Shown here: in pieces, positions 1 to 64,000 of the stretch
Layout of the letters: each line of letters starts with the position of its first letter
How positions within the stretch are numbered: the stretch's first letter is position 1
Program-made: the position numbers and the translations under genes
Notes under the pieces: generated by a model
Databases searched by the model: none
What the model saw: the letters and a program-made list of their open reading frames with translations, nothing else
What the model was told of the DNA's origin: nothing
Source: Prorocentrum cordatum
Lineage: Eukaryota
Direction of reading: 5' to 3'
NCBI GenBank assembly: GCA_963575745.1
Contig: CAUYUJ010000322.1
Location: forward strand, 1-64,000
DNA length: 64,000 nucleotides

Positions 1-1133
1 TTGGTCGGTTGAAAATTTGGTTCTCGAAATTTGACAATTCGTTAAAGCTCTAGTATTTTTTCCCATGATATTCGATCTTATTCCCGCTCGCCATCTTGAT
101 CTCAGCTCGATCGGGTAACTTTGAAGGCCAAAAAGCACGGTGGCGGGAACGGCCGTTTCGAGTCATTTTGATATGCGCTGACGGTATTTTGTACTTAACT
201 CGAGCTGTAGGGCAAGCTACAGAGCTTGTAAGCACAGCTATTGCACTCAGAATCATCAGGCGCGTTCGCCTGTTGAATCCATAGGGCTGAACTCGGTCTG
301 CTAGCCGAGCTAGGTCCGCAAACCTATCCGTATTATTCGAGTCAACTTGATACGCGTTGTCGGTATTTCTACTTAACTCGAGCTGTATGCCAGCTACAGT
401 GCTGGTAAGCACGCCTATCGCACGAAGAATGATCAGGCGCGGTCGTCTGTTCAATTCACAGGTCTGAACTCGGTCTGCTAGCCGAGCTAGCTTCGCAAAC
501 CTATTCGTATTATTCGAGTCAACTTGATACGCGTTGTCGGTATTTTCTACTTAACTCGAGCTGTAGAGCAGCTACAGTGCTGGTGAGCACACCTATCGAA
601 CTCAGTATAATCAGGCGCACTCGCCTGTTGAATTCATAGGTTTGAACTCGGTCTGCTAGCCGAGCTAGGTCCGCAAACCCATTCGTATTATTCGAGTCAA
701 CTTGATACGCGTTGTCGGTATTTCCCACTTTAATCGAGCTGTAGGGCAGCTACAGTGCTGGTAAGCACGCCCATCGCACTCAGAATAATCAGGCGCGTTC
801 GCCTGTTGAATTCAGAGCTCTGAACTCCGTCTGCTGCGCGATCTAGAATCACGAAACTGTTCGTATTCTTCCAGTCATCTTCAGAGCTACTGTCGGCGTT
901 CTGCACTTAGCTCGGGCTCTAGGGGGGCTGCAGGGCGGGTAATCACAGGAATCGATTCGGAGACATCAGACGCCTCTGTCTGCTGCATTCAGAGGTCCGA
1001 ACTCGGTCTGATACTCGAGTTGGGCTGAAAAACTATTCGTTCTCTGCAATTTTCTTCGACATTATATGTTGTCGGGAAGCTCTACGAGTCCCCCGGCGGT
1101 AACAAAGGTTGACGGTGTACCGCCGGCGCCCAG
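1..1133 (+). mobile_element. Non-autonomous Helentron/DINE-1-like element, family A (3' part), with ~178-bp central tandem repeats
   Basis: ACTCGGTCTG-type landmark at 291, 468, 646, 824 and 1001 (period 177-178). 3' subTIR GGAAGCTCTACGAGT at 1075-1089, stem-loop CCGGCGGT(1093-1100)..ACCGCCGG(1119-1126), end CGCCCAG|T. Confidence 0.75.
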
Positions 1134-1844
1134 TTCGAGCCTCCGGGCAGAAAATGTTTTTGTGGGTTTCGGGGCGGAGGCGGGGCCGGGACCAGAGCCG
1201 GGGGCGGGGGCCGGGCCGGAGCCGGGGACCCAGGGGCCGGGGACCCAGGGGCCAGGGCCCGGGACCCAGGGGCCGGGGCTCGGGGCAGGAGCGGGGTCCA
1301 GGACGCAGGGGGCTGCGCGGTGGGAGAGGGAAACGCTCGCAAATTTTCCGCGAGTGTTTTCCCGTCCAACGCACAGTCCCCGGGGCGGCCTCAATTCCCT
1401 TGAAAATGTGCGCTGGGAGGGGGAAACGCTCGCGAATTTTTCGCGGGCGTTCCCCTGCTCGGGGCAGGGTCTCTGCGAGATGGAGCTTCCTGGAAACGGG
1501 CGCTTGAAGGGGGAAACGCTCGCGAAATTTTCGCAAGGATTTTCGTGCCAGGCGCCCGTTTTCCAGATTCGCGCGCCGTTTCCTGGAAAACCGGGCTGTG
1601 AGGGGGACAGTGACGCAGATTTTCCGCACGAGTTTTCCGTTTCTGCGTGCGTTTTCTGGGGGATTTTGGCCGAGGGCAAAGACGACATGGAGAAAAGGGA
1701 AGTCTTGGTCCCGGGCGGCGGCGGCATTGAAAATCGTTCCGGGGTGCGTTCAAAACGGCTCCGAGGAGGCGCCAAAAACCGGCTGGGAGGCGATGATTTT
1801 TATGAGCGTGTGCTCGCCGGCGAAATTTCCGCCTTCGCAGCCAG

Positions 1845-1848
1845 CGAC

Positions 1849-1881
<33 letters not shown>

Positions 1882-1938
1882 ATCTGCCGTGTCCCTGTCT
1901 GAGCGTCCACAATAGCCATGGCACGAGCTGAGCAGGAG

Positions 1939-1973
<35 letters not shown>

Positions 1974-2167
1974 GGAGGAGGAGGAGGAGGAGGAGGAGGA
2001 GGAGGAGGAGGAGGAGGGAGGAAAGGAGGAAAGAGGAGGAGGAGGAGGAGAGGGTAGGAGGAGCCAGGAAGAGACGAGGAGGAGGAGGAGGAGGAGGAGG
2101 AGGAGGAGGAGGAGGAGGAGGAGGAGGAGGAGGCACCCCCGGAGGTGTCGAACACGGGCGCCGTCGC

Positions 2168-2198
<31 letters not shown>

Positions 2199-2220
2199 CG
2201 GGACCGGGACCGGGACCGGG
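1845..2220 (+). repeat. Compound microsatellite: (GAC)n, long (GAG)n ~1935-2133, (GAC)n, (CCGGGA)n
   Basis: Directly visible simple repeats. They generate spurious poly-E/R/P/S/L ORFs. Confidence 0.95.
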
Positions 2221-3774
2221 ACCCCGAGTCCTGGTCCGGGATTGGGGCGGGGACGGGACCCGGGCGGGAGGCAGTCTCGGTTCTTGGGGGGGGCGGTGCG
2301 CGGAGCGCGCGGCGCCGGTCCGGGAGTCACGTGCATGGGACGACCGGGTGCAGGAGTGCGTGCTCGCAGAGCACGCCGTGATCCATGAGGAGGTCGTCGA
2401 TGATTCCGCGCTGGAGGCGGCAGAGCGCGAGCAGAAATTGCTCCGGAAAGCGTGCCGCGCTTCGTGCCGGCAGGCTCGGTGTGCGCGGCGGGAGGCGGAG
2501 TGGGCGCGGCGGACGGAGGCGGCAACCGAGCGGAATGGGCAGCTTGCACGCCGCGTGCTGCTCCCCGTCGTGCCGCGCCTCCTGTCGCGCGACGCGTCGC
2601 CAGAGCGGGTCTCGTCTGGGCGCAGCGCGCGGGGGGCGGCTCGCAACAACGGGCGATTGGAGCAGTTCCTGACCGCGCGCGCGGCCCGTGCCGTCGACCC
2701 GGACGAGCCGCCGTCGTGCGTCCCCCGCGCCGCCGCCGCGTCTGCGCCCGACGCGTCGTCGTGGACCGTGGGCGACGCGGCCCTGCGCGCAGCCTGCGTT
2801 CTCGTGGCTCTTGGCGTGTGCCCGCCCCAGGAAGACGGCAGAGTAGTGATGACGAGGAAGATCGCGGCGGCGCGCTGGTGGCAGCAGCGAGATGTGTTCG
2901 CGCGGGAGCTCCCAGACGCGCCCGAGCTGGCCGATCGTGAGGCCGCGGTCGTCACCGCCAGGTTCTGCTGCGTGCTCTACGGGCTCTCGTCGGCGGCGCG
3001 AAGTGCCGGGCTGCGCGGGAGTCCAAGGCCTTCGTCGGGAACCTGGCCGTGCACGCTGCCTGCGCCATGATCGCTCTCGGAGCGTGTCCAGCGGGGCTCA
3101 GCGGGGCGACGCAGGACGGCGCCGTGCCCATGTCTGTTGGTGCAATCGGTGCCGCGCGCCCGCCTCGCCCGCGGCCGCGCGGCGGACGCGGGCGGGGGAA
3201 CCGCCGCGCGCGCGCTAGTTCCCCCGTCGAGTGGCGTGGGAAGTGCCTGCAGAGCGCAGTGGCTGAACTCGTGGGGGGCGACGCCGCGCGGCATTTCGGT
3301 CGCGCGTGTCAGAACCACCAGGGTTCGGGCGCCTGCGGGTCGCTGGTGGAGCGCTGGAATTTCGAGGTCGTCGTCCAGCACTTGCGCTCCCGCTTCCTGC
3401 ACGTGCGCGTGTTCTCTGCGGAATCTGTGGAAGCGTTCGGAGCGCAGGAAGGAGGGCGTGTGGCGTGGGCGCTGGGGCGCGCGGGGGGCTTCTGCGCTGG
3501 TGCTCTGCTGTGGCTCGACGGCGGCCACGTGTGCGCGGTGGAGGAGTCGGCGGGCTCTGGTGAGGTGGAGTGGGGGGAAGCCGAGAGCGCGCCGTGGTGC
3601 CGCGTCGTCGCGCGCGGGCGTTCGAGCTCGGCGTCGCGGTCGCCGCGCGCGGGTGCGGGTCGTGGCGCGCTGAGGGGCGGGGCGCCGAAGCGCCGCGCGG
3701 GGCAGGGCGCCGCAGGGGCGCAGGGCGCTCGCGGGAGCGCGCGCGACGGTGTGGACGCGGAGGTGTTGGCGCGG

Positions 3775-6700
3775 ATGAGTTTCGCTGAATTGGAAAAGTT
3801 GGCTGCGCGATTGCGGAGCGACCGCGAGGCTGGAGTGCCGTCGTCGCTTTACTGGGATGGCCCGAAGCGCCGGCGAAAGGACATTGAAGTGTACAGGGCT
3901 GCGCTCGCGGCGCACCTGGGCATCGACATGAGCGGTGTGCAGCATGGTGGCGCGGAGGCGCGATCGCGGGACCACTCGGAGGAGATGCTGGGCGAGCTGG
4001 CGAGGCACGTTGAGGAGCACGGCCGCTTGCCGCAGGTGCGTGAGTCCGCGCTCGGAAAATGGGTCGATCACGTGAGTTCAGGGGAGGTGGCGCTGACGCC
4101 CGAGCGGCGCGCGCGGTTCGACGGGCTCGTGAACCGGCGGGAGGAGAGGCGCGAGCGCGCCCGCGCGATGCTGGACCGCATCGAGGAGCACGTGGAGGTG
4201 CTCGACGAGCTGCCGAAGCAGAAAGCGGCCGACGAGGAGGAGGCAGAGCTCGCGATGTGGATCAATAATGTCAGCAAAGGCCAGAACGAGCTAGATGATG
4301 ACAATCAGGAGAGGTTCGATAAGCTGGTGAACAGGCGCGCGTGGCAGCGGCGGACGGCGCAGGAGCGCGTGCTCGAGGTGAAGGCGTTCGTTGACGAGCA
4401 CGGGCGCGCGCCGCAGAGCAGCGGTCATGGCGACGATCCGCGGGAGCGTATGCTCGCTATGTGGGTCGGTCACGTGCGAGCGCGTGGCGTCGGGGGTCTG
4501 GACGAGCGATGGCGCGCGCAGCTGGAGGCGGCGCTGGACGCGGATCTCATCCAGGTCCAGGCGCTCGAGGCGTGGTGCGAGAAGAACCAGAGGATGCCGG
4601 TGGAGAAGGCCGAGGATGACGAGGAGCGCAAGCTGGCCAAGTTCATCGCGAACCGCGAGCGCGGGGGCCGCGAGGCGTCGTTTAACGCGCCCGACACCTT
4701 CGACGCGCTGCGGCAGAAGTACGCGCAGGCGGCCGCCGCGCGCCGCGACGCCGAGAGCAGGGAGGCGGAGGCGCGGGCGCTCGAGGCGCGGCGGCAGGAG
4801 CTGCTGCAGCGCGCGGCCGAGGAGGAGGAGGCCTGCGGGGGGGAGGATCTCGAGGAGGAGCGGGAAGAGCCGGACCCGGCCGACTGCCTCGCGGAGGAGC
4901 GGCGCGCGGAGGTCACGCCGGATATGTTCGCCAGGTTCCAGAGGGCAGACAGGGCGCTGGCTCGGCGGGTGAAGACCGCGCTCGTGGGCGCCCTGCTGTC
5001 GTACGTGGACGCGCTGCAGGGCGCCGCGCTCGGGCTCGACGTCTTCGCTGCCCTGGCCAAAGACAGGCGGGTCCGCGAAGCCTTGGCCGCCCCGGCGGCC
5101 GAAGAGCCGCGCCGCGAGGCGCTCGGGGAGGAGGATGAGGAGGAGGACGGAGAGGAGCAGGAGGAAGAGGAGCTGGAAGAGGAGGAGCAGGAGCACGAGA
5201 AGCAGGAGCAGGAGGAGGGCGACGACGAGCGACGAGAGCAGGAGGAGGGAGACGCGGAGATGGCGGACGCGGACGAAGAGCCGCGGGGCATGGCGGACGA
5301 GGAGGAGCTGCCCACGGGCGTCGGCGAGGAGCACGAGGATTTCGTGCGGTACGTGCTGGCGACCTGCATGCTGTCGTGGGTGCCTGTCTTGCCCAGGTTC
5401 TTCGCGGGGGAGGCCCCGGACGCGGAGCTGCAGCGGCAGGTGGCGGAGCTGGAGCGGCTGCGGGACGTCGCCCTGGGGCTCGACGCGGCCACGGCGCAGG
5501 ACAACGTGGCGCGGTCGCAGGCGATCCGGCGCCTGCGCAGGGCCGACCCCGAGCTGCTGCGCCGCACGCCCGTGCCCAATTCGGACGTGCGGGAGCCCTG
5601 GGAGCAGTGGGATCGCCTGCTGCAACGGCTCGAGCAGGAGGGCGTTGAGCGCGAGGTCTGGGTCTGCTGCCGTCGCGAGCCGCTGCGCTGGCGCGCGCCG
5701 CTCCGCGACGACGGCAAACCGGGGCCGGTCCGCGCGCCGCTGCTGCCGTCGCTGGATGCCGCCGACGGAGAGGTCTGGAGGCCGGGGGAGGTGCGCGAGG
5801 CGACGCGCCAGGCGCGGTACGCAGAGCAGGCGCGGCTGGACGGCGCACCTGGCGCCCCGGTGCACGGCAGCGTGCTCCTGCGCCTCGCCTCTGATTTCCT
5901 CTGCTACAAGTGCCAGCAGGATTTCGAGAGCGCGCGGGAGCTGACCGACGGAGAGGTCGATGGTTGGTGTAAGAGGTTGCATCTCGCGCCGAAGAAGCTG
6001 CCTAGCCAGGCGGTGATGAAGCGCGAGGCGGTGGAGGCGGAGCGCGCCCGCGCCAGGAAGCGCGCGCGGGCGGCTTGGTGCGCGGCGAGGGGGGAGAACG
6101 GATTCGCTGAGTTCCGTGGTCTGCTGCTGGAGGACGAGTGCTTCCACCAGGACAACTGCGAAGCGAGCGTGCAGCTGGACCAGCGACACGCTCTGGAGCC
6201 GTGGTACCAGCGCGCGGGGCCCGACGGGAGCAGGCTGGCGCCCTGGCCGCGCGTCTTCGGTATCCCGAAAGCGTGGGCCGGCCATGGCCGTGCGTTCTTC
6301 TCCGAGGCCGTGGAGTCGGGCTTCGCCGCCGACACGTTCCCCCAGGGCCGGCGCGGCTACTACACGGGCGAGCCGGGCGACGTGCCCGCGGAGCTCTGGC
6401 TGTTGCGGGCCTGGTGCCGCGCGCGCGGCGGCGTCGCTCGCATGGGCGACGCCCTGGCCGCGTGCTTGCAGCAGCTCGAGGGCGACCGCGACATCATGTA
6501 CAGGGTGGAGGCCGCAGAGGGCGCGCGGCGGTCCCCGAGTGGCGACCTGAAGCCGCCCGTGTACTTGGCGGACCTGAAGCCGCAGGCGATCCCCGAGTGG
6601 CCCGTCTGGCAGCAGCTCCTCAAGCTGAAGCCTCAGGCGGCGCGGCAGGTGGCGGCTTTCGTGCGCCGGGAGCGGGCGGGCGTGGGCTTGACGTGGAACC

Positions 6701-8475
6701 TCGCCGCGGGGCACTGGGACCTGGACCAGCAGCGCCTGCTCGCTGCGCTCGAGAGGGATCCCGCGTTGCTCGCCGCGGTGGAGAAGGACGCGGCGCTTAC
6801 AGACACGGACAGGCGCGCTCTGATTGCCCTCGACGATTTCCGTGCCCGTCACGGCGGTGTCTGGCCGGACGCGTTCGCCGATCGGCGCGGGGAGCCCGAT
6901 TTCAAGGAAGCGAAGCTCGCGCGGGGTGTTGCAAGTGTGGCGCAGAAGTATTCGCAGGAATTCGTACGCATCTGGTTGGACCGGACATGCCGCGAATGGC
7001 TGCGGCTGGCGGGGTGCGGGGATGAGGTGGTGGGAGGAGGGGCCGGCGGCGACGACTCTTCCGGGGGCGGCGGCGGCGGCGGCGGCGGGTCTTCTTCGGG
7101 CAGCGGTGCGAACGGTGGACCAGCGTCGGGGTCGGGCTCTGGTGCGCAGGGGCCGGGTGACGGTGGCGCGGGCGGCGACGGCGACGGGGGCGCGGGCGGG
7201 GGCGCGGGTCGGCTGCTCGGCGGCGGACCCAAGAGGCCAGCTCCCGAGGGCCCAGGGCCGCGGACTCGCGGCGCGGCGAGAAGGGACCAGGAGCGGTTGC
7301 AGCAGGAGCGGCTGCGGAAGGAAAAGGAGGAGCGTCTCGCAGGGAAGACAGTGAAGGCAGGGGACGTGGAGGTGAACGTGGCTCTCGATGACCCTCACGT
7401 GAGCGAGGAGGGCACCCTGCCGGCCTGGCTCCTGGACCCCGCGCCGTGCGTCGCTGGCAGGTGCGTCGCGCGCGTCTGGCACGCGCACCAGGGCGTGCAC
7501 GTGCTCGGGCAGTGCCGGCATTCTTGCAAAGGCGAAGGGCAGCAGTTCTGTGGGAGCCACGGCAGACCCGAGCAGCGACCTTTTGGGGAGTGGGACCCGG
7601 ACCAGCGCCACAGCTCCCTGACGCGCGAGTGCCCGGAACGGTATGGCTTGGCCGTGAAGGAGGCGCGGAAGCGCGAGACGCAGGCCGGCGGCGCCCCGCC
7701 CGCGCCGACCCCGGCCAGCGCTGCCGCTCGCAAGGCGCGCGTGCCAAGGCTCCAGCCGAAGTATGTGCATCTGCCTCTTGGCGATCGCCGTCCTCTGCGG
7801 GCATTCAAAGAGGCTCCGGAGGCTCTCCCGCCGTTCCCGTGCCGCCTCTGCGACCAGAACTTCGCCGCGCATGCCAGCTTCATGACGCACGTGGACGAAA
7901 AGCACCACGGGTGGCCGGAGTACAGGAAGCGCCTGTTCTACCTGGCCGAGCAGTGGCCGGAGCGGGATGACGATGTGCGGCCCGTCAGACCCCAGGAGTG
8001 GCGGCAGTGCGTGGAGGCCTTCTCTGAGCACCTCGTCACGGGGTCTCACGACTGGCCGGCCTGCGCAGCGCCCGCCGACTCGGGGGAGGCCGCCGCCGCC
8101 GCTGCCGCGCCGGACGCGCCGCGCGCCTGGTGGAAGCCGCCAGGCGCGGACGGGGCCGCGCCGCCCGCGGGCGTGGACATGCCGCCCGTGGACATGGACG
8201 CGCTGGGCGCTGCTCCGGCGGCGTCGGACGCCGAGGGGCCCGAGCCCGGGCAGAGTCGCCGCGCCGTGCGCTCGAGGGTGGCCTGCTGCGTCTGTGCTCG
8301 TCTCCACTGGGCGGACGAGCTGCGGCGCGTGCACTTCTGGCAGCAGCCGGACGGCGCCGGGGAGCGTTCGCTGCTCTGCGACGAGGTGCCGAAGCGGCCC
8401 GCGCGCGCCGAGCTCGAGGCGGCGAGGGGAGAGGCATGGAGGCCGCGGGCGCGCAGGCGCAGGCCATGCGCCTGA
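3775..8475 (+). CDS. RepHel polyprotein, N-terminal part: helicase-associated (HA)-like repeats, acidic tracts, Cys/His finger, C2H2 zinc finger
   Basis: Repeats such as HGRLPQ..LGKWVDHV, LAMWINNV, HGRAPQ..LAMWVGHV and MPVEKA..LAKFIAN. CVARVW..GQC..FCGSH, CRLCDQNF..THVDEKH and CCVCARLHW motifs. The ATG at 3775 is a guess; the frame is open from 3049. Confidence 0.7.
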   Translation: MSFAELEKLAARLRSDREAGVPSSLYWDGPKRRRKDIEVYRAALAAHLGIDMSGVQHGGAEARSRDHSEEMLGELARHVEEHGRLPQVRESALGKWVDHVSSGEVALTPERRARFDGLVNRREERRERARAMLDRIEEHVEVLDELPKQKAADEEEAELAMWINNVSKGQNELDDDNQERFDKLVNRRAWQRRTAQERVLEVKAFVDEHGRAPQSSGHGDDPRERMLAMWVGHVRARGVGGLDERWRAQLEAALDADLIQVQALEAWCEKNQRMPVEKAEDDEERKLAKFIANRERGGREASFNAPDTFDALRQKYAQAAAARRDAESREAEARALEARRQELLQRAAEEEEACGGEDLEEEREEPDPADCLAEERRAEVTPDMFARFQRADRALARRVKTALVGALLSYVDALQGAALGLDVFAALAKDRRVREALAAPAAEEPRREALGEEDEEEDGEEQEEEELEEEEQEHEKQEQEEGDDERREQEEGDAEMADADEEPRGMADEEELPTGVGEEHEDFVRYVLATCMLSWVPVLPRFFAGEAPDAELQRQVAELERLRDVALGLDAATAQDNVARSQAIRRLRRADPELLRRTPVPNSDVREPWEQWDRLLQRLEQEGVEREVWVCCRREPLRWRAPLRDDGKPGPVRAPLLPSLDAADGEVWRPGEVREATRQARYAEQARLDGAPGAPVHGSVLLRLASDFLCYKCQQDFESARELTDGEVDGWCKRLHLAPKKLPSQAVMKREAVEAERARARKRARAAWCAARGENGFAEFRGLLLEDECFHQDNCEASVQLDQRHALEPWYQRAGPDGSRLAPWPRVFGIPKAWAGHGRAFFSEAVESGFAADTFPQGRRGYYTGEPGDVPAELWLLRAWCRARGGVARMGDALAACLQQLEGDRDIMYRVEAAEGARRSPSGDLKPPVYLADLKPQAIPEWPVWQQLLKLKPQAARQVAAFVRRERAGVGLTWNLAAGHWDLDQQRLLAALERDPALLAAVEKDAALTDTDRRALIALDDFRARHGGVWPDAFADRRGEPDFKEAKLARGVASVAQKYSQEFVRIWLDRTCREWLRLAGCGDEVVGGGAGGDDSSGGGGGGGGGSSSGSGANGGPASGSGSGAQGPGDGGAGGDGDGGAGGGAGRLLGGGPKRPAPEGPGPRTRGAARRDQERLQQERLRKEKEERLAGKTVKAGDVEVNVALDDPHVSEEGTLPAWLLDPAPCVAGRCVARVWHAHQGVHVLGQCRHSCKGEGQQFCGSHGRPEQRPFGEWDPDQRHSSLTRECPERYGLAVKEARKRETQAGGAPPAPTPASAAARKARVPRLQPKYVHLPLGDRRPLRAFKEAPEALPPFPCRLCDQNFAAHASFMTHVDEKHHGWPEYRKRLFYLAEQWPERDDDVRPVRPQEWRQCVEAFSEHLVTGSHDWPACAAPADSGEAAAAAAAPDAPRAWWKPPGADGAAPPAGVDMPPVDMDALGAAPAASDAEGPEPGQSRRAVRSRVACCVCARLHWADELRRVHFWQQPDGAGERSLLCDEVPKRPARAELEAARGEAWRPRARRRRPCA

Positions 8476-11400
8476 CGCAGCGGCAGCGCGCCCACGCGCT
8501 CCTGGACCCGGCGCGGTACTACGCCCGGTGGCGCTTCGTGCGCGAGGGCCCCGACGGCGCCGAGCACCCGGGCGGCATCCCCCTCGAGGAGCTGGAGGCG
8601 TCCGCAGTGCGCGACCCTGGCCCCGACGGGAAGCTGTGGCTCTTGCACAAGAAGTGCTTCAAGATTGACAAGCGCGAGTCAGACGGAGTGCTCGTGGCCG
8701 ACGCGACGCAGAAGGTGCCCATCTGCGCGGGGTGTCACGGCGCGCTCACCAAGAGTTTGCCCACGATGCCGCCCTGCGCGCTGGCCAACGATCTCTGGAT
8801 CGGTCGGCTGCCACCGCCGCTGCGGAACCTCACGCTGGGCGCGAAGCTTCTGCTGCCCATCGCGCGGGGCATCGTGCGGCGCTTCAACTGCAAGACCGAT
8901 TCTGGCGAGTGGGCTCCAATCGACCAGCAGATCAAGGCGTACGTGGGGAACTTCGTGGCGTTCCCGCAGGCGGACGGCGGTCGGCAGGTGCTGTCGCTGC
9001 CGCCGCGGGAGAGCGACCTTGTCGAGTTTGTGCAGATTGTCTTCGCGGGGTCCGATCCCGCCACTCTGCAGAAGGCGCGGTTGGAGGAGCTCGGCGTGCC
9101 CCTCGACGATTTCAAGCGCGCTTACGAGTACCTCCGCGACACGAACGAGCAGTACGCCGCGGTGCGGTGGGACGAAGAGGCCGCGCGAAACTTTGCGGAC
9201 CCCGAGGGCGACGGCGATGGCGACGGCTCCTCGCTCCTGGGCCTGCCTCGCTGTCTCGCGGCGTGCGTGGCCGTGGGGGGTAAGGGTGGCGACGCTCGCC
9301 AGGAGGGCCCGGCCGATGCCGTGCAGCCCGGCGTGGGCTCGGCCCCGCCGAAGCGGACGAGTGCAGGCGCTGCGAGCGCGGAGGGCGACGCGAACGCGGC
9401 GGCAGACGGCGGGGGCGAGGCAGAGGGCGAGGCAGGGGCAAGCTGTGAGGACGCTACTGGCGCCGGTGGGGAGGATGCAGAGGGCGACGAGGGCGAGGCT
9501 GGCGAGGGAGAGGGCGGTCAGGGTGTCGAGGAGGGCGAGTACTGCGCCGCCGTCGCGGACGCCGACATTATGGCCGATCTGGACAAGCAGTGGGCGAACG
9601 TGCACCTCAGCCTCCAGAAGGCGGAGGAGATTGCGCGCGAGAAGCAGCGCTGGGAAGCACTCACGCGGGAGGTCAAGGGCATGGAGAATTTCCAGGACAG
9701 AGATCTCGACCGGCGCTTGGCGGAGGCCGCGGAAGAGGCCCGCAAGGCTGCGAAGTTGCTCACCAACTGCAAGAAGGAGGCGCTCACAAAGAAGCTGGAG
9801 CAGACGGAGCAGAAGATTCAGGCCACGCGGCCTCCTCCAGGAGTTGCCGGGAAGCGCGCGGCCGGCGGCGGCGGCGGCGGCGGCGCGCCGGCCGGGGGCG
9901 CCGAGGCCGGGGGGGCGAGGCGCGCGGTGCGGGTCGTCGTGCCCACTGGAACCGAGCCTGTCAGCATGTTCTCGCCCGGTTTCTGGAGCGCCTTCGACCC
10001 TGTCGCGTTTCCGTATGGGGACGGCGTCTTCGGACTCGAGAGGGACGCAAAGTTGACGTACGACGAGTGGTGCCGGTGCCTCATGGCTCGCGAGGAGCTC
10101 GAGTACGTGGTCCCCGACGACGTCTCGGCGCCCGACGCTGCGCGGGCGCCCGCGCCCGACGCTGCGAAGGCGTTCGCCGCGTCTGAGTCGCCCGTGCCGC
10201 GCTGGCGTCGCCACGCAGACCTGCTCACGGCCCAGTATTGCCTCTGGCGCAGAAAGGCAATCATTCAGTCGGCCAGGTTATTCGTGCGCAAGCACCGCCT
10301 CGGGGAAAGCATCGCGGACCTCGCCGCTTTGTCGCCGGAGGACCTGGCGCTGGTCGTGGCCGAGCTCGGCAGGGGGGCGGGCCTGAAGCAGGCCCTGGGC
10401 CACGAGGGCGTGCCCCGGAACGTCAAGAGCGCGCTGCGCAGCATGCTGCTCAGCAACCGCGATGTCGTCGGCTCCGACGCGCACCGGACCACGCTGCGGC
10501 ACATCAGTACCAGCTACACCCGGCTCTTTGGTCCGCCCCTGGTGTTCACGACGCCGAACATCGCGGACACTCGGAACCTGATGGTGTCCCTGATGTACGA
10601 GGGCGCCTCCGTGCAGCAATGGCGGCTGCTGGAGGAGACTGCTCCCGTGATGCCCTCGACGCGGGAGATGCTGCGGCGGGTGGCCGCAGACCCGGTGTCG
10701 CAGGCCATGGTCACGAACCTCATGCTGGAACTGTTCCTGGAGCATGTCGTCGGCGTCACGCCGCAGCGCGGGGCCACGGGCGTCTCCGACGGCGTGGCCG
10801 CCACGGGGGCGTGTGGAGCGTTCGGGCTCGTCCGCGCGTACTTCGGCCCCGTGGAGTCGCAGGGGCGCGGCGGCATCCATCCGCACATCCACCTGTGGCG
10901 CCTGCACCCGATGACTGGGTCGTTCCTCGCGAAGCTGCGCTCGGGGGACGTCGAAGGCCTCGAGGAGCGTCTGAGGAAGTGGAGGGAGGCCGTGCTCGCC
11001 CGGGTCGGCAGCGTGCAGTTCGACGCGGCGGAGGAGGTGGGCCGGCAGCTGGGCTTGGACGGGCGGGACGGGCGGGAGTGGCTGCCGCCGCTTCCGCTCG
11101 CCCCGCGGGATCGACGTCTCGCGTTCGCGGACGGGAAGCTGGAGGAGAGCGACCTCTCCTTGCAGTACCATACGATCGCTGGCGCCTCGCGCCGCCAGCT
11201 CGGGAAGCTTCTCAAGCCGGAGTACGACGCGGGGCGCCGCTCTGTCCGTGATGACAAGAAATTGTCCACAGAAGAGCTGCGGAACGAGGTTGCGGCCATG
11301 ATGAAGATCGATCTCGCAGAGGAGCGAGCGATGCTGCAGGAGCAGCCCGCAATTGAGGGTCCGCGCCGGCAGCGCCCGTTCGCGCCGTTGGCAGATCCAG

Positions 11401-14400
11401 AGCCCGATCCCCATGAGCAGCGGGCACAGTACCCGGCGGTCTTTGGCGAGCCTCTCACGGGTGCGCACGTGACGCTGCAGCCGCAGTACCGCCGCAAGCC
11501 TGCGTACCGCGAGCGCGCGGGCGGCACCGCGGCCATGCACTTTGCGGACCGCCCGGAAGAGGAGGCGCGCACCTGGGCGAGCTGCTTCGCGCGGGACGCG
11601 CGCAAGTGTATCATCCGTGGCCACCTGCACAGGTGCGGTCCCACGTGCTGGAAGCACAAGACGAACGACGATGTGCCTCAGCACTGCAAGGTGTGCCGGC
11701 TTGGCTTCTACCACGAGTACGAGACTGCGGTGTACAGCCACCCGTCCAGGAAGCGCCCGGCCGCCTCTCTCGTCTGGCGGCGCCTGCGCAAGGGGAAGGA
11801 TTTGGTGCTTCCGGAAGGTGCGAAGGTTCAGTACGCGTGCGGTCCGTTGGAGAAGGGGCAGTGGAACCCGCCTGGCGAGCGCCTGGATCTGGACGACGTT
11901 CCGGCTGAAGGCTACGGCCCGTGGCCGCACCGCTGCACCCGGTACGGCAGAGCTGGTCGCGTCGACGTGGTGCGGTACCACCCGTACCACGGGAGCACGA
12001 ACCCTGTGGGCCAGGTGTGTCTGCGGAGCAACCTGGACGTCCAGTGTCTGGACCGCGTGGTGCTCGACCTGCCCGGCGACGACAGCGTCGGGGGCGCGTC
12101 CGCGGCCGACGGCGACCCGGCCGTGCCGCCGCCTCCGGAGCCTGGTGCGTTTGCCGAGCCGGTCGGCGACGCGTCGGAGGCGCTGGTTGGGGCCGAGACT
12201 GGCGGCACCGGTTGCGACGAGGGCGCCGGGCAGAGCGGAGGTTCCGCGGGTTCAGGGGTGTCGGCCGCAACGCAGGGCGGGGGCGGAGCGGGCGAGGGGT
12301 CGGCGCGCGCGCCTGCGGCGGGGGGGGCGCGCCTGCCCGTGGGCCGCCGCCTCGGCCTGCCCAGGGGAGGAGGCTTGCTCGGCGGGGCCCCGACCACCAC
12401 GATGGACGATCCCGACGCGGGGGACATCTGGGACATGGGTGGGGGCGATGAAGATGTGTTCGATTTGGTCGATGCGTATGACCTGGGTCCGCCGCCTCCG
12501 CCGACGCCGGAACAGAGCGGCGGAAAGCAGGCAGTCGGGCCAGCAGATCCACCGGGCGAGGACACCGCGAGGTTCTGCGCGGCTTCGTGTTACGACGGCA
12601 GCCGGCCGGGGTTCGTGTTCAAAAACGGGGAGCAGGGCCTGGGCTACTACAGCGACGGGCGCGCGGAGCGCGAGCTGGCAGAATCAGCCGTCCAGACAGA
12701 GCCGAGGTCGCGGGCGCCGGGCCGCGCCGCATCGAGCGCTGCGTCTGGCGGCCCTGCATCGAGCGCGCCCGCCTCGCCCGCCGCCTCCGCGTCAGCTGCT
12801 GGCGCGAGCGGCAGCGGTCCGCCCGGCAGCCTGCGGGAGCACGTTTTGCACTCGCTGGAGGCCGTGTTCATGGACGCCATCAATATGGCGCACTACCAGA
12901 CGGACTACACGACCAAGGCGGGGCCGATCGCGGGAGACCTCGGAGTGCTGCACGCGCAGAGCACCGGGTTGGAGTGGCTCCGACTCCAGCAGAGGGCGGA
13001 GCGGGAGGCGGATGAGGCGGCGGAGGAGGAGGGCAAGGAGGACGTCGACGGGGCCCGGGCCGCTGCTGTCGCTCGTCGCAGCGGCTGGGGCGGAGTGCTC
13101 GACTCTGCCAGGCGAACTCTCATCAAGCTCACGACCAGCTCGCACCGGGCGCTCCTGAAGAAGTTGCCCGAGATGATGTTTCAGATGCAGTATGGCCACG
13201 AGTGCTACTGCTCCCATGACACCTGGACTCTGTATTGCAAGGGGATCGTGGCGCTGGCGTACCAGGCCAGCTCCGCGGTTCACAAGCAAAAGGACGACTT
13301 CTGGACCGACCCCCGCGCAGAGGATATCGAGGTGGACCAGCCGGCCGCGGGAGAAGAGGACGGCGAGGGAGGGGGCGGTATCATGGATGCGCTGGACGAG
13401 GGACGCGCAACGCTTCGCGCCGAGGTCGTCAACGGCGTCGTCGGGGAGGGCGCGGCTGCCGGTGCTGCTGGGGGGGGGCGCCCCGAGCAGGAGCAGCAGC
13501 AGGCTGTCGAATACCGGGCGCGGCAGGAGCACGACATGAAGATGGACTGGTTGCATCGCGGCGACAGGGAGCCCCTGAAGTCCATGGGCATGTACCATTA
13601 CGCCATGTACGTGTACACAGCGCAGGCCAACCCGCTCCACTTCGACGCGCAGGACTTCGAGACGTACGCGTTCGCCGACTCGCACCCGGCCGCCGCCTCC
13701 CGAGTGCAGAAGCTCCGCGTCGGCGCGCCGTTCAGGGTGCCCAAGTTCTTCGGCTTCGCGATGCCTTCGAAGGAGAAAGACAAAGAGGTGAACGCGCTGT
13801 TCAAGTCTGTGATCTTTCGTCCGTTGCAGCCGGCTGAGAAGGGGGCTGCGGCCTGGGCGCCCTACAGGGCCGGCGTCGACGCGTCCGGGAAGCATCAGCC
13901 TGCCTGGGAGGAGTGGTGGGCGAAGCAGGTGGCGTTGTCCAGGCAGTATGAGGAGTGCGAGCGGCGAGCTGGAAAGTGGTTCACGATCGAGGACATCGAT
14001 CTGGACCGGGGCTCCGAGGAGGGCCCGGGCCACTTTGCACAGCGCCCCAGCGCCGCCGAGTTCATGGCGCGCTGCACCGTCCAGGTCGCGACGAACCTCG
14101 ACGTGGAGGCGGAGGCGAAAGGGCGGCCGCGAACGAAGGTCCGTCCGGAGGCCAAGGACTTTGTGTATTCTGAGCTGGAGCCAGCGGAGAATCGGCCTGC
14201 CGGGGAGGCGGACGAGGAGGAGGGGGCGGGCGCCGGTGGCGGAGCCTTCGACGGTTTTGCTGAGGAGGTGGACGAGGGGGAGGCGGACGAAGCGTGGGCG
14301 GCGCACCGACAGATGGCCAGGGTCCCCGTGCCGGATAGCGAGGTGCCCGCGGTGGCCCAGTTGGAGCAAATTCGTGGGTCGTCACAAAGCTTGGTCTATA

Positions 14401-15740
14401 AGAACATCTTCCTTGAGGGTTATGCGAAAGACCATAAGCCGCAGCCTGCTGCCGCGAGTACTGGAAGGAAGACCGGCTTCGGTGGTCTCGACTTGGACGA
14501 CTCTCAGTTCGAGGAAGGCAAAGCACAGCAGAAGGAGGCGTTCCGATACAGGAAAAAGGGAGCTGAGGGCTTGTCTGGGGATGGCGACGGGGGGGGTGGC
14601 CTCGTGGGTTCGGCGCCTGCCGTGATCGTGCCTGGTCGGCCGCCGGCGCCCGCGGTTGCCGGCGACGAGAAGCGGCCGCCGCGGGCGCGCGACATCGCGC
14701 AGAGGCTGTTGGACGAGTGGGCGACCAGGGCGGACAACCCGTTGACGTTCAATAAGGAGCAGAAGGCGGTGGTCGCCCTGGTCGTGGGCCAGGTGGAGGC
14801 CATCGTGGCATACGAGGAAGATCTGAGCAGCGGGAAAAGCCCGAAGCCGGTGGAGCAGATGGCTCTCCTGTTGCACGGGGAGGGCGGGACGGGGAAGACG
14901 GAGGTGGTGAAACTGCTGCGGCGTCTGTTCGCCGAGGTGTTCGGCAAGGGATCGGAGATCGCCGTGGCCTCGTCGAACAGCGCTGCGCGCGTCATCGGGG
15001 GGGAGACGATCCACAGCGGCTTCGGGCTGAGCGGGCAGCAGGCCTTGACCATCGCTAGGCTCTCCGGGCAGAAAGTCGAGGATGATTTCGTGGACCGCAT
15101 GAACGCTCTCAAGGCCGTCATCGTGGAGGAGGTGTCCATGGTGCCGCCTGCGCTTCTCGGCGCTGCATCGTTTCGCATGTGCAAAGCCCGGAAGGCGACG
15201 CACAATTGCGACGTGGACCTGTACATGGAGCGGGGACACATGTTCGGGAAGGCTCCGATTGTCATGTTCCTGGGTGACTTTTATCAGCTGGGCCCTGTGA
15301 GCGGCAAAGGCAAGAGGTCTTCCCTGCTGCAGCGTGAGGCACCCGACCAGTGGGTTCACGTCCGCAATGGGCAGTCGATATTCTTGGACGGCGTGACCCA
15401 CGCGATGTTTCTGTACGAGACGCACCGCTTCAAGGACAGGCTCGTTACTCCGCACGCGCCCTGCCCTTTCATGCCGGGGTTCTTGAAGACCATGAGGGAG
15501 GGCAAGAAGTTCACGGCCGAGCAGAAAAGGGTGGTGCAAGGGTGGGTGGTCCGACCCGGTAAGAACGACAAGCGGCTGCAGGACCCCGCTGTCAAAGACG
15601 GGTTCGAGATGGGCATCGCCTGGGAGGCCGTGCACAGGCAGATGCAGTATCGGGCCGTGCGAGAGGCCAGGGAGAAGGGGCAGATGCTGCTGTACGTACA
15701 GGCCGTGGACCTGCCTCCAGCCCCTTGGGGCCTTCGGTGA
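8436..15740 (+). CDS. RepHel polyprotein, central part: HUH (Y2) Rep endonuclease and PIF1-family SF1B helicase motifs I-IV
   Basis: PPCALANDLWIG and AFPYGDG pre-Rep motifs. Rep motifs FTTPN (~10545), VESQGRGGIHPHIHLW (~10851), HLHRCGPTCWK and YQTDYTTK (~12894). Walker A GEGGTGKT (14877), VEEVSMV and GDFYQLGPV. Confidence 0.9.
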   Translation: MEAAGAQAQAMRLTQRQRAHALLDPARYYARWRFVREGPDGAEHPGGIPLEELEASAVRDPGPDGKLWLLHKKCFKIDKRESDGVLVADATQKVPICAGCHGALTKSLPTMPPCALANDLWIGRLPPPLRNLTLGAKLLLPIARGIVRRFNCKTDSGEWAPIDQQIKAYVGNFVAFPQADGGRQVLSLPPRESDLVEFVQIVFAGSDPATLQKARLEELGVPLDDFKRAYEYLRDTNEQYAAVRWDEEAARNFADPEGDGDGDGSSLLGLPRCLAACVAVGGKGGDARQEGPADAVQPGVGSAPPKRTSAGAASAEGDANAAADGGGEAEGEAGASCEDATGAGGEDAEGDEGEAGEGEGGQGVEEGEYCAAVADADIMADLDKQWANVHLSLQKAEEIAREKQRWEALTREVKGMENFQDRDLDRRLAEAAEEARKAAKLLTNCKKEALTKKLEQTEQKIQATRPPPGVAGKRAAGGGGGGGAPAGGAEAGGARRAVRVVVPTGTEPVSMFSPGFWSAFDPVAFPYGDGVFGLERDAKLTYDEWCRCLMAREELEYVVPDDVSAPDAARAPAPDAAKAFAASESPVPRWRRHADLLTAQYCLWRRKAIIQSARLFVRKHRLGESIADLAALSPEDLALVVAELGRGAGLKQALGHEGVPRNVKSALRSMLLSNRDVVGSDAHRTTLRHISTSYTRLFGPPLVFTTPNIADTRNLMVSLMYEGASVQQWRLLEETAPVMPSTREMLRRVAADPVSQAMVTNLMLELFLEHVVGVTPQRGATGVSDGVAATGACGAFGLVRAYFGPVESQGRGGIHPHIHLWRLHPMTGSFLAKLRSGDVEGLEERLRKWREAVLARVGSVQFDAAEEVGRQLGLDGRDGREWLPPLPLAPRDRRLAFADGKLEESDLSLQYHTIAGASRRQLGKLLKPEYDAGRRSVRDDKKLSTEELRNEVAAMMKIDLAEERAMLQEQPAIEGPRRQRPFAPLADPEPDPHEQRAQYPAVFGEPLTGAHVTLQPQYRRKPAYRERAGGTAAMHFADRPEEEARTWASCFARDARKCIIRGHLHRCGPTCWKHKTNDDVPQHCKVCRLGFYHEYETAVYSHPSRKRPAASLVWRRLRKGKDLVLPEGAKVQYACGPLEKGQWNPPGERLDLDDVPAEGYGPWPHRCTRYGRAGRVDVVRYHPYHGSTNPVGQVCLRSNLDVQCLDRVVLDLPGDDSVGGASAADGDPAVPPPPEPGAFAEPVGDASEALVGAETGGTGCDEGAGQSGGSAGSGVSAATQGGGGAGEGSARAPAAGGARLPVGRRLGLPRGGGLLGGAPTTTMDDPDAGDIWDMGGGDEDVFDLVDAYDLGPPPPPTPEQSGGKQAVGPADPPGEDTARFCAASCYDGSRPGFVFKNGEQGLGYYSDGRAERELAESAVQTEPRSRAPGRAASSAASGGPASSAPASPAASASAAGASGSGPPGSLREHVLHSLEAVFMDAINMAHYQTDYTTKAGPIAGDLGVLHAQSTGLEWLRLQQRAEREADEAAEEEGKEDVDGARAAAVARRSGWGGVLDSARRTLIKLTTSSHRALLKKLPEMMFQMQYGHECYCSHDTWTLYCKGIVALAYQASSAVHKQKDDFWTDPRAEDIEVDQPAAGEEDGEGGGGIMDALDEGRATLRAEVVNGVVGEGAAAGAAGGGRPEQEQQQAVEYRARQEHDMKMDWLHRGDREPLKSMGMYHYAMYVYTAQANPLHFDAQDFETYAFADSHPAAASRVQKLRVGAPFRVPKFFGFAMPSKEKDKEVNALFKSVIFRPLQPAEKGAAAWAPYRAGVDASGKHQPAWEEWWAKQVALSRQYEECERRAGKWFTIEDIDLDRGSEEGPGHFAQRPSAAEFMARCTVQVATNLDVEAEAKGRPRTKVRPEAKDFVYSELEPAENRPAGEADEEEGAGAGGGAFDGFAEEVDEGEADEAWAAHRQMARVPVPDSEVPAVAQLEQIRGSSQSLVYKNIFLEGYAKDHKPQPAAASTGRKTGFGGLDLDDSQFEEGKAQQKEAFRYRKKGAEGLSGDGDGGGGLVGSAPAVIVPGRPPAPAVAGDEKRPPRARDIAQRLLDEWATRADNPLTFNKEQKAVVALVVGQVEAIVAYEEDLSSGKSPKPVEQMALLLHGEGGTGKTEVVKLLRRLFAEVFGKGSEIAVASSNSAARVIGGETIHSGFGLSGQQALTIARLSGQKVEDDFVDRMNALKAVIVEEVSMVPPALLGAASFRMCKARKATHNCDVDLYMERGHMFGKAPIVMFLGDFYQLGPVSGKGKRSSLLQREAPDQWVHVRNGQSIFLDGVTHAMFLYETHRFKDRLVTPHAPCPFMPGFLKTMREGKKFTAEQKRVVQGWVVRPGKNDKRLQDPAVKDGFEMGIAWEAVHRQMQYRAVREAREKGQMLLYVQAVDLPPAPWGLR

Positions 15741-15756
15741 GGAGCATTACAAGGCC

Positions 15757-18700
15757 ATGCTGCAGGTGCCGAACGTGAACAACACTGGTCACCTCATCGG
15801 CATGTGCCCGCTGTACATCGGCATGCGTGTGCGGCTGACCGTGAAGTTGTCGGCGAAGCACCAGATCGTCCAGGACGCCGTGGGGGAAGTCAAGGACGTG
15901 AGGTTCCACCCGCGAGAGTTCGAGACGCCGGGCGCGGATTGGCGCGAAAAGAAGACTCACGACGCCCACCGGCTCGGTTATTATCGATGCAAGCGTTTGC
16001 CTCGCGGTGTCCTCGTCAAGTTTGATGACTTCACGGAGGACCTAGGGTTCGGAGAAGGGGTCGTGCAGATCGCCCCGCACAGGGCGTCCTGGGAGTGGAA
16101 CCATCACTACTACGAAGACGATGGCGAGCGAAAGCTTCGGAAGGTGAAGGTTACGAGGTACCAGATCCCGTTGCTGCCAGAGAAAGTTCGCACCGTGCAG
16201 ACGGCGCAGGGCTTGGGCATGGATGCGGCCACCATGGTGCTCCAGAAGCCCATGAACATGGGCGCCGATGACTGGTGGCTGCACCTGTACGTCATGCTCA
16301 GTCGCGTTCGCGTGGCCCATCGCGTCCTCGTCTACAACCTGCCGCCCTGGGACATCCTGCAGCGGGGCCCGCCCCAGTACGTCCGCGAGGGGGTCCAACG
16401 CTTCGAAGGCAGGATTTTCAAAGCGAGTTACGAAATCGCCAAGCAGAGGGCGCAGGAGTACGGCTGGGACGTGGGGGATGGGCCCGCGGGACGGGGCAAC
16501 CCGGAGTCGAGCTCGGCGCCCGCGCCGCCGACGGTGCCTCGGGCGTCGCCGCCAGGCCCGCCTCGCGCCGTGGGGAGCTCAGCGGGCGTCGGTGACGAGG
16601 TGGGCGACGACGACGACGACGCCACTGGATCAGCGCCTTCGGACGGGGAGGTGGCCCCTGCGGCGTCTGTGCAGACGCCTCTGCCCTCGCACGCGCTGCG
16701 CCCGGGCCAGGCTCTGACGGTGCCACCGGCATACATTGCGCCCGACGCAGGGCCTGCGGGGCGGGGCAGGGGCCGCGGCCGCGGCGGCGACGCGACGGCG
16801 ACCGCAGATGCGGCGGCGGCACCGTCCACTGGGAGCGCTGCTTCGCGGGGGCGTGGGCGCGGGGGTGCCGGCCGCGGCGCCGGTAGGGGCACCGTCGTGC
16901 CGAGGGATCTTTGGGGGGAAATGTTTCGCACGGCGGCGACTGTTGGCGATGGTGCAGAGCCGCCAGAGCTGCGCCCGCTGGACCGGGATCTGTGCATGGC
17001 AGCTTACGGCGTGTCCCAGGAGGAGGTCACCAGGGAGCTGCAGTGGCACTGCGGCCGCGGCTCTGGCGTGGGCATCGCAAACCTCGGCAATACTTGCTTC
17101 GTGAGCTCAGTCGCGCAGGTGCTGCTGCGCCTGGCTCCCTTCCGTCGGCTTCTCCACGAGCACGGCCGGTGCCCTCTGGGTGCAGACTCTTGCGCGGCGT
17201 GCGCGCTCGGAGCTCAGGCCGCGGCTCTCTCTGTCCAGGGGGTCGACGCCGTCGCGCCACTCGCTATAGCCGCGCGCAAGGGGCTTTTTGGTGAGCGAGA
17301 ATTTGCAGAATTCGATCAGCAAGGGAGACCGAAGCAATGCGACGCGTCAGAGTTCTTCCTGGCGGCCCTCCATGCCGTTACCGCGGCCGAACACCCCGTT
17401 TGCACCGCAGGGGGGGCTCACGGGCAGCGCAGTGTGCTCCAGCAGCACATCTGCGGCATTGCGTTTCGGCAGCGGAGGCGATGCGCCGCGTGCACAGCAA
17501 GTTCGGACAAGGGGGAAATTAAGACGTTTCTCAAGGTGGTGCCTTCCGAATTGCTCGGCCCCGACTACCGGGGGCCGTGCGATCTGGAGGAGTTGATCCG
17601 GCTGGAATTAAGGCATGTCGGTGAGCCAGGGCAAGGATGTCCGGCGCACGCTCACCTCGATGATGCTCAGAGGGCGGCGGCCGGGGTCTGTCAAGGCATC
17701 AGGGTATATACAGGCAATCGCTGGGAGCGGTCGCCGCCCGTGCTCTTCGTGATCGTGCAGCGGGTGATAGGCGAGTGGTACGACAGACGCCCTGTGCGCT
17801 TTCCTCAGATTCTGCGGCCTGTGGATTCCGAGTGCGAGTACGATTTCTCGGGGGTCGTGGTGCACCAGGGCGAAAGCGCGACGAGCGGACACTACTATGC
17901 GTATGCATCCGTGGGCGTGAACGAATACGCCAAATTTGACGACAGTACTGTCCACCTCCAGACTTGGGCGCAGATCGCCAGAAACCACCAGGTGCACATG
18001 GGCGCGTATGTGTTTGCGTATGTGCGCAGGGCGGGTCCGCGGGGCGGAGGCGGCGGGCGCGCGGCGGCGGGGTCTGCGGGGGGCGCCGGCGGCAGCGCTG
18101 GTGCGGGACCGTCTGGTGCGCCGCCGGCTCCGCCGACTGCGCCTCTCGGGCATGCAGGCGGGCGCGCGGCGGGGTCTGCGGGGAGCGGCGATGGCGGCGG
18201 CGGCGCTGCTTCCAGCACGTCTGCCGCGCCGTCTGCGCCGCCGAGTGCGCCCGCCGGGCAGCAGGCGTCGGGTGGCGAGCCACCGGGCAAGCGGCGTCGG
18301 GCGGGTGGCGGGGATCCTGGCGCTGGCGACGGGGACCCCGGCGCTTCGGGGCAGCCGCAGCCGCCGTCGCGCAGGGGCAAGAAGCGCGGGCTGTCCCCGC
18401 CTGCTCTGGGCAGCACGGGCAAAGAGGACGACGACGCTGGCAGGGCCTCGGGCGTCCCGCCCGCGGACCCGGCTCCTGCCGCGGTCGAGCCAGGCGTGGG
18501 GGCGCCACCTGCCGACCGCGAGTGGCATCGCTTTACGCCGAAGACGATCGATGAAAGGAAATGTTTGGCTCGTACTTGGGGGGATGGAGTGGGCGCGCAG
18601 TGCCGCAGTTTCCCCGCGGAGGGATGCGGCGTGTTCTGCAAGAGGCACTTCGGCCAGCAAGGGGCAAAGGGGTGGCATGGGCGCGTGGACGGGGCAATCC

Positions 18701-19197
18701 CGGAGGCAAAGTTGAAGGAGTTCCAGGAGCGAGCGGCGCGCAGTGCGTCGGGCGCGGTTTCTGCGCCGGTGGTTCCAGCGGCGGGGACCCTGCCCGAGGC
18801 TTCGCCCGCGGCTGCGCCTCCAGAGGTGTTCGCCCAGGGCGGCTTCGAGGGTGCGCGAGAGGCCGCCGCGTCCGAGGGTGCTGGGGATGCTGGCGCGCAC
18901 TGTGGGGCTTCGGCCCCGTCAGTGGGCGGTGGAGGCGGGGCGACGACGAGGATTGTGGCTGGCGTTGTCGTTCGTGTGGGCGCCGGCGCTGGCACGGCGT
19001 CCACCGAACCGCCGCGCCCTCAAGCGCGCCCGCGCATCGCCACAATCGGGATTCCGGACGTGGAGGCCCACGAGAAGGAGCAGCAGGCGAGGGAGGCGGA
19101 GACCGCGCGCAGGCGACGCGAAGAGGGCGAACGGGGCCGCCTGACAGACAGGACAGGCGTAGACCTACCCCGCTCTGATCCACACAGGTTGGGATGA
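15757..19197 (+). CDS. RepHel polyprotein, C-terminal part: PIF1 C-terminus plus ubiquitin-specific protease (C19/USP) domain and Cys/His finger
   Basis: LYIGMRVRLT, VRTVQTAQGLGM and LYVMLSRVR (PIF1). GIANLGNTCF (17071), QCDASEFF, VVVHQGESATSGHYYAY and FDDSTV (USP). CLARTW..QC..FCKRH. Confidence 0.85.
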   Translation: MLQVPNVNNTGHLIGMCPLYIGMRVRLTVKLSAKHQIVQDAVGEVKDVRFHPREFETPGADWREKKTHDAHRLGYYRCKRLPRGVLVKFDDFTEDLGFGEGVVQIAPHRASWEWNHHYYEDDGERKLRKVKVTRYQIPLLPEKVRTVQTAQGLGMDAATMVLQKPMNMGADDWWLHLYVMLSRVRVAHRVLVYNLPPWDILQRGPPQYVREGVQRFEGRIFKASYEIAKQRAQEYGWDVGDGPAGRGNPESSSAPAPPTVPRASPPGPPRAVGSSAGVGDEVGDDDDDATGSAPSDGEVAPAASVQTPLPSHALRPGQALTVPPAYIAPDAGPAGRGRGRGRGGDATATADAAAAPSTGSAASRGRGRGGAGRGAGRGTVVPRDLWGEMFRTAATVGDGAEPPELRPLDRDLCMAAYGVSQEEVTRELQWHCGRGSGVGIANLGNTCFVSSVAQVLLRLAPFRRLLHEHGRCPLGADSCAACALGAQAAALSVQGVDAVAPLAIAARKGLFGEREFAEFDQQGRPKQCDASEFFLAALHAVTAAEHPVCTAGGAHGQRSVLQQHICGIAFRQRRRCAACTASSDKGEIKTFLKVVPSELLGPDYRGPCDLEELIRLELRHVGEPGQGCPAHAHLDDAQRAAAGVCQGIRVYTGNRWERSPPVLFVIVQRVIGEWYDRRPVRFPQILRPVDSECEYDFSGVVVHQGESATSGHYYAYASVGVNEYAKFDDSTVHLQTWAQIARNHQVHMGAYVFAYVRRAGPRGGGGGRAAAGSAGGAGGSAGAGPSGAPPAPPTAPLGHAGGRAAGSAGSGDGGGGAASSTSAAPSAPPSAPAGQQASGGEPPGKRRRAGGGDPGAGDGDPGASGQPQPPSRRGKKRGLSPPALGSTGKEDDDAGRASGVPPADPAPAAVEPGVGAPPADREWHRFTPKTIDERKCLARTWGDGVGAQCRSFPAEGCGVFCKRHFGQQGAKGWHGRVDGAIPEAKLKEFQERAARSASGAVSAPVVPAAGTLPEASPAAAPPEVFAQGGFEGAREAAASEGAGDAGAHCGASAPSVGGGGGATTRIVAGVVVRVGAGAGTASTEPPRPQARPRIATIGIPDVEAHEKEQQAREAETARRRREEGERGRLTDRTGVDLPRSDPHRLG

Positions 19198-19239
19198 GAT
19201 CGCCCCTCCATGGCCGCTTGCCAGGGCGTCCCTCATTGA

Positions 19240-20878
19240 GTGTGCGGGCGTGCGTTTGTGTATTTGTGTGTGTGCGTGTATGTGTGTCTGTGTGTCTTAG
19301 TGTGCGCGTGTATGTCCGCGTGCGCATTTGAGACCCGCGCTCGCGCCTGCGACGCGGCGCGCTTCCTGAGGAAACGTGCATCCTTGTGTGTGCGTGTGTG
19401 TGTGTGTGTCCGTGTGCGCGCACGGCGCTGCCACCCCCGCCGCTCCCTTCCCCCTTCTCCCCCCCCCTCTCCCCGGCGCTCCGCGAGGGCGGAGTGGCTG
19501 GAGTGGAGGGAGGGCCGGCCCCAACATGGGGCGGTGCCTCCCCCCTCCGGAGCGCCGGCGGGGAGGGCGGGGGCGCTTGGGGGCGGCTGGGGGGCGCGGG
19601 GGTAGAGTGCGCTGCTTAGTCGGGGAATGGGTCTGTCACCGCGTTGTCGTCTGTGCGTGGTTAGCCGCGGGTGTTCGCGATTGCGTCTGTGTGTGCGCTG
19701 TGTGTGTGTGTGTGTTTGTGGTGGTGGTGGTGGGGGGGGCTCGCGCGTGTCTCGTATGTGTGTGTGTGTTTGTGTGTGCGCGATCTTGTGTGCGTGTGCG
19801 CGTGCGTGTCTGGGTGCTCGCGCGTGTGTGTGAGTGAGTGTGTAAGCGTTTGCGTGTGTTTATGTCTGTGTGTCTGTGTGGCTGCATGTCCTCAAGCTCC
19901 TCAAGCTGTGTGTCAGATTTGTGGCTGCATGTGTCTGTGTGTCTGTCAGGCTGCATGTGTGGCTGCATGTGTCTGTGTGTCTGTGTGGGTTCTTGTGTAT
20001 GTATGTGTGTTTGCGTGTGCGCGTTTGCGCGTGTGTGTGGACCTTTGCGTGTGTGTGTGTGTGTGCGTGTGTGTGCATGTGCGTATGTGCGCATGTGTGT
20101 GGAGCATGCTGGCGTACGTGTGTGCTCTTGTGTGCTAGTCTGTGTGTGTGTGTGCGTGTGCTTGCTTGTGTGATATCCTCTTTGCCATCCTGTTCGTTGT
20201 TCGTCTGCGCATGTGTGTGTGCGCGTGCGTGCGCGCGGTGCTACCGCCGTCCGCGCGCCCCCCCCCTCCCCCCTCCCCCCCCTCTGGCGCTCCGCGAGGG
20301 CGGAGTGGTTGGAGCGGAGGGAGGGCCGGCCCCAAAATGGGGCGGTGCCTCCCCCCTCCGGAGCGCCGGCGGGGAGGGCGGGGGCGCGTGGGGGCGGCAG
20401 GGGAGCGCGGGGGGGGGGGGCCGAGGTGGCTGCGGTGCGTGCGTCATCGTGTGGTCGTCAGTGCGTAGGTTTCCATGGATGCTTGCGCGTGCGTCTGTGT
20501 GCGTGGGTTGTGCGTGCGCGAGTGTGTGTGTGTGTGTGTGTGCGTGTGTGCGTGTGGGTGTTTGTGTGTGCCCCCGTGTGTCTATGTGCTTGTGTGATCC
20601 GTGTGCGTGTGCGCGTCCCTGTGTGTATGTGAGATGTGCTGTGTGTTCGTGTGTGCGCGTTTGCGCGTGTGTGTCGCCCTTTGCGCGTGGATGTGTTGCG
20701 TGTGCGTGTGTGTGTGAGTGTGTGCGTGTGTGTGTGTGTTTGTGTGTGTGTGCGTGTGTGTGTGTGTGGAACATGCTGGCGTATGTGTGCGTTCTTGTGT
20801 ATGTATATGTATTTGTATGTGTGTGTGTGTTCGTGTGTGCGTGCTTATGTGCGTGTGCTCGTTTGTGTCAGTGCCTCT
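19240..20878 (+). repeat. Degenerate (GT)n-rich tract with two copies of a GC-rich ~180-bp unit
   Basis: Visible TG/GTGC microsatellite. Duplicated unit at ~19424-19600 and ~20237-20420. Confidence 0.9.
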
Positions 20879-20935
20879 TTGCTATCCGGGTTTTGGACGC
20901 TACCAAGTGGACGCTTACAAGTTGGACGCTTACAA

Positions 20936-21366
20936 TTCCAGGCTCCCAGGCAGATCTTCCTTGCGCGCTTTGTAGGGCCCGACGCATCGTAAACGGCGCC
21001 CCTGCAAGCGTCTACTGCGAGGATTGCAGCGTCCCGCGCATCATTTCAGACGGCCTGGCAGAGGTCCCCGTATGGCGTTCCGCGCTGGCTTCGCTGGCCG
21101 GATTTTTCCCGGATAGCTCCTTGGAGAGCTGAGCTCTTCAGATAAGAAGCCGGCTGTGGGTGGTGAGGAGCACGCGCCCACCTTCGCCGGTCTACCATTC
21201 TCGCAGCAACCCGCCGGAGGTTGCAGCGGGTCCGGGAGCGTGCCTTTCTTGCGTTTCCCAATACGTGTGGCTCCAGGGTGCGAAGCGCTTCGGCAGAGCT
21301 TCGGAAGAGCTGGGCAGTTCTTCCAGGCTCCAAGGCAGATCTCCCTCGCACGCATTTGCCACGCAT
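20936..21366 (+). mobile_element. Nested short non-autonomous elements of family D (relative of C); continuation inverted at 22094-22242
   Basis: 5' end TCCCGGATAGC at ~21107 is complementary to GCTATCCGGG. TTCCAGGCTCC.AGGCAGATCT occurs at 20936 and 21321. 20972-21096 matches the reverse complement of 22117-22242. Confidence 0.6.
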
Positions 21367-24300
21367 GGTGGAAACACTGATGTAACTAGAGCACCGCCGA
21401 ATTCAACACACGCAAATCATACCCCACTCCGTCGAGCAATGGCATGTGGTGCCCACTCCCTGCACCATGCAACCGCCGCCTTGGAGCATGAGCTATAGTG
21501 AATCGCCCATCCACAAGTATTTGCACTGATATGCTCACACTCTTGCAGACAATTTGAATTGACCTGGCGTCACATGCAGCGACCAGGTTGGGTACTTGAC
21601 CGTCGGATATTTCCTGCACATTCCAGGTATCGATCACGGTCTCTGTCGCAGCCCGACCGCCCCGTCAATGATTCGGGCACCGTAGTGTCTGAAGAAACTG
21701 CACCGGCTTAATAGCAGGCTCAACGTGTGTCAAATTGTCACCATAGGGTTTCATTATTTTGTCGGTTTCCATTCTACAATCATTGTCTTTTGTGTAGTAT
21801 CATCAGCATGTTATTGGCGGATCCGTCTCACCCCGTCGAATGTTTCTTCATATCAGAAAATAGTGCTTCAAACCGTGCTATCCCCGCCCACGTATCACGG
21901 TTCTCCCATCCCTCCCTTGAAACCCACCCCTTAAACTCAACATAACGTATATTCCAACCAGGATCGTGCCTGTCCGTACCCGCCTTCGTGATCCACTTGC
22001 TACCGACAGCCCGTCCCGCTGCTTGCTTCTGAACTTCATTGGTGAAGTCCTGGATCGCCGGTTCTGTTTTTGATGTCCTCGAGTCCAGAAATACTTGTAA
22101 GCGTCCACTTGTAAGCGTCAGCGAAGCGAAGCGCGGAACGTCGCACGGGGACCTCTGTCAAGCCGCCTGAAACGATGCGCGAGACGCTGGAAACATCGCA
22201 GGAGACGCTTGCAGGGGCGCCGTCTACGATGCGTGGGGCCCTATGCGTGATGTTGACCACTTGGGGGAATATTTAGATGCACTAAGCAAGTGCAGTGTTA
22301 CTATGTTTCAAACTACACAGGCTGCAGTAATACCATGGGTGGGGATGGATGCTCAGACGGAACTTGAACCAGATATGCTGGGAATGCCGGGAGGAGGTCT
22401 TATGCAGGTGGACGGGAGAAGGGATGAGGCGAACTACCATGCAGAGAGGAGGGACATGCTTATGAGGTTCATGAGTACTTTGGGAATCTGTGCGGCGAAC
22501 ACATATGGAGTCCGACGTATCACACATATACCGTACTGTTCCACACATGTGCAGCGTGTGCTTGACTATATACTCATCCCTACACGTTGGTGCGCGGGAT
22601 GAGGCAAGAGCGCACCAGGAAATGAGATGCCAGGTCGAGTTTGTTGAACCTATCAAAGCTACGCCAGGTAACGTGGAAATGCCAGTGCCTATAGTGATCA
22701 CGTTCTGGTCTGGGTAAATCTCAAGACGACGGAGATCAGGCGCCCAGCTTTGCCACCCCGCCCTGTGTCCATGGTTGGCTGGCAGCCGACGGATGACACG
22801 GCGAGGAACATGTTTCGTGTGCTTGCGGATGTGTCGATTGAGGGACTTGCATCGGACACGGTAGGGACGGACCTGCAGCAGGTCGGACGGGTACTCTTGG
22901 AGACGGCAAAGCTTGTGGACCACACTAAGGGGCGCCCCAACTGCAAACCTATTCAGAGGCCCAGGGAGCTCATAGAGGTGGAGTCTGCCATCAGGCGTGG
23001 GGCCCTTGCGAATACTCCAAAAAAACTGCTGCGTAGGAGGAAGACCCTTAGGAGACAGCATAGGAGGAACCAACTCCTGCAGGACCACAGGGGATCCAGT
23101 AAGACCTCACGGTGTATCCTCAAGGAGCTGGAGTGTGAGGGTGTGCTGACAATGGACAGGACTAGGTGGAGTACGGAGATCACTAGGCATGCGACGGCGT
23201 CGTACCCTGTGTGCCTCATCAGAGCCATTGTGGAGCCCATGCTGGATAACATTGCTACCTTTGAGTTTCAGAACGTGTGCGGCGATGAGGTGAGATACAA
23301 CAAATCGGTCCGAACGGGAGGTAAGGAGGGACCCATACTTTTCAATATTGTCTTGGAGGCCATCTGGGGATCTGTGATTCAGACTTGGGATACCTTAGGA
23401 TACGGTGTCCGACTGGAAGGGGAGGGGACGGACGGTGCTCTTGTACACCACTTCTTGTGGGCGGACAATGTTACGCTCTGTGCTGCATCGCAGCTCCAGC
23501 TACAACAGATGATCGGTATGATGACGGTAACACTCAGACGGGCAGGGATGGACTGGAAGGAGGACTCTTTGGCGTATGTACTTTTTGGCCAGACGTACAC
23601 AGGTGGCGATCCGCCGCTGCTCTGCCCGCTCTCGCCAGCCATCTGTGCGATTTCTGGAGATGAGGATCTCCCAGAGCACTTGCGCTCGACTGTCGTAATG
23701 CCGAGGAAGGAGGAGGTGGAGGTACTAGGAGTGAAGCTCAGCTCGGAAATCAAGGGATATCACGGCTTGTATCATCGACTGGAGAAAGGGAGGAAGGCCT
23801 ATTTTGCTGACATCCAGTTTTATCGCTCCAGATCGGTCTCACTCAAAGAGAAGTTTCGCAGGTATGCCGCTCGTGTGCAGTCTGTGGTGTACCACGGATG
23901 TATAGGCTGGCCGTGCAATCTACGACTGCTGGAGAGGATTAAGGTCTGGGAGGGGAGGTGTCTCAACGGTATGCGAGGATTACACAAGAGGGAGGAGGAG
24001 ACGTGGGAGGAGTTCAGGGACAGGACCACACCGAAGTCATACGAGCTATTCTTGCAGGCTGGCCACTGCAGTCTCCTAGAGAAGGTGGTCCGAGCCAATT
24101 TCGAGTTTGCGTTGGAGCTGGCCCAGTTTCATGATCGGGCCTTCGCCTCCACGGACATTCGTGGGGCACGAGCCTGGCGTCAGACGCTTCAGGCCATGCT
24201 ACACTGTGCGGGGGAATGGTCACTACGGAGGGACAGACTTGTATCCATGTTCACGGGAGCCAGGAGGAGGGAAGGTACGAGGAGAGTGGGAGGGAGAGCG

Positions 24301-25170
24301 CATGCAAGCACTGACAGCTGGCATTGTCTTATGCTGGCGGCGAGTGGTAATTTACGCTGGTTTAGCATCAAGCGGAATGCAACGGACTGGTGGAATGTAG
24401 TTGCGTGCATGACAAAAATACAGCCTCGATGGGAGCCCATCTTCAGGAAACCGCCCTGTGCTCCTTGCCCTGTGGATACGTGGGACTCCCCTGAGGACTC
24501 CGACAGGCTCGCTCGTAGGATTGCCCACGGATATAACAACGAAACTGTCTGGCAGGAGGGCTCGGAGAGCTCATTGTTGGTTGAAATGACTGGTGATAGT
24601 ATGTGTGTGGTGAACTGGGCCCGAGGGATCTGGGAATGCCGTGATCGTTCGTACCGCAGGAGAGTGCACGGTCTACAAAACGATATGAATCAACTGGCGG
24701 AGGATTACGACATCAGGTGTGCCACTGTAGGGGCGGATCCGTGGAAGCATATCTACAGAGAGTTCAATTGTGTTGCGGATGAGTTGACTTGGGAGGCGAG
24801 GAGGGGAAGGACGGGAAGATGGATTGACTTCAGATATTTACGACAACAGAGACATTGTATCAAACGTATCCGTGGAGGATGGGACGGTGGCGTGAGTGTT
24901 GAAGGCTCTGCTCTAGGTTGCTATGTGGAGGTCTCATTTGGGGACAACCACTGGCGACGAGTCTTCCAGGAGGCTTCTTTACTCCCTCTGGGGGCCACTG
25001 TTACAGATAGCGAGCTCACAGCTTGTGAACGCCTGCTCCAAGGTGTTCGGCAGATTATCTCTGAGATCCTCGGGCCTCCAACCCCAAAGAGGTTGAGAGG
25101 GCGTGAGGGGCCCTAGGGACTCTGCGCGGCTAGGGCGCACGCGCCCTGTGTAGCCGACCCCAACACCCCA
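21367..25170 (+). mobile_element. Non-LTR retrotransposon copy 1 (degenerate; 5' part inverted at 21367-~22093; internal RT deletion)
   Basis: Minus-strand TGA-CGG..IDTWNVQ. Plus strand MDAQTELE, AANTYG, LDYILI, SDH (APE); VRTGGKEGP, FLWADN (RT); GDS..HIYREFN.AD..WDGG (RNase H). Tail GACCCCAACACCCCA|ACCAAG. Confidence 0.8.
22243..25116 (+). pseudogene. Disrupted ORF2 (APE-RT-RNase H) of LINE copy 1
   Basis: Collinear with the intact ORF2 at 30429-34604, but frameshifted near 22600-22750 and lacking the segment with KAPGPD..DILQAFD. Confidence 0.8.
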
Positions 25171-25177
25171 ACCAAGT

Positions 25178-25502
25178 TCCCGGAGAGCTCGCTGAGAGCT
25201 AGAGGGTTTAAGATAAGAAGCCGGTCGTTGGTGGTGCCCGCCAGCAGCCCATCTTCGCCGGTCCAGAATCCCCGCAGCGGTTCGTTCGAGCCGGCAGCTG
25301 GTCCGGGGGAGCTTCCAGCAAGCTTCCACGCGAGCCTACACGCGTGCAGGCACGCATGGAAGCGCTTCTGGCAGTGCTTCCGCAGCGCTGCAGGCGAGCT
25401 TTCCAGAGAGCCAGAAGAGCTTTGCGAGAGCGTTGCACGGCTCGCCCGGAAAGCTTTCTGGTGTGTTTGCCCTATGCTCTTCGGGTTTTGGACGCTACCA
25501 AG
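25178..25502 (+). mobile_element. Short (~325 bp) non-autonomous element, family C
   Basis: Starts TCCCGGAGAGC and ends GCTCTTCGGGTTTTGGACGCTACCAAG. Homologous copies at 54649-54974 (-) and ~56239-56528 (+). Confidence 0.75.
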
Positions 25503-28500
25503 TTTGAGCTGTAGTATTTTTTCCCGTGATATTCGATCTTATTCCCGCTCGCCATCTTGATCTCAGCTCGATCGGGTGAATATTACTATCGAAAAGCACT
25601 GTGGCGGGATCGGCCGTTTTGAGTCATCTTGATACGCGCTGGCGGTTTTCTGAACATAACTCCAGCTTTAGGACAGCTACAGAGCTGGTAAGCGCAGCTA
25701 ATCGATGTAGAATAATTCAGCGCGTCCGCCTGAATCCAGAGGTCTGAACTCGGTCTGTTAGCCGAGCTAGGTCCGCAAACCTATTCGTATTATTCGAGTC
25801 ATCTTGACAGGAACTCTCGGTTTTCTGTACTTAACTCGAGCTCTAGGACAGCTACAGAGCTGACATTTACAGAAACCGATTCAGAATCATCAGTTGCGTT
25901 TGCCTGTCGAATCCAGAGCTCTGAACTCGGTCTGCTGCCCGATCTAGAATCGCGAAACTATTCGTTTTAGTCGAGTCATCTTGAGAAGTGCTCTCGGTTT
26001 TCTTCACTCAACTCGCGCTGAGGGGGGCTACTGTGCTGGTGGTCACAGGAATCGATTTGAAGACATCAGGCGCGTCCGCCTGTCGAATCCAGAGCTCGGA
26101 ACTCGGTCTGCTGCCCGAATTAGGTCTGCGAAACTGCTGTATTGTTCGAGTCATCTTGAGAGGTGCTGTCGGTTTTCTGCATTAACTCGGGCTGTAGGGG
26201 GGCTGCAGGCTGGTAATGACAGGAGTCGATTCGCAGACATCAGACGCGTCCGGCTGTCGCATTCAGAGGTCAACAAATATTCACTATGAGTCGGAATGTT
26301 GGTAGGTGCTGTCGGTTTTCTCAACTTCGGCAAGAAAAATCTCGACGGACCTTTTGCTGACTTTTGGTCGGTTGAAAATTTTGTTCTCGAGATTTTAACA
26401 TTCGTTAGAGCTCATTTTTTCCCACCATTTTGATCTTATTACCTCGTAGAGCTCTTCGGCATCGATGAGCTAGAGGAATTCCGGCGCAGGGTGGAGCTAG
26501 TCGGCCGACCCGGCCTTAAGAGACAAAGTGGTGACTTTGGGTCGATTTTGCTAAGATTCGAAAGATATTTGACAATTCATTTTGAGAAACCAGATTTTTC
26601 TCACGTGTAGTGGGTTATGACGCGTCTGCCAGTAAAATTTTCAGGTCCGTAGCTGCAATATTACTATCGAAAGATTTGCAGGAACCGATTTTCGATGAAA
26701 ACCGAAAAATCGTGATTTTTCGAATTTTTCTGCTCTCGCTTGAGAAGCTTCCTTCATGTTCCGAGAAGCGCTGCAACGAAAGAGCTCTACGAGGTGCCCG
26801 GCGGTAACCTGGTTGACGGTTTACCGCCGGTTCCCATCCCGCTCGCCATCTTGATCTCAGCTCGATCGGGTAGATATTATTGCAAAAAAGCATCGCGGCG
26901 GGATCGGCTGTTTCGAGTCATCTTGATACGCGTTGTCGGTATTTTGTACTTACCTCGAGCTGTAGGGCAGCCACAGAGGTGATTATCACAGAAATCGATT
27001 GCGAATCATCAGGCGCGTTCGTCTGTTCCATCCAGAGGTCTGAACTCGGTCTGCTGCCCGAGCTATCGTTTTGTTGGAGTCATCTTGAGAGGTGCTGATA
27101 GTTTTCTGCACTGAACTCGGGCTGTATGGAGGCTTCAGTGCTGGTAATTAGAGGAATCTGGAGAGATCAGACGCGTCCGCCTGTCGAATCCAGAGCTCGG
27201 AACTCGGTCTGCTGCCCGAACTAGGTCCGCGAAACTATTCGTATTGTTCGAGTCATCTTGAGGGGTGCTGTCGGTTTTCTGCACTCAACTCGAGCTCTAA
27301 GGGGGCTGCATGGCTGGTAATCACTGGAATCGATTTAGAGACATCAGTCGCGTCCACTTGTCGCATTTAGAGCACTGAACTTGGCCTGCTGCCCGAGCTA
27401 GATCCGTAACACTATTCGTATTGTTCGAGTCATCTTCAGAGGTGCTGTCGATTCTCTGCATTTAACTCGGGCTGTAAGGGGGCTGCAAGGCTGGTAATCA
27501 CATGAATCGATTCGGGAGACATCATGCGCGTCTGCCTGTTGCATTCAGATGTACGAACTCGGTCTGATACTCGAGCTAGATTCGCGAACCTATTTCTATT
27601 GTTCGAGTGATCTTGAGAGGTGCTGTCGATTTTCGCGCGTAACTCGCGCTTTAGGAGAGCTACGGAGCTCGTGCGCACAGAAACGATCCAGAAGCATGAG
27701 GGGCGTTTGGCTGTTGCATCGAGGGATGTGAAATCGTTTAGGCTCAAAAATTATTCGTTCTCTGCATTTTTTTCGACGTTATATATGCTCAGGAAGCTCT
27801 ACGAGTCCCCCGGCGGTAAGGAAGGTTGACGGTTTACCGCCGGCGCCCAGTGACTCGTAGAGCTTCCCTAAGCTAACAGCTGGAAGCTTAAGAGTAATTC
27901 GGACGCACTGGCGGGCTAGTTGGCTCGAAAAATCTCGACGGAACTTTTGGTGACTTTTGCTCAGTTAAAAAATATGTTCTCAAAATTTGAACATTCGTTA
28001 GAGCTCTAGTATTTTTTCCCGTGATATTCGATCTTATTCCCGCTCGCCATCTCGATCTCAGCTCGATCGGGTGAATTTTACTATCTAAACGCACTGTGGC
28101 GGGATCGGCCGTTTCGAGTCATCTTGATACGCGCTGACGGTTTTCTGATCATAACTCGAGCTTTAGGGCACTACAGAGCTGGTAAGCACAGCTAATCGAT
28201 GTAGAATGATTAGGCGCGTTCGCCTGTTGAATCTAGAGGTCTGATCTCGGTCTGTTAGCCGAGCTAGGTCCTCAAACCTATTCGTATTATTCGAGTCATA
28301 TTGACAGGAACTTTCAGTTTTCTGTACTTAACTCGAGCTGTAGGACAGCTACAGAGCTGATATTTACAGAAACCGATTCAGAATCATCAGTTGCGTTTGT
28401 CTGTCGAATCCAGAGCTCTGAACTCGGTCTGCTGCCCGATCTAGAATCGCAAAACTATTCGTATTGGTCGAGTCATCTTGAGAAGTGCTCTCGGTTTTCT

Positions 28501-28875
28501 TGACTCAACGCGCGCTGAGGGGGGCTACAGTGCTGGTGGTCACAGGAATCGATTTGAAGACATCAGGCGCGCCCGCCTGTCGAATCCAGAGCTCGGAACT
28601 CGGTCTGCTGCCCGAATTAGGTCTGCGAAACTACTGTGTTGTTCGAGTCATCCTGAGAGGTGCTGTCGGTTTTCTGCACTTAATTCGGGCTGTAGGGGGG
28701 CTGCAGGGCTGGTAATGACAGGAGCCGATTCGCAGACATCAGACGCGTTCGCCTGTCGCATTCAGAGGTCAAAAAATATTCACTATGAGTCGGAATGTTG
28801 GTAGGTGCTGTCGGTTTTCTCAACTTAAGTCGAGCTAGGAAGCTCTACGAGTCCCCCGGCGGTAAGGAAGGTTGA
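25503..28875 (+). repeat. Stack of family A elements (178-bp units) with a nested family B element
   Basis: Same unit sequence as 1-1133. An A 3' end at 27850 is followed directly by an A 5' end TGACTCGTAGAGCTTCC at 27851. Confidence 0.85.
26440..26836 (+). mobile_element. Full-length ~400-bp non-autonomous element, family B
   Basis: 5' TACCTCGTAGAGCTC and 3' GAGCTCTACGAGGT plus stem-loop. Cleanly interrupts the A consensus GATCTTAT|TCCCGCTCGCC with no TSD. Confidence 0.8.
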
Positions 28876-29381
28876 GGAAGCGGAGTTTACCTCCCGCTCT
28901 CCCTCGGCCTTGTCCCGTCGGGGGGCTCACTCGAGCTGCATCGTGCAGTCAGGCAGCCTGCCCCTGGCCCGCCGCGCGGGGGGCGCGTGGCGATTGGGCC
29001 ACTTCGGCGACGCCTGCACTTGTTTGCGGCATTGTTTGCACTTGTTTGCGAGCAGGCCGCCTGCACTTCTTTGCGGCATTTTGCCGCGTCGAGCTGGACG
29101 GGACGAGCCAGAGTCAATCGATCGATTTGGACCGCTGGGGAGCCAACTTCGGACATTGGGAGTGGGAGTATCTTGCCAGACAGGTTGGTAGAGCTCGACA
29201 CGACGATAAGGATTCTCTAGTCGACATACCATCTGGGCCACCTGATCTCTCTCCCACTTTACCTCACCATCCTGTTGCCCCATATAACTTTCATCAGTTG
29301 AGTGCACATCTCAAACGTACTCGAGAAGATCGATCGTTCTGTGCGAAGTGGAATATCCCTTGTAATATCTCAGACGGCAAG

Positions 29382-30428
29382 ATGGCTGCCTCATCAGCTG
29401 CTGCGGTCCCCGAGGTTTTCGCTATGGACGCCACGGATATGCCCGTTCCAGGAGCCAAGGAGGAGGAGGTCCCAGAGGGAAAACGGGTCAAAATTCAGAC
29501 GGTTGAAGGCCTCGAGGAGGCCATGACAAAGGGGATGGACAAGATCACGACGCTTGTTGCATCTCTGGGAGGTAAGATGACGGAGGGCTTCCAATCAACA
29601 CATCGAAGCATCACGGATCTCGGCACCCAGCTCAATGCTCGTGTTGATTCGGTGGAGAAAAATGTACAGCAGGCGATGACGGACATAGATGCTATTACTA
29701 AGAAGGTTGAGGATCAGAGGCTCCAGATAATCCAGCTCCAGCAGGCTCCTGCAGGTGGGGCCCCCAGAGCAGGCACCTCTACGACAGCGTCCTCGGCGGA
29801 AACTCGGCAGTCAGTGCAGAATTTCACCCCATCGTTCGTCGAGCTCAAGGGATGGGTGACGGACTGGAGGGATGCAGAGAAGCGTCAGGAGGAGATGTTA
29901 TCACAGCAGGCGTTGAATTCACTGCTGAATGAGGTCCTGGCTGGAGAATGGTTCAGTGGTGTGAAGGAGTTTCTGGACCTGAACCAATCCAAGAGGTTCA
30001 ACACAGGTAGAGAGGCGTGGGGGTATTCGCGTGCTCGGCTCTATTTCCAGAATGGGGTTACCAGTGACCAGCTGTGGGATCTTCGTCGTCGACTCGTTGC
30101 CGCGATCGCCGACAACAAACTCCAGCACGCTCCCAGGGCCCTCAAGGTCCACGTGGAGGCCCCCCCCTGGAAGAAGCCCCATCTGGATGCCGCTGGGATC
30201 TTTCAGGCCAAGTTCAAGAGTTTCAAGAAGCATCATTCGAATCTCAGGGCTGAGACGGGACCACCGATTACGTTCATGTGGGGCTCCAGTGACCACTTAC
30301 CACCTCCAGGGAAGATTGTGGCCAAGTTCTCTCTGCAGAATGGCTGGGAGATCACTCGTGCAATGAATCAGCTTGAGCCAGGGATCAACATTGATGAGTT
30401 GCGAGCGAGGATTTCCAGTACGAACTAG
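29382..30428 (+). CDS. LINE ORF1 (coiled coil plus globular domain)
   Basis: First ATG of the 28872 frame. Heptad-like LNARVDSVEKNVQQAMTDIDAITKKVEDQ. FTPSFVELKGW aligns with HVPTWIQISGF of copy 4. Lies upstream of ORF2. Confidence 0.75.
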   Translation: MAASSAAAVPEVFAMDATDMPVPGAKEEEVPEGKRVKIQTVEGLEEAMTKGMDKITTLVASLGGKMTEGFQSTHRSITDLGTQLNARVDSVEKNVQQAMTDIDAITKKVEDQRLQIIQLQQAPAGGAPRAGTSTTASSAETRQSVQNFTPSFVELKGWVTDWRDAEKRQEEMLSQQALNSLLNEVLAGEWFSGVKEFLDLNQSKRFNTGREAWGYSRARLYFQNGVTSDQLWDLRRRLVAAIADNKLQHAPRALKVHVEAPPWKKPHLDAAGIFQAKFKSFKKHHSNLRAETGPPITFMWGSSDHLPPPGKIVAKFSLQNGWEITRAMNQLEPGINIDELRARISSTN

Positions 30429-33400
30429 AGGTGCCACGACACCATTGCGTCATGGAATGTGCGTCGGGCAGGTGCAGAGAACGGCCATGACATAATTAAT
30501 TCACTACGTCGTTTAGATGTGGGACTCGCGGGGTTGTGCGAGTGTCAGTTCCTTTCAGTTCGTGATCTCAGCATGCGAGGTTACACAATTTTTCGGAGTA
30601 CTTGTCGGAAGGCTGCGGTGATTATGTCTAAGTCTTGGAGAGACTCGCTCAGAGCCACATATCGTGGCAAAGGTTTTGTCATTTGTAGTTATTCTAGTGT
30701 TACGGTTATTGTTGCATATATGCCACATGAGAGTATCAATGCCCTTACGGAAGAACAGTATGAGCATGATGTGTATGAACAGATATTGTTTGATATATCC
30801 CAAGTGCTTCGCACACATAGGTCTAAGTTCCCGAAGCAGCCGCAGGACCTGGTCTTCTTGACAGATGCTAACGTCGAACTCGAGCCAGATTCGGAGGTCA
30901 ACGGCTTTAGAGTTACTGGATCAGGGCTTCTGGAGGCGTCTGGGATTGCTGGGGAGTCTACGGAGATTGATACTGGGATGGAGGAGGGAGCGGATGACGG
31001 CAACCCGTATATGACTCAAACAAAACGTGGTGCACGCAAAGCCAGACCTCATAGGCTTGTCTCGGGCTTCGAAATTCGACGGGCGTCTAGGTTGCAATCG
31101 ATGAGGAGGGCCCTACTGGACTTCTGCGGGCTCTGGGGCATCAGGATGGAGAACACATTCGGGCAGAGGAGGGTTACTTTCAAATCAGGTACGGGGGTGG
31201 AGAAGGTGCTCGACTATGTTGGTGTCAGCCGTCGTTTACACAGGCAGGAGCTCACCGTTGGCTGGATGCTGCCTTCGGAAGTCGGCCACGCCTGGACGGA
31301 GCACCCTTGCAGCAGATACGAGCGTGCGCTGTCTGACCACGCCTGCATAGTTGTTCGCTTGTCTTGTGCACCGTCTGCGAAGAGACGGACCCAGCCTGCT
31401 CGAAAATTCATCCACTTGCAACCGGTGTCACAGCTGGAGTTTGCGAAGAACATGGACGATCGGGGCAGTCGTTACCGTGCTCTGTGCCAGGAAAATGCTG
31501 ACCCAGAGGATCGACAGGAGATGTTGGATACGCTGGGACCTGACCTCATAAAGGCCGCCGAGGAGACCCCCCAGAAAGATATCAATCCCAGGAATAATGT
31601 GCCAAAGAAATCCGAGATCCACTGGGCCGCCCAGGCAAGTAAACGTGAAGCTCTTCGTCGGGGGGATAGAGAGGAGGCTAAACGGTGCTCAAAGATTGTG
31701 AGGAGAGAAAGAAGGAGGCTAGAGGCAAGAGTACAGAGGTGGAGGACGGAAATGAACACGAGGAGGAGGAGGAGGGCCAAGACGGAGACGTTGATCCTTG
31801 CCAACGGGATGGAGTCTCAGAACCGCGAGGAGTGGGGGGACGAGATATTGGGGCACATGAAGTCTAAGGTGGAGGACCCCGAGGCCAGAGAGGTGACCCT
31901 GCGTGAGCTTCAGTCGCTGCGTGGTCTATGTTCGGGAAGCGGATCCTCAGAGGTGTTCTCGATGTCGCTCCTGCTGCGGGCGAGGGCGAAGCTGTCCACG
32001 GGAAAGGCCCCAGGTCCCGACAACGTGACTGTCACGATGTTGAAACAGCTCTCGTGGGCATCTGTGCGACGTGTTCTGGTGAGCTTCCAAGGTGTGTATT
32101 CCAGAAGGTTATGTTGTCCCGACAGTTGGCGTCAACTAGCTGCCACACTCATGCCAAAAGAAATGGACATACAACATTTGACAGATACACGTATGCTATG
32201 TCTACAGTCGTGTCTTATGAAATGGTACATGACATGTATTGTGATGTTGATTGAGAAGAGGATTGAGGAGCACCGACACTATGTATGCCTGTACGGATTC
32301 AGATCGGGACGCAAAACATCGGAAATCACCAGCGTTGCCAAGAGGCTCAGCCAGCACTCCGCTGTCTGGGGCAAAGGAGACAGTTTGTGGCTTGCCAATC
32401 TTGATATCTTACAAGCTTTCGATAATGTTACTCCGTGCCTCGCCATGCGCTGTCTTCGTGCTCTTGACATACCTGCTGATCTCATTGTGGCGTTGATTGA
32501 ACCCATGATGGATAATCAGTGCGTGGCCAGCTTCGAGGGCATCGAGGCATCGTCAGCGGTCTATTGGGACAAATCTATTCGAACGGGAGGAGTAGAGGGA
32601 CCTATGATTTTTCTGGCAGTTTCTATTGTACTCTGGAGAGATGTTATCGACAGATGGAGGCAAGAAACGCAGTACGGCATCAAATTGGAAAATGATGAGC
32701 GCATGTTCAATGGTGAGCGTATGACCCACAGTTTCTGGGCAGATAATCTTTTGTTGTATGCGAAGACCCGCACTGACCTTGAGTTGATGGTGCGTGACAT
32801 GAGTATCCCCCTGATGAATGCAGGAATGACCTGGAAGCCGAAATCTTTGATGTATATTTACTTTGGTGCGCCGCCTGGCATCCCGCCGTCCCCTGAGCAG
32901 GATATCCGTGTGCTGGTGCCGTCTAGTGACGCCGCTCTTGGGACCCGAGAAGTGGTCCTACCGCGTGTTCAAGCGTTTGAGATCCTGGGAGCCACTCTGG
33001 AGGAGACCTGGAAGGACCACTCGGACTCAGAGGCCATGCTCCAGAAAGCCCAGAGGATGTTCTTTGGGGAAATCGCGTATTACCGCTGTTCTGGGATTGA
33101 CTTGGCTGAAAGATTTACTCGCTATCAAGCTAAAGTGATTGCTGCATTATTATTCAACTGTGAGGGCAGAACGCCCGACTATTCTACCATTGCTGCTGTT
33201 CACTATTTTGAAGGCAGATGTCTAGCTATAATGTCAGGTATACGCAAGCGGAGAACTGAAGGCTGGTCTGAGTTTCAACGTAGGCGATACAAAGCGGGAC
33301 GACAGAGTTTTGCTGGACTTGGATTCCGAAGTGCGGTGCAGATATGGATATTTCGTTGTTGGGATTGGGCTAAGGATGTCTCAGTTGCTGCAAGTATTCG

Positions 33401-34604
33401 TATGAGGAGATACACAACACACACAGAGGAGGAGGAGGGAGAGACGGTACCAAATCGGCGTCAGAGGAAAACTCGGGCGATGGCGGCGGCGGCGACTTCT
33501 CAAACATATCATGTATCTCAGATATCCCAGATGTCGAGTGGCTGTCGCCGGCGTACACCAGATGATCAGCCTGCCATACCTGAGGAGTCGGACATGTCAC
33601 GTGAATGGATGATATCTAGGCTGGCCATGTTACATGGAAGGGGGAAGTGGACGGAACATCGTGACACATGTATTCTAGCAATGCCTGTAAAAGATAGGAA
33701 GCAGCTGACACGCATGAACATAGGCGGCCGCCCCCGTGGACATACTGCGTGGGACTGGTGCTTGTGCGATCTCTTTGGTTGTGAGTGGTACCTCTCATTC
33801 GACAGTTCCGCTGGGTCCCGTGAGAAATACTGCAAGCATTTGCTGACTGTGATTGGTATGCAACACTTGTTCGACTTGTTTGTTCTACCCAGGCCGCCTG
33901 GTGTGAGACATGTGAAGGCAGAGGAGGAGGAGGAGAGTGAGATGAATGAGAGGATGAGCAAACGTATTGCCGCAAATTTTGAGAATGAAACGGAGTGGAG
34001 GTGTGAGAATATTGAGCGTCTTGGGATGGAGATCTTGGGAGATAGTAAGACTGTTGTAAACTGGATGTGTGGTGAGTGGCAGATTCGCAACAAGCAGTAT
34101 GTACGACTGGTGGGAACACTACAAAATACGGTATCGATGCTGTCTGGATGGGGACTGACCTCACCTGCATCGGGACAGAATCTGTATAAGCATTTCTTTC
34201 GTGAGGGTAATGAGCGTGCGGATAAATTGTCGTGGGAGGCCAGAGGTGGCCAAACTATTACTCGCTGGTTTGCATATGATAAGTTCCTCAGTACTCGTAA
34301 GACTGCTCTCCGTGGTGCATTCGATGGGGGTGTCAGTAATGAAGGATGTGGAGGTGGGTGGTGGCTTCAGATTGGCGTTGTAGGTAGGGGTTCCAGCGTG
34401 CAGGTTGATTTTCCCATCTCCTCCTCCTCCTCCTCCTCCTCTTCCTCCTGCACCAGCTCGCACAGCTTCCATTGGCACGATGTGGCCGAGGAGGCGATGA
34501 GCTTGCCTCCTGGTAGCACGGTAACCTGCTGTGAACTAGCTGCCTGCGCTGCCCTGACGAGAGCTGCTGCTAAGGTGGCGTGCGCTCTGCTACGACCTAC
34601 CTAA
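30429..34604 (+). CDS. LINE ORF2: APE endonuclease - reverse transcriptase - circularly permuted RNase H
   Basis: IASWNV, LCE, VAYMPH, TDANV, LDYV, SDH (APE). KAPGPDNV, YGFRSGR, LDILQAFD, IRTGGVEGP, FWADN (RT). GDSKTVVNW, HFFREGNERAD, AFDGG, TVTCCELAA (RNase H). No ATG before WNV. Confidence 0.93.
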   Translation, partial: RCHDTIASWNVRRAGAENGHDIINSLRRLDVGLAGLCECQFLSVRDLSMRGYTIFRSTCRKAAVIMSKSWRDSLRATYRGKGFVICSYSSVTVIVAYMPHESINALTEEQYEHDVYEQILFDISQVLRTHRSKFPKQPQDLVFLTDANVELEPDSEVNGFRVTGSGLLEASGIAGESTEIDTGMEEGADDGNPYMTQTKRGARKARPHRLVSGFEIRRASRLQSMRRALLDFCGLWGIRMENTFGQRRVTFKSGTGVEKVLDYVGVSRRLHRQELTVGWMLPSEVGHAWTEHPCSRYERALSDHACIVVRLSCAPSAKRRTQPARKFIHLQPVSQLEFAKNMDDRGSRYRALCQENADPEDRQEMLDTLGPDLIKAAEETPQKDINPRNNVPKKSEIHWAAQASKREALRRGDREEAKRCSKIVRRERRRLEARVQRWRTEMNTRRRRRAKTETLILANGMESQNREEWGDEILGHMKSKVEDPEAREVTLRELQSLRGLCSGSGSSEVFSMSLLLRARAKLSTGKAPGPDNVTVTMLKQLSWASVRRVLVSFQGVYSRRLCCPDSWRQLAATLMPKEMDIQHLTDTRMLCLQSCLMKWYMTCIVMLIEKRIEEHRHYVCLYGFRSGRKTSEITSVAKRLSQHSAVWGKGDSLWLANLDILQAFDNVTPCLAMRCLRALDIPADLIVALIEPMMDNQCVASFEGIEASSAVYWDKSIRTGGVEGPMIFLAVSIVLWRDVIDRWRQETQYGIKLENDERMFNGERMTHSFWADNLLLYAKTRTDLELMVRDMSIPLMNAGMTWKPKSLMYIYFGAPPGIPPSPEQDIRVLVPSSDAALGTREVVLPRVQAFEILGATLEETWKDHSDSEAMLQKAQRMFFGEIAYYRCSGIDLAERFTRYQAKVIAALLFNCEGRTPDYSTIAAVHYFEGRCLAIMSGIRKRRTEGWSEFQRRRYKAGRQSFAGLGFRSAVQIWIFRCWDWAKDVSVAASIRMRRYTTHTEEEEGETVPNRRQRKTRAMAAAATSQTYHVSQISQMSSGCRRRTPDDQPAIPEESDMSREWMISRLAMLHGRGKWTEHRDTCILAMPVKDRKQLTRMNIGGRPRGHTAWDWCLCDLFGCEWYLSFDSSAGSREKYCKHLLTVIGMQHLFDLFVLPRPPGVRHVKAEEEEESEMNERMSKRIAANFENETEWRCENIERLGMEILGDSKTVVNWMCGEWQIRNKQYVRLVGTLQNTVSMLSGWGLTSPASGQNLYKHFFREGNERADKLSWEARGGQTITRWFAYDKFLSTRKTALRGAFDGGVSNEGCGGGWWLQIGVVGRGSSVQVDFPISSSSSSSSSSCTSSHSFHWHDVAEEAMSLPPGSTVTCCELAACAALTRAAAKVACALLRPT

Positions 34605-37058
34605 GATGGTGGGGGCTCAGTTGCACTGCTCCGCCGATTCGGATTCGGATTCTAGTGGCGGACCGCAAACCGCAAAAAAAACCAAGGTTGACGGTTTACC
34701 GCCGGCGCCCAGTTCCGGGGCGCTGGAGACCTAGTTGGCAAGACAAATCTCGACGGACCTTTTGGTGACTTTGGTCTGTTTGTTCTCGAAATTCAACCAT
34801 TCGTTAGAGCTCTAGTTTTTTTTTTCACGTGGTATTCGATCTTATTCCCGCTCGCCATCTTGATCTCAGCTCGATCGGGTACCTTTCACTGCCAAAAAGC
34901 GTCCAGGCGGGATCGGCCGTTTCGAGTCATCTTGATACGCGCTTTCGGTTTTCTCAAGACAACTCGAGCTTCAGGACAGCCACAGAGCTGATAAGCACAT
35001 CTAATCGATTCAGAATGTTCAGGCGCGTTTGCTTGTTGAATCGAGAGGTATGAACTCGGTCTACTAGCCGAGCTAGGTCCGCAAACCTATTTGTATTATT
35101 CGAGTCATCTTGACTGACGCTCTCAGTTTTCTGTACTTGACTTGAGCTACAGGACAGCTACAGAGCTGATACGTACAGAATCGGATTCAGAATCATCTGT
35201 TGCCGTTGTTTGTTGAATCCAGAGCTCTGAACTCGGTCTGCTGCCCGATCTAGAATCGCGAAACTATTCGTATTGTTCGAGTCATCTTGAGAGGTGCTGT
35301 CGGTTTCCTGCACTTAACTCGGGCTGTAGGGGGGCTGCAGGACTGGTAATCACAGGGATCGATTCAGAGACATCAGGCGCATCCGCCTTTCGAATCGAGA
35401 GCCGAAATCTGTCTGCTGCCCGAACTAGGTTCGCGAAACTATTCGTATTGTTCGAGTCATCCTGAGAGGTGCTGTCGGTTTCCTGCACTTAACTCGGGCT
35501 GTAGGGGGGCTGCAGGACTGGTAATCACAGGGATCGATTCAGAGACATCAGACGCGTCCGCCTGTCGCATGCAGAGGTCTGAACTCGGTCTGATACTCGA
35601 GCTATTCGTACTGTTCGAGTCATCTTGAGAGGTGCTGTCGATTTACGCACGTCACTCGGGCTGTAGGAGAGCTACAGAGCTCGTACAGAAGACAATCCAG
35701 AAGCATCGGGGGCGGTCGGCTGTTGCATCCGAGAGGTCTGAAATTGCTTGGGCTGAAAAACTATTTTTTCTGTGTTATTTTTTTCGACATTATATGTTGT
35801 CAGGAAGCTCTATGAGTCCCCCGGCGGTAACCAAGGTTGACGGTTTACCGCCGGCGCCCAGTTATTGCTGGGAGCTTAAGAGTAATTCGGGGGCGCCGGA
35901 GAGCTAGTTGGCAAGAAAAATCTCGACGGACCTTTTGGTGACTTTTGGTCGGTTGAAAATTTTGCTCTCGAAATTCAACCATTCGTTAGAGCTCTAGTAT
36001 TTTTTCCCGTGCTATTCGATCTTATTCCCGCTCGCCATCTTGATCTCAGCTCGATCGGCTACCTTTCACTGCCAAAAAGCGTCCAGGCGGTATCGGTCAT
36101 TTCGAGTCATCTTGATACGCGGTGACGGTTTTCTCAAGATCACTCGAGCTTTAGGACAGCTACAGAGCTGGTAAGCACAGCTAATCGATTCAGAATGATC
36201 AGGCGCGTTCGCCTGTTGAACCCAGAGGTCTGAACTCGGTCTGCTAGCCGAGCTAGGTCCGCAAACCTATTCGTATTATTCGAGTCATCTTGACAGACGC
36301 TCTCGGTTTTCTGTACTTAACTCGAGCTACAGGACAGCTATAGAGCTGATGCGTACAGAATCTGATTCAGAATCATCAGTGGCCGTTATCTGTTGAATCC
36401 AGAGCTCTGAACTCGGTCTGCTGCCCGCTCTAGAATCGCGAAACTATTCGTATTGTTCGAGTCATCTTGAGAGATGCTGTCGGTTCTCTGCACTTAACTC
36501 GGGCTGTAGGGGGGCTGCATGGCTGGTAATCACTGGAATCGATTCGGAGACATCAGGCGCGTCCACCTTTCGAATCCAGAGCTCCGAGCTCTGTCTGCTG
36601 CCCGAACTAGGTTCGCGAAACTATCCGTATTGTTCGAGTCATCCTGAGAGGTGCTGTCGGTTTCCTGCACTTAACTCGGGCTGTAGGGGGGGCTGCAGGG
36701 CTGGTAATCACAGGAATCGACTCAGAGATATCAGACGCGTCCGCCTGTCGCATGCAGAGGTCTGAACTCGGTCTGATACTCGAGCTAGGTTTGCCAAACT
36801 ATTCGTATTGTTCGAGTCATCTTGAGAGGTGCTGTCGATTTACGCACGTAACTCGGGCTGTAGGAGAGCTACAGAGCTCGTACAGAAGACAATCCAGAAG
36901 CATCGGGGGCGTTCGGCTGTTGCATCCGAGAGGTCTGAAATTGCTTGGGCTGAAAAATTAGTTTTCCCGTGTAATTTTTCTCGAAATTATATGTTCTCAG
37001 GAAGCTCTACGAGTCCCCCGGCGGTAAGACAGGTTGACGGTTTACCGCCGGCGCCCAG

Positions 37059-38277
37059 TAACCCGTAGAGCTTCCCTTAGCAAGTTAATGCTGGAAGCTT
37101 AAGAGTAATTCCGGGGCGCCGGAGAGCTAGTTGGCAAGACAAATCTCGACGGACCTTTTGGTGACTTTTGGTCGGTTGAAAATTTTGTTCTCGAAATTCA
37201 GCCATTCGTTAGAGCTCTAGTATTTTTTCCCGTGATATTCGATCTTATTCCCGCTCGCCATCTTGATCTCAGCTCGATCGGGTACCTTTTACTGCCAAAA
37301 AGCACAGGGGCGGGATCGGCCGTTTCGAGTCATCTTGAAACGCGCTGTCGGTATATTGGACTCTCGAGATGAAGGACAGCTACAGAGCTGGTAAGCACAG
37401 CTAATCGATTCAGAATGATCAGGCGCGTTCGCCTGTTGAACCCAGAGGTCTGAACACGATCTGCTAGCCGAGCTAGGTCCGCAAACCTATTCGTATTATT
37501 CGAGTCATCTTGAGAGGCGCTTTCTGTTTTCTGTACTTAACTCGAGCTACAGGACAGCTACAGAGCTGATACGTACAGAATCTGATTCAGAATCATCAGT
37601 GGCCGTTATCTGTTGAATCTAGAGCTCTGAACTCGGTCTGCTGCCCGATCTAGAATCGCGAAACTGTTCGTATTGTTCGAGTCATCTTGAGAGATGCTGT
37701 CGGTTCTCTGCACTTAACTCGGGCTGTCGGGGGGCTGTATGGCTGGTTATCATTCGAATCGATTCGGAGACATCAGGCGCGTTCGCCTTTCGAATCCAGA
37801 GCTCCGAACTCTGTCTGCTGCCCGAAGTAGGTCCGCGAAACTATTCGTATTGTTCGAGTCATCCTGAGAGGTGCTGTCGGTTTCCTGCACTTAACTCGGG
37901 CTGCAGGGGGGGATGCAGGGCTGGTAATCACAGGAATCGATTCAGAGACATCAGACGCGTCCGCCTGTCGCATGCAGAGGTCTGAACTCGGTCTGATACT
38001 CGAGCTAGGTTTGCCAAACTGTTCGTATTGTTCGAGTGATCTTGAGAGGTGCTGTCGATTTGCGCACGTAGCTCGGCTGTAGGAGAGCTACAGAGCTCGT
38101 ACAGAAGACAATCCAGAAGCATCGGGGGCGTTCGGCCGTTGCATCCGAGAGGTCTGAAATTGCTTTGGCTGAGAAACTATTTTTTCTGTGTAATTTTTTT
38201 CGACATTATATGTTGTCAGGAAGCTCTACGAGTCCCCCGGCGGTGACAAAGGTTGACGGTGTACCGCCGGCGCCCAG
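37059..38277 (+). mobile_element. Full-length family A element (~1.2 kb), exemplar
   Basis: 5' TAACCCGTAGAGCTTCC..GGAAGCTT (subTIR plus partial internal IR), core, ~5 178-bp units, 3' GGAAGCTCTACGAGT, stem-loop, CGCCCAG. Confidence 0.8.
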
Positions 38278-38827
38278 TTGGCCGACCCGGCACCGACGGA
38301 CAAAGTGACAACTTTTGGGTGGTTTTGCGAATATTTGAAAGATATTTGACCATTTATTTTGAGAGAGCAGATTTTTCGCACCTGTAGACGACTATGAGGG
38401 CCTCTCCGTCTTAATATGAGCTCTCTAGCTGCATTTTTACTGTCAAAACACTTGGCGAAACCCACTTTATGTCGACATGGAAAAAAATCATGTTTTCTCT
38501 TTCCTGAGAATTGCTTCCAGAAGCCCTCTCTTTTCATATTAGGAGCTCTACGAGGTTCCCAGCGGTGACGAGGTTGACGGTTCACCGCCGGCGCCAGTTC
38601 CGGGGCGCTGGAGAGCTAGTTGGCAAGAAAAATCTCGACGGACCTTTTGATGACTTTTGGTCGGTTGAAAATTTTGTTCTCGAAATTCAACCATTCGTTA
38701 GAGCTCTAGTATATTTTCCCGTGATATTCGATCTTATTCCCGCTCGCCATCTTGATCTCAGCTCGATCGGATACCCTCTACTGCCAAAAAGCGTCCAGGC
38801 GGGATCGGCCGTTTCGAGTCATCTTGA

Positions 38828-39225
38828 TACCTCGTAGAGCTCTTTGTCATCGATGAGCTAGAGGAATTCCGGCGCGGGGTGGAGCTAGTTGGCCCACCCG
38901 GTTGGGGCGAACAAATTTATGACTTTTGGTCGGTTTTGCGGGAATTTACAAGATATTTAACCATTTATTTTGAGGAAGCAGATTTTTGCGCGTCGCATTG
39001 GCATATAAAGTCCTCTCTGACAGCAGCTCAGCTCTCCCGATGCATTTTCTTATGAGTTGACTTCTCGGAACTGAGCGAATATAAATATCGAAAAAATCGA
39101 AAAAGAAGATATTCGACAAATCTCTATTTTGTGATTCTACTTCCATTCTTAACATTCTTACCAGTGTAAGGAGCTCTACGAGATTCGCGGCGGTGACCAG
39201 ATTGACGGCTCACCGCCGGCGCCAG
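38828..39225 (+). mobile_element. Full-length family B element nested in family A
   Basis: Interrupts CATCTTGA|TACGCGGTG with no TSD. Termini TACCTCGTAGAGCTC and ..GCGCCAG. Confidence 0.8.
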
Positions 39226-41402
39226 TACGCGGTGTCTGTTTTCCCAAGGTAACTCGAGCTTCAGCACAGCTACAGAGCTGGTAAAGCACAGCTAATCGAT
39301 TTAGAATGATCAGGCGCGTTCGCCTGTTGATCCCAGAGGTCTGAACTCGGTCTGCTAGCCGAGCTAGGTCCGCAAACCTATTCGTATTATTCGAGTCATC
39401 TTGACAGACGCTCTCGGTTTTCTGTACTTAACTCGAGCTACAGGACAGCTACAGAGCTGATACGTACAGAATCTGATTCAGATTTATCAGTGGCCGTTGT
39501 CTGTTGAATCCAGAGCTCTGAACTCGGTCTGCTGCGATCTAGTATCGCAGAACTATTCGTATTCTTCGAGTCATCTTGAGAGATGCTGTCGGTTCTCTGC
39601 ACTTAACTCGGTCTGTAGGGGGGCTGCATGGCTGGTAATCACTGGAATCGATTCGAATACATCAGGCGCGTCTGCCTTTCGAATCTAGAGCTCCGAACTC
39701 TGTGTGCTGCCCAAACTAGGTCCGCGAAGCTATTCGTATTGTTCGAGTCGTCTTCAGAGGTGCTCTCGGTTTTCTGCACTTAACTCGGGCTGTAGGGGGG
39801 GGGGGCTGCAGGGCTGGTAATCACAGGAATCGATTCAGAGACATCAGACGCGTCCGCCTGTGGCATGCAGAGGTCTGAACTCGGTCTGATTCTCGAGCTA
39901 GGTTTGCCAAACTATTCGTATTGTTCGAGTAATCTTGAGAGGTGCTGTCGATTTACGCACGTAGCTCGGGCTGTAGGAGAGCTACAGAGCTCGTAGAGAA
40001 GACAATCCAGAAGCATCGGGGGCGTTCGGCTGTTGCATCCGAGAGGTCTGAAATTGCTTGGGCTGAAAAAATATTTGTTCTGTGTGATTTTTTTCGACAT
40101 TATATGTTGTCAGGAAGCTCTGCGAGTCCCCCGGCGGTGACAAAGGTTGACGGTTTACCGCCGGCGCCCAGTTGGCAAGACAAATCTCGACGGACCTTTT
40201 GCTGACTTTTGGTCGGCTGAAAATTTTGTTCTCGAAATTCAACAATTCGTTTGAGCTCTAGTATTTTTTCCGACCATATTCGATCTTTTTCCCGGTCGCT
40301 GTCTTAATCTCAGCTCGATCGGGTAAATATTTCTGCAAAAAAGCGTCGCGGCGGGATCGGCTGTTTCGAGTCATCTTGATACGCGTTGTCGGTATTTTGT
40401 ATTTAACTCGAGCTGTAGGGCTGCTACGGAGCTCATTTTCACAGACATCGATTGCGAATCATCAGGCGCGGTCGTCTGTTCTATCTAGAGGTCTGAACTC
40501 GGTTTGCTGCCTGAGCTAGGTTCGCGAAACTATTCGTATTGTTCGAGTCATCTTGAGAGGTGCTGTCAGTTTTCTGCACTTAACTCGGTCTGTAGGGGGG
40601 ACCACAGGGCTCGTACCCACAGAAATCGATTCGGAGACATCAGGCGCGTCCGCCTGCCAAATCCAGAGCTCAGAACTCGGTGTGGTGCCCGAGCCAGGTC
40701 CGCAACGCTATTTGTATTCTTCAATTCATCTAGAGATGCTGTCCGTTTTCTGCACTTAACTCGAGCTGTAAGGGGGCTGCAGGGCTGGTAATCACTGGGA
40801 TCGATTCAGAGACATCAGTCGCGTCCGCCTGTCGCATTCAGAGCTCTGAACTCTGCTGCTTGAGCTAGGTCCGCGAAACTATTCGTATTGTTCGAGTCGT
40901 CTTCAGAGGTGCTCTCGGTTTTCTGCACTTAACTCGGGCTGTAAGGGGGCGGCAGGGCTGGTAATCACAGGAATCGATTCGGAGACATCCAGGCGCGTCT
41001 GCCTCTTGCATTCAGAGGCCTGAACTTGGTCTGATACTCGAGCTAGATTCGCGAAATTATTTCTATTGTTCGAGTGATCTTGAGAGGTGCTGTCGATTTA
41101 TGCACGTAACTCGGGCTATAGAAGAGCTACGGAGCTCGTGCGCACAGAAAACGATCCAGAAGCATGTGGGGCGTTCGGCTGTTGCATCGAGAGGTCTGAA
41201 ATCGTTTAGGCTACTATTCGTTCTCTGCATTTTTTTCGACATTATATATGGTCAGGAAGCTCTACGAGTCCCCCGGCGGTAAGAAAGGTTGACGGTTTAC
41301 CGCCGGCGCCCAGTTGGCGAAATGTCGAAAAGGGACGCGATCATACCTTCCGCGGCCTGGCTCAGCCGATTTTGCAGTTCTAACAATTCGTTTGGGCTGT
41401 TA

Positions 41403-41799
41403 TACCTCGTAGAGCTCCTCGGCATCGATGAGCTAGAGGAATTCCGGCGCGGGGTGGAGCTAGTTGGCCGACCTGGCCAGACTGGACAAAGTGGTAACTT
41501 TTGGGTGGTTTTGCGAATATTCGAAAGATATTTGACAATTCATTTTGAGAAAGCAGATTTTTACTCCGAGCATTGGTATCTTAACTTTATTATGCGAGCA
41601 GCTCAGCTCTTTCGAGACAGTTTCACTATCTAAACATTTGGGGGATCTGACGTCACGTTGAGACAGAGAAATGCATTTTTTTTTCTCCAAGAAATGCTCT
41701 GAGAAGCGGTCTGCTTTGAATCTGAGCGTTTTTACGCGTGCAAGGAGCTCTACGAGGTTCCCGGCGGTGACCAGGTTGACGGTTTACCGCCAGCGCCAG
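41403..41799 (+). mobile_element. Full-length family B element
   Basis: TACCTCGTAGAGCTCC .. GGAGCTCTACGAGGT plus stem-loop. Confidence 0.75.
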
Positions 41800-44700
41800 T
41801 TTGCGCAGAGCGAAGTTTTTACATAAGTTACCTCGCACATTCTTAGTTCATTCCGTCGAAAAATTCTCCCGAGCGAAGCCAGGGACCGACTTCACGTTGG
41901 CAGTCCAAAAATACCTCGTAGAGCTCTTCGGCATCGATGAGCTAGAGGAATTCTGGCGGGGGGTGGAGCTAGTTGGCCGACCCGACCAAAAGAGACAATG
42001 TGATAATCTTGGGTCGGTTTTGCTTTGATTTGAAAGATATTTGACAATTCATTTTGAGAACTGGTATTTTTCTTACGTGTAGTGGGTTATGTCGCGTCTG
42101 CCAGTTCAATTCTTAGGTCCGTAGCTGCAATATTACTATCAAAAGACTTGCTGGAACCAACTGCGTTCGAAGTCATCTTGACACGCGTTCACGGTTTTCT
42201 GTACTTAACTCGAGATTTCGAGAGCTACAGAGCTGATACTTGCAGGAACCGATTCAGAATGATCAGGCGCGTTCGCCTGTTGCATCCAGAGGACTGAACT
42301 CGGTCTGCTACTCGAGCTAGGTCCGTAGAAGTCACCTTCACCAGTGCTGCCGGTTTTCTGTACTCAACTCAAGATTCAGAGGAGCTACAGAGCTGGTACG
42401 CACATAAACTGATTTAGTATCACCAGGCGCTTGCGTCTGTTGCATCGAGAGGCCTGAACTCGTTCTGCTAGTCGAGCTAGATCCACAACACTATTCGTAT
42501 TTCTCAAGTTCTCTTCAGAGGCGCTGTCGGTATTCTGCACTTAACTCTAGCTGTAGCACAGCTACAGAGGTGGTACGCACAGAATCCGATACAGAATCAT
42601 CGAGGGCGTTTGGCTGAAGCATCTAGATCTCTGAACAGAGTCTGCTTCTCGAGCTAAGTCCGCAAAACTATTTGTGTGCGATCGATTTTTTAGAGTTTTT
42701 TGGCTCTCGCTTAAGCTTGCTTCGCGTGTTCCGAGGAGCTGGGCAAGAAAAGAGCTCTACGAGGTCCCCGGCGGTAGCCAGGTTGACGGTTTACCGCCGG
42801 CGCCTAGTCGACTGGCGCCGGCGGTGAACCGTCAACCTGGTCACAGCCGGGAATTTCGTAGAGCTCCTTGCACGCGTTTAGTACCTTGTAGGTCTCTTCG
42901 GTATCGATGAGCTAGAGGAATTCCGGCGCGGGGTGGAGCTAGTTGGTCGACCCGACGAGAAAGGACAATGTGACAACTTTTGGGTAGTTTTCCGAATATT
43001 TCAAAGATATTTGACCATTTATTTTGAGAAAGCAGATTTTTACGCCGAGCATTGGCATATAAACTTTGTTCCCTGAGCAGCTCGGCTCTCTAGAGTTAGT
43101 TTTAGTATCAGCTGACTTCCGGGAACCGACTTTATCTTCACTCCAAAAATCTCAATTTGACGTTTTTCTCGAAAAGCTCACGCAGAAGCTCTCCGCTTCG
43201 ATCCTAAGCTTTCTTACGGGTGCAAGGAGCTCTAGGAGGTTCCCGGCGGTGACCAGGTTGACGGTTCACCGCCGGCGCCAGTTGCTCAGCATCAAGAGTA
43301 TAGCTGTGCTGAATCTCGACTTACATGCATAAAACCGTCAACGCGTGTCGAGATGACTCACAACTGACAGCGGTTCCCTCAACTCTTTTGATAGTGATAA
43401 TGCAGCTACGGACCTGCAAATTTTACTGGCGAGCGCGACATAACCTACTACACGTGAGAAAAAATATTGGTTCTCAGAACGAATTTCAAACTTTTGCATA
43501 CATTTAAAAAAACCGATCCCAGGTTACCACATCCTCTCTTCTCGTCGGGCCGGCCAACTAGCTCTACCTGCGCCGGAATGCCTCTTAGCTCTTTGCTGAA
43601 GAGCTCTACGAGGTATGAGCTAGAAGAATAACTGGTAGAGCTTCCCTTAGCTAGTTGCTGGAAGCTTAAGAGTAAGTCTGGCGCGCTGGAGAGCTAGTAA
43701 CTCGTTTGAGCTTCCCTTAGCAAGTTGTTGCTGGAAGCTTAAGAGTAATTCCGGGGCGCTGGAGAGCTAGTTGGCAAGAAAAATCTCGACGGACCTTTTG
43801 GTGACTTTTGGTCGGTTGAACATTTTGTTCTCAAAATTTGAACATTCGTTAGAGCTCTAATATTTTTTCCCGTGATATTCGATCTTATTCCCGCTCGGCA
43901 TTTTGATCTCAGCTCGATCGGGTACCTTTTACTGCCAAAAAGCACAGGGGCGGGATCGGCCGTTTCGAGTCATCTTGAAACGCGCTGTCGGTATATTGGA
44001 CTCTCGAGATAAAGGACAGCTACAGAGCTGGTAAGCACACCTTATCGGTTCAGAATGATCAGGCGCGTTCGCCTCTTGCATCCAGAGGTCTGAACTCGGT
44101 CTAGCCGAGCTAGGTCCGCAAACTTATTCGTATTATTTGAGTCATCTTGACAGGCGCTCTCGGTTTTCTGCACTTAACTCGAGCTATAGGACCGCTACAG
44201 AGCTTATATTTACAGAAACCGATTGGAAATCATCAGTCGCGTTCGTCTGTTGAATCTAGACTCTGAACTCGGTCTGTTCCCCGATCTAGAATCGCGAAAC
44301 TATTCGTATTGCTCGAGTCATCTTCAGAGGTGCTGTCGGTTTTCTGCACTTAACTCGAGCTGTAGGGGGGCTACTGTGCTGGTGGTCACAGAAATCGATT
44401 TGAAGACTACCGACAACGCGTATTATGATGACTCGAAAGAGCCGATCCCGCCGCGACGCTTTTTTGCAGAAATATTTACCCGATCGAGCTGAGATCAAGA
44501 TGGCGAGCGGGAATAATATCAAATATAATCAGAAAAAATACTAGAGCTCAAACGAATTGTTGAATTTCGAGAACAAAATTTTCAACCGACCAAAAGTCAC
44601 CAAAAGGTCCGTCGAGTTTGTTCTTGCCAACTGGGCGCCGGCGGTAAACCGTCAACCTTTCTTACCGCCGGGGGACTCGTAGAGCTCCCTGACAATATAT

Positions 44701-46405
44701 AACGTCGAAAAAATCAGAGAAGAAATATTTTTCAACGCCCCCGATGTTTCTGGATTCTTCTCCACGAGCTCTGTGGCCCTCCTACATCCCGGGTTACGTG
44801 CGTAAATCGACAGCACCTCTGAAGATGACTTGAAGAAAACGTTCTGCAAACCCAGCTCGAGTATCAGACCAAGTTCAGACCTCTGAAAGCGACAGGCGGA
44901 CGCGTCTAAGTGTCCGAATCGATGTCTGTGATTACCAGCCCTGCAGCCCCCCTACAGCCCGAGTTAAGTGCAGTAAACTGACAGCACCTCTCAGAAGGAC
45001 TCGAACAATACGAATAGTTTCGCGACCTAGTTCGGGCAGCAGACCGAGTTCTGAGCTCTAGATTCGACAGACGGACGCGTATTTTGTACTTAACTCGAGC
45101 TGTAGGGCAGCTACAGAGCTCATTCTCACAGAAATCGATTGCGAATCATCAGGCGCGTTCGTCTCTCCTATCTAGAGGTCTGAACTCGGTCTGCTGCCCA
45201 AGCTTGGTTTGCGAAACTATTCGTATTGTTCGAGTCAACTTGAGAGATGCTGTCAGTTTTCTGCACTTAACTCGGACTGTAGGTGGGCTACAGGGCTCGT
45301 TCTTACAGTGATCGATTCGGAGACATCAGACGCGTCCGCCTGCCAAATCCAGAGCTCAGATCTCGATGTGCTGCCCGAGCTAGGTCCGCAAAACTATTCG
45401 TATTCTTCGAGTCATCTTGAGAGGTGCTGTCCGTTTTCTGCACTCAACTCGAGCTGTGAGGGGGCTGCAGGGCTGGTAATCACTGGAATCGATAAGAAGA
45501 CATCAGTCGCGTCCGCCTGTCGCATTGAGAGCTCTGAATTCGGTCTGCTGCCCCAGCTAAGTCCGCGAAGCTATTCGTATTGTTCGAGTCATCTTCAGAG
45601 GTGCTGTCGGTTTTCTGCACTTAACTCGGGCTGTAAGGGAGCTGCAGGGCTGGTATTCTCAGGAATCGATTCGGAGACATCAGGCGCGTCCGCCTGTTGC
45701 AAGATCTGAACTCGGTCTGATATTCGAGCTAGATTCGCGAAACTATTTGTATTGTTCGAGTGATCTTGAGAGGTGCTGTCGATTTTCGCACGTAACTCGG
45801 GCTGTAGGAGAGCTACGGAGCTCGTGCGCGCAGAAAACGATCCAGAAGCATGAGGGGCGTTCGGCTGTTGCATCGAGAGGTCTGAAATCGTTTAGGCTGA
45901 AAAACTTTTCGTTCTCTGCAATTGTTTTCGACAATATATATGGTCAGGAAGCTCTACGAGTCCACCGGCGGTAAGAAAGGTTGACGGTTTACCGCCGGCG
46001 CCCAGTTCCGGCGCGGGGTGGAGCTAGTTGCCGATCCGACCAGAAAGCTAGAGGAATTCCGGCGCGGGGTGGAGCTAGTTGCCCGACCCGATGAAAAGAG
46101 ACAATGTGAGAACTTTGGGTTGGTTTTGCTAAAATTTCAAAGATATTTGACAGTTCATTTTGAGAAAGCGTAATTTTTACGCGAGCATTCGCATATAAAC
46201 TTTCTTCCTTGAGCAGCTCAGCTCTCTAGAGCCAGTTTTACTATCGGAAAATTCGGAGCAACCAACATGAAATGCATGCGGAAAAATGTGAATTCGATTT
46301 TATTCTAGAAATGCCCCGAGAAGCTCCCTGCTTCGATCCTGAGCACTCTTACGCGTGCAAGGAGCTCTACAAGATTCCCGTCGGTGACCAGGTTGACGGT
46401 TCACC

Positions 46406-48252
46406 CTTCGTACGGAGGTGAGTCTCGCATGCATGAGCGAGACCAGCTGTATGGGCATGATGTCAAAGTTTCTCAATCGAAGTTGCGCCGCCTGCGGGCG
46501 AAACGTGTCAGGTATCGTTTGTGGTCCACAGCTCGGGGGCCAGATCCGTGGTGCCTTGTTCGCGCGGGCATTTTCGCGCCCAGATATTATCGGAATTTCT
46601 GCTCGGACGATTCTGAGGAAGAGGAGTGGGTTGAGGACACTTGTGGAACACAGACTGATATGGATGCTGTTGAATTGGCTGGCAACTCTTTGCGTTCGCA
46701 TTGTTCCGATTGTGGGACTCAGACAGATCCCTGTGTTCACATTGAGTGTGGGACTCAGACTGATCTTTCTGTTCTCTTTGTTGGTGAGGAGGAGAAGGAG
46801 GAGTGTCATCGAGTGCGCGCTGATCAGGGTGATGCTTCTGCACTTGGGAGTTCCTGTGCAGTCGGGAGTTCCACTGTTCGGAGTGCAGTAGGAAGTTCCA
46901 CAGTTCGGAGTTCCGCTGATGCAGTTGTGGATGCAGTTGGGAGTTCAACAGCTGGGAGTTCTGCAGTTGGGAGTACCGCGGTTTGGAGTTCAGCTGATGC
47001 TGTGGCATCGAACCCTGGCTGCAAGGACGAGGAGGAGGAGAATGTTCATAGTGAAGCAGTTGCTAAGATGGAGCAGGAGGAGGTGGCTGAGGAGGATTTT
47101 GTTCATGTTGGTGAGGGGGAGAAGGAGGAGTGTCATCGAGTGCACGTTGATCGGGGTGTTGCTTCTCTCAGAAGGAAGAGATCTTGTTTCAAACGAACGG
47201 AGACTATCGAGAGTACAAAGTTGCACACTTCAGAATTGCATGCGACCAACGGGAGTGCGGTGGAGAGTACCGCAGTTTTGAGTACAGTTGATGCAGTCGG
47301 GAGTTCCAGTGCAGTCGGGAGTTCAACACTTGGAAGTGCAGTAGGAAGTTCCACAGTTCGGAGTTCCGCTGATGCAGTTGAGGATGCAGTTGGGAGTTCA
47401 ACAGCTGGGAGTTCTGCAGTTGGGAGTTCAGCTGATGCAGTAGGGAGTTCCATGAATGGGAGTTCTGCAGATCGACCGAGTGAGACACGCTCTGAGTGCC
47501 AAGCTGCCAGGGACTGGGCCCTTGCCGGTGTCGATATGAGGGCTCTTTGGCTTGAGCTACACCGACTCCCGACACAGGAGTTTCAGCGTAGGACTGAGGC
47601 TCTTAATGCATACAGGCTGCAATTGGGAATTGAAAGTTCCGAGGAGGATGATTCGCAACAAGGGGGTCCTCAGAGTTCTACTTCCAGGAGTGCATTGACG
47701 CGGAGCGGCAAGAAGCATCGGAAACGGCACAGATGATGCACATGCGATTGATCCTGCACGCTTGATTTGTCATTGCGTTGCCTTTCTTCATTGATTGAGT
47801 GCATTCGTTGCTTCCTTGATTTGAGTGCTCATTGACCTTTGAACGTGACTTTCCGTGATTTGTCACGTGGTGCCTCAAAGTAGGCCTTTGATCTGTCGAC
47901 ACTACGGTTGCCTCAAAGAGGACTGGCGTGTACTCGTCATTATAGTTGTTAGTTTTGTGTTTGTCTCAGTGGTGTTGAGACGGTAATCGCTGTATAAACC
48001 AGTGGTTACTGTGTGGTCTCTCACTGCTTTTATTTTCAGTGGTGCTGAGACGGTAATCGCTATATGTGGTTACTGCATGGTCTCGCACTGCTTTGCTTCC
48101 ATCAATCTTTTAGGTGCATTCTCGTGTATTGTATACTTGTGCATTCCTGTACAGCTTCGCAGTTTGTGCACTTGTACTTAATCTTTGCAGCTTCGCTGCT
48201 TAGGTTCTTTGTGTTTAGGCCTGCTCCCATGGGAGCTCGAACCGGCCTTCGG
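46406..48252 (+). mobile_element. Non-autonomous coding insert E1 joined to a family B stem-loop
   Basis: Unique sequence begins after GGTTGACGGTTCACC. One ORF followed by a T-rich 3' UTR-like region. Shares a domain with E2. Confidence 0.55.
46429..47736 (+). CDS. Hypothetical low-complexity protein (3x CGTQTD, AVGSS repeats, SECQAARDW domain, basic C-terminus)
   Basis: 435-codon ATG ORF. The C-terminal ~50 aa are homologous to ORF 50618-51559. Confidence 0.55.
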   Translation: MHERDQLYGHDVKVSQSKLRRLRAKRVRYRLWSTARGPDPWCLVRAGIFAPRYYRNFCSDDSEEEEWVEDTCGTQTDMDAVELAGNSLRSHCSDCGTQTDPCVHIECGTQTDLSVLFVGEEEKEECHRVRADQGDASALGSSCAVGSSTVRSAVGSSTVRSSADAVVDAVGSSTAGSSAVGSTAVWSSADAVASNPGCKDEEEENVHSEAVAKMEQEEVAEEDFVHVGEGEKEECHRVHVDRGVASLRRKRSCFKRTETIESTKLHTSELHATNGSAVESTAVLSTVDAVGSSSAVGSSTLGSAVGSSTVRSSADAVEDAVGSSTAGSSAVGSSADAVGSSMNGSSADRPSETRSECQAARDWALAGVDMRALWLELHRLPTQEFQRRTEALNAYRLQLGIESSEEDDSQQGGPQSSTSRSALTRSGKKHRKRHR

Positions 48253-49890
48253 TGAACTCGTTCTGCTACTCGAGCTAGGTCCACAACGCTATTCGTTTCA
48301 ATTTCTCTGTGAGGCGCTGTCGGTGTTCTGCACTACTTTCTGTAGCACAGCTACAGAGCTGGTACGAACAGAAACCCATACATAATGATCGAGGGCGTTT
48401 GGCTGAAGCATCTAGAGCTCTGAGCAGAGTGTCTCGTAGAGCTTCCCTTAGCTAGTTGCTGGAAGCTTAAGAGTAATTCTGGGGCGCTGGAGAGCTAGTT
48501 GGCAAGAAAAATCTCGGCGGACCTTTTGCTGACTTTTGCTCGGTTGAAAATTTTGTTCTCGAAATTCAACCATTCGTTAGAGCTCTAGTATATTTTCCCG
48601 TGATATTCGATCTCATTCCCGCTCGCCGTCTTGATCTCAGCTCGATCGGGAATTTTTTACTGCCAAAAAGCGTCCAGGCCGGATCGGCTATTTCGAGGTA
48701 TCTTGATACGCGTTGTCGGTACTTTGCTTAACTCGAGCTGTAGGGCAGCTACAGAGCTCATACTTTACAGAAATGGGTTCAAAATCATCAGGCGCGTTCG
48801 TTTGTCGCATCGAGAGGTCTGAACTCGGTCTGCTGCTAGATCTGCGAAACTATTCGTATTGTTCGAATCATCTTGAGAGGTGCTGTCCGTTTTCTGCACT
48901 TAACTCGGGCTGTAGGGAGGCTACATGGCTGGTAATCACAGAAACCGATTCGCAGACATCTGGCGCGTCCGCCTATCGCATGCCGAGGTCTGAACTCGGT
49001 CTGCTACTCGAGCTAGGTCCGCAAAACTATTCGTATCGCTCGAGTCATCTGAACAGGGACTGTCAGTTTGCTGTACTTAACTCGAGCTCCAGGGGAGCTA
49101 CAGAGCTGATGCTCACAGGAACCGATGGAGAATATTCAGGCGCGTTCGTCTGTTGCATCCAGAGGTCTGAACTCGATCTGCTACTCGAGCTGGGCCCGCG
49201 AAACTATTCGTATTGATCGAGTCATCTTGAGAGGATTTTCGCACGTAGCTCGGGCTGTAGGAGAGCTACAGAGCTGATGCGCAAAACCTGATTCGGAATC
49301 ATCATGCGCGTTCGTCTGCTCTATCTAGAGGTCTGAACTGGGTCTGCTACTCGGGCTAGGTCCGCAAAACTATTTGTATTCTTCAAGTCACCTTGACAGA
49401 TGTTGTCCCTTTTCTGTATTAAACTCGGGCTGTAGGAGAGCTACAGAGCTGGTACGCACAGAAACTGATGCAGAAGCATGGTGAGCGTTCGTCTGTTGCA
49501 TCGAGAGTCTGAACTCGGCCTGCTACCCGAGCTAGGGTCACAAAACTATTCGTATTCGACTGACAATTTGTTTCCAAGGATGATGAATTTCTTCACTGTT
49601 CAGCACAGCAATGGAATATCACTAGACGCCTGAGATCAGTCTGCTATCAGCGCTCGGGCTGAAAACTGTTCGTTCTCTGCTAATTCGTTGGACATAATGT
49701 ATGGTCAGGAAGCTCTACGAGTCCCGCGGCGGTGAGAAAGGTTGACGGTTTACCGCCGGCGCCCAGTCTGCTTCTCGAGCTAAGTCCGCAAAAAGAATTG
49801 TATGCGACCGATTTTTTAGAGTTTTTTGGCTCTGGCTTAAGCTTGCTTCACTTCCGAGGAGCTGGGCAAGAAAAGAGCTCTACGAGGTTC
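48253..49890 (+). repeat. Family A/B element stack
   Basis: 178-bp units, A 5' end at ~48433, stem-loop at ~49710-49766. Confidence 0.8.
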
Positions 49891-49926
49891 CCGTAGCCAT
49901 TTTGGCTCAAGCCATTTTGGCTCAAG
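49891..49926 (+). other. Dinoflagellate spliced leader (DinoSL) plus one relict SL
   Basis: CCGTAGCCATTTTGGCTCAAG (49891-49911) followed by CCATTTTGGCTCAAG (49912-49926). Exact match to DCCGTAGCCATTTTGGCTCAAG apart from the first base. Confidence 0.97.
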
Positions 49927-50064
49927 AAAAGAGCTCTACGAGCTGCATAGTGCAGAGAGGTGTCCTTTTGTTCCTCTTACTGTACACGGTGCCTCAGTGT
50001 CGGTTTTGCCTGAGTGCCTTTGGATCGTGCGGACAGGGTGATCTGTCGGCATTGAACTGATTAG

Positions 50065-51559
50065 TTGTTCTTGCGTGCCCCTTCCTTGTGCGGCATCATG
50101 ACAGCGCAATTTTGTTCGATGAGTTCTGTTTCGACCAGTTGGAAAAGAAAAACAATGATAATCAAACTGGCGATTTGTAGACAAGCTGTATTTGATGTTA
50201 TGCAGTTTAATGCTCGTGATCCATATTTTGTGGCTGATCCGAATACTTTCCCCGCGTTTGGCTGGTTTGATAGCCTCGATGATTGTGCGCGAAACCCATG
50301 CCCGTTTCAGGGGAACTCGGAGGAGCAGGTCAGTATATTGTCGAGTTCCTTATCGGTGCCAACTGCTGGGCCAACTGATCGTGGAGAAGCTTTCTCGTCT
50401 CAATCGGTTGCGTATTCTCCAGATGTGGTGCAGTCTCCAGATGGTGGGCTGCAGTCGAGACTGGGCTCTGTTTCTTTTGATCCTGGTGTTCAGAATGAGG
50501 GGGCGTTTGAGGACAAGGAGGGGATGAAGGATACGGAGGTTGCCAAAGTTGCTGCGAATCCGTATTGTGCAGAGATCCATACGGCCGCTTCAGGATCCCA
50601 GGATGTAGGACCCAACCTTGCTGCCGAAGAAGCGTCGCTTGCTTCTCAATCAAATGATGCTGTACTGCACTCAGTTCCTTTGGATTATTCTCTGCACTCA
50701 GCTCCTTTGGATTATTCTCTGCACTCAGTTCCTCTGGAGTATTCTCGAGTGCAAAGGGAAGGTGGAGGGAGGCCCCGAGGCGCTGCCGTTGGCACCCTCG
50801 AAAACCCACGGAGAGTGCGAAGTCGACCAGCGTAAAGATAACTGTGCTTCTTCTTCCCGGCTCTGTTCAGATGAGTTGCAGAGCAATCGATCTGAGTGTC
50901 AAGCTGCCAGGGACTGGGCCCGTGCCAATGACGACGCAGTTGCTCTTTGGCGGGAATTCGAACGGCTCCCGAAAGAGGAGTTTTATGCTCGGATCGAGGC
51001 GCTCAAGGCATACAAACTTCGAATGGGAATTGAGAGTCCCGAGGAGGCGCCGAGTCCTGAGGAGGATGCTGGCCGCGGGAAAGGCCAGAGGCACCGCAGA
51101 AACAGGAGGCGGGCAAGGGCGAAGGCTCAGGCAGTTCTAACTGGCTCTTCTATGTCAAAGTCGGCCCATCCATCTACTTGCGATCCTCCCCAACCTCCGT
51201 CCTCTTTTCACGATTCAGTTTCTTCCGCTATACCCGCCCCAAGTGTGCCCTTGTTGCCCGAAGGCGACAAGGGGGCGGAGGTGGATGAGTTGCATAACAA
51301 TCAATCAGAGTGCGATGAGGACGCTGATTCGGATGCGGCCTTCCACGCATGGGATAAAATGGCCACCCAGCGAGTGAGGGCAAATTTCTATTTGAAGAAG
51401 GCTGCTCTGCACCGTTTGTGTGAGGCTTTGCACCGTGATGGGGGGGAGGACGCGGACATCCAGAGAAACTGTGGGCTGTGTCGGTTGGACAAGATAAGGA
51501 TGCACCGTATTGCAGGGTGGTGCTTCGGACATTTGCGAGCAGCTCTCTTATTTACATAA
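50065..51559 (+). pseudogene. Frameshifted hypothetical protein of E2 with SECQAARDW domain
   Basis: Overlapping ORFs 50065-50835 and 50618-51559. 3x 27-bp repeat at ~50665-50745. The start codon is uncertain. Confidence 0.45.
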
Positions 51560-52263
51560 GATGCTCGTGCACCGTTTTGCACGAAGCTATGTTCATACCA
51601 CTCTTATTGTATATGCGAGTACAACAAAAACTAGACGGCCTCCGTGGATTCTTCGACGGAGGGCGCTCTGTGGAGGGATGTGCCTCCATTGGCGGCTCTG
51701 TATGGCCGTGGAACACGTTTTGGGTAGCCTCTTTCTTCTTTAACCTGTTCCTACACCTTTGCAATTTCACATGTCGTGCTGCATCCTTTTCCTTGTTCCT
51801 GCATCCTATTCCGATGCCTATGCCTCAGTGGCTCGGCAGTGTGATGATAAGAGATGCCTTCTCTTGCTACCCTGTGCTCCGTTTGGGAGTCTTAGGGCTC
51901 AGCTGTCACAGCTGTCCGCGCCCTGACTCAAACTCAAAAAACCAGGTTGACGGTTTACCGCCGGCGCTCAGTTTGTCGACCCGACCAGAAAAGAAGATGT
52001 GGTAACTTTGGGTGGGTTTTCCAAAGATTTCAAAGATATTTGATAATTCATTTTGAGAAAGCAGATTTTTCGCACCTGTAGTGGGTTATGCCGCGTCTGC
52101 CAGTTAAATTCTTAGGTCCGTAGCTGCAGTATTACTATCAAAACACTTGGAGGAACCGCCTTTGGATGAAAACCGAAAGTCGTGATTTTTCGAGTTTCTC
52201 GTTTCTCGCTCCAGAAGCTTTCTTCATGTGTTCCGAGGATTGCCGTGCAAGAAAAGAGCTCTT

Positions 52264-52300
52264 ACATATATATATATATATATATACTATATATATATTA

Positions 52301-52385
<85 letters not shown>

Positions 52386-52392
52386 TATATAT
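52264..52392. repeat. (TA)n microsatellite
   Basis: Directly visible. Confidence 0.97.
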
Positions 52393-54648
52393 AAAAATAA
52401 AAATGCAGAAAACAAAGGGGATTCGTTTCCAGAAGTGAGATTTTCATTCCCTGTAGTAAGATATGGCGCACCTACTGATTAATATTTCATGGCTAAAGCG
52501 GAAGAATTACTATCAAAACACTTGGAGGAAGCGTTTGTAGATGAAAACTGAAAAATCGTGATTTGTCGAGTTTCGGCTCTCGCTCTAGAAGCTTCTTTCA
52601 TGCGTTCCGAAGAGCCCTGTGCAAGAAAAGAGCTCTACGAGGTGCCCGGCGGTGACCTGGTTGACGGTTTCCCGCCGGTTTCCAGTTCCGGCGCGCTGGA
52701 GAGCTAGTTGGCAAAAATCTCGACGCACTTTTTTATGACTTTTGGTCGGTTGAAAAATTTGTTCTCAAAATTCAACCATTCGTGATTTTATTCCCGCTCG
52801 CTGTCTTAATCTCAGGTCGATCGGGTAGATATTACTGCCAAAAAGCACTGCGGCGGGATCGGTCGTTTCGGGTCATCTCGACAGGTGTTTTCGGTTCTTT
52901 GTACTTAACTGGAGCTATAGGACAGCTACAGAGCTGATGCTTACAGGAACCGATTCAGAATGATGAGGCGCGTTTGTCTGTTGAAGCCAGAGCTCTGAAC
53001 TCGGTCTGCTTCCCGAGCTAGGTCTGCGAAACTATTTGTACTGATCGGAGCATCTTGAGAGGTGCTGTCGGTTTTCTGCACTTAACTCGGGCTGTAGGGG
53101 GGCTACAGTGCTGATAATCACAGGATTCGGAGAAATGAGTCGCGTCCGCCTCTCGCATGCAGAGGTTTGCACTCGGTCTGCTACTCGAGCTAGGTTCGCG
53201 AAACTATTCGTGTTCTTCGAGTCATCTTGAGAGGTGCTGTGGCTGCGCTTAACTCGGGCTGTAGGGGGGCTACAGGGCTGATAATCACAGGAATCGATCA
53301 GGAGACATCTGACGCGTCCGCCTGTCGCATTCAGAGGTCTGAACTCGGTCTGCTACTCGAGCTAGATTCACGAAACTATTTGTATTGTTCGAGTCATCTT
53401 GAGAGGTGTTGTCGATTTTTGCACGTAACTCGGGCTGTAAAAGAAACGTGCAGAAACTGATTCGAAATCATGCGTTCGTCTATTGCATCCAGAGGTCTGA
53501 ACTGGGTTTGCTGCTCGGGCTAGGTCCGCAAAATTATTCGTATTCTTCAAGTTTCCTTGACGGATGTTGTCCTTTTTCTGTATTGAACTCGGGCTGTAGG
53601 AGAGCTACAAGCTGGTACGCACAGAAAACGATCCAGAAGCATCAGGGGCGTTCGGCTGTTGCATCAAGAGGTCTGAAATCGCTCGGGCTGAAAAAATATT
53701 CTTTCTTTACCATTTGGACATTATACATGGTGAGGAAGCTCTACGAGTCCCCCGGCGGTAAGAAAGGTTGACTGTTTACCGCCGGCGCCCAGTTTTGCTA
53801 AGATTTGAAGAATATATGACCGCCCATTTTGAGAAACCAGAGTTTTTGTACCTGTAATGGGTTATGACGCGTGCGCCTGTAAAATTTGTAGAACTAGGTT
53901 GACAAAACTATTCGTGTTCGACCGACAATTTTTTCTAAATGATGGAGCATTTCTTCAAGCGCATATGCCAAACACGGATTCGTACTCTGCTATTTTCTTC
54001 CTAATGGTATTTTCTCCACGCTGCAGATAAGGTATAGAACTGTTCAGCACAACAATGGGATATCACTAGACGCCTGAGATCAGTCTGCTATCCGCCCTCG
54101 GGCTGAAAAACTATTCTTTCTCTGCTTATTCTTCGGAGATAGTATATGGTCAGAAAGCTCTGCGAGTCCCCCGGCGGCGAGAAAGATTGACGGTTTACCG
54201 CCGGCGCGCAGTTCCGGGATGCTGGAGAGCTAGTACCTCGTAGAGCTCTTCGGCAAGATGAGCTAAGCGGAATTCGGGCGCGGGGTGGAGCTAGTAACTC
54301 ATAGAGCTTCCTTAGCTAGTTGCTGGAAGCTTAAGATTAATTCCGGGGCGCTGGAGAGCGAGTTGGCAAGACAAATCTCGCCGGACCTTTTGGTGACTTT
54401 TGATCGGTTGAAAATTTTGTTCTCAAAATTCAACCATTCGTTAGAGCTCCAGTATTTTTCCCGTGATATTCGATCTTATTCCCGCTCGCCATCTCGATCT
54501 CAGCTCGATCGGGTAGATATTACTGCCAAAAAGCATCCAGGCGGGATCGGCTGTTTCGAGTCATCTTTACACGCGTTGACGGGTTTTTGAGCTTAACTCG
54601 AGCTGTAAGACAGCTACAGAGCTGATGCGCACAAAAATCGATTTAGAA

Positions 54649-54974
54649 TTGGTACCGTCCAAAACCCGGAGAGCAAAGAGAACGCACACAGACAGGAAAC
54701 CTTTCCTGGCAAGCCCTCGGACGCTCTCGTGAAGCGCTTCTGAAGCTCTGGGGGGCTCCCCTGCAGCGCTTGTGAAGCGCTGCCAAGAACGCTTCCACGC
54801 GTGCTGTCGCGTGCAGGCACGCGTGGACGCGTGCCCCAAGCGCTCCTGGACCAGCTGCGACGTTTTACAAGCCGCTGCGACGATTCTGGACCGGCGAAGA
54901 TGGGCTGCTGGCGAGCGCCACCACCGTCCGGCTTCTAATCTGAAGCCCTCTAGCTCTCAGAGAGCTCTCCGGGA
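54649..54974 (-). mobile_element. Family C element, inverted
   Basis: Interrupts GATTTAGA|ATCTTCAGGCGCG of a 178-bp unit without a TSD. Perfect subTIR CCCGGAGAGC/GCTCTCCGGG. Confidence 0.8.
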
Positions 54975-56238
54975 ATCTTCAGGCGCGTTCGTCTATCGCA
55001 TCCAGAGGTCTGAACTCGGTCTGCTGCCCGAGCTAGGTCCGCGAAGCTATTCGTATTGTTCGATTCATCTTGAGAGGTGCGGTCGTTTCTGTACTTAACT
55101 GGGGCTGTAGGGTGGCAACAGGGCTGGTAATCGCAGAAACGGATTCGGAGACATGGGGCGCGTCCGCCTGCTGCATGCAGAAGTCTGAAATCGGTCTGCT
55201 ACTCGAGCTAGGTCCGCAAAACTATTCGTATCGCTCGGGTGATCTCGACAGGGGCTGTCTGTTTTTTGTACTTAACTCGAGCTCTAGGGGAGCTACAGAG
55301 CTGATACGCACAGAAACCAATGCAGAATAATCAGGCGCGTTCGTCTGTTGCATCCAGAGATCTGAACTCGGTCTGCTACTCGAGCTAGGTCCGTGAAACT
55401 ATTCGTATCAGTCGAGTCATCTTGAGAGGTGCTGTGCGTTTCCGCGCGTAACTCGGGCTGTAGGAGACAGAGCTCATACGCAGAAACACTGATAGAATGA
55501 TCAGGCCCGTTCGTCTGTTGCATCCAGAGGTCTTGCTACTCGGGCTAGGTCCGCAAAACTATTCGTCTTCTTCGAGTCATCTTGACAGATGTTGAGCATT
55601 TTCTGTATTGAACTCAGGCTGTAGGAGAGCGACAGAGCTGGTACGCACCGAAACTGATGCAGAAGCATTGGGAGCGTTCGTCTGTTGCATCGAGAGGTCT
55701 GAACTCGGTCTGCTACCCGAGCTAGGTTGACAAAACTGTTCGTATTCGACCGATAATATTTTTCCAAATTATGGTGAAATTCTTTACTGAGCTCGAGCTG
55801 CAGAGCAGCTCGAAGCTCTTCGGCCGAACAATCAGAAGGACATCATGAGGCGCGAAGCATCCAGACGCTTGGTTTGGGTCTGTTGTGAGTGCAGACGTCA
55901 AACACGGATTCGTACTCTGCTATTTTGTCCCTAATGGTATTTTCTACACGCTGCAGATGAGCTATAGAACTGTTCGGCGCAGCAATGGGATATCACTAGA
56001 CGCCTGAGATCAGTCTGCTATCAGCGCCCGGGCTGAAAAACTATTCGTCCTCTGCTAATTCTTTGGACATTATATATGGTCAGGAAGCTCTACGAGTCCC
56101 CCGGCGGTAAGACAGGTTGACGGTTTACCGCCGGTGCCCAGTCGGCGAACACGACCTTAAGAGACTATGTGGCGACTTGGGTTTGGTTTTCCAATCTTTC
56201 TGCAAAATTTGAAAATTCGTTTTGAGAACGGGTATTTT

Positions 56239-56528
56239 ACCCGGAGAGCTCTCTGAGAGCTAGAGGGTTTTAGAGTAGAAGCCGTACGGTGGTGGTGCCC
56301 GCCAGCAGCCCATCTCCGCCGCTCCACGATCCTCGCAGCGCCTCGCCCGTCCCGGCAGCTGGTTCGAGGGCGCTTCCAGCGCGCGTCCACGTGTGCCTGC
56401 ACGCGTGCAGGCACGCGTGGAAGCGTTCCTGACAGCGCTTCAGAAGCGCTGCAGGGGGGCCCCCCAGAGCTCTCCAGGAAAGATTTCCGTCCCCAAGGGT
56501 CTCTTCGCTCTCCGGGTTTTGGACGCTA
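56239..56528 (+). mobile_element. Family C element
   Basis: CCCGGAGAGC .. GCTCTCCGGGTTTTGGACGCTA, followed by a B-type 5' end. Confidence 0.7.
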
Positions 56529-56911
56529 TACCTCGTGGAGGTCTTCGGCGTCGATGAGCTGAGGAATACCTCGTAGAGGAGCTAGTTGACCGACCCGGCC
56601 TTAAGAGACAAAGTGGTGACTTTGGGTCGATTTTGCTAAGATTTGAGAGATATTTGACCATTCATTTTGAGAAACCATATTTTTCGCACCTGTAATGGGT
56701 TATGACTCTTGCGCCTGTAAAATTTTCAGGTCCGTAGGTACAGTATTACTACCAAAACATTTGGAGCAACCGACGTTAGATAAACATCGAAAAACGTTTT
56801 TTTTTTTTCTCGAGTTTCTCGGATCTCGCTCCAGAAGCTTCCCTCATGTGTTCCGAGGGGCGCGGAAAGAGCTCTACGAGGGTCCCGGCGGTCTACGAGG
56901 GCCCCGGCGGT

Positions 56912-59900
56912 CCCGGAGGAGTGTGAAGAGATAGCTGCGGAGGTCTATGAGCAGATCACTCGTTCTCGTAACGTACTCCGCACTAAGTTTCCTCATGCCA
57001 GCTTTTGTGTTCTGCTCGATGCAAATGTGGAGATTCTGCCTGGATGCAAGTTTACGTATAATGGGGCGGTGTATGAGGCTACTGGAGAGGAGGGTACTCG
57101 TATGGAAAGAAGGTGGGAGAGAGGAGGAGACGGTACACAGCATATTGAGAGGAGGAATCGGAGGAGGAGGCTGAAGGAGCTGCTCTTAGAGTTCATGGAA
57201 TCGCATGGACTGAAGGCCGCCAACACTTTCAATACTAGGAGGCATAGTTGGGAGTCGTGGGGGGAGAACAAGTTTCTGGCTTCGAAGAGGGTCCTGGATT
57301 ACCTACTTGTCCCTTATCGTTGGGAGTTCTCGGATCTGGAGGTGAAGTGGTGTTTCAAGAGGGGTGGTAAGAAGCAGGTCAGCAGATTATCAGATCACGC
57401 TATCATCGCGGCGAGTCTCACGGACCCTGGGGAAGTGATTGTTCGTCGCCCAGACCCCCAGCCTGGTCAAAGTTTTAGGCCGTCCCTGGTCGGATACAAG
57501 TGTTCGACTTGGGCTGATGAGCATCAGGCTCGGCAGCGTGTGGATATGAATCTAGGCGGTGCGGCCTTCGCTCGTTCGGGGTGTCCGTCTGTGCTCCGTC
57601 CCGAGTGCTTGCAGAGTACTATGCTGGAGGCGTACGTGTCGCCTGCGGTGGACTTCTCCACCACGAGGGCGGGGGGGCCAAAGGAGCCGTCCAGGCCGGT
57701 GCAGCTCACTTGGGCCGAGGGGGAGGTTAAGATGTGTCCGAAGGAGGAGGTTGAGAGGTTGAGGAGGTTAAAGAATGAGGCCAATCGTCTACGCAGAAGT
57801 TATCGACGGGATATGATTATGTGCAGATGTCCCCCAACAAAACGAAAGGTCATATATACTATCAAACATTTAGTGGTGGATGGGAGGGAGACGGAGGATC
57901 GTGAGGAGTTGAAGGAGGAGCTCGACAAGTTCGTTCGTTTCAAGGTGTCGTCCGAGGAGGCACGCAATTCCACTAACAGTATGATGGAGGAGATCAGGAT
58001 GAGGGCTGAACATGAGGTGCGATCCACATCAGTTTTGGGAATTAGTATGGCGCTGCTTCTCAGAGCACGGGCTCGGCTGAAGACCCAGAGGGCTACTAGG
58101 CCAGATGGGGTACCGTGCGAGATTCTCAGGAGTTTGCCGCGGTGTGCTCTCAGATCGATCCAGAAGTTGTTCGATAAAATCATCAAGCTCATGACTCCTT
58201 ATCCGCAGTCGTGGCGTCAGATCCTCATCTCTTTTATGCCCAAGATTCCAGGGATTACTAAGTTGAAAGACGGTCGTTTGCTGTGTATGCAGAATGCTGT
58301 TTCGAGATGGTTCAGTTCCTGTATTGTTCTCCTGGTTGAGGGCCATGTTGAAAGAAACTGAGTTTTTCGTCATATTGGGTTGTATGGGTTCCAGCAACAT
58401 CGTCGTACACACGAAATCACGGCTAGCATCAAACATATAGGTCAACATGCTGCACACTGGGGAAAAGGGAAAACGGCACACTTGGCGAACGCTGATGTCC
58501 TCCAGGCGTTCGATCACTGCACTGTGGCCAATGTCAGGCGTGGGTTGGATCATGCAAATGTGCCCCCTGTACTTACAGTATCCTCTACTTAACCCCATGT
58601 GTGAATGTATAGGCACTGTCTATTATGATGGGATTGAGGTTTTGGAGGTGATGTGGGACAAATGTATTCGGACGGGAGGGCCTGAGGGCCCATTGGCTTT
58701 CAATCTTATTGTTGCCGCTACGCGGAGTTCCACGATTCGAGAATGGGACGTGCTGGGCCTAGGTTATCGTATTGAGTTTGCTACTGGCTCGACTAGCTGT
58801 GTTTCGGTTATTAATCACTTCCTCTGGGCGGACAACTGTTATGTTCTGGCTCGGAGTCGGGAGGAACTCACGCGCATGTTACATGACTATGGTATGAGAT
58901 GGAAGGAGTCCAGTCTACTGTGCATGGTGTTCGGTGCTGCTCCTCCGCGTGATGCGGAAGGGGAAATATTCCGAACTGCTGATCTTGTTCTTTCGATTGG
59001 GTCGGAGGATTCGGGAGTGTATCGATTCAGAAGAGTGACGGAGATGGAGGTGCTTGAGGCTCACATTTGTTTTGAACTACATGTAAATGAGCATCCAGAT
59101 CTGGATGCTAGTATTGACTCTGCTCGAAGGGCGTTCTGGGGCCAGGCGTCCTTCTTCCGCTCTACGGCCATTCCGCTGAAAGATAAGTATGAGAGGTATG
59201 CGCAGAGGGTTCAGAGTATTGTTCTCTACGCGGCGGCAGGATGTACGGTCGACTCTAACTCATTGAGTGCCCTTCATATCTTTGAGGGTAAGTGCCTGGC
59301 TGTCATGTCTCGTTGTGTACGGAGGGAGGAGGAAAGTTATCAGGAGTGGAATACGAGGAGGTACGAACGTGCGAGACAAAACACCCATGATGCACATTAT
59401 GTGGGTATTGTACAGAAGTTTCTCAGAGTGCACTCCATGTGGGCAATCGACGTCCACGATTTTGCCCAGAGGTTGATCGCATATCAGGAGGCGCTGGAGG
59501 CGAACTCTACAAGAGCTTGGAGAGATTCTCGTTTCTCATGCCTGGCGTTTGGCCGGCTGTGGGATAGAACGAGGACAGATTCAAGCGAGGCTCTCAGATG
59601 TTGGGGGAAATGGAAGTAGGCCAGCTCACTGAAACGACATCGTGGGGGACAGGAGAGTGTAGGACTTCGTTCTTGGTATTATTCTTTGGAATCGTTTTAT
59701 GGTTTATCCTGGTGGGCGTTCTTTGTTGGAAGCTTTGAACATTTCATGGATTTCGCTGCGCATGTTTGTTCTAGTAGTATGTTGAAGTATTTCCAGAAGA
59801 AATGCAAAGGCTTGGCGTCCTCAGGGGTGCCTGTGTTCTTGAATATGGATGAGGATGGAAGGGGTTCATATTGGTCAGGATCGGGAGGATACACCAGCAT

Positions 59901-60894
59901 ATAGGGATCGCCCTAGCAAACGTATCGCGCTGCATAACATGCGTTGCACACAGTGGGGCCTCGAAACGAATGGGATGCCATTGGACATCCAGGGGGGTTC
60001 ACTGCTTGTGATTAACTGGCTCTGTGGGATATGGAAAGTATTAGCTCAGGTATATCAGAAAAGGGTAGACACTCTGATAAATAAGTTGGACGAGATGCAG
60101 GATACATACTCGGTGAGGACTCCAGAGGCTGGCCGTGATTTCTTCTCTCACTCTTTTCGGGAATGGAACCAGAGGGCTGACTTACTGACCCATCAGGCCC
60201 GTCAGGGCCATGTGTGCGCCGATTTCTTTTACCTCAGTGATTTCGAATCTCAGTGTTGCTCCTTGCCTTATCAAAGCTGGCTTTGATGGGGGTGTTTGCA
60301 GCCGCGGAAGTGCCTGTGGCGTGTGGATACAGATAGGTATATTTAACAAGTATATCTTCTCGCGGACCGACATCACTTTCAAGGATGTGTATCTTGCGGC
60401 TTGGTGTCTGCCACCAAGTGCCACGGTCGCAGATGCGGAGTTGCCAGCTGCGGAGCGCATATGCGATGTGCTCCCACAGGTTGTGCAGACCTTCTTTGAT
60501 CATTCGCAGTGATAAGTCGCACATTGTGTCATCTCATACTTTGTCTTCTTGTATATTTTAACAGCTTCGCTGTTTATTTGTTCTTTGTTTGTCATCTGTG
60601 TGCTTTGCGATTGATTGTGTCATTGCAGGCTTTTGATTCTCTTTATTTCAACAGCTTCGCTGATGTGAAATAAGAGCTGACTGCTTGCGTGATGAATGAG
60701 AGGCTCTGATTCGCCTGAGACTTCGTTGGACCTGGCCTCAGTGGCCAAGACGGTCCCAGCAAAGACGCAACAACAACCTGGTTGATGCTCCAAGAGTATC
60801 ACGTTTTTCAGGGTACATCCAGCCCACAGGGGATGGCTGCACCAACCACACCGCCCTTGTAGGGCCCCGTGGTCGGACCGCAAACCGCAAAAAA
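56912..60894 (+). mobile_element. Non-LTR retrotransposon copy 3 (5'-truncated, frameshifted ORF2)
   Basis: LDANVEI, AANTFN, LDYLL, SDH; ADVLQAFD, IRTGGPEGP, FLWADN; HSFREWNQRAD then GFDGG. Tail GGACCGCAAACCGCAAAAA|ACCTGGTTGACGGTTTACCGCCGG. Confidence 0.88.
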
Positions 60895-60946
60895 CCTGGT
60901 TGACGGTTTACCGCCGGTTCCCAGTTCCGACGCGGGGTGGAGCTAG

Positions 60947-61322
60947 TACCTCGTAGAGCTCTTCGTCATCGATGAGCTAGAGGAATTCCGTCGCGGGGTG
61001 GAGCTAGTTGGTCGATCCGGCCAGAAAAAAAGATGTGATAACTTTGGGTCGGATTTGCTAAGATTTGAAAGATATTTGACAATTCATTTTGAGTAACCAG
61101 TTTTTTCGCATCTGTAGACGACTGTGAGAGCCTCTGCGTCTTAATATGAGCTCTGTAGGCGCATTTTTACTATCAAAACACTTGGGGGAACCAACTCTAT
61201 GTCGACATGAGAAAATAAATGTTCAATTTTTTTAAGAAATGCCTCCAGAAGCACTCTCCTTCGACTCTGAGCACTCTCGCGCGTGGAAGGAGCTCTACGA
61301 GGTTCCCGGCGGTGACCAGGTT
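60947..61322 (+). mobile_element. Family B element interrupted in its stem-loop by LINE copy 4
   Basis: TACCTCGTAGAGCTC .. GAGCTCTACGAGGTTCCCGGCGGTGACCAGGTT|. Confidence 0.75.
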
Positions 61323-63340
61323 ACGACCCAGGTCTCTGCCCAGGTGGCCCCACTAGCCTCATCTGTCCAGGAGATTCGTGAGGTTCAGGAGTCCCAGGCC
61401 AAGCAGATTCGGGAAATCCAGTTGCAGATGAGCGCCCAGTCCAATGCGTCAGAGGGTGGTTCGTTGGCTGGAGAGTCGACTCGAGCATCGGTTAACAGAG
61501 ACTTTCGTAGACCCTTTGAGCCTCATGTACCGACATGGATTCAGATCTCAGGCTTCTGTAAGGATGATCCTCGAAAGATTGAGAACCGTGACAAGGCCAA
61601 GCTTCCCGTGAGCACTGCGCGTGATATGATCGCAAAGCTGTATGCTGTATCGAGTGCTCGTGACGGGTTGGAGGGCAGCATTTTCGATAAGGAGCGTACT
61701 GAACGGGACTTGGATTCCAACAAATTCGGTGTGACTCGCTTCAGGATCTTTTTCAGGAATGGCACGCCAAAAGACACGGTCTGGGAGGTCAGGAATGAGT
61801 GGTGCACAGCTTGGTCCGCAAAGATTCCCGATCTTCTTTGTCAGAACGCTTTCGGGCCCTATCATGATCAGTATTTGGGTTGGCTTGTGCAGCCGGCACC
61901 GCGGGATCGTAGGAGAGTTTCGGAGACACGTAAGGCTACGGCGCAGTTTCACAAACGTAAGAGGGTGCAGCAGGCCCAGATTCTGTTCGAGGCTGAGGGT
62001 CCTATGAAGGCGTGGATGTATGCCCAACGATCCTCCTCATCGGCTCGCGTGTGTATCGGTATGTGGACAGACGCGCTCGGATGGAAGATCTCGAATGATA
62101 AGTTGAAGGAAGTTGACACGGGGATCGACGGCTCAGTTTGGGAGGTCGCTCTTAACAGTACTCAGTGACGGTGCCCAGCCCTGTGCGGAGGTTGGAATAC
62201 ACGGAGGTTGGGGACACGCACCTCCGAGTGCATGCGATATCTTGCTGACCGTGATCTCTCTATTGTTGCTCTCCAGGAATGCCACCATTTGAATGATGTT
62301 GAGGTTGAGGATGTGGGGTGGGATTCTAGGTACTCCGAGTGTAGGCGGGCTGTTGTCTTGTACCGTGGTTCTCGGAAGCACCTCATCCTAGACAGCATCT
62401 CTGGTGATCGTTGGGTTGCTATTGTATTTCGTCATCTTATCTTCGTTTCCGCTTATCTTCCTCATCGTGAAAGTGAGCTTGGTGATAATGGTGAGCCTCG
62501 GGGATCTTCAGAAGGCCACTACGCTAGTTTCGCCAAGTACACCAGTGTGCTGTCAGGTCTGACATCCAAAGTTCTTGCTGCGAAAAGAAGTATTCCATTC
62601 GTGATCTTGTGTTGCAGGTCGATGCCAACGTGGAAGTGTATCCTAATCAGTCTGTCGATAGGATACTCGTGACTGGGGGGGCGGTGGAGGGTCCCAAGGC
62701 CAAGCCTAGGAGGAAGGCCAAGGAGGGGAGTGCGGACATCATGCGTGATCAGATGCGTGAGATGTATTGTCGGGCCCCTTGAAAACCATGGGCGCCCTGA
62801 AGCTCCGCCTTGCGAACACTTGCGGCACGCGCGCGCCCGCTTGGAAACATTGCACACGTAAATATCAGCATGTGTATGACTACTTCGCTATCCCGACGGA
62901 CTGGCAGGTTCCAGAGGTCTCCTGTTCGTGGGTCTTACCATCTGATGTTGAGCATTAACCCCATAGAGCTCATCACTAAGGCTGTCTTTGAGGGTGCCCG
63001 CGAGACTTTGGACCTTTCTCGTAATTCTGGTAGACAATCTTCTGGGTTTCCGAAGCTCTCAGAGGACCACCTGAGGATTAAGGAGGAGCACTACGGGATT
63101 AGGCGGGAGTACAAGAGGGAGGAGGTGGAGAAGGAGGTGTATAATTACCCTGGCGACGTACCCAACCCCTGCGCAAAAGCGGGGCGCAAATAGTTTAGGA
63201 TACTTTACAAGGGGGCGATGACGGAGCGAGGGTTACATATGTCTGCATACGGAATTCGGGAGACTCGCAGGACACTGGCTACAGGAAAAGGGCTTGATAA
63301 AGCTGATGATTTACAATTCCTGAGCACTCCTAGCCACTTC
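61323..63340 (+). mobile_element. Non-LTR retrotransposon copy 4 (truncated ORF1 to 62168 plus decayed APE region)
   Basis: ORF1 homologous to copy 2. TGA-CGG-TGC..GWNT, LQECH, VSAYLPH, VDANVE, YDYFAI. The 3' boundary is approximate. Confidence 0.75.
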
Positions 63341-63354
63341 GAAAACGGGGATCA

Positions 63355-64000
63355 CAGCAGGCCTCGAAAGTGGCGACAGGTTCGCAGATCGCAGCCCCGC
63401 AGGGATGGGATGGCGAGGTCTCATTTGAATCTGCCCGTGGCCCTCACTGTGCTGGGCCCCCCAGCAGGCCTCGAAAATGGCGACAGTTTCGCAGATCGCA
63501 GCCCCCCAGGGATGGCGAGGTCTAATTTGAATCTGCCCGTGGCCCTCACTGTGCTGGCCCCCCAGCAGGCCTCGAAAGTGGCGACAGTTTCGCAGATCGC
63601 AGCCCCCCAGGGATGGCGAGGTCTAATTTGAATCTGCGCGTTGCCCTCACTGTGCTGGGCCCCCCAGCAGGCCTCGAAAATGGCGACAGTTTCGCAGATC
63701 GCAGCCCCCCAGGGATGGCGAGGTCTAATTTGGGTCCGCGCGTGGCCCTCACTGTGCTGGGCCCCCCAGCAGGCATCGAAAATGGCGACAGTTTCGCAGA
63801 TCGCAGCCCCCCAGGGATGGCGAGGTCTAATTTGAATCCGCGCGTGGCCCTCACTGTGCTGGGCCCCCCAGCAGGCCTCGAAAATGGCGACAGTTTCGCA
63901 GATCGCAGCCCCCCAGGGATGGCGAGGTCTAATTTGAATCCGCGCGTGGCCCTCACTGTGCTGGGCCCCCCAGCAGGCCTCGAAAATGGCGACAGTTTCG
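63355..64000 (+). repeat. 102-bp tandem satellite (>6 units, runs off the window)
   Basis: CAGCAGG unit starts at 63462, 63563, 63665, 63767, 63869 and 63971. Confidence 0.95.

Follow-up and report, generated by a model that had tools for sequence, protein, structure and literature searches.

Probable targeting of the 3'-terminal hairpin of Helitron2-type transposons by a lineage of APE-type non-LTR retrotransposons

We analyzed one 64-kb stretch of DNA (64,000 nucleotides, hereafter the window), whose sequence most likely records a target-specific lineage of APE-type LINEs with a new class of target, the 3'-terminal hairpin of Helitron2-type transposons. Of the four LINE copies that bear RT, three (C2, C3, and C4) sit in split hairpins, as does a further retroelement (E2), all on one strand. 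Hairpins make up 1.4% of the window, and the probability that at least four of five junction-bearing retroelements would lie in hairpins is ~1.8e-7. The shared orientation and junction support, within the window, the original prediction of a LINE lineage that is site-specific for a rolling-circle 3' stem-loop and reached it in independent events. We consider it likely that this lineage enters at the hairpin apex, in a single orientation, through target-primed reverse transcription.

The target elements are represented in the window by an autonomous member with two adjacent coding regions:

8130..15740, + strand: RepHel ORF of 2536 aa from the autonomous Helitron2-type element, which defines the host element family (Pfam DUF6570 3e-19, Helitron_like_N 5e-11, PIF1 3e-13)
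15757..19197, + strand: neighbouring ORF, likewise belonging to the autonomous element, that encodes a ubiquitin C-terminal hydrolase (UCH) domain (Pfam UCH 3.5e-20)

RepHel homologues (P0188-P0192) have the same domains as the 8130..15740 ORF, with UCH fused in three of these. In the definition of Bao and Jurka (2013; PMC3627910), a Helitron2 element starts with a 5' T, has a 5'-ATIR that lies 0-2 bp from the 5' end and contributes to a 5' hairpin, and has near its 3' end a hairpin directly preceded by a 3'-ATIR. Each of these terminal features is found in the window elements, which combine RepHel (HUH Rep plus PIF1-like helicase) with ATIRs, 5' and 3' hairpins, and a 5' T. Judged by these coding and terminal sequences, the targets are real rolling-circle transposons. 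They differ from the described group in that many units contain internal 177-bp tandem repeats and are arranged in head-to-tail arrays, and in the associated or fused UCH domain of their RepHel lineage. In the strict sense, Helentrons have a transposase in which an endonuclease domain follows the helicase. Exo_endo_phos gave no Pfam match at E <= 0.01 in the ORFs at 3049-8475, 8130-15740, and 15757-19197, and it is likewise absent from the precomputed Pfam lists of the five RepHel homologues. With no endonuclease domain detected in the RepHel ORFs, the window elements do not match Helentrons sensu stricto; the earlier label "Helentron-like" identified rolling-circle elements correctly and needs adjusting to Helitron2, which the termini fit.

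Termini were located by anchoring on the upstream motif AGCTCTACGAG. We counted 26 Helitron2-type 3' termini in the window (24 on the + strand, 2 on the - strand), each an inverted-repeat motif followed by a hairpin CCGGCGGT-N17/18-ACCGCCGG; 21 are intact and five are split, at 28841, 46363, 49876, 56870, and 61291. Exact occurrences of CCGGCGGT-N(10-30)-ACCGCCGG number 14 in the 64 kb, against 0 expected (100 shuffles). One end of each kind serves as an example:

37003..37058, + strand: intact 3' terminus, with 3'-ATIR AGCTCTACGAG, hairpin CCGGCGGT-loop-ACCGCCGG, and CGCCCAG between the hairpin and the element end
27851..27890, + strand: 5' end, a T followed by the 5'-ATIR GACTCGTAGAGCTTCC; forms a 5' hairpin

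Folded as DNA, the 3' terminus reaches -12.6 kcal/mol (z -2.1) and the 5' end -12.7 kcal/mol (z -2.9). Sequence beyond the boundary CCCAG / T varies between terminus copies. The 3'-ATIR GGAAGCTCTACGAGTC at 27792-27807 recurs as a perfect reverse complement at 27852-27867, a single base past the terminus, and the 3'-ATIR, hairpin, and 5'-ATIR of the next unit together form a long palindrome. Hairpin subtypes can be distinguished: TCCCCCGG...CGCCCAG at C2, GGGYCCCGG...TTCCCAG at C3, and GGTTCCCGG at C4 and E2. A related intact terminus is present in an unrelated public record (L003). In 4 of 4 public runs the hairpin flanks exceed the LINE body in k-mer depth by 1 to 2.5 orders of magnitude; this depth is a sum, distinct from copy number, and agrees with a highly multicopy target. 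The window consists of transposon debris throughout the stretch from 25 to 64 kb, with many tandem and nested duplications.

Six-frame translation of the window, searched with a profile of 12 ORF2 homologues, contains exactly four LINE copies, all on the + strand:

28841..28875, + strand: left hairpin half at C2, comprising ATIR, left arm, and the loop as far as GGTTGA
28876..34680, + strand: LINE C2, full length; ORF1 (28872-30428) and ORF2 (30459-34604) both open; tail (ACCGCAA)2 plus A-run
34681..34712, + strand: right hairpin half at C2; AAGGTTGA on both sides of C2 is an 8-bp target-site duplication
56870..56911, + strand: left hairpin half at C3; 5' junction with a duplication of the 19-bp CTACGAGGG(T/C)CCCGGCGGT
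56912..60894, + strand: LINE C3, 5'-truncated within the APE domain (profile position 107), with frameshifts; 3' tail C2-like
60895..60924, + strand: right hairpin half at C3, CCTGGTTGACGGTTTACCGCCGGTTCCCAG
61291..61323, + strand: left hairpin half at C4, broken after GACCAGGTT
61324..62722, + strand: LINE C4, ORF1-like 61320-62168, then the start of the ORF2 APE domain at 62190-62722
22324..25172, + strand: LINE C1, 5'-truncated, with an internal deletion and tail (ACCCCAA[C])2, without a flanking hairpin

ORF2 has the architecture APE-RT-RNase H (RVT_1 match of 9e-12 in C2, Pfam). The APE motifs E, D-N-E, D, and SDH can be read in the C2 translation, and in the 12 homologues the catalytic residues D293 and H294 never vary, while D252 is almost invariant. 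Against the Protein Data Bank, the ORF2 profile matched L1 ORF2p at 7e-29 (profile positions 5-706, APE and RT), ExoIII at 7e-6, and RNase H at 6e-6; a single ORF2 sequence retrieved no L1 chain there at E up to 1. L1 ORF2p is the best solved-structure match, with an aligned APE-RT architecture, whereas the window ORF2 carries a C-terminal RNase H in permuted order; the match assigns no clade, because LINE proteins in that database are limited to L1 and R2. C4 aligns with the C2 ORF1 at 25% over 173 aa (tblastn/blastp, E 2e-9), and its ORF2 matches profile positions 9-105 and 119-165; its 3' part was not seen in the window, where a 102-bp tandem array begins at 63355. According to these predicted proteins, the window holds an APE-type non-LTR lineage of at least three families, with ORF1 followed by ORF2.

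The copies had been described as highly diverged, and sequence comparison agrees. By blastn, C2 has no nucleotide similarity to the other LINE copies, and similarity among LINE bodies is limited to a 26-nt tail and one 26-nt RT stretch; the tails of C2 and C3 agree at 25 of 26 nt (local alignment score 45; 200 shuffles of comparable segments reached at most 28). Protein identity between copies is 29-34% by tblastn and 27-45% by tblastx, ~30-40% overall. This level of identity, with no nucleotide similarity beyond the tail and RT stretch, means that the insertions were independent and not one duplicated event. Tandem and nested duplications are abundant in the region and could have multiplied one ancestral LINE insertion in a Helitron hairpin, whether through segmental duplication or because the composite element moved as a Helitron; the original prediction had named descent of all junctions from one such insertion, amplified by segmental duplication, as a refutation. 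We give such a history almost no credence: it is contradicted by LINE bodies that are dissimilar outside the two 26-nt stretches, yet lie between near-identical hairpin flanks, and by 5' junctions and hairpin subtypes that differ. Furthermore, the C2 ORFs are still open, indicating that the copies represent diverged active lineages, not decayed duplicates.

Two further inserts were considered together with the LINE copies:

49891..51941, + strand: retroelement E2, without RT; tail (ACTCAA)2 plus A-run; 3' junction position as in C2 and C3
51942..51971, + strand: right hairpin half at E2
46407..48230, + strand: insert E1, starting within the right hairpin arm

At the 5' side, with the slash marking the junction, C2 reads CCGGCGGTAAGGAAGGTTGA / GGAAGCGG (28875/28876), C3 CCGGCGGT / CCCGGAGG (56911/56912), C4 CCGGCGGTGACCAGGTT / ACGACCC (~61323), and E2 CTACGAGGTTCCCG / TAGCC (49891). 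The E2 junction falls in the left arm and is accompanied by filler and a 17-bp duplication of the flank. At the 3' side, C2 reads ...ACCGCAAACCGCAAAAAAAA / CCAAGGTTGACGGTTTACCGCCGG (~34680), C3 ...ACCGCAAACCGCAAAAAA / CCTGGTTGACGG (60894), and E2 ...ACTCAAACTCAAAAAA / CCAGGTTGACGG (51941). The predicted coincidence of three intact 3' junctions was thus read directly: all three preserved junctions (C2, C3, and E2) lie at the same loop position, an A-run joined to CC(AA/T/A)GGTTGACGG. On the top strand the target is divided between ...GGT(R)A and CC(W/AA)GGTTGACGG, and the identical position would put the first nick on the bottom strand, probably just past ...CAACCWGG. The 5' junctions are variable, those of C2 and C4 lying 7-10 nt downstream of the implied nick and those of the truncated C3 and E2 upstream of it, with small deletions and flank duplications. 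Of the five inserts thought to break the same hairpin, C2, C3, C4, and E2 do occupy split hairpins; E1 (...GGTTGACGGTTCACC / CTTCG, 46406) breaks it 21 nt farther right, within the right arm, and has lost its 3' end, running into a 177-bp repeat at ~48230 with no recognisable 3' tail or junction. E1 and E2 have 160 bp in common (75%) and a protein segment at 50% over 89 aa; no RT or LINE ORF1 similarity was detected in E1. E2 is likely a non-autonomous passenger.

The signatures of retrotransposition are present as tails (C2, C3, and E2), 5' truncation (C3 and C1), and the 8-bp duplication at C2. Helitrons capture host and transposon fragments, and the UCH domain fused in RepHel relatives is in keeping with this, so that the LINE fragments might have been picked up near rolling-circle 3' ends rather than inserted. 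We judge the chance of this to be very slight, given that captured DNA would be expected up- or downstream of an intact hairpin and not between its arms, and that an A-run tail adjoining the right half, together with the C2 duplication, marks retrotransposition.

The remaining LINE copy does not lie in a hairpin. C1 had been read as ending before ACCAAG at a C/D terminus; instead, CCAAGTT comes after its tail, and next to it a match to position ~98 of an internal Helitron module, and no left hairpin arm was found upstream. C1 is an off-target copy in Helitron-derived surroundings that still has ACCAAGTT after its tail, and other off-target copies may exist elsewhere in the genome. Such a copy outside any hairpin, in a region that is entirely transposon debris from 25 to 64 kb, is what might be seen if LINEs inserted broadly and persisted only in gene-poor Helitron arrays, with a weak A/T-independent preference in place of true site specificity. 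That explanation seems very unlikely, because survivorship is unable to give nucleotide-identical junctions and because, for the Helitron-rich part of the window alone, the probability of at least four of five insertions in hairpins is still ~1.3e-6, with a further factor of 1/34^2, given the hairpin, for three junctions at one position.

A different account places the specificity outside the LINE. The hairpin centres a longer palindrome in head-to-tail arrays, formed by the 3'-ATIR, hairpin, and next 5'-ATIR; a cruciform there could suffer nicks from structure-specific nucleases of the host or in the course of Helitron replication, and these breaks would prime LINE cDNAs from elements that themselves lack sequence specificity. 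The deletions, filler, and flank duplications at 5' junctions and the displaced E1 break would suit such endonuclease-independent capture. Endonuclease-independent insertions are usually 3'-truncated and without duplications, whereas the complete tails of three diverged families end at the same nucleotide, C2 has its 8-bp target-site duplication, all insertions share a single orientation, and the APE residues are conserved (D293 and H294 invariant, D252 nearly so). On balance we regard this account as improbable.

We favor target-primed reverse transcription as the route of entry. The LINE families and E2 would integrate at the hairpin apex in a single orientation, the LINE's own endonuclease recognising either the conserved loop and stem sequence or the extruded hairpin form. 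The LINEs may find a harmless landing site in the very numerous Helitron termini, and a split hairpin would leave the Helitron end inactivated as a termination signal. LINE insertion may in this way disable the Helitron, making the LINE a putative "hyperparasite". A more elaborate version, which we hold only tentatively and think rather doubtful, is that the lineage reads the extruded hairpin by both structure and loop sequence, and that LINE transcripts extend into the right hairpin half, so that a 3' end derived from the loop (...A-run-ACC(W)GG...) pairs with the nicked target. Read-through rDNA sequence is reported to act likewise in R1. Read-through would explain why the C2 junction "ACC", which may stem from target or RNA, is unlike the target's own loop, whose copies differ just outside the 8-bp duplication (GG left, CC right), and why off-target C1 kept ACCAAGTT after its tail.

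The closest precedent is Tx1L (PMC4494074, PMC1919474), a LINE of the Tx1 clade from Xenopus laevis. Its insertion site lies in the DNA transposon Tx1D, a family described as non-autonomous piggyBac, and its specificity is attributed to the endonuclease. Both systems, on that description, aim an APE-type LINE at a sequence within another multicopy DNA transposon. They differ in that the target here is a rolling-circle terminal hairpin and that of Tx1L an internal site of a cut-and-paste transposon, that the window ORF2 has RNase H, and that several deeply diverged families share the target; the likeness is not a clade placement. The same sources (PMC1919474, PMC4494074) list rDNA, telomeric repeats, snRNA genes, and microsatellites as targets of R1, R2, SART1/TRAS1, and similar elements. 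As described, those elements resemble the window LINEs in precise, oriented insertion into a conserved multicopy sequence, in an exact 3' and more variable 5' junction, and in one target common to several related families; their targets, in contrast, are host genes or simple repeats, and the window target is a selfish element's cis-acting stem-loop end signal. The R2 endonuclease is restriction-like, not APE.

A full-text literature search (titles and abstract starts, excluding subscription journals and Repbase Reports) found no description of LINE insertion into Helitron hairpins, and a metagenome scan with the 21-nt LINE tail gave two matches, both AT-rich and unrelated. Target-specific LINEs are natural models for site-directed retrotransposition. 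If our interpretation is correct, another parasite's replication signal, a stem-loop, would form a new class of LINE target. Such a class raises the questions of whether structure in DNA can be recognised by an APE-type endonuclease, of transposon-on-transposon antagonism, and of whether LINE targeting shapes Helitron arrays. On the more doubtful read-through version, terminator-destroying LINEs would act as hyperparasites that could blunt Helitron transposition, and they might encourage both terminator bypass and the window's head-to-tail arrays. Contigs near-identical to C2 were found in four public runs, and this full-length copy, with both ORFs open and a presence in several public data sets, is a candidate active element.

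The ORF2 of LINE copy C2 (30459-34604, 1381 aa) contains an RVT_1 domain. Searched as a single sequence, it revealed no APE domain in Pfam even at E values up to 10 and gave no matches in the PDB by phmmer, because it is too diverged. Detection of the APE domain required A1, a 12-sequence profile consisting of this ORF2 and 11 homologues. Against the PDB, A1 matched L1 ORF2p over APE and RT (E = 7e-29), R2 proteins (2e-19), exonuclease III (7e-6), and RNase H (6e-6). On the six-frame translation of the window, it located exactly four LINE copies:

22324-25065 (profile matches), forward strand: C1, 5'-truncated, with an internal deletion
30444-34586 (profile matches), forward strand: C2, full length
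56919-60503 (profile matches), forward strand: C3, truncated at profile position 107, frameshifted
62190-62722 (APE start), forward strand: C4, with an ORF1-like region upstream at 61320-62168

Both C2 ORFs are open, and APE motifs are visible in the C2 translation. The ORF1-like region of C4 shares 25% identity with C2 ORF1 over 173 aa (E = 2e-9). Its reading frame extends upstream without a stop to an ATG at 61239, 84 nt into the Helitron flank; the C4 ORF1 start was possibly fused from the target, though this may be due to chance. The window end cuts through a tandem array with a 102-bp unit (63355-64000; 6.3 copies, 95% matches).

The pattern CCGGCGGT-N(10-30)-ACCGCCGG has 14 exact occurrences in the window and none in 100 shuffles; the half-motif ACCGCCGG is found 43 times against 2.5 expected, and a conserved upstream motif, AGCTCTACGAG, 40 times at one mismatch or fewer against 1.3 expected. 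By anchoring on AGCTCTACGAG and allowing at most two substitutions, we called 26 termini in the window with the form ...GGAAGCTCTACGAG-N4-CCGGCGGT-[loop ...GGTTGACGGTTT]-ACCGCCGG-CGCCCAG/T, 24 on the forward strand and two on the reverse strand (44686 and 42865). The hairpin is intact in 21 termini and split in five. Since the sequence 3' of CCCAG/T varies between copies, this boundary marks the element end. Two hairpin termini of opposite orientation meet at their tails at 42753-42865 (...ACCGCCGGCGCCTAGTCGACTGGCGCCGGCGGT...).

The original prediction described the target as Helentron-like. Its rolling-circle character was upheld by the coding region of the autonomous element:

8130-15740, forward strand: RepHel ORF, 2536 aa, with DUF6570, Helitron_like_N, and PIF1 domains
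15757-19197, forward strand: next ORF, with a UCH domain

These domains recur in the relatives in the protein collection (n = 5), in three of which UCH (ubiquitin hydrolase) is fused to RepHel in a single protein of 2786-3622 aa. The Helentron assignment was given up: searches of the RepHel ORFs revealed no endonuclease domain, so "Helitron2-type" fits better. By its definition (PMC3627910), Helitron2 has a 3'-ATIR directly before the 3' hairpin and, within 0-2 bp of its 5' end, a 5'-ATIR that is part of a 5' hairpin; its first base is a 5' T. The termini in the window fit this definition in the 3'-ATIR, the 5'-ATIR and hairpin, and the 5' T. One 3'-ATIR, GGAAGCTCTACGAGTC (27792-27807), is matched perfectly by its reverse complement one base past the terminus, at 27852-27867, and both the 5' and 3' hairpins fold better than shuffles (z -2.1 to -3.2). 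Non-autonomous units show internal 177-bp tandem repeats and a head-to-tail arrangement. These repeats sit at 157-1010 and at many places between 25621 and 55745, and a (GAG)68 microsatellite lies at 1930-2133. Composition contrasts strongly, with G+C at about 70% in the autonomous coding region (2000-20000) and about 50% where the non-autonomous arrays and the LINEs lie (26000-64000).

A scan of genome contigs with the hairpin half returned three loci, one of which (L004) was discarded as a chance match. The other two, both contigs of one public bacterial MAG, hold intact related termini (L003, 2820-2871; L005, minus strand, about 60-111 in reverse-complement coordinates). These termini have the ATIR and loop in common with those of the window, showing conservation of both outside it. 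Their occurrence in this MAG probably reflects eukaryotic contamination of the bin; the ORF2 profile had 0 matches in the MAG and thus detected no LINE there.

Copies 2-4 and the inserts E1 and E2 had all been predicted to break one such hairpin. This proved correct for C2, C3, C4, and E2 (a retroelement without RT), whose junctions lie inside split hairpins; copy 1 lies elsewhere and E1 is not counted.

Junctions of the inserts in split hairpins, read from the sequence (slash, junction)
C2: 5' ...CCGGCGGTAAGGAAGGTTGA/GGAAGCGG; 3' ...GGACCGCAAACCGCAAAAAAAA/CCAAGGTTGACGGTTTACCGCCGGCGCCCAGT
C3: 5' ...CCGGCGGT/CCCGGAGG; 3' ...GGACCGCAAACCGCAAAAAA/CCTGGTTGACGGTTTACCGCCGG
C4: 5' ...CCGGCGGTGACCAGGTT/ACGACCC; 3' beyond the recognisable part
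E2: 5' ...CTACGAGGTTCCCG/TAGCC; 3' ...GACTCAAACTCAAAAAA/CCAGGTTGACGGTTTACCGCCGG

As predicted, all three preserved 3' junctions (C2, C3, and E2) fall at one place, the boundary between stem top and loop, GGT(R)A/CC. The 5' junctions vary among inserts, which LINEs usually show. C2 has an 8-bp duplication, AAGGTTGA, at its two sides, with GG just outside the left copy and CC just outside the right. In the truncated inserts C3 and E2, the 5' junction includes a direct repeat of left-flank sequence, 19 bp long in C3 (56870-56911) and 17 bp long, with 32-39 bp of filler, in E2 (49876-49942); these flank duplications suggest template switching during 5' joining.

Each tail is built from two copies of a short unit followed by an A-run, the unit pair being (ACCGCAA)2 in C2 and C3, (ACTCAA)2 in E2, and (ACCCCAA[C])2 in C1. 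The C2 and C3 tails share 25 of 26 nt; otherwise, the two copies align as DNA only over one 26-nt RT stretch. A 5' similarity between C2 and E2 (16/17 nt) was dropped, as its score of 29 only just tops the shuffle maximum of 28, and a tail-loop complementarity, AAACCG/CGGTTT, was discounted as too short at six nucleotides. The tail together with the right hairpin half folds no better than shuffles (z -0.16).

A single ancestral insertion, later multiplied by duplication, is excluded as the origin of these copies by the divergence of the LINE bodies and by the hairpin subtypes and upstream flanks, which differ among insertion sites. In the window, blastn with C2 found no match except itself, and protein identity between copies is 29-34% by tblastn and 27-45% over tblastx segments; the insertions are thus independent events, as had been proposed. 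Global flank identities were not usable as evidence, given a shuffle baseline of up to 0.6. Hairpins make up 1.4% of the window, and the binomial probability that at least four of five junction-bearing retroelements fall within them is 1.8e-7 for the window and 1.3e-6 for the Helitron-rich part alone; for the coincidence of three 3' junctions, this is to be multiplied again by about 1/34^2.

Copy 1 had likewise been expected to end at a C/D terminus, but it does not end at a hairpin. Its tail passes through CCAAGTT into a match to position ~98 onward of the Helitron family unit 56143-56911, so that its 3' flank is the interior of a Helitron unit rather than a terminus, and no left hairpin arm was found upstream. 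C1 was therefore rejected as a fifth targeted copy and is either an off-target insertion or rearranged. E1 does start within the right arm, but its break lies 21 nt farther right than that of the LINEs. It has lost its 3' end, and searches of E1 for RT or ORF1 similarity found none. E1 is not counted as support for LINE targeting. Its resemblance to E2 is confined to 160 bp of DNA (75%) and to a protein stretch 50% identical over 89 aa (E1 46384-47736, E2 50618-51559), ...SECQAARDWA...LP..EF..R.EAL.AY.L..GIES.EE, which matches no Pfam family. E1 also contains Ser/Ala-rich internal repeats.

Judged from sequence, the best-supported origin of the inserts is target-primed reverse transcription via an APE endonuclease specific for either a sequence or a structure. 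Its first nick would fall on the bottom strand, after ...CAACCWGG, and the second would lie 7-10 nt downstream in C2 and C4, the copies with long 5' parts. In each of the four tails, that of C1 among them, CC comes directly after the A-run. Together with the GG/CC mismatch of C2, this suggests that RNA may have templated the ACC at the junction (n = 4); the source of this ACC could be read-through or a unit-initial ACC. The 3' hairpin of Helitrons serves as a termination signal, and a LINE-split hairpin would presumably no longer function as a terminator.

LINEs that insert specifically into multicopy targets are well established, as is Tx1L, a LINE targeting the DNA transposon Tx1D (PMC4494074, PMC1919474); hence, insertion of this general kind is already known. 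Unlike the Tx1L target, the one found here is a terminal stem-loop, that of rolling-circle elements, and it is common to several deeply diverged LINE families. Full-text literature searches, followed at the level of titles and abstracts, returned no LINE targeting of rolling-circle terminal stem-loops, and as far as they show, this target class is new.

Among the sequencing runs, 20 rows contain part of the stretch, with no RNA listed among them, and nine runs contain at least half of the sampled words over 28700-35000. Contigs from four runs, belonging to four studies, cover the C2 LINE with few differences; a 3032-nt example from one run (X1) has three differences. An X1 contig passes from the C2 tail into the right half of the hairpin, showing one additional A. 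The k-mer depth of the hairpin flank is 1 to 2.5 orders of magnitude higher than that of the LINE in every one of the four runs, this being a summed depth and not a copy number. Contig joints that skip the LINE in the four runs represent other, intact hairpin copies; because run contigs break at repeat boundaries, empty alleles and alternative LINE flanks are not readable from them. In metagenomes, the 21-nt tail CGGACCGCAAACCGCAAAAAA matched only two loci (L001 and L002), both AT-rich, unrelated, and rejected as chance matches, while viral contigs yielded 0 matches to the hairpin half and 0 to ORF2 peptides. In public metagenome assemblies, the best full-length ORF2 homologue is 31% identical, the matches of another search are 31-34% identical, and short fragments are 73-96% identical.

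The RNase H of C2 ORF2 occupies residues 1150-1381 (33906-34601), and its order is alike in C1 and C3. The domain appears to be circularly permuted: the motifs DS and NExAD (strand 4 to helix E) precede FDGG, GxG, and AEL (strands 1-3 and helix A), and the acidic residues D1195, D1255, D1289, and E1359 are invariant among the 12 homologues. A literature search found nothing on a permuted LINE RNase H. The AlphaFold model of the domain (pLDDT 85.3) has the element order b4-aB-aD-b5-aE-b1-b2-b3-aA. Foldseek returned no full-length match to this model and aligned half of it to RNase HI (3aly_A) over 73 columns, with an rmsd of 2.2 and a probability of 0.97.

Follow-up and report, generated by a model that had tools for sequence, protein, structure and literature searches.

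The LINEs of Symbiodinium known as SymbioLINEs, some with a DNMT ORF1 and some without, are described by de Mendoza et al. (2018, PMC5890265) as old families that include a few active sublineages, and their reverse transcriptase (RT) is reported to be under purifying selection as judged by Ka/Ks; the main text of that paper contains 'YXDD' nowhere and 'catalytic' once. Dinoflagellate LINEs have also been described as ancient remnants (PMC8045281). In plants and oomycetes, the ORF2 of L1 elements ends in an RNase H of archaeal type (aRNH), as set out in PMC5348765, from which the string 'permut' is absent. By title and abstract, our literature search returned no paper on a permuted RNase H domain in retrotransposons.

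The aspartate pair of YxDD is treated as a near-universal RT signature and is used to call RTs active or dead, and single changes of the second aspartate, too, cripple HIV-1 RT. The D185N+D186N double mutant of this enzyme is inactive according to PMC5498913, and it was the only mutant that a literature search on the second aspartate of RTs (D186N) brought up. For RNA polymerases, mutation of the second motif C Asp is reported to lower activity or change the metal need, not to kill the enzyme (PMC4634563), and Birnaviridae and Mononegavirales naturally carry Asn at this position (PMC4634563, PMC5648267). Our searches returned no polymerase paper with the whole word WADN and no relevant paper for YADN in conjunction with reverse transcriptase.

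The locus reported here lies in a window of 64,000 nt, the whole stretch of DNA that was analysed, whose host is a dinoflagellate on the basis of an exact spliced-leader 21-mer at 49891-49911. A six-frame scan of the whole window found WADN on the + strand at 23458, 32736, and 58825, RTGG-x-EGP on the same strand as VRTGGKEGP at 23311, IRTGGVEGP at 32580, and IRTGGPEGP at 58669, and D(I/V)LQAFD, also on the + strand, at 32403 and 58494; all positions in the earlier note, including the assignment of D(I/V)LQAFD to copies 2 and 3, were thereby reproduced exactly. The pattern [YFW]ADD occurred in none of the six frames. The three WADN copies are not a product of chance, as 200 block-wise shuffles of the window gave an expectation of 0.095 (maximum 1) and none of them reached three. 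All three matches fall at the same homologous site in RT-like frames (translations, tblastn), their ADN codons differ synonymously (GCG GAC AAT, GCA GAT AAT, GCG GAC AAC), and the protein identity of the other copies to copy 2 is 29-34% (tblastn). Canonical (Y/F)xDD is absent from the window copies, 3/3 of which read WADN, and the canonical motif B Gln is replaced by Thr in each. WADN and RTGG are present in 3/3 copies; motif A is missing in copy 1 along with the front half of the RT. The copies other than copy 2 are laid out as follows:

22672..25116, + strand: copy 1, 5'-truncated and with an internal deletion; 814-codon open frame, no motif A
23311 and 23458, + strand: copy 1 motifs VRTGGKEGP and WADN, with a permuted RNase H at the end
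56784..60449, + strand: copy 3, dead; homology runs across frames 3, 1, 2, 3
58494, 58669, and 58825, + strand: copy 3 motifs DVLQAFD, IRTGGPEGP, and WADN
61236..62465, + strand: copy 4, partial; ORF1-like frame, TGA at 62166-62168, ORF2 start in the same frame, then decayed

The RVT_1 match of copy 1 spans only profile positions 106-204 of 205 (Pfam), and its tblastn cover is limited to residues 682-971 and 1057-1390 of the protein P0001. A spliced-leader-tagged retrogene, at 49891, lies 15 kb from copy 2. Copy 2 itself is the one copy with intact ORFs, as the earlier note had it, ORF1 and ORF2 both being open:

28868..28875, + strand: target-site duplication, 5' copy, AAGGTTGA; a longer, 12-nt version (28864-28875) has 2 mismatches
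28876..34683, + strand: copy 2, full-length LINE with 5' UTR, ORF1, ORF2, short 3' UTR, and A-run
29382..30428, + strand: ORF1, 348 codons from the first ATG, TAG at 30426-30428
30429..34604, + strand: ORF2, 1391 codons, in frame with ORF1 and directly after its TAG
30429..31433, + strand: APE-type endonuclease region with motifs SWN, CEC, TDAN, and SDH (putative domain in copy 2)
32163..32840, + strand: RT core, Pfam RVT_1, residues 579-804 (E 9.1e-12, 45.6 bits, cut-off 29.6)
32403..32423, + strand: motif A, DILQAFD; catalytic Asp659, and Gln662 where DD-type LINEs have Lys/Arg
32580..32603, + strand: motif B, RTGGVEGP; Thr719 replaces the usual Gln
32736..32747, + strand: motif C, WADN; Asp772 invariant, Asn773 replaces the second Asp
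34020..34601, + strand: circularly permuted RNase H with GDS (Asp), N..AD (Asp), FDGG (Asp), CEL (Glu), and a poly-Ser insert
34674-34681, + strand: A-run at the 3' end of copy 2
34684..34691, + strand: target-site duplication, 3' copy, AAGGTTGA

A Pfam scan matched ORF1 to no family and found no DNMT in it, and the first 48 codons of ORF2 are without an ATG. The endonuclease region has no Pfam match in copy 2, while relatives score below threshold for Exo_endo_phos (P0022, 23.6 vs 24.5 bits); its LQE, GDxN, and DH columns are conserved in an alignment of relatives (A2). The last 4-10 nt of the element are ambiguous between tail and target. Copy 2 bears the hallmarks of target-primed integration, namely the 8-nt duplication, an A-run, an empty site, and no terminal repeats. 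The empty-site joint (28867->34684) skips 5816 nt with 8 nt shared and matching loose ends, and was found in two DNA metagenomes (contigs X10, depth 222, and X16, depth 80.5), with sides of only 24 and 30 nt that lie in repeated DNA and were matched at 90% likeness. Compared with near-identical contigs, ORF2 shows 10 synonymous and 3 non-synonymous changes among 13 listed differences, against an expected synonymous share of 22.6% (P = 5e-5, omega about 0.09), 8 of the 13 coming from one 982-nt contig and 64 more differences in the same stretch standing outside the listed set. Copy 2 is thus a real LINE insertion under coding constraint. Contigs from two RNA libraries, both of which may contain DNA, sit on short parts of the stretch, most of them and the longest within 34038-34523 (X19 at 34229-34523, X20 at 34038-34330). 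Small pieces of 18-86 nt map to 28868-28953, 33426-33443, and 33918-33935 (X19) and to 29619-29636 and 33476-33493 (X20), and an X20 contig covers 35403-35600 in the flanking repeat; no contig of the two libraries lies over the WADN codons (32736-32747), of which the Asn codon is the last (32745-32747).

By Pfam match, profile, and fold, the RT of copy 2 is of the non-LTR type with its motifs in canonical order. In a 57-member profile, WADN aligns to the FADD/YADD of solved R2 proteins, RQGGvetP to KQGDPMSP, and DvkkAFD to DIAKAFD, with matches to R2 (9nl3, E 2e-28) and to LINE-1 ORF2p entries (E about 2e-25, to 3e-25). An AlphaFold model of residues 480-1010 (pLDDT 91, pTM 0.89) places WADN at the turn of a beta hairpin (288-291/294-299), and its best fold matches are LINE-1 ORF2p (9hdo, E 4e-17; 8sxt, TMq 0.64) and R2; the ESM Atlas returned generic RVT_1 clusters only. 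A word-indexed protein search with ORF2 residues 520-1000 gave 0 matches, the same type of search with alignment A1 gave 14 at E<=1e-10, one of them labelled EukProt, and a metagenome contig search with a single protein yielded 17 pattern stretches, none of them a relative.

At E<=0.001, the library search returned 1716 proteins. Among the best 150 of these, 117 sequences cover motif C, and 85 of them read xxDN (67 WADN), 27 xxDD (14 WADD, 9 FADD, 3 YADD, 1 WMDD), and 5 something else. On a tree of 91 sequences, computed without the motif columns, DN requires 4 changes vs 24.1 in shuffles (0/500 as low), and holding the 64 DN/NN sequences as one clade improves the likelihood by 10.8 (p-AU 0.63), so that a single D-to-N origin is not rejected by these sequence data. 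The median length of the terminal branches is 0.7 changes per site, yet 63/63 sequences of the DN clade retain Asn, and no reversion occurs in the two large DN subclades (35 and 23 sequences; one WANN exception). Over 57 sequences at about 22% identity, the motif A Asp659 (D180) is at least 90% conserved and Asp772 (D293) is invariant. The P0009 family comprises 5 ORF2s of 1455 aa that are 1-6 residues apart, P0014 comprises 3 near-identical ORF2s, each 1299 aa long, and the P0022 and P0006 families contribute 2 apiece, any such set possibly being one locus sampled several times rather than paralogous copies; all four families carry YADN or WADN. The earlier note had named young active relatives with YADD/FADD as an observation that would speak against it, and the young full-length ORF2s turn out to carry YADN or WADN instead. 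Its argument for conservation over decay is borne out by DN in 85/117 relatives, by the grouping of these in one clade with intact near-identical ORF2s, and by the insertion hallmarks and synonymous excess of copy 2. On this alignment and tree evidence, WADN is a clade-wide selected motif and not a sign of decay.

The proposal of a remodelled RT site as a lineage feature needs division, since it applies to WADN across the clade but not to RTGG-x-EGP: Thr for the motif B Gln is found in only 25/129 relatives, scattered on the tree (10 changes), most WADN proteins having RQGG-x-E-(T/S)-P. Going by this distribution, RTGG is a scattered sublineage trait. We considered the motif B Glu (GG-x-E) as a relocated third carboxylate and rejected it as a specific compensation, since 12/14 WADD sequences have Glu/Asp there too. 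A move of the Gln from motif B to motif A (T719 with Q662) gave a Fisher p = 0.002 within the DN sequences, but there were only 4 independent pairs on supported branches and the sign test was not significant, leaving it as a lead only. At motif A, Lys/Arg is present in 23/26 DD sequences vs at most 8/65 others, although this loss tracks the same few branches as D-to-N and may reflect shared ancestry rather than coupling.

The C-terminal RNase H of the clade is circularly permuted, as seen in swapped profile halves, Pfam halves, and the element order of the model. In the profile, the part that corresponds to RNase H residues 4-62 (positions 140-202) follows the part that corresponds to residues 69-137 (positions 42-120), and the Pfam half-matches to the RNase H domain are likewise swapped. 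Four carboxylates (D56, D116, D150, and E220, numbered within 33876-34601) show no variation in two sets of 16 and 12 sequences and align to the equivalent motifs in LC11-RNase H1 and in Halobacterium RNase H1, these two and Sulfolobus RNase HI being the best solved relatives (RVT_3/archaeal RNase HI type). Neither Foldseek nor VIA-align gave a full-length sequential match for the RNase H model: Foldseek returned nothing at E<=0.001 and one half-domain RNase HI entry (3aly_A, 73 columns, rmsd 2.2), and VIA-align returned half matches at Z 3.3-4.0. Such an outcome is to be expected of a permuted domain and does not point to a new fold; the permutation also explains why domain scans overlook the domain or match only half of it. 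A single-sequence PDB search with the region gave chance-level matches only. The WADD relatives also have the permuted RNase H.

Taken together, we consider it probable that the window samples a large dinoflagellate-like LINE clade whose WADN RT is under selection and still copying, with a neutral Asn in its active site. The three copies would represent different, long-separated families of one very large APE-type non-LTR clade from dinoflagellate-like marine protists, laid out as ORF1 followed by an ORF2 with endonuclease, RT, and C-terminal RNase H, in which (W/Y/F)(A/S/V)DN takes the place of (Y/F)xDD at motif C. The Asn may have arisen once from a WADD ancestor and been held since by purifying selection, with the elements still copying themselves by means of the WADN enzyme. 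Catalysis would then rely on motif A Asp659 and on Asp772, the two universally conserved carboxylates. At the primer-side metal, Asn773 could act through its amide oxygen as an uncharged ligand or as a hydrogen-bond partner, in the manner of ADN in birnaviruses and GDN in mononegaviruses. The concurrent loss of a negative charge and of the motif A Lys/Arg (DxxKAFD to DxxQ/T/A/S-AFD) suggests that the nucleotide pocket was remodelled in a charge-balanced way. Thr-for-Gln in motif B would be later variation at sublineage level. It is plausible that metal A would be bound more weakly and that the Mg/Mn preference or the rate would be shifted.

It might be argued that the Asn is merely tolerated and historically frozen in an ordinary LINE RT, its reversion blocked only by epistasis and the enzyme not meaningfully different. 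This would agree with a single origin sufficing for the distribution and with the WADD relatives having Trp, a GG-x-(E/D)-x-P motif B (12/14), and the permuted RNase H; because of these shared traits, D-to-N would have occurred in an already modified background. Yet Asp and Asn are one transition apart and the DN subclades show no reversion, the WANN aside, therefore pointing to selection on the Asn itself or to strong epistasis, and the RNA polymerase precedents report altered metal use; we regard a frozen, inconsequential Asn as unlikely. Still less credit is due to catalytically dead WADN RTs whose elements are copied in trans by a YADD/FADD enzyme from elsewhere in the genome, an idea that draws on the motif C aspartates of retroviral RTs being treated as essential and on the inactive double mutant. 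Such enzymes would hardly keep the motif A Asp, motif B Gly, and motif C Asp (near-)invariant across the 57 divergent sequences, nor frames of 1263-1455 codons open in several families; the 10/13 synonymous share among the listed differences of copy 2, the lack of a [YFW]ADD frame in the window, and the ratio xxDN:xxDD of 85:27 among the nearest relatives speak against it as well. Most improbable of all is that A-to-I-type mRNA editing turns the Asn codon AAT/AAC into GAT/GAC and yields a WADD protein. As an idea it has the appeal that one A-to-G change in the first base of the codon would suffice, but hundreds of families less than 50% identical would all have to retain a site-specific editing signal, and predicted proteins from RNA- and DNA-derived assemblies alike read Asn.

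The favoured reading, a selected and still copying WADN clade, would make a species-rich and apparently mobile group that kept Asn over deep divergence a system for asking what the second Asp does in an RT, be it for metal A binding, metal preference, rate, or fidelity, with the permuted RNase H as a further and independent peculiarity of these proteins. To annotators it is a warning that a missing YxDD does not equal decay in dinoflagellate LINEs. More far-reaching, and in our view rather doubtful, is the picture of an active LINE radiation that combines a two-carboxylate-plus-Asn site, a co-remodelled pocket (without the motif A Lys and with a movable Gln in motif B) altering metal or nucleotide handling, a permuted RNase H, in some families readthrough of the ORF1-ORF2 stop, and a role as source of spliced-leader retrogenes. 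If true, this enzyme family would be the source of reverse transcription for the spliced-leader-tagged retrogenes that fill dinoflagellate genomes.

Set against the known systems, the element resembles SymbioLINE in its dinoflagellate host and in having an ORF1 and an RT-bearing ORF2, but its ORF1 is without DNMT or Pfam family, the two being compared by description. With the aRNH of plant and oomycete L1 it shares the RVT_3/archaeal RNase HI type and the position at the very end of ORF2, differing in that its halves are swapped and no CCHC motif is seen upstream. Birnavirus VP1 (ADN) and Mononegavirales L (GDNQ) are palm polymerases that, according to PMC4634563 and PMC5648267, are fully active with a natural Asn and an indispensable first Asp; being viral RNA polymerases and not RTs, with no common descent of the substitution, they serve as a working analogy only. 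LINE-1 ORF2p and R2 (8sxt, 9hdo, 8c8j, 9nl3, 8gh6) remain the best profile and fold matches, at 11-16% identity over the fold alignment. Unlike these, the present element has WADN instead of FADD/YADD, a motif A without the Lys of DxxKAFD, R(Q/T)GG-x-E-x-P instead of (R/K)QGDP(L/M)SP at motif B, and a permuted RNase H added at the C-terminus. It has in common with them the RT motif order, the motif A Asp, the AF(D) steric-gate context, and the motif C hairpin, and, as in LINE-1, a putative APE endonuclease at the N-terminus, with a target-site duplication and an A-run that fit target-primed reverse transcription.

A six-frame scan of the window located WADN at 23458, 32736 and 58825, RTGG.EGP at 23311, 32580 and 58669, and D[IV]LQAFD at 32403 and 58494, exactly as the earlier note has it. 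WADN was expected at a mean of 0.095 in block-wise shuffles of the window, and three occurrences were reached in 0 of 200. All three occupy the same aligned position in three reverse transcriptase (RT)-like frames and are written in synonymously different codons (GCG GAC AAT, GCA GAT AAT, GCG GAC AAC); [YFW]ADD occurred in none of the six frames of the window. The LINE (non-LTR retrotransposon) copies 1 to 4, of which copy 2 is intact, share 29-34% protein identity.

Features of the window (forward-strand positions)
157-1010, 25621-28767, 34921-41117, 45088-45890, 48727-49556, 52988-55745: arrays of a ~177 bp satellite
8028-15740: giant frame with DUF6570, Helitron_like_N and PIF1 helicase domains
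15496-19197: giant frame with a UCH ubiquitin hydrolase domain
22672-25116: copy 1, open frame of 814 codons, front half of the RT absent
24439-25113: permuted RNase H of copy 1
29382: ATG of copy 2 ORF1, 348 codons, without Pfam family
30426-30428: TAG between ORF1 and ORF2 of copy 2
30429-34604: copy 2 ORF2, 1391 codons, Pfam RVT_1 at 45.6 bits (threshold 29.6)
32412-32414: Gln662 codon of copy 2
32583-32585: Thr719 codon of copy 2
34020-34601: permuted RNase H of copy 2
56784-60449: copy 3, homology spread over frames 3, 1, 2, 3
61236: start of copy 4, a partial element
62166-62168: TGA between ORF1 and ORF2 of copy 4
63355-64000, up to the window end: 102-bp tandem repeat, 6.3 copies, 95% matches

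The RVT_1 match of copy 1 is limited to profile positions 106-204, and its tblastn coverage to copy 2 residues 682-971 and 1057-1390. At 22672-23210 the frame of copy 1 starts in the final part of the endonuclease, at the SDH motif, and stays open as far as the RT, yet the copy is short of ~195 residues relative to copy 2, motifs 0 to A included, which makes this an internal deletion with the frame preserved. In copies 2 and 4, ORF1 and ORF2 share one frame with a single stop between them, homology between the two copies continues through this stop (...ST(N/Q)*RC...WN.RR), and copy 2 ORF2 has no early ATG, which together suggests readthrough (possibly programmed) or reinitiation at the stop. 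Since the predicted ORF2 of relatives begins with Met, this layout is not universal.

An exhaustive HMMER search with copy 2 residues 500-1000 against cluster representatives at 50% identity matched 1716 proteins at E<=0.001. Among the best 150 of these, which were aligned, 117 rows covered motif C; it ended in DN in 85 (67 WADN, 7 WSDN, 5 WVDN, 3 FADN and one each of YADN, WTDN and WEDN), in DD in 27 (14 WADD, 9 FADD, 3 YADD, 1 WMDD) and in neither in 5. The tree comprises the query and those 90 rows in which motif C is gapless and 200 or more of 271 columns are filled; the columns of motifs B and C were taken out before tree building. One side of the tree consists of 14 rows with FADD or YADD and RQGD; in the remaining 77, motif C starts with an aromatic residue, mostly Trp (13 WADD, 63 xxDN, 1 WANN). 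DN required 4 changes on the tree versus 24.1 in shuffles, with 0 of 500 shuffles that low. Constraining the 64 DN/NN rows to one clade raised the likelihood by 10.8 (p-AU 0.63), so that a single origin of the D-to-N change is compatible with the data. Asn is kept in 63 of 63 rows of the DN clade despite a median terminal branch of 0.7 changes per site, Asp being one transition away from the Asn codon. Full-length ORF2s only 1-6 residues apart occur in four families (five of 1455, three of 1299, two of 1263 and two of 1306 aa), though some of these may be repeat samplings of a single locus; all of them carry YADN or WADN.

In a profile built from 57 clade members and aligned to solved R2 proteins, 'thlvWADNiyllA' falls on 'TAMAFADDLVLLS' and 'SALAYADDLVLLA', 'ggRQGGvetPfl' on 'GVKQGDPMSPLL', and 'DvkkAFDsm' on 'DIAKAFDTV'. 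The 57-member alignment shows no variation at Asp772 or at the motif B Gly, and motif A Asp659, Ala, Phe and Asp as well as motif C Trp and Ala are conserved to at least 90%. In an AlphaFold model covering residues 480-1010 (pLDDT 91, pTM 0.89), WADN sits where a beta hairpin turns, and a strand ends at Asp659; in fold, the model matches LINE-1 ORF2p and R2 best, with group II intron RTs next.

Apart from the Asn itself, the strongest differences between DN and DD rows (relatives sorted by the end of motif C) fall on positions conserved in ordinary LINEs. The Lys/Arg of motif A (DxxKAFD) is present in 23 of 26 DD rows versus at most 8 of 65 other rows, and Thr, Gln, Ala or Ser replace it in DN rows, which also lack the Lys two residues upstream of the motif A Asp, the Gln that stands two positions ahead of the GF motif and the Glu at position 642. 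As these changes track the same few branches as the D-to-N change, a coupling between them is something we infer. Motif B Thr (RTGG) occurs in 25 of 129 rows and in 15 of 91 tree rows, with 10 changes on the tree; it is not a clade feature. The reading that a lineage shares a conserved and putatively remodelled active site is supported for WADN and too broad for RTGG. Motif B Thr is associated with motif A Gln (7 of 15 Thr-bearing versus 4 of 48 other DN rows; Fisher p = 0.002, with an independent-pairs test that is powerless and not significant), and in copy 2 Thr719 and Gln662 may represent a relocation of the pocket Gln.

Copy 2 represents a genuine insertion whose coding sequence is constrained. 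It lies between two satellite arrays, its flanks belonging to the ~177 bp satellite that occupies a large part of the window. When contigs of four runs were aligned to 28000-35600 at 90% likeness, two DNA metagenomes (depth 222 and 80.5) contained a joint linking 28867 directly to 34684 (5816 nt skipped, 8 letters shared), the sides of the joint being short (24-30 nt) and the flanks repeated. AAGGTTGA stands at both 28868-28875 and 34684-34691, the 3' one preceded by an A-run, and loose contig ends at both sides of copy 2 read into the opposite flank. In 9 DNA runs, 0.81-0.94 of the sampled words of the ORF2 DNA were present, and at least part of it in 20 rows from 15 studies. Runs with near-identical ORF2 DNA (30429-34604) are labelled as marine, freshwater or further kinds of metagenome, or as one of three coded organisms; a separate run, labelled urban metagenome, contained 0.37 of the sampled words. 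Ten of the 13 listed ORF2 differences between copy 2 and near-identical contigs are synonymous (22.6% expected, P = 5e-5; crude omega 0.09), 8 of the 13 stemming from one 982-nt contig; the aligned stretch contains 64 further differences beyond those listed.

An exact 21-nt dinoflagellate spliced leader at 49891 overlaps a truncated relic (span 49891-49926; two matches in 0 of 100 shuffles), which identifies the host as a dinoflagellate; the pair is the mark of a retrogene from trans-spliced mRNA. It lies upstream of ORFs at 50065-51559. Close protein fragments have a single named source, a EukProt set that bears the label Pyramimonas sp. CCMP1952 (a green alga), which is at odds with this spliced leader. 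A stretch of ~70% G+C at 2000-20000 contains the giant open frames, and the one with the helicase domain is a very large Helitron-like element. In a marine plankton metagenome, contig depth over the satellite peaked at 5010, compared with 1-9 over the LINE.

ORF2 ends in a circularly permuted RNase H, with the C-terminal half of the fold first, throughout the clade including its WADD relatives. Copies 1 and 2, like each full-length relative that was examined, carry the motifs in the order GDS, N..AD, FDGG, (A/C)EL within the last ~200 residues of ORF2. The four catalytic carboxylates show no variation in sets of 16 and of 12 sequences. Pfam RNase H half-matches appear in swapped order; for example, RVT_3 profile positions 8-62 lie at the extreme C-terminus of the relative P0109 and positions 63-119 earlier in the relative P0006. 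A profile built from 12 domains and run against solved structures matched LC11-RNase H1 (E 4e-16) as two separate segments, with profile 140-202 on residues 4-62 and 42-120 on residues 69-137, and Halobacterium RNase H1 in the same swapped manner. The predicted model (pLDDT 87, pTM 0.82) has the order beta4, alphaB, alphaD, beta5, alphaE, beta1, beta2, beta3, alphaA; in fold searches with it, RNase H matched over a half-domain only.

To our knowledge, the motif A Asp and the first motif C Asp are indispensable to every right-hand polymerase. Changing the second Asp in RNA polymerases lowered activity or altered the metal requirement and did not abolish activity, according to passages of PMC4634563, which also describe Asn as natural at this position in Birnaviridae and Mononegavirales; the GDNQ of Ebola virus L is essential, as part of PMC5648267 states. 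On these precedents we propose that the WADN RT would be an active enzyme, with Asn773 serving as a neutral ligand or hydrogen-bond partner; loss of the motif A Lys would balance charge. Beyond the conservation pattern, we infer this mechanism from known polymerase chemistry. The inactivity of the HIV-1 RT D185N+D186N double mutant, reported in a section of PMC5498913, counts against an active Asn, although two residues were changed there; our literature search returned no clean single-mutant data on the second Asp of an RT.

Among dinoflagellates, where LINEs are known, those of Symbiodiniaceae are described in PMC8045281 as strongly diverged relics of an ancient expansion. The 'SymbioLINE' families are, according to PMC5890265, old but include sublineages that are active, and their RT is under purifying selection; large RT gene families have been linked to spliced-leader retrogenes in a review (a passage of PMC11453091). 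Neither the DN motif (searched as 'WADN', and as 'YADN' with 'reverse transcriptase') nor a permuted RNase H in retrotransposons was found in the literature, 'YXDD' is absent from the main text of PMC5890265 and 'permut' from PMC5348765; supplements and Repbase entries, which lay outside this scope, may hold alignments that show the DN motif. The family is of a known kind, a dinoflagellate LINE; its active-site variant and its domain permutation are undescribed.

Follow-up and report, generated by a model that had tools for sequence, protein, structure and literature searches.

The aRNH domain of plant L1 elements is said to have been first reported in PNAS in 2013. RNase H itself is among the best-studied folds and serves as a model for protein folding, and its presence or absence is used in LINE classification and in the reconstruction of modular evolution. 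As far as the available text of PMC5348765 goes, L1 retrotransposons of oomycetes and of plants (Ta11-type) carry an archaea-like RNase H (aRNH) domain at the C-terminus of ORF2. The locus described here is similar in that a probable APE-type LINE carries, at the very end of ORF2, an RNase H of the same subgroup (active-site Arg, DEDD); however, the plant and oomycete domains are described there with the canonical order and an upstream CCHC motif, whereas here the two halves are swapped and the upstream region is helical. The accessible part of that paper contains no mention of 'permut'. Archaeal-type RNases HI, namely Halobacterium NRC-1 RNase H1 (4e19), Sulfolobus tokodaii RNase HI (2ehg, 3aly), LC11-RNase H1 (3u3g, 4h8k) and the N-domain of Rv2228c (3hst), gave the best sequence matches to our family profile (A1) and match it in catalytic residues and in the motifs that contain them, but they run beta1-3, alphaA, beta4...alphaE, and the halves found in our sequence align to opposite ends of these chains. 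Retroviruses and Tat/Archon elements have, according to the text available, a dual RNase H of two tandem domains, one of them decaying, which may have been a starting point; unlike these, our protein has a single half A followed by a single half B, and its catalytic residues are distributed over both. A 2026 paper reports a permutation between RNase H-like domains, the proteins not being named in the text seen (PMC13552848). This, too, concerns an RNase H-like fold circularly permuted in nature, but that text makes no retrotransposon link ('retrotranspos' occurs 0 times). No paper on a permuted RNase H in a retrotransposon was found in our literature search.

In this study, we analyzed a stretch of 64,000 nucleotides (the window) and found that the last ~200 residues of one ORF2 very probably constitute one archaeal-type RNase H domain, circularly permuted, whose halves share an active site. 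The element that encodes it is laid out as follows:

29382-30428, + strand: ORF1, from first Met to TAG; resembles a coiled coil and matches no family
30429-34604, + strand: ORF2 (1391 aa), with putative endonuclease start, reverse transcriptase, helical region and permuted RNase H
32163-32840, + strand: reverse transcriptase core (Pfam RVT_1, aa 579-804; 45.6 bits, cut-off 29.6)
34602-34680, + strand: stop TAA (34602-34604), short 3' UTR and A-run (34672-34680)

The TAG of ORF1 (30426-30428) is in frame with ORF2, which has an APE-like endonuclease start (SWNVRR at 30450-30467) with no Met ahead of it. The element probably ends at about the A-run, where contig depth jumps, loose ends occur at 34676/34680 and satellite repeats start. 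ORF2 appears to be part of an endonuclease/reverse-transcriptase LINE. A phmmer search of ORF2 against PDB gave no match. The family profile matched human L1 ORF2p (8uw3_A, E 8.9e-17) and R2 proteins (2.4e-9 and weaker), and these matches together with the RVT_1 score mark the reverse transcriptase as LINE-type. RVT_1 was also matched at E <= 0.01 in all five full-length relatives and in a second copy in the window (copy 1), three of these six sequences exceeding 29.6 bits. The endonuclease signal was weak: Exo_endo_phos reached E 0.001 in one relative (P0155), and the corresponding stretch matched the L1 ORF2p endonuclease only faintly (i-E 10); the alignment shows SWNV and GLQE motifs. Motif C of the reverse transcriptase reads FWADN (32733-32747) and is (W/Y)ADN, not (F/Y)ADD, in 16 of 16 aligned rows; A771, D772 and N773 are invariant in alignment A3 and align on FADD of L1 ORF2p. 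A literature search on 'YADN' and reverse transcriptase returned nothing relevant. With ADN in place of FADD, these elements may have an unusual enzymology altogether.

At the C-terminus, GDS...W and H..RE.N..AD are followed by FDGG..G.G and TVT..EL and then by the stop codon. The sequence-only reading had described such swapped halves, and all four motifs were indeed located where it had placed them, within the one ORF2 frame: GMEILGDS (34023-34046, G of GDS at 34038), HFFREGNERAD (34191-34223), LRGAFDGG (34308-34331) and STVTCCELAA (34515-34544). The parts of the domain, placed by hhalign, PDB profile matches and AlphaFold2 for the two halves and by AlphaFold2 for the linker, are:

33912-33983, + strand: conserved helix just 5' of beta4 (model H78-101; KR..........W conserved), without RNase H similarity
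34020-34244, + strand: half A, the RNase H C-terminal half
34020-34040, + strand: beta4, followed by Asp1205 (34041-34043), alphaB (34047-34067) and alphaD (34092-34148)
34185-34193, + strand: beta5, followed by Arg1258 (34200-34202) and alphaE (34212-34244), which holds Asp1265 (34221-34223)
34245-34301, + strand: linker of ~20 residues between alphaE, the former C-terminus, and beta1, the former N-terminus
34302-34592, + strand: half B, the RNase H N-terminal half
34302-34334, + strand: beta1, with Asp1299 (34323-34325), followed by beta2 (34347-34382)
34383-34466, + strand: low-complexity Ser-rich insertion in the beta2-beta3 hairpin (pLDDT 54-58)
34467-34505, + strand: beta3, followed by alphaA (34521-34592) with Glu1369 (34533-34535)

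A short predicted strand (ITRW, 34257-34268) lies within the linker, and the Ser-rich insertion differs in length among relatives. The canonical order beta1-beta2-beta3-alphaA-beta4-alphaB-alphaD-beta5-alphaE was not observed; with beta4...alphaE preceding beta1-3 and alphaA, the protein is a circular permutant of archaeal-type RNase H and not a canonical member. We regard the ORF2 C-terminal region as a genuine circular permutant of RNase H that arose in nature.

Homology was established half by half. Against PDB, the family profile matched six solved RNase HI sequences, archaeal and bacterial, with E values from 2.1e-10 to 6.4e-7, and on 4e19_A the matching stretches were swapped (profile 143-214 on chain 63-128, profile 55-129 on chain 134-197). 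The stretch for the N-terminal half contributed 16.4 bits (i-E 0.042) on one chain and <5 bits on the other three listed. With six canonical bacterial RVT_3-type RNases H as reference, hhalign aligned half A with the canonical C-terminal half (97.1%, P 7e-11, template columns 117-191) and half B with the canonical N-terminal half (47%, P 1.9e-4, template columns 55-124), pairing FDG on DG and AEL on AE. The half-B score of 26.4 compares with 10.3 for the reversed profile and a maximum of 12.3 in 30 column shuffles. It had been predicted that re-ordering the sequence would yield one full-length hit; the re-ordered alignment gave a single match of 135 columns (98.0%, P 2.6e-13, score 81.0), whereas the native order gave two separate, swapped matches with a best score of 63.7. 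The likeness to archaeal and plant-L1 RNases H asserted at the outset was also borne out, as the best matches among solved structures are RNases HI of the archaeal type and the Arg that characterises this subgroup is retained. This residue, Arg1258 (the R of H..RE.N..AD), is conserved in at least 90% of sequences, aligns on the R of canonical 'ipR..n..AD' and is the Arg-not-His marker of aRNH given in the accessible text of PMC5348765.

On its own, the N-terminal half was barely recognisable at the sequence level. A profile of half B alone found no RNase H in PDB at E <= 10; Pfam RVT_3 was touched by 1 of 38 half-B sequences (E 0.045) and by none of the three half Bs in the window. The word-indexed search with ORF2 1150-1391 found no match among 1263 candidates of 765-2435 aa, and that with profile A1 recovered 12 close relatives only and no canonical RNase H. 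RVT_3 (PF13456) was matched at E <= 0.01 in 42 of 147 relatives (best 4.6e-7). A language-model look-up placed RVT_3/RNase_H clusters nearest (0.92), which is to be taken as a lead only.

The swapped order might in principle reflect chance likeness of motifs, or else an artefact of assembly or annotation, for example a mis-join or a splice restoring the usual order. The motifs are short, and the ORF2 protein scored 13.3-15.8 bits against RVT_3, over profile positions 63-119 only and below the cut-off of 21.6; such a score is expected when a collinear model meets a permuted domain. Against this explanation stand profile statistics far beyond the shuffled controls and the recurrence of the same order, both in the three diverged copies and in 144 database proteins that come from numerous independent assemblies and include transcript-labelled records. 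In addition, contigs from other runs, both DNA and RNA-library, are collinear with the locus; the RNA-library contigs follow the DNA over the A-to-B junction (34180-34330) with no joints. Half A runs into half B in a MMETSP record (P0003, 98% identical, name reading 'Transcript') and in EukProt P0004, both collections being, we assume, transcriptome-derived. Chance or artefact is therefore close to negligible as an explanation.

Two further copies, which the sequence-only reading had said share the swapped order, were recovered by tblastn of ORF2 on the window, in 24166-25077 (99/337 identical) and in 59852-60250 plus 60249-60449 (two frames), and both do show it:

24487-25074, + strand: copy 1, half A 24487-24825 and half B 24862-25074, both within a single frame of ORF 22672-25116
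59888-60497, + strand: copy 3, half A 59888-60220 and half B 60261-60497, in different frames (frameshift)

At ~30% identity, copies 1 and 3 thus have the order of halves seen in ORF2. The four acidic residues are retained, as had been proposed, in copy 1 and in the element described above (copy 2). Copy 3, which has a frameshift between the halves, is decayed, since it carries GGS in place of GDS. When the six frames of the window were searched with separate HMMs, half A gave exactly three matches (33921-34274, 24487-24825 and 59888-60220) and half B three (34302-34592, 24862-25074 and 60261-60497), A preceding B in every copy. There was no extra half B upstream and no extra half A downstream; a lone short half-B remnant lies at 51631-51684 (E 4e-4).

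The same arrangement extends across the family. We found 166 database proteins matching at E <= 1e-3, all matches listed being collinear with the window order, so the order of the domain is not due to chance. Among 180 stored relatives with a match, 144 held both halves (31 held A only, 5 B only), and A preceded B in 144/144; none of the 180 showed B-A, B-A-B or A-B-A. Most relatives are metagenome proteins and those with a name are protein records labelled as transcripts, from a prasinophyte alga (labelled Pyramimonas sp. in EukProt); near-identical DNA occurs in marine and freshwater metagenome runs. The catalytic residues are kept in 95-98% of relatives: Asp of beta4 in 114/120, Asp of alphaE in 132/136, Asp of beta1 in 126/129 and Glu of alphaA in 103/108. 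All four, together with Arg1258, are invariant in 7 full-length proteins; the acidic residues are likewise invariant in alignment A2 and align on the canonical catalytic residues, giving the DEDD set of RNase H.

The structural model agrees with a single domain. With 147 sequences, AlphaFold2 was confident over both halves (blocks of 94-98; mean pLDDT 84.6, pTM 0.72), and the predicted elements follow one another as E114-120, H, H, E169-171, H178-188, E208-218, E223-234, E263-275 and H281-304; the single-sequence run on the 232-aa domain was useless (pLDDT 39.3). Covariation (N=82, phylogeny uncontrolled) placed inter-half pairs among the strongest (4/10 and 17/40), with a cluster linking alphaE 184-188 to beta1 217-219. 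On the basis of this predicted model, its pTM and the covariation, the two halves would pack into one domain. Sequential aligners found no whole-domain counterpart: Foldseek against PDB gave nothing at E <= 1e-3, its top rows being unrelated lipoproteins (rmsd 10-13), and the best VIA-align scores (Z 5.2 over 48,161 chains, 4.1 over the Foldseek top 1000) belonged to unrelated folds. RNases H were matched one half at a time (Z 3.2-3.8, 20-27% identity), and these half-matches were the sole rows above 20% identity. A canonical N-terminal half upstream of GDS, which would have argued against a permuted domain, was absent; the model has helices only there, without a beta1-3 unit, and a profile comparison of this region with canonical RNase H gave no similarity (prob 0.1%). 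The conserved upstream helix was considered as a relic of alphaA, for which no support was obtained (P 0.62). No CCHC motif was noticed upstream of the permuted domain.

It could be argued that A and B are leftovers of two tandem RNase H domains with no common active site, serving as a structural or nucleic-acid-binding tail only. Dual RNases H with one degraded copy are described for retroviruses and Tat/Archon LTR elements in the available text of PMC4408406, PMC10508981 and PMC5348765, and sequence searches hardly recognise half B by itself. However, a dead relic would not retain its catalytic residues, and here all four, two per half, are preserved; the model is confident across both halves, covarying pairs connect them, and each protein has exactly one A and one B, the missing halves having left no trace. 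Two recognisable tandem RNase H domains were not found. Such a relic is thus very unlikely. The suggestion that the permutation arose by tandem duplication and trimming is unproven, and no intermediate form was present among the 180 relatives.

We favor the permuted single domain, which would be of type 1 and RVT_3-like, with beta4-alphaB-alphaD-beta5-alphaE first, then the linker, and beta1-beta2-beta3-alphaA ending the protein. The chain would have been opened in what was the loop between alphaA and beta4. In the prediction, the halves jointly form the usual five-stranded sheet, which would bring together Asp1299 (beta1), Glu1369 (alphaA), Asp1205 (end of beta4) and Asp1265 (alphaE), with Arg1258 nearby. 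Judging from these conserved residues, the domain may well be catalytically active, as the word 'functional' had implied. With regard to retrotransposition, the permuted RNase H would degrade the RNA strand of the hybrid made by its own reverse transcriptase during target-primed reverse transcription, and RNA removal would free the first cDNA strand for second-strand synthesis.

Another possibility is assembly in trans, in which two ORF2 proteins form a domain-swapped dimer, half A of the one joining half B of the other, and activity appears on dimerisation only. Half B sits at the free C-terminal end past the linker, so domain swapping is possible, but the monomer model shows, at high confidence, a domain closed in cis, and we regard assembly in trans as highly improbable. 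A functional rather than neutral origin of the permutation is also conceivable, if unlikely: the beta1-3/alphaA module, which carries 2 of the 4 catalytic residues, would be tethered at the ORF2 C-terminus, and RNase H would be active only once this module docks, whether within the same protein after cDNA synthesis (in cis) or between ORF2 proteins (in trans). If so, docking would act as a built-in timer that guards the RNA template until reverse transcription is complete.

As a circular permutant of archaeal-type RNase H, this domain indicates that the RNase H fold can bear an opening of the alphaA-beta4 loop in the course of evolution, and not by design alone. Collinear HMMs and sequential structure searches under-call such RNases H, and similar elements would be annotated without the domain. 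The permuted RNase H defines a diverged LINE lineage, which also has the unusual ADN motif in its reverse transcriptase.

The sequence-only reading had placed an RNase H at the C-terminus of ORF2 and proposed that its halves were swapped. In this LINE copy (copy 2), the C-terminal half (half A, beta4 to alphaE, 34020-34244) comes before the N-terminal half (half B, beta1-3 and alphaA, 34302-34592). All four motifs on which this was based were found where it had located them, in one ORF2 frame. The features concerned are as follows.

About 2941-19197, forward strand: Helitron-type element in appearance, GC about 70%, very long open frames
First Met 29382, stop TAG 30426-30428, forward strand: ORF1, sharing the frame of ORF2
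30429-34604, forward strand: ORF2, 1391 aa
ORF2 aa 579-804, forward strand: RVT_1 (Pfam), 45.6 bits against a cut-off of 29.6
34023-34046, forward strand: GMEILGDS, half A motif
34191-34223, forward strand: HFFREGNERAD, half A motif
34308-34331, forward strand: LRGAFDGG, half B motif
34515-34544, forward strand: STVTCCELAA, half B motif, then the stop at 34602

The same order was also observed in copies 1 and 3, despite only about 30% protein identity to copy 2 (99/337 for copy 1; 46/135 and 25/86 for copy 3). Copy 3 is decayed: a frameshift separates its halves, and its GDS has become GGS. Scanning all six frames of the window with half-A and half-B HMMs revealed exactly three A and three B matches, always A then B, and no extra half B upstream or half A downstream. 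The observation of swapped halves is confirmed. In addition, the beginning of half B was matched over a short stretch at 51631-51684 (E 4e-4), probably a remnant of a fourth, decayed copy; the associated ORFs are 50609-51559, in which no Pfam match was found, and 51439-52002.

The profile of the 147-sequence family alignment (A1) matched six archaeal-type RNases HI of known structure in the PDB, with E-values from 2.1e-10 to 6.4e-7 (Halobacterium 4e19; LC11 3u3g and 4h8k; Sulfolobus tokodaii 3aly and 2ehg; Rv2228c 3hst). On 4e19 the matched stretches were swapped, A1 143-214 aligning on chain 63-128 (16.4 bits, i-E 0.042) and A1 55-129 on chain 134-197 (27.9 bits, i-E 1.3e-5); in the three others of the four alignments printed, the N-half stretch kept the same register at under 5 bits. 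It had been predicted that re-ordering the halves should yield one full-length hit, and this was borne out with profiles.

Matches (hhalign) to six canonical bacterial RVT_3-type RNases H
Half A: template columns 117-191; 97.1%, P 7e-11
Half B: columns 55-124; 47%, P 1.9e-4, score 26.4; FDGG on DG, AEL on AE
Native order: two separate matches, order swapped
Re-ordered (B then A): single match, 135 columns; 98.0%, P 2.6e-13, score 81.0 versus 63.7 for the best native

Controls for half B scored far below 26.4 (10.3 when reversed; median 8.1 and maximum 12.3 for thirty column shuffles). What speaks against a permuted RNase H is that half B, taken alone, is weakly recognisable: no PDB RNase H was matched by a 38-sequence half-B profile at E <= 10, only one of the 38 sequences touched RVT_3 (E 0.045), and none of the three half-Bs in the window matched an RNase H family; two of the three half-As matched RVT_3 weakly. 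The window protein reached 13.3-15.8 bits against Pfam RVT_3, below the cut-off of 21.6, and 42 of the 147 relatives matched RVT_3 at E <= 0.01.

With A1 as input, AlphaFold2 folded the last 307 residues at a mean pLDDT of 84.6 and a pTM of 0.72, with ten-residue blocks of 94-98 in both halves; the single-sequence fold had a pLDDT of 39.3. The elements of the model, in its own numbering, are listed below.

Upstream of half A: only helices (26-66), then a long one at 78-101
Half A: beta4 114-120, with GDS at its end; alphaB 123-129; alphaD 138-156; beta5 169-171; alphaE 178-188, which includes RAD
Linker: one short strand, 193-196
Half B: the long strands beta1 208-218 (containing FDGG), beta2 223-234 and beta3 263-275; alphaA 281-304, the last helix, carrying the Glu of EL

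The predicted order is beta4-alphaB-alphaD-beta5-alphaE and then beta1-beta2-beta3-alphaA, with a Ser-rich disordered insertion in the beta2-beta3 hairpin. If the domain were canonical, an N-terminal half should lie upstream of GDS; the model contained no beta1-3 unit there, and the probability of upstream profile similarity was 0.1%. A conserved helix directly before beta4 (33912-33983; KR..........W, with R1179, A1181 and W1190 invariant in seven proteins) had no similarity to RNase H, and was rejected as a relic of alphaA on finding no likeness (P 0.62). We infer that the two modelled halves form one body, because such a pTM for a 307-residue model with about 50 disordered positions needs confident mutual placement. 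Covariation among 82 sequences, not corrected for phylogeny, agrees with this: the ten strongest pairs were above every column-shuffled maximum, and pairs joining one half to the other made up 4 of the ten and 17 of the first 40, including a run of alphaE 184-188 with the end of beta1 (217-219) and the pair of alphaD 143 with alphaA 290. Expected pairs within halves were present as well (beta4 117/beta5 170 and beta2 225/beta3 273). The outcome of sequential structure searches is the one that a permutant should give. Foldseek found nothing in the PDB at E <= 1e-3 and ranked S. tokodaii RNase HI 27th (73 columns, rmsd 2.2, 26% identity); the top VIA-align Z of 5.2 belonged to an unrelated protein, and RNases H had Z of 3.2-3.8 over one half only (for example, model residues 111-196 aligned with 65-149 of 2ehg at 27% identity, and 197-304 with 338-415 of CaMV RT).

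With the 232-aa domain as query, HMMER was run exhaustively over 1.84 billion representative proteins and identified 166 at E <= 1e-3 (48 at <= 1e-10), and 150 out of 150 among the matches listed were collinear with the query. When 184 proteins, some of them near-duplicates, were scored with HMMs from the same family, 180 scored: 144 had A then B, 31 A only and 5 B only (single-half relatives were mostly fragments), and none of the 180 had the order B-A, B-A-B or A-B-A. All five full-length relatives (1279-1491 aa) carried the RT mid-protein and the putatively permuted domain at the very end. The closest database proteins were a JGI 'hypothetical protein' (100% identity over 249 aa), a record from MMETSP with the name 'Transcript' (98%) and EukProt entries labelled Pyramimonas sp. 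(76-93%). Another database protein, P0088 (1628 aa), has nine tandem repeats, with a period of 113 residues, of a 38-residue piece matching the H..RE.N..AD region of half A, and is either an unusual repeat protein or an artefact of assembly.

Among relatives, the Asp after beta4 was kept in 114/120, the Asp in alphaE in 132/136, the Asp in beta1 in 126/129 and the Glu in alphaA in 103/108. These four acidic residues, together with R1258, E1259 and N1261, were invariant in seven full-length proteins; an Arg at the active-site position of R1258 is described as the mark of the archaeal-like RNase H subgroup (PMC5348765). RNA-library contigs of other studies, although such libraries can contain DNA, were collinear with the region and had no joints, one of them crossing the A-B junction (34180-34330) without difference. 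The MMETSP and EukProt protein records, from collections presumably built from transcriptomes, continue from half A into half B. Sequence near-identical to 33681-34760 occurs in at least 20 public runs of 14 studies, among which are polyA metatranscriptomes and metagenomes of marine and freshwater origin, and therefore the element or its host is widespread; the best-matching DNA run may be the source sample itself.

Both ORFs of the element occupy a single frame (28866-34604) separated by a lone TAG. Since the ORF2 endonuclease motifs have no preceding Met (the first is aa 48) and the TAG is in frame, stop-codon readthrough or re-initiation is required. The RVT_1 domain and the top match of a profile of seven full-length members, human LINE-1 ORF2p (8uw3_A, E 8.9e-17; R2 proteins weaker, 2.4e-9 and worse), identify the element, as judged from sequence, as an APE/RT-type non-LTR retrotransposon. 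Its 3' end lies probably at about 34680, past a short A-run, near which DNA-run contigs had a depth jump and clustered loose ends; contig depth climbs to 400-2000 at 34653-34724. RT motif C is (W/Y)ADN, not the LINE (F/Y)ADD, in copy 2 (32733-32747, ORF2 aa 769-773) and in copies 1 and 3. It was shared by all 16 aligned rows, which represent about 10 distinct sequences, was invariant in the seven full-length proteins and aligned on FADD of human L1 ORF2p. The second catalytic Asp of the RT is replaced family-wide in elements otherwise active-looking; no relevant literature turned up in a search on YADN in reverse transcriptases. The window is eukaryotic and repeat-rich: 177-178-nt tandem and dispersed satellite families flank the LINE copies (200-1043, 25462-28589 and 34765-55745), and an array of a 102-nt unit occupies 63353-63963. 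The GC-rich block at about 2941-19197 contains Helitron_like_N, PIF1 helicase, DUF6570, helicase-associated and ubiquitin C-terminal hydrolase (UCH) domains, and resembles a large element of the Helitron type that has captured, or become fused to, a UCH.

The closest known arrangement is that of plant Ta11-type and oomycete L1 elements, whose ORF2 ends in an archaea-like RNase H described as canonical in order and behind a CCHC motif (PMC5348765), whereas the halves are swapped in the present family. Full-text literature searches found no paper on a permuted RNase H in a retrotransposon. In its available text, a 2026 paper reports permutation between RNase H-like domains without naming the proteins, and its authors found no earlier ribonucleases related by circular permutation except T2/BECR (PMC13552848); its proteins may overlap with the present family. 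The re-ordering result and the lack of an N-terminal half upstream of GDS support the interpretation as a circular permutation, and we consider a permuted RNase H fold quite likely. The domain is probably a real, conserved circularly permuted RNase H, predicted to be active, and the retained residues suggest a catalytic function.

The evolutionary route may be the textbook one for permutation, in which a domain is duplicated in tandem and the outer halves are then lost; no intermediate forms were seen among the 180 scoring relatives. Dual RNase H domains are reported to occur in retroelements (PMC4408406, PMC10508981, PMC5348765). In the proposed mechanism, the endonuclease would nick the target and the RT would copy the element RNA; the C-terminal domain would then cut the RNA strand of the RNA:DNA hybrid, which, by analogy with other RNase H-bearing LINEs, could permit second-strand synthesis. 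The difference would lie in chain topology: the old termini would be bridged by a linker of ~20 residues and the new termini would lie in the former alphaA-beta4 loop, so that the Glu-bearing helix would be the last element of the protein.

What the first reader, a model, noticed from the sequence alone, without database searches (positions are those of the whole stretch)
49861..49960. Double spliced leader followed by a copy of the target site: a record of repeated trans-splicing and re-insertion
Seen: host ..GGGCAAG AAAAGAGCTCTACGAGGTTC, then full SL, relict SL, AAAAGAGCTCTACGAG (49927-49942) and the insert body. The SL therefore replaces everything up to the AG in the host's GCAAG|AAAAGAGCTC. 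A CCG microhomology joins target and SL. Known: tandem relict SLs mark repeated mRNA recycling in dinoflagellates. Inference: the element is transcribed by read-in from the host repeat, and the repeat supplies the trans-splice acceptor. The RNA was spliced twice in its history and reinserted into the same type of site, so the target provides both expression signals and a landing pad.
Basis: partly seen in the sequence, partly recalled or inferred. Interest (0 to 1): 0.87.

Follow-up and report, generated by a model that had tools for sequence, protein, structure and literature searches.

The report
Twice-recycled dinoflagellate retrogene at LINE target
A dinoflagellate messenger RNA that had already been copied back into the genome once was copied back again, landing at the very spot in a repeated DNA hairpin where neighbouring jumping genes (LINEs) also insert, which points to those LINEs as the machinery that makes such gene copies.

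Summary
49891-49911 is an exact 21-nt dinoflagellate spliced leader (SL), 49912-49926 an exact relict SL. The 16-mer AAAAGAGCTCTACGAG stands before and after them.

- **The insert.** It is not a LINE. It is a ~2.05-kb processed copy of a protein-coding mRNA of unknown function. Its closest named proteins are from Prorocentrum cordatum. It runs SL, relict SL, 16-nt leader, body, A6 (49891-51941).
- **The target.** It interrupts one copy of a conserved hairpin module, found 24 times in the window. About 7 bp of target are lost, there is no duplication, and a CCG microhomology sits at the 5' joint.
- **The new point.** Two LINEs with a reverse transcriptase and an AP-endonuclease-like fold have A-tails abutting the same module position. 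Their tail, GACCGCAAACCGC(A)n, resembles the retrocopy's GACTCAAACTC(A)6. The landing pad therefore most likely reflects LINE endonuclease specificity, with the mRNA mobilised in trans.
- **The second 16-mer.** It is not a target-site duplication. It was part of the mRNA, taken from a sister module just after its GCAAG acceptor.
- **Status of this copy.** It carries a 4-nt frameshift. No second SL-16-mer junction was found.

Interest is moderate to high. This is a new variant of known kinds.

The parts
49813..49893 (+). Left half of the interrupted target module. It holds a pyrimidine-rich stretch, the GCAAG acceptor-like site (49866-49870), the 16-mer (49871-49886) and GTTCCCG (49887-49893).
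   Evidence: Aligns to uninterrupted copies at 42686-42770, 26716-26800 and 52571-52648; module alignment.
49891..49911 (+). Full dinoflagellate spliced leader (21 of 22 nt, first base missing). CCG at 49891-49893 is shared with the target (microhomology).
   Evidence: Exact and unique in the window; sequence as printed in PMC6050394.
49912..49926 (+). Relict SL (CCATTTTGGCTCAAG): the part of an older, DNA-encoded SL left after re-splicing at its internal AG.
   Evidence: relict definition in PMC12014239.
49927..49942 (+). 16-nt leader AAAAGAGCTCTACGAG carried by the mRNA. It is identical to the module segment between the AG of GCAAG and the following GT.
   Evidence: A contig of run X2 shares only CGAG (49939-49942) and is unlike the window further upstream (record 25).
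49943..51935 (+). Body of the retrocopy: 5' UTR 49943-50097, coding region 50098-51559 split by 4 extra bases at 50764-50767, then the 3' UTR. The protein is of unknown function.
   Evidence: ORFs; no Pfam family; homologs named Prorocentrum cordatum, 86% identity, and one JGI protein at 90%. PolyA-RNA contigs cover 50043-51903, and 4 of 4 runs lack the 4 bases.
51936..51941 (+). A6 tail, preceded by GACTCAAACTC, which resembles the LINE tail.
51942..51975 (+). Right half of the same target module (CCAGGTTGACGGTTTACCGCCGGCGC...).
   Evidence: 100% identical to 42778-42803. Empty-site contigs in DNA run X1 join 49893 to 51941/51942 with GCGGTGN between (tables 5 and 5c).
42743..42810 (+). Best uninterrupted copy of the target module ('empty site'). 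GCGGTAG (42771-42777) is the stretch missing at the occupied site.
   Evidence: hairpin fold.
28878..34681 (+). LINE-A, apparently intact. ORF1 is 28866-30428; ORF2 is 30429-34604 (endonuclease, RT, C-terminal part). The tail is GGACCGCAAACCGC-A8. The 5' joint lies after GGTTGA of a module, the 3' joint before CCAAGGTTGACGG, with an 8-bp duplication AAGGTTGA.
   Evidence: RVT_1 E 9.1e-12. The endonuclease model matches AP-endonuclease, R1Bm, L1 and TRAS1 folds.
56893..60894 (+). LINE-B, 5'-truncated within ORF2. It is preceded by a 19-nt repeat of module sequence (56893-56911). The tail is GGACCGCAAACCGC-A6, abutting CCTGGTTGACGG.
   Evidence: 31% identity to LINE-A ORF2.
61323..64000 (+). LINE-C. 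It starts after GACCAGGTT of another module copy. It has ORF1-like and endonuclease-like ORFs, and its 3' end was not found within the window.
   Evidence: its ORF1 is related to LINE-A ORF1.
46309..47736 (+). Distant paralog of the retrocopy's gene, directly downstream of another module copy (46350-46405).
   Evidence: P0008 is its close relative.

Best explanation
The stretch 49891-51941 is a processed retrocopy of a host mRNA. I propose four steps.

**Step 1 (inferred).** In an earlier copy, the pre-mRNA contained a sister copy of the hairpin module. It was SL-trans-spliced at the AG of GCAAG, so the mature mRNA began SL-AAAAGAGCTCTACGAG-CTGCATAG...

**Step 2 (inferred from the relict, by the published logic).** That mRNA was reverse-transcribed and integrated. 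The new copy was transcribed from upstream and trans-spliced again at the AG inside its DNA-encoded SL. This gave SL - relict SL - 16-mer - body.

**Step 3 (structure shown, mechanism inferred).** This mRNA was reverse-transcribed by target-primed reverse transcription at the nick site of a site-specific LINE with an AP-endonuclease-like domain. The nick lies in the upper part of the module's hairpin, just before CC(A/T)GGTTGACGG on the top strand. This puts A6 against CCAGGTTGACGG. The cDNA's far end was joined 7 bp upstream of the nick through a CCG microhomology, which removed GCGGTRA and left no duplication.

**Step 4.** The copy now carries 4 extra bases that split its reading frame, so it is probably a pseudogene.

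The second 16-mer is therefore not a target-site duplication. It is mRNA sequence that came from another copy of the same repeat. The same repeat recurs as both source and target because the LINE machinery places its products there.

One point is unresolved: how the 16-mer came to abut the body in step 1. Either it was cis-spliced from the module's GAG|GT, or an earlier 5'-shortened insertion joined the module through the shared CGAG. I give each roughly equal weight.
For: **Structure of the insert**
- Exact SL plus relict SL.
- Left and right flanks are the two halves of one module. They are contiguous elsewhere in the window (26.8, 42.7 and 52.6 kb). They are also contiguous in many contigs of DNA run X1, where 6-7 bases (GCGGTGN) replace the 2,047-2,048-bp insert (tables 5 and 5c).
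- An A6 tail stands at the 3' joint.

**Shared insertion site**
- The 20-mer GGTTGACGGTTTACCGCCGG has 24 matches at up to 3 mismatches. Of these, 21 are uninterrupted and 3 have an A-tailed insert directly upstream, all within about 1 nt of the same column and in the same orientation. The three are LINE-A, LINE-B and the retrocopy.
- My rough estimate for a random insertion hitting that column and orientation is about 7e-4: 28 module copies x 3 positions / 128,000 strand positions.

**The LINEs**
- LINE-A has intact ORFs and an RT domain.
- Its endonuclease model (mean pLDDT 71) matches AP-endonuclease and R1Bm/L1/TRAS1 endonuclease structures at E about 1e-9.
- LINE 5' joints vary: an 8-bp duplication, a ~2-bp loss, and a joint 7 nt past the nick. 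The 3' joint is fixed. This is the classical TPRT pattern.
- LINE-A and LINE-B share only 31% ORF2 identity but have the same tail, GACCGCAAACCGC(A)n. The retrocopy ends GACTCAAACTC(A)6. The pattern CAAAC.{1,2}CA{5,} occurs 3 times in the window, exactly at these three joints, against 0.055 expected. I designed that pattern after seeing the tails.

**The leader**
- The 16-mer begins right after an AG and ends right before a GT in the module consensus.
- LINE-B also carries a piece of module sequence at its 5' end. This shows that source copies lying in modules are read into from upstream.

**The body is a real, expressed gene family**
- PolyA-RNA contigs of two studies cover 50043-51903 at roughly 96-99% identity.
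- Homologs exist in P. cordatum.
- At 51537 other transcripts continue with sequence starting GT... that encodes the conserved C-terminus. This would fit the window copy deriving from a differently spliced mRNA.
Against: - There is no target-site duplication. A 7-bp loss is compatible with TPRT but is not its typical outcome.
- The A-tail is only 6 nt and could be genome-encoded.
- LINE site-specificity rests on 3 joints (plus one 5' joint) in one 64-kb window. No whole genome was available.
- One further RT-bearing ORF (22672-25113) shows no module joint.
- No contig shown bridges SL, 16-mer and body. The one X2 contig reaching the joint (record 25) is unlike the window upstream of 49939.
- None of the four runs carries the window's own variant letters, so the junctions were not independently re-observed.
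- Scans for other SL-16-mer junctions and for gene relatives in JGI contigs found nothing.
- The tail resemblance is a post hoc pattern.
Confidence: 0.7

Rival explanations
1. Resident-gene conversion. The gene already lay in this module, with an intron after the 16-mer. A cDNA of its own twice-spliced mRNA then recombined with it, homologously within the body and by CCG microhomology in the intron. This replaced the intron start with SL - relict - 16-mer. The A6/module joint would then be older than the SLs.
For: Recycling of cDNAs into existing gene copies was the original proposal for relict SLs; I recall this from Slamovits and Keeling 2008, which is cited in the passages but which I did not read. 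Retrogenes tend to lie near their parents (PMC5585692). The module's GAG|GT after the 16-mer could be a splice donor.
Against: It needs two events at one site where one suffices. The flanks are precisely the two halves of one module, with the 3' joint at the LINE position. No parent-like copy with an intron was seen. The nearest paralog (46.3 kb) is only 75% identical over 160 nt.
Confidence: 0.1
2. Chance landing. An mRNA copy, made by any reverse transcriptase (for example from an LTR element) and inserted by end-joining at a random break, happened to fall into a very abundant repeat. The LINEs would be irrelevant.
For: The repeat is abundant: 24 module copies in 64 kb. There is no target duplication, and there is a microhomology with a small deletion, as in end-joining. 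The review PMC6050394 favoured LTR elements as the RT source (section 7 read).
Against: The 3' joint coincides within about 1 nt, and in orientation, with two LINE joints; my rough estimate for this by chance is below 1e-3. The A-tail sits at the joint. The tail resembles the LINE tail.
Confidence: 0.1
3. Tiny SL insertion with a 16-bp target duplication. Only GTTC + SL + relict (about 40 nt) was inserted next to a pre-existing 16-mer-body junction, and this duplicated the 16-mer.
For: The 16-mer flanks the SL pair on both sides.
Against: GTTCCCG continues the module consensus and so belongs to the target, not to an insert. The model leaves unexplained why body plus A6 sits exactly between two module halves (empty-site joints). 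Neither SL is followed by the GT donor an SL RNA gene would need. No RNA family matched.
Confidence: 0.04
4. Assembly or cDNA-contamination artefact joining a transcript to repeat DNA.
For: None of the four runs laid reproduces the window's own variant letters. No displayed contig spans the 5' joint.
Against: Both ends join the two halves of one module at a LINE-type site with an A-tail and a microhomology, which a chimera would not produce. An X2 contig crosses an equivalent body-A-run-module joint (record 32).
Confidence: 0.04

Closest known systems
[quoted passage not shown] 2017, PMC5585692; Haro et al. 2025, PMC12014239)
   Same: A full DinoSL is followed by the 15-nt relict CCATTTTGGCTCAAG upstream of a coding sequence. 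The same logic of repeated trans-splicing and retroposition applies.
   Different: Here both insertion junctions are readable in genomic DNA and coincide with a LINE target site. The leader behind the SLs derives from the same repeat family as the target. The papers I read state that the enzyme behind retroposition is unknown and that direct evidence is lacking.
L1-mediated processed pseudogenes of mammals (trans-mobilisation of mRNA by a LINE)
   Same: An mRNA copy with an A-tail is inserted at the nick site preferred by a resident LINE endonuclease, with no enzymes of its own.
   Different: There is no target-site duplication (a 7-bp loss instead). The target is a long specific site in a repeat rather than a short degenerate TTTT/AA-like motif (recalled). 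The mRNA's 3' end resembles the LINE tail.
Site-specific AP-endonuclease LINEs: R1 and TRAS/SART of insects, and the Tx1 group, whose member Tx1L inserts in another transposon (recalled from the literature; structures 2ei9 and 1wdu were among the fold hits)
   Same: The endonuclease has an AP-endonuclease fold. The 3' joint is fixed at one position of a repeated target, the 5' joints vary, and the tail is A-rich.
   Different: This is a dinoflagellate element with very few sequence relatives: 14 hits among 1.84 billion representatives. The target is an unnamed hairpin module, not rDNA, telomere or an snRNA gene. I made no phylogeny, so the clade is unknown.
SL-gene-targeting LINEs (SLACS/CZAR/CRE of trypanosomatids, NeSL-1 of nematodes; recalled)
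   Same: A LINE and a spliced leader are found at one junction.
   Different: The relation is the reverse. There the SL RNA gene is the target. Here the SL is part of the inserted cDNA and the target holds no SL gene.

Membership tests
Dinoflagellate SL-tagged retrogene (recycled cDNA) | DNA-encoded DinoSL, or a relict of it, upstream of a coding sequence | tested here: met
   Exact 21-nt SL at 49891-49911, 187 nt upstream of the ATG at 50098.
Dinoflagellate SL-tagged retrogene (recycled cDNA) | Relict truncated at the SL's internal AG (CCATTTTGGCTCAAG), directly behind a fuller SL | tested here: met
   49912-49926, exact; definition in PMC12014239.
Dinoflagellate SL-tagged retrogene (recycled cDNA) | Derivation from an expressed host gene | tested here: met
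   PolyA-RNA contigs from two studies cover 50043-51903. Homologous proteins exist in P. cordatum. The parent locus itself was not found.
Dinoflagellate SL-tagged retrogene (recycled cDNA) | Loss of introns relative to the parent | not testable with these tools
   No genome is held. The only hint is the alternative continuation starting GT at 51537.
LINE-mediated processed retrocopy (TPRT in trans) | A-tail at the 3' joint | tested here: met
   A6 at 51936-51941; it is short.
LINE-mediated processed retrocopy (TPRT in trans) | Insertion at the resident LINE's own target position | tested here: met
   Same module column as LINE-A and LINE-B; 3 of 3 A-tailed joints.
LINE-mediated processed retrocopy (TPRT in trans) | Target-site duplication | tested here: not met
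   About 7 bp (GCGGTRA) are lost instead (table 5c).
Site-specific AP-endonuclease-type non-LTR retrotransposon (LINE-A/B/C) | Reverse transcriptase domain | tested here: met
   RVT_1, E 9.1e-12, 45.6 bits against a cutoff of 29.6, in LINE-A ORF2. LINE-B aligns to it at 31% identity.
Site-specific AP-endonuclease-type non-LTR retrotransposon (LINE-A/B/C) | N-terminal AP-endonuclease (EEP) fold | tested here: met
   No Pfam or PDB sequence hit. The AlphaFold model (pLDDT 71, pTM 0.73) matches AP endonucleases and R1Bm, L1 and TRAS1 endonucleases with probability 1.00, E about 3e-9 to 6e-8. Catalytic residues were not checked.
Site-specific AP-endonuclease-type non-LTR retrotransposon (LINE-A/B/C) | Same target position in independent insertions | tested here: inconclusive
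   Met for the 2 LINE 3' joints and 3 LINE 5' joints in this window. Not tested genome-wide. One other RT ORF (22672-25113) lies outside a module.
SL-gene-targeting LINEs (SLACS/NeSL type) | The target is an SL RNA gene | tested here: not met
   The SLs lie inside the insert and neither is followed by a GT donor. The target is the hairpin module. No RNA family was detected.

The most novel reading that the evidence does not exclude
The module, the LINE and this gene family form a self-sustaining retro-cycle.

- The LINE endonuclease delivers cDNAs to one position of a conserved hairpin module.
- The module, lying just upstream and in the same orientation, offers a spliced-leader acceptor (GCAAG|). 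Read-in transcripts of whatever lands there thus become capped, translatable mRNAs.
- This gene family has acquired a 3' end that mimics the LINE tail, so it is preferentially re-copied.

That would make it a protein-coding 'hitch-hiker' on a site-specific LINE. It would also identify the long-sought machinery of dinoflagellate mRNA recycling.
Probability: 0.2. Interest if true: 0.8.

Novelty: new variant of a known kind. Interest (0 to 1): 0.6.

Why it matters
Dinoflagellate genomes carry thousands of SL-tagged retrogenes. The papers I read say it is unknown which reverse transcriptase makes them and that direct evidence is lacking:

- PMC5585692 (passages).
- PMC6050394 section 7, which favoured LTR elements.
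- PMC12014239 (passages).

This locus shows both junctions of a young, twice-recycled retrocopy. It places the 3' junction at the exact target position of neighbouring LINEs that have intact ORFs. If the pattern holds genome-wide, three things follow:

1. It names the machinery: a site-specific LINE with an AP-endonuclease-like domain.
2. It explains why retrocopies cluster in certain repeats.
3. It suggests how they find a trans-splice acceptor.

The question also becomes testable by a simple census of what follows the A-tails of SL-tagged copies.

I found no paper holding the terms dinoflagellate + retrogene + 'target-primed reverse transcription' (0 papers). None of the 6 papers holding dinoflagellate + non-LTR + site-specific + retrotransposon appeared, from its title and abstract, to describe such an element (listing only).

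Tried and rejected
**Searches that found nothing**
- The window's own genome is not held.
- Earlier findings of this scan returned nothing by place, words or sequence.
- JGI metagenome contigs, pattern SL-end + NNNN + GAGCTCTACGAG: 0 matches.
- JGI contigs, searched with the N-terminal protein: 142 pattern matches, none confirmed. Neither scan shows absence, because Prorocentrum data there may be sparse.
- Viral contigs, module 20-mer: 0 matches.
- Protein search with the frame running through module - SL - SL - 16-mer (49746-50057): 0 hits.
- Protein search with the LINE-A endonuclease region among long proteins: 0 hits.
- PDB sequence searches with LINE-A ORF2 parts: 0 hits.
- Pfam on the retrocopy ORFs, the paralog, LINE ORF1 and the LINE-B/C fragments: no family.
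- Protein Atlas for homolog P0002: best score 0.80, no lead.
- Rfam and tRNA scans of the window and of the module regions: nothing for the module.

**Ideas tested and dropped or left open**
- Body equals LINE or ORF1-like: rejected.
- A 17-nt match between the retrocopy's 5' UTR start (CGAGCTGCATAGTGCAG) and the LINE-A 5' UTR scored 29. Shuffles gave mean 19 and maximum 30, so I treat it as chance.
- Whole-hairpin fold energies are not better than shuffles (z -0.9). The case for the hairpin rests on compensated variants instead.

**Parts without informative cover**
- No displayed contig bridges 49926-49943.
- 231 loose ends and 4,050 pieces were not shown.

**Not consulted**
- Supplements of the papers. 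The P. cordatum supplementary tables on dinoSL transcripts and repeats may bear on this.
Full report
**1. What is there**

The window reads as follows. GGGCAAG is followed by AAAAGAGCTCTACGAG (49871-49886) and GTTC. Then comes CCGTAGCCATTTTGGCTCAAG (49891-49911), then CCATTTTGGCTCAAG (49912-49926), then AAAAGAGCTCTACGAG again (49927-49942), then CTGCATAGTGCAG...

- The 21-mer is the dinoflagellate spliced leader without its first, variable base. The 15-mer is the published relict. Both sequences are printed in PMC6050394 and PMC12014239.
- Both are exact, and they are the only SL-like sequences in the 64 kb.
- The 16-mer has 4 exact and 11 near copies (15 matches at up to 2 mismatches, 0.07 expected). 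It is therefore part of a repeat.

**2. The repeat (the 'host')**

The 16-mer belongs to a module of about 55 nt: AGCTCTACGAG - (G)TNCCCGGCGGTRA - 3 to 4 nt - GGTTGACGGTTTACCGCCGG - CGCC(C)AGT.

- Its 20-nt core has 24 matches at up to 3 mismatches.
- The module comes in two upstream contexts. One follows arrays of a 177-bp satellite. The other is preceded by a pyrimidine-rich stretch ending GCAAG(A/G)A(A/G)-GAGCTC.
- The module folds into a hairpin, CCGGCGGT(A/G)A...T(T/C)ACCGCCGG, around a nearly invariant GGTTGAC.
- The same module occurs 9 times in two short AT-richer contigs, L006 and L007. These are binned in a bacterial MAG and are probably eukaryotic contamination.
  - Six of those copies carry a different stem, CGAGCGG/CCGCTCG, in which an added A is matched by an added T.
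  - All 30 copies (21 from the window, 9 from L006/L007) fold into the hairpin.
- No Rfam family or tRNA matches the module. Its nature is unknown.

**3. The insert**

Compared with uninterrupted copies, the left flank stops at GTTCCCG (49893). The right flank resumes at CCAGGTTGACGG (51942).

- 49765-49893 aligns to 42639-42770 at 91.7%, and 51942-51967 to 42778-42803 at 100%. Seven bases of the best empty-site copy (GCGGTAG, 42771-42777) are missing.
- In DNA run X1, many contigs join 49893 to 51941/51942 with GCGGTGN between them (tables 5 and 5c). These are empty copies of the repeat.
- The insert ends ...GACTCAAACTC-AAAAAA (51936-41).
- The unit is therefore SL - relict SL - 16-mer - about 2 kb of body - A6. 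It has lost about 7 bp of target, has no duplication, and shares CCG between the target (GTTCCCG|GCGG) and the SL ([D]CCG|TAGCC).

**4. The body is a gene copy, not a LINE**

- Two overlapping ORFs (50098-50835 and 50609-51559) belong to one reading frame split by 4 extra bases at 50764-50767. All 4 of 4 runs laid lack these bases (table 4). By coordinate arithmetic, their removal puts the second frame into the first, giving about 485 codons.
- No Pfam family was found.
- Relatives are unnamed proteins of Prorocentrum cordatum (86% identity for the best, P0002) and a JGI protein (90%).
- The protein is unrelated to the LINE ORF1.
- PolyA-RNA contigs from two studies (X15, X16) cover 50043-51903. 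Over six of the listed X1 pieces there are 15 other letters in 1,013, about 1.5%; some RNA pieces differ more (table 8).
- None of the runs carries the window's own variant letters.
- At 51537, other transcripts continue with GTGCTTGACATTC..., which encodes the conserved C-terminus ...RCLTFYSSGAQ seen in the homologs. The window copy has a different 3' end there.
- A distant paralog lies at 46309-47736, directly behind another module copy.

**5. The LINEs and the shared site**

- **LINE-A (28878-34681).** It has an open ORF1 (520 codons) and ORF2 (1,391 codons).
  - It has an RT domain.
  - Its N-terminal domain has no sequence hit in Pfam or PDB. Its model (pLDDT 71) matches AP endonucleases and the endonucleases of R1Bm, L1 and TRAS1.
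  - It has very few relatives: 14 among 1.84 billion representatives.
  - It ends GGACCGCAAACCGC-A8 against CCAAGGTTGACGG and starts after GGTTGA of the same module, with AAGGTTGA duplicated.
- **LINE-B (56893-60894).** It is truncated within ORF2 and only 31% identical to LINE-A in the RT region. It ends with the same GGACCGCAAACCGC-A6 against CCTGGTTGACGG. At its 5' end it is preceded by a 19-nt repeat of module sequence.
- **LINE-C.** It starts after GACCAGGTT of a further module.
- So 3 of 3 A-tailed joints in the window lie at one module column, in one orientation, while the 5' joints scatter over about 17 nt. This is the pattern of target-primed reverse transcription by a site-specific endonuclease.
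- The retrocopy uses the same 3' position. My rough estimate for this by chance is about 7e-4.
- Its tail (GAC-TCAAAC-TC-A6) resembles the LINE tail (GACCGCAAACCGC-An). The loose pattern CAAAC.{1,2}CA{5,} occurs only at these three joints (a post hoc pattern).
- No LINE 5' end carries an SL (0 of 3).
- One other RT-bearing ORF (22672-25113) is not in a module.

**6. How it most likely arose**

- **Shown:** the anatomy described above.
- **Inferred from published logic:** two trans-splicing events and at least two retropositions.
- **Inferred here:** the last insertion was made by the LINE machinery acting on an mRNA.
- **The second 16-mer:** it starts after the AG of GCAAG and ends before a GT in the module consensus. 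It is therefore the piece of a sister module that remained on the mRNA after trans-splicing.
- **How it came to abut CTGCATAG:** this is open.
  - The GT argues for cis-splicing of a mini-exon.
  - Against that, a contig of run X2 shares only CGAG with the window at 49939-49942 and differs upstream, at a depth comparable to the body. X2's depth profile looks like RNA: low on the repeats, high on the body. This fits a longer native 5' UTR and an earlier, 5'-shortened insertion joined to the module through a CGAG microhomology.
  - LINE-B's module-derived 5' piece shows that source copies sitting in modules are read into from upstream.
  - P0005, a P. cordatum gene model, begins ...RKLYEFPAVTKV. 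This back-translates to the module through ...GGTGACCAAGGT and then continues with an internal part of this gene. It hints at another family member directly behind a module. Because it is a predicted model, it is only a hint.
  - An X2 contig also crosses body-A-run-module and then departs from the window after 51972 (record 32). This suggests a second copy at an equivalent site.

**7. What remains unproven**

- No second SL-16-mer junction was found.
- The window's junctions were not re-observed in reads.
- Site-specificity is based on one window.
- The present copy is probably dead because of the frameshift.
- The rivals are each less likely, for the reasons given in their entries: conversion of a resident gene by its cDNA, a chance landing, a tiny SL insertion with a 16-bp duplication, and assembly error.

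**8. Comparison and novelty**

- Relict SLs and recycling are known.
- LINE-mediated mRNA copies are known from mammals.
- Site-specific LINEs with an AP-type endonuclease are known from animals.
- New here:
  - a readable retrogene insertion in a dinoflagellate at the target of a site-specific LINE;
  - that LINE family and its hairpin target;
  - the leader and the landing site coming from the same repeat.
- The papers read say the enzyme behind dinoflagellate retroposition is unknown. My searches found no description of such an element (titles and abstracts only).
It is a new variant of known kinds, interest 0.6.

Noticed in passing
window 2000-19200: A stretch of about 70% G+C holds very long ORFs. 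One carries Helitron_like_N, PIF1 helicase and DUF6570 domains (8028-15737). Another carries a ubiquitin hydrolase domain (15496-19194). Together they look like a giant Helitron-like element.
   Followed up: partly
window 22672-25113: A further ORF has a weak RT match (RVT_1, E 4.5e-5, below the Pfam cutoff). No A-tail or module joint was seen at its end.
   Followed up: partly
window 157-1010, 25621-28767, 34921-41117, 45088-45890, 48727-49556, 52988-55745: Arrays of a ~177-bp satellite (2 to 11 units each) alternate with the hairpin modules. They form a larger composite repeat landscape.
   Followed up: no
L006 (5,397 nt) and L007 (1,801 nt), contigs binned in a Nitrospinota MAG: Nine copies of the same hairpin module lie in 7.2 kb of 41-43% G+C DNA. 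Six have a compensated stem variant (CGAGCGG/CCGCTCG). These contigs are probably eukaryotic contamination of the MAG. The module is thus conserved beyond the window's organism.
   Followed up: partly
window 34661-34681, 60876-60894, 51925-51941: Two LINEs with only 31% ORF2 identity share an identical 3' tail, GACCGCAAACCGC(A)n. The retrocopy's mRNA ends in the similar GACTCAAACTC(A)6. The LINE tail also contains GGCGG/ACCGC, the two arms of the module's stem.
   Followed up: partly
window 56881-56911: At the LINE-B 5' joint the module stretch CTACGAGGGTCCCGGCGGT is followed by a near-identical second copy, CTACGAGGGCCCCGGCGGT, before the truncated LINE begins. Either the source copy's upstream module was carried along, or the duplication arose at the joint.
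   Followed up: partly
window 52248-52393: Another copy of the GCAAGAAAAGAGCTC module type is cut short after GAGCTCTTAC by a 128-bp (AT)n microsatellite.
   Followed up: no
window 51537/51538: RNA contigs of runs X2 and X16 leave the window here. They continue with GTGCTTGACATTC..., which encodes the conserved C-terminus of the homologs. The window copy has another 3' end. This points to alternative splicing or a different paralog.
   Followed up: partly
window 49939-49955 and 28931-28947: A 17-nt near-identity (CGAGCTGCAT[A/C]GTGCAG) links the start of the retrocopy's 5' UTR to the 5' UTR of LINE-A. Its score lies within the range of shuffles.
   Followed up: yes
window 42748-42880: Two modules lie head to head, forming a long palindrome centred on CTAGTCGACTGG.
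   Followed up: no
window 63355-64000: A 102-bp tandem repeat, 6.3 copies at 95% identity, runs off the window's end.
   Followed up: no
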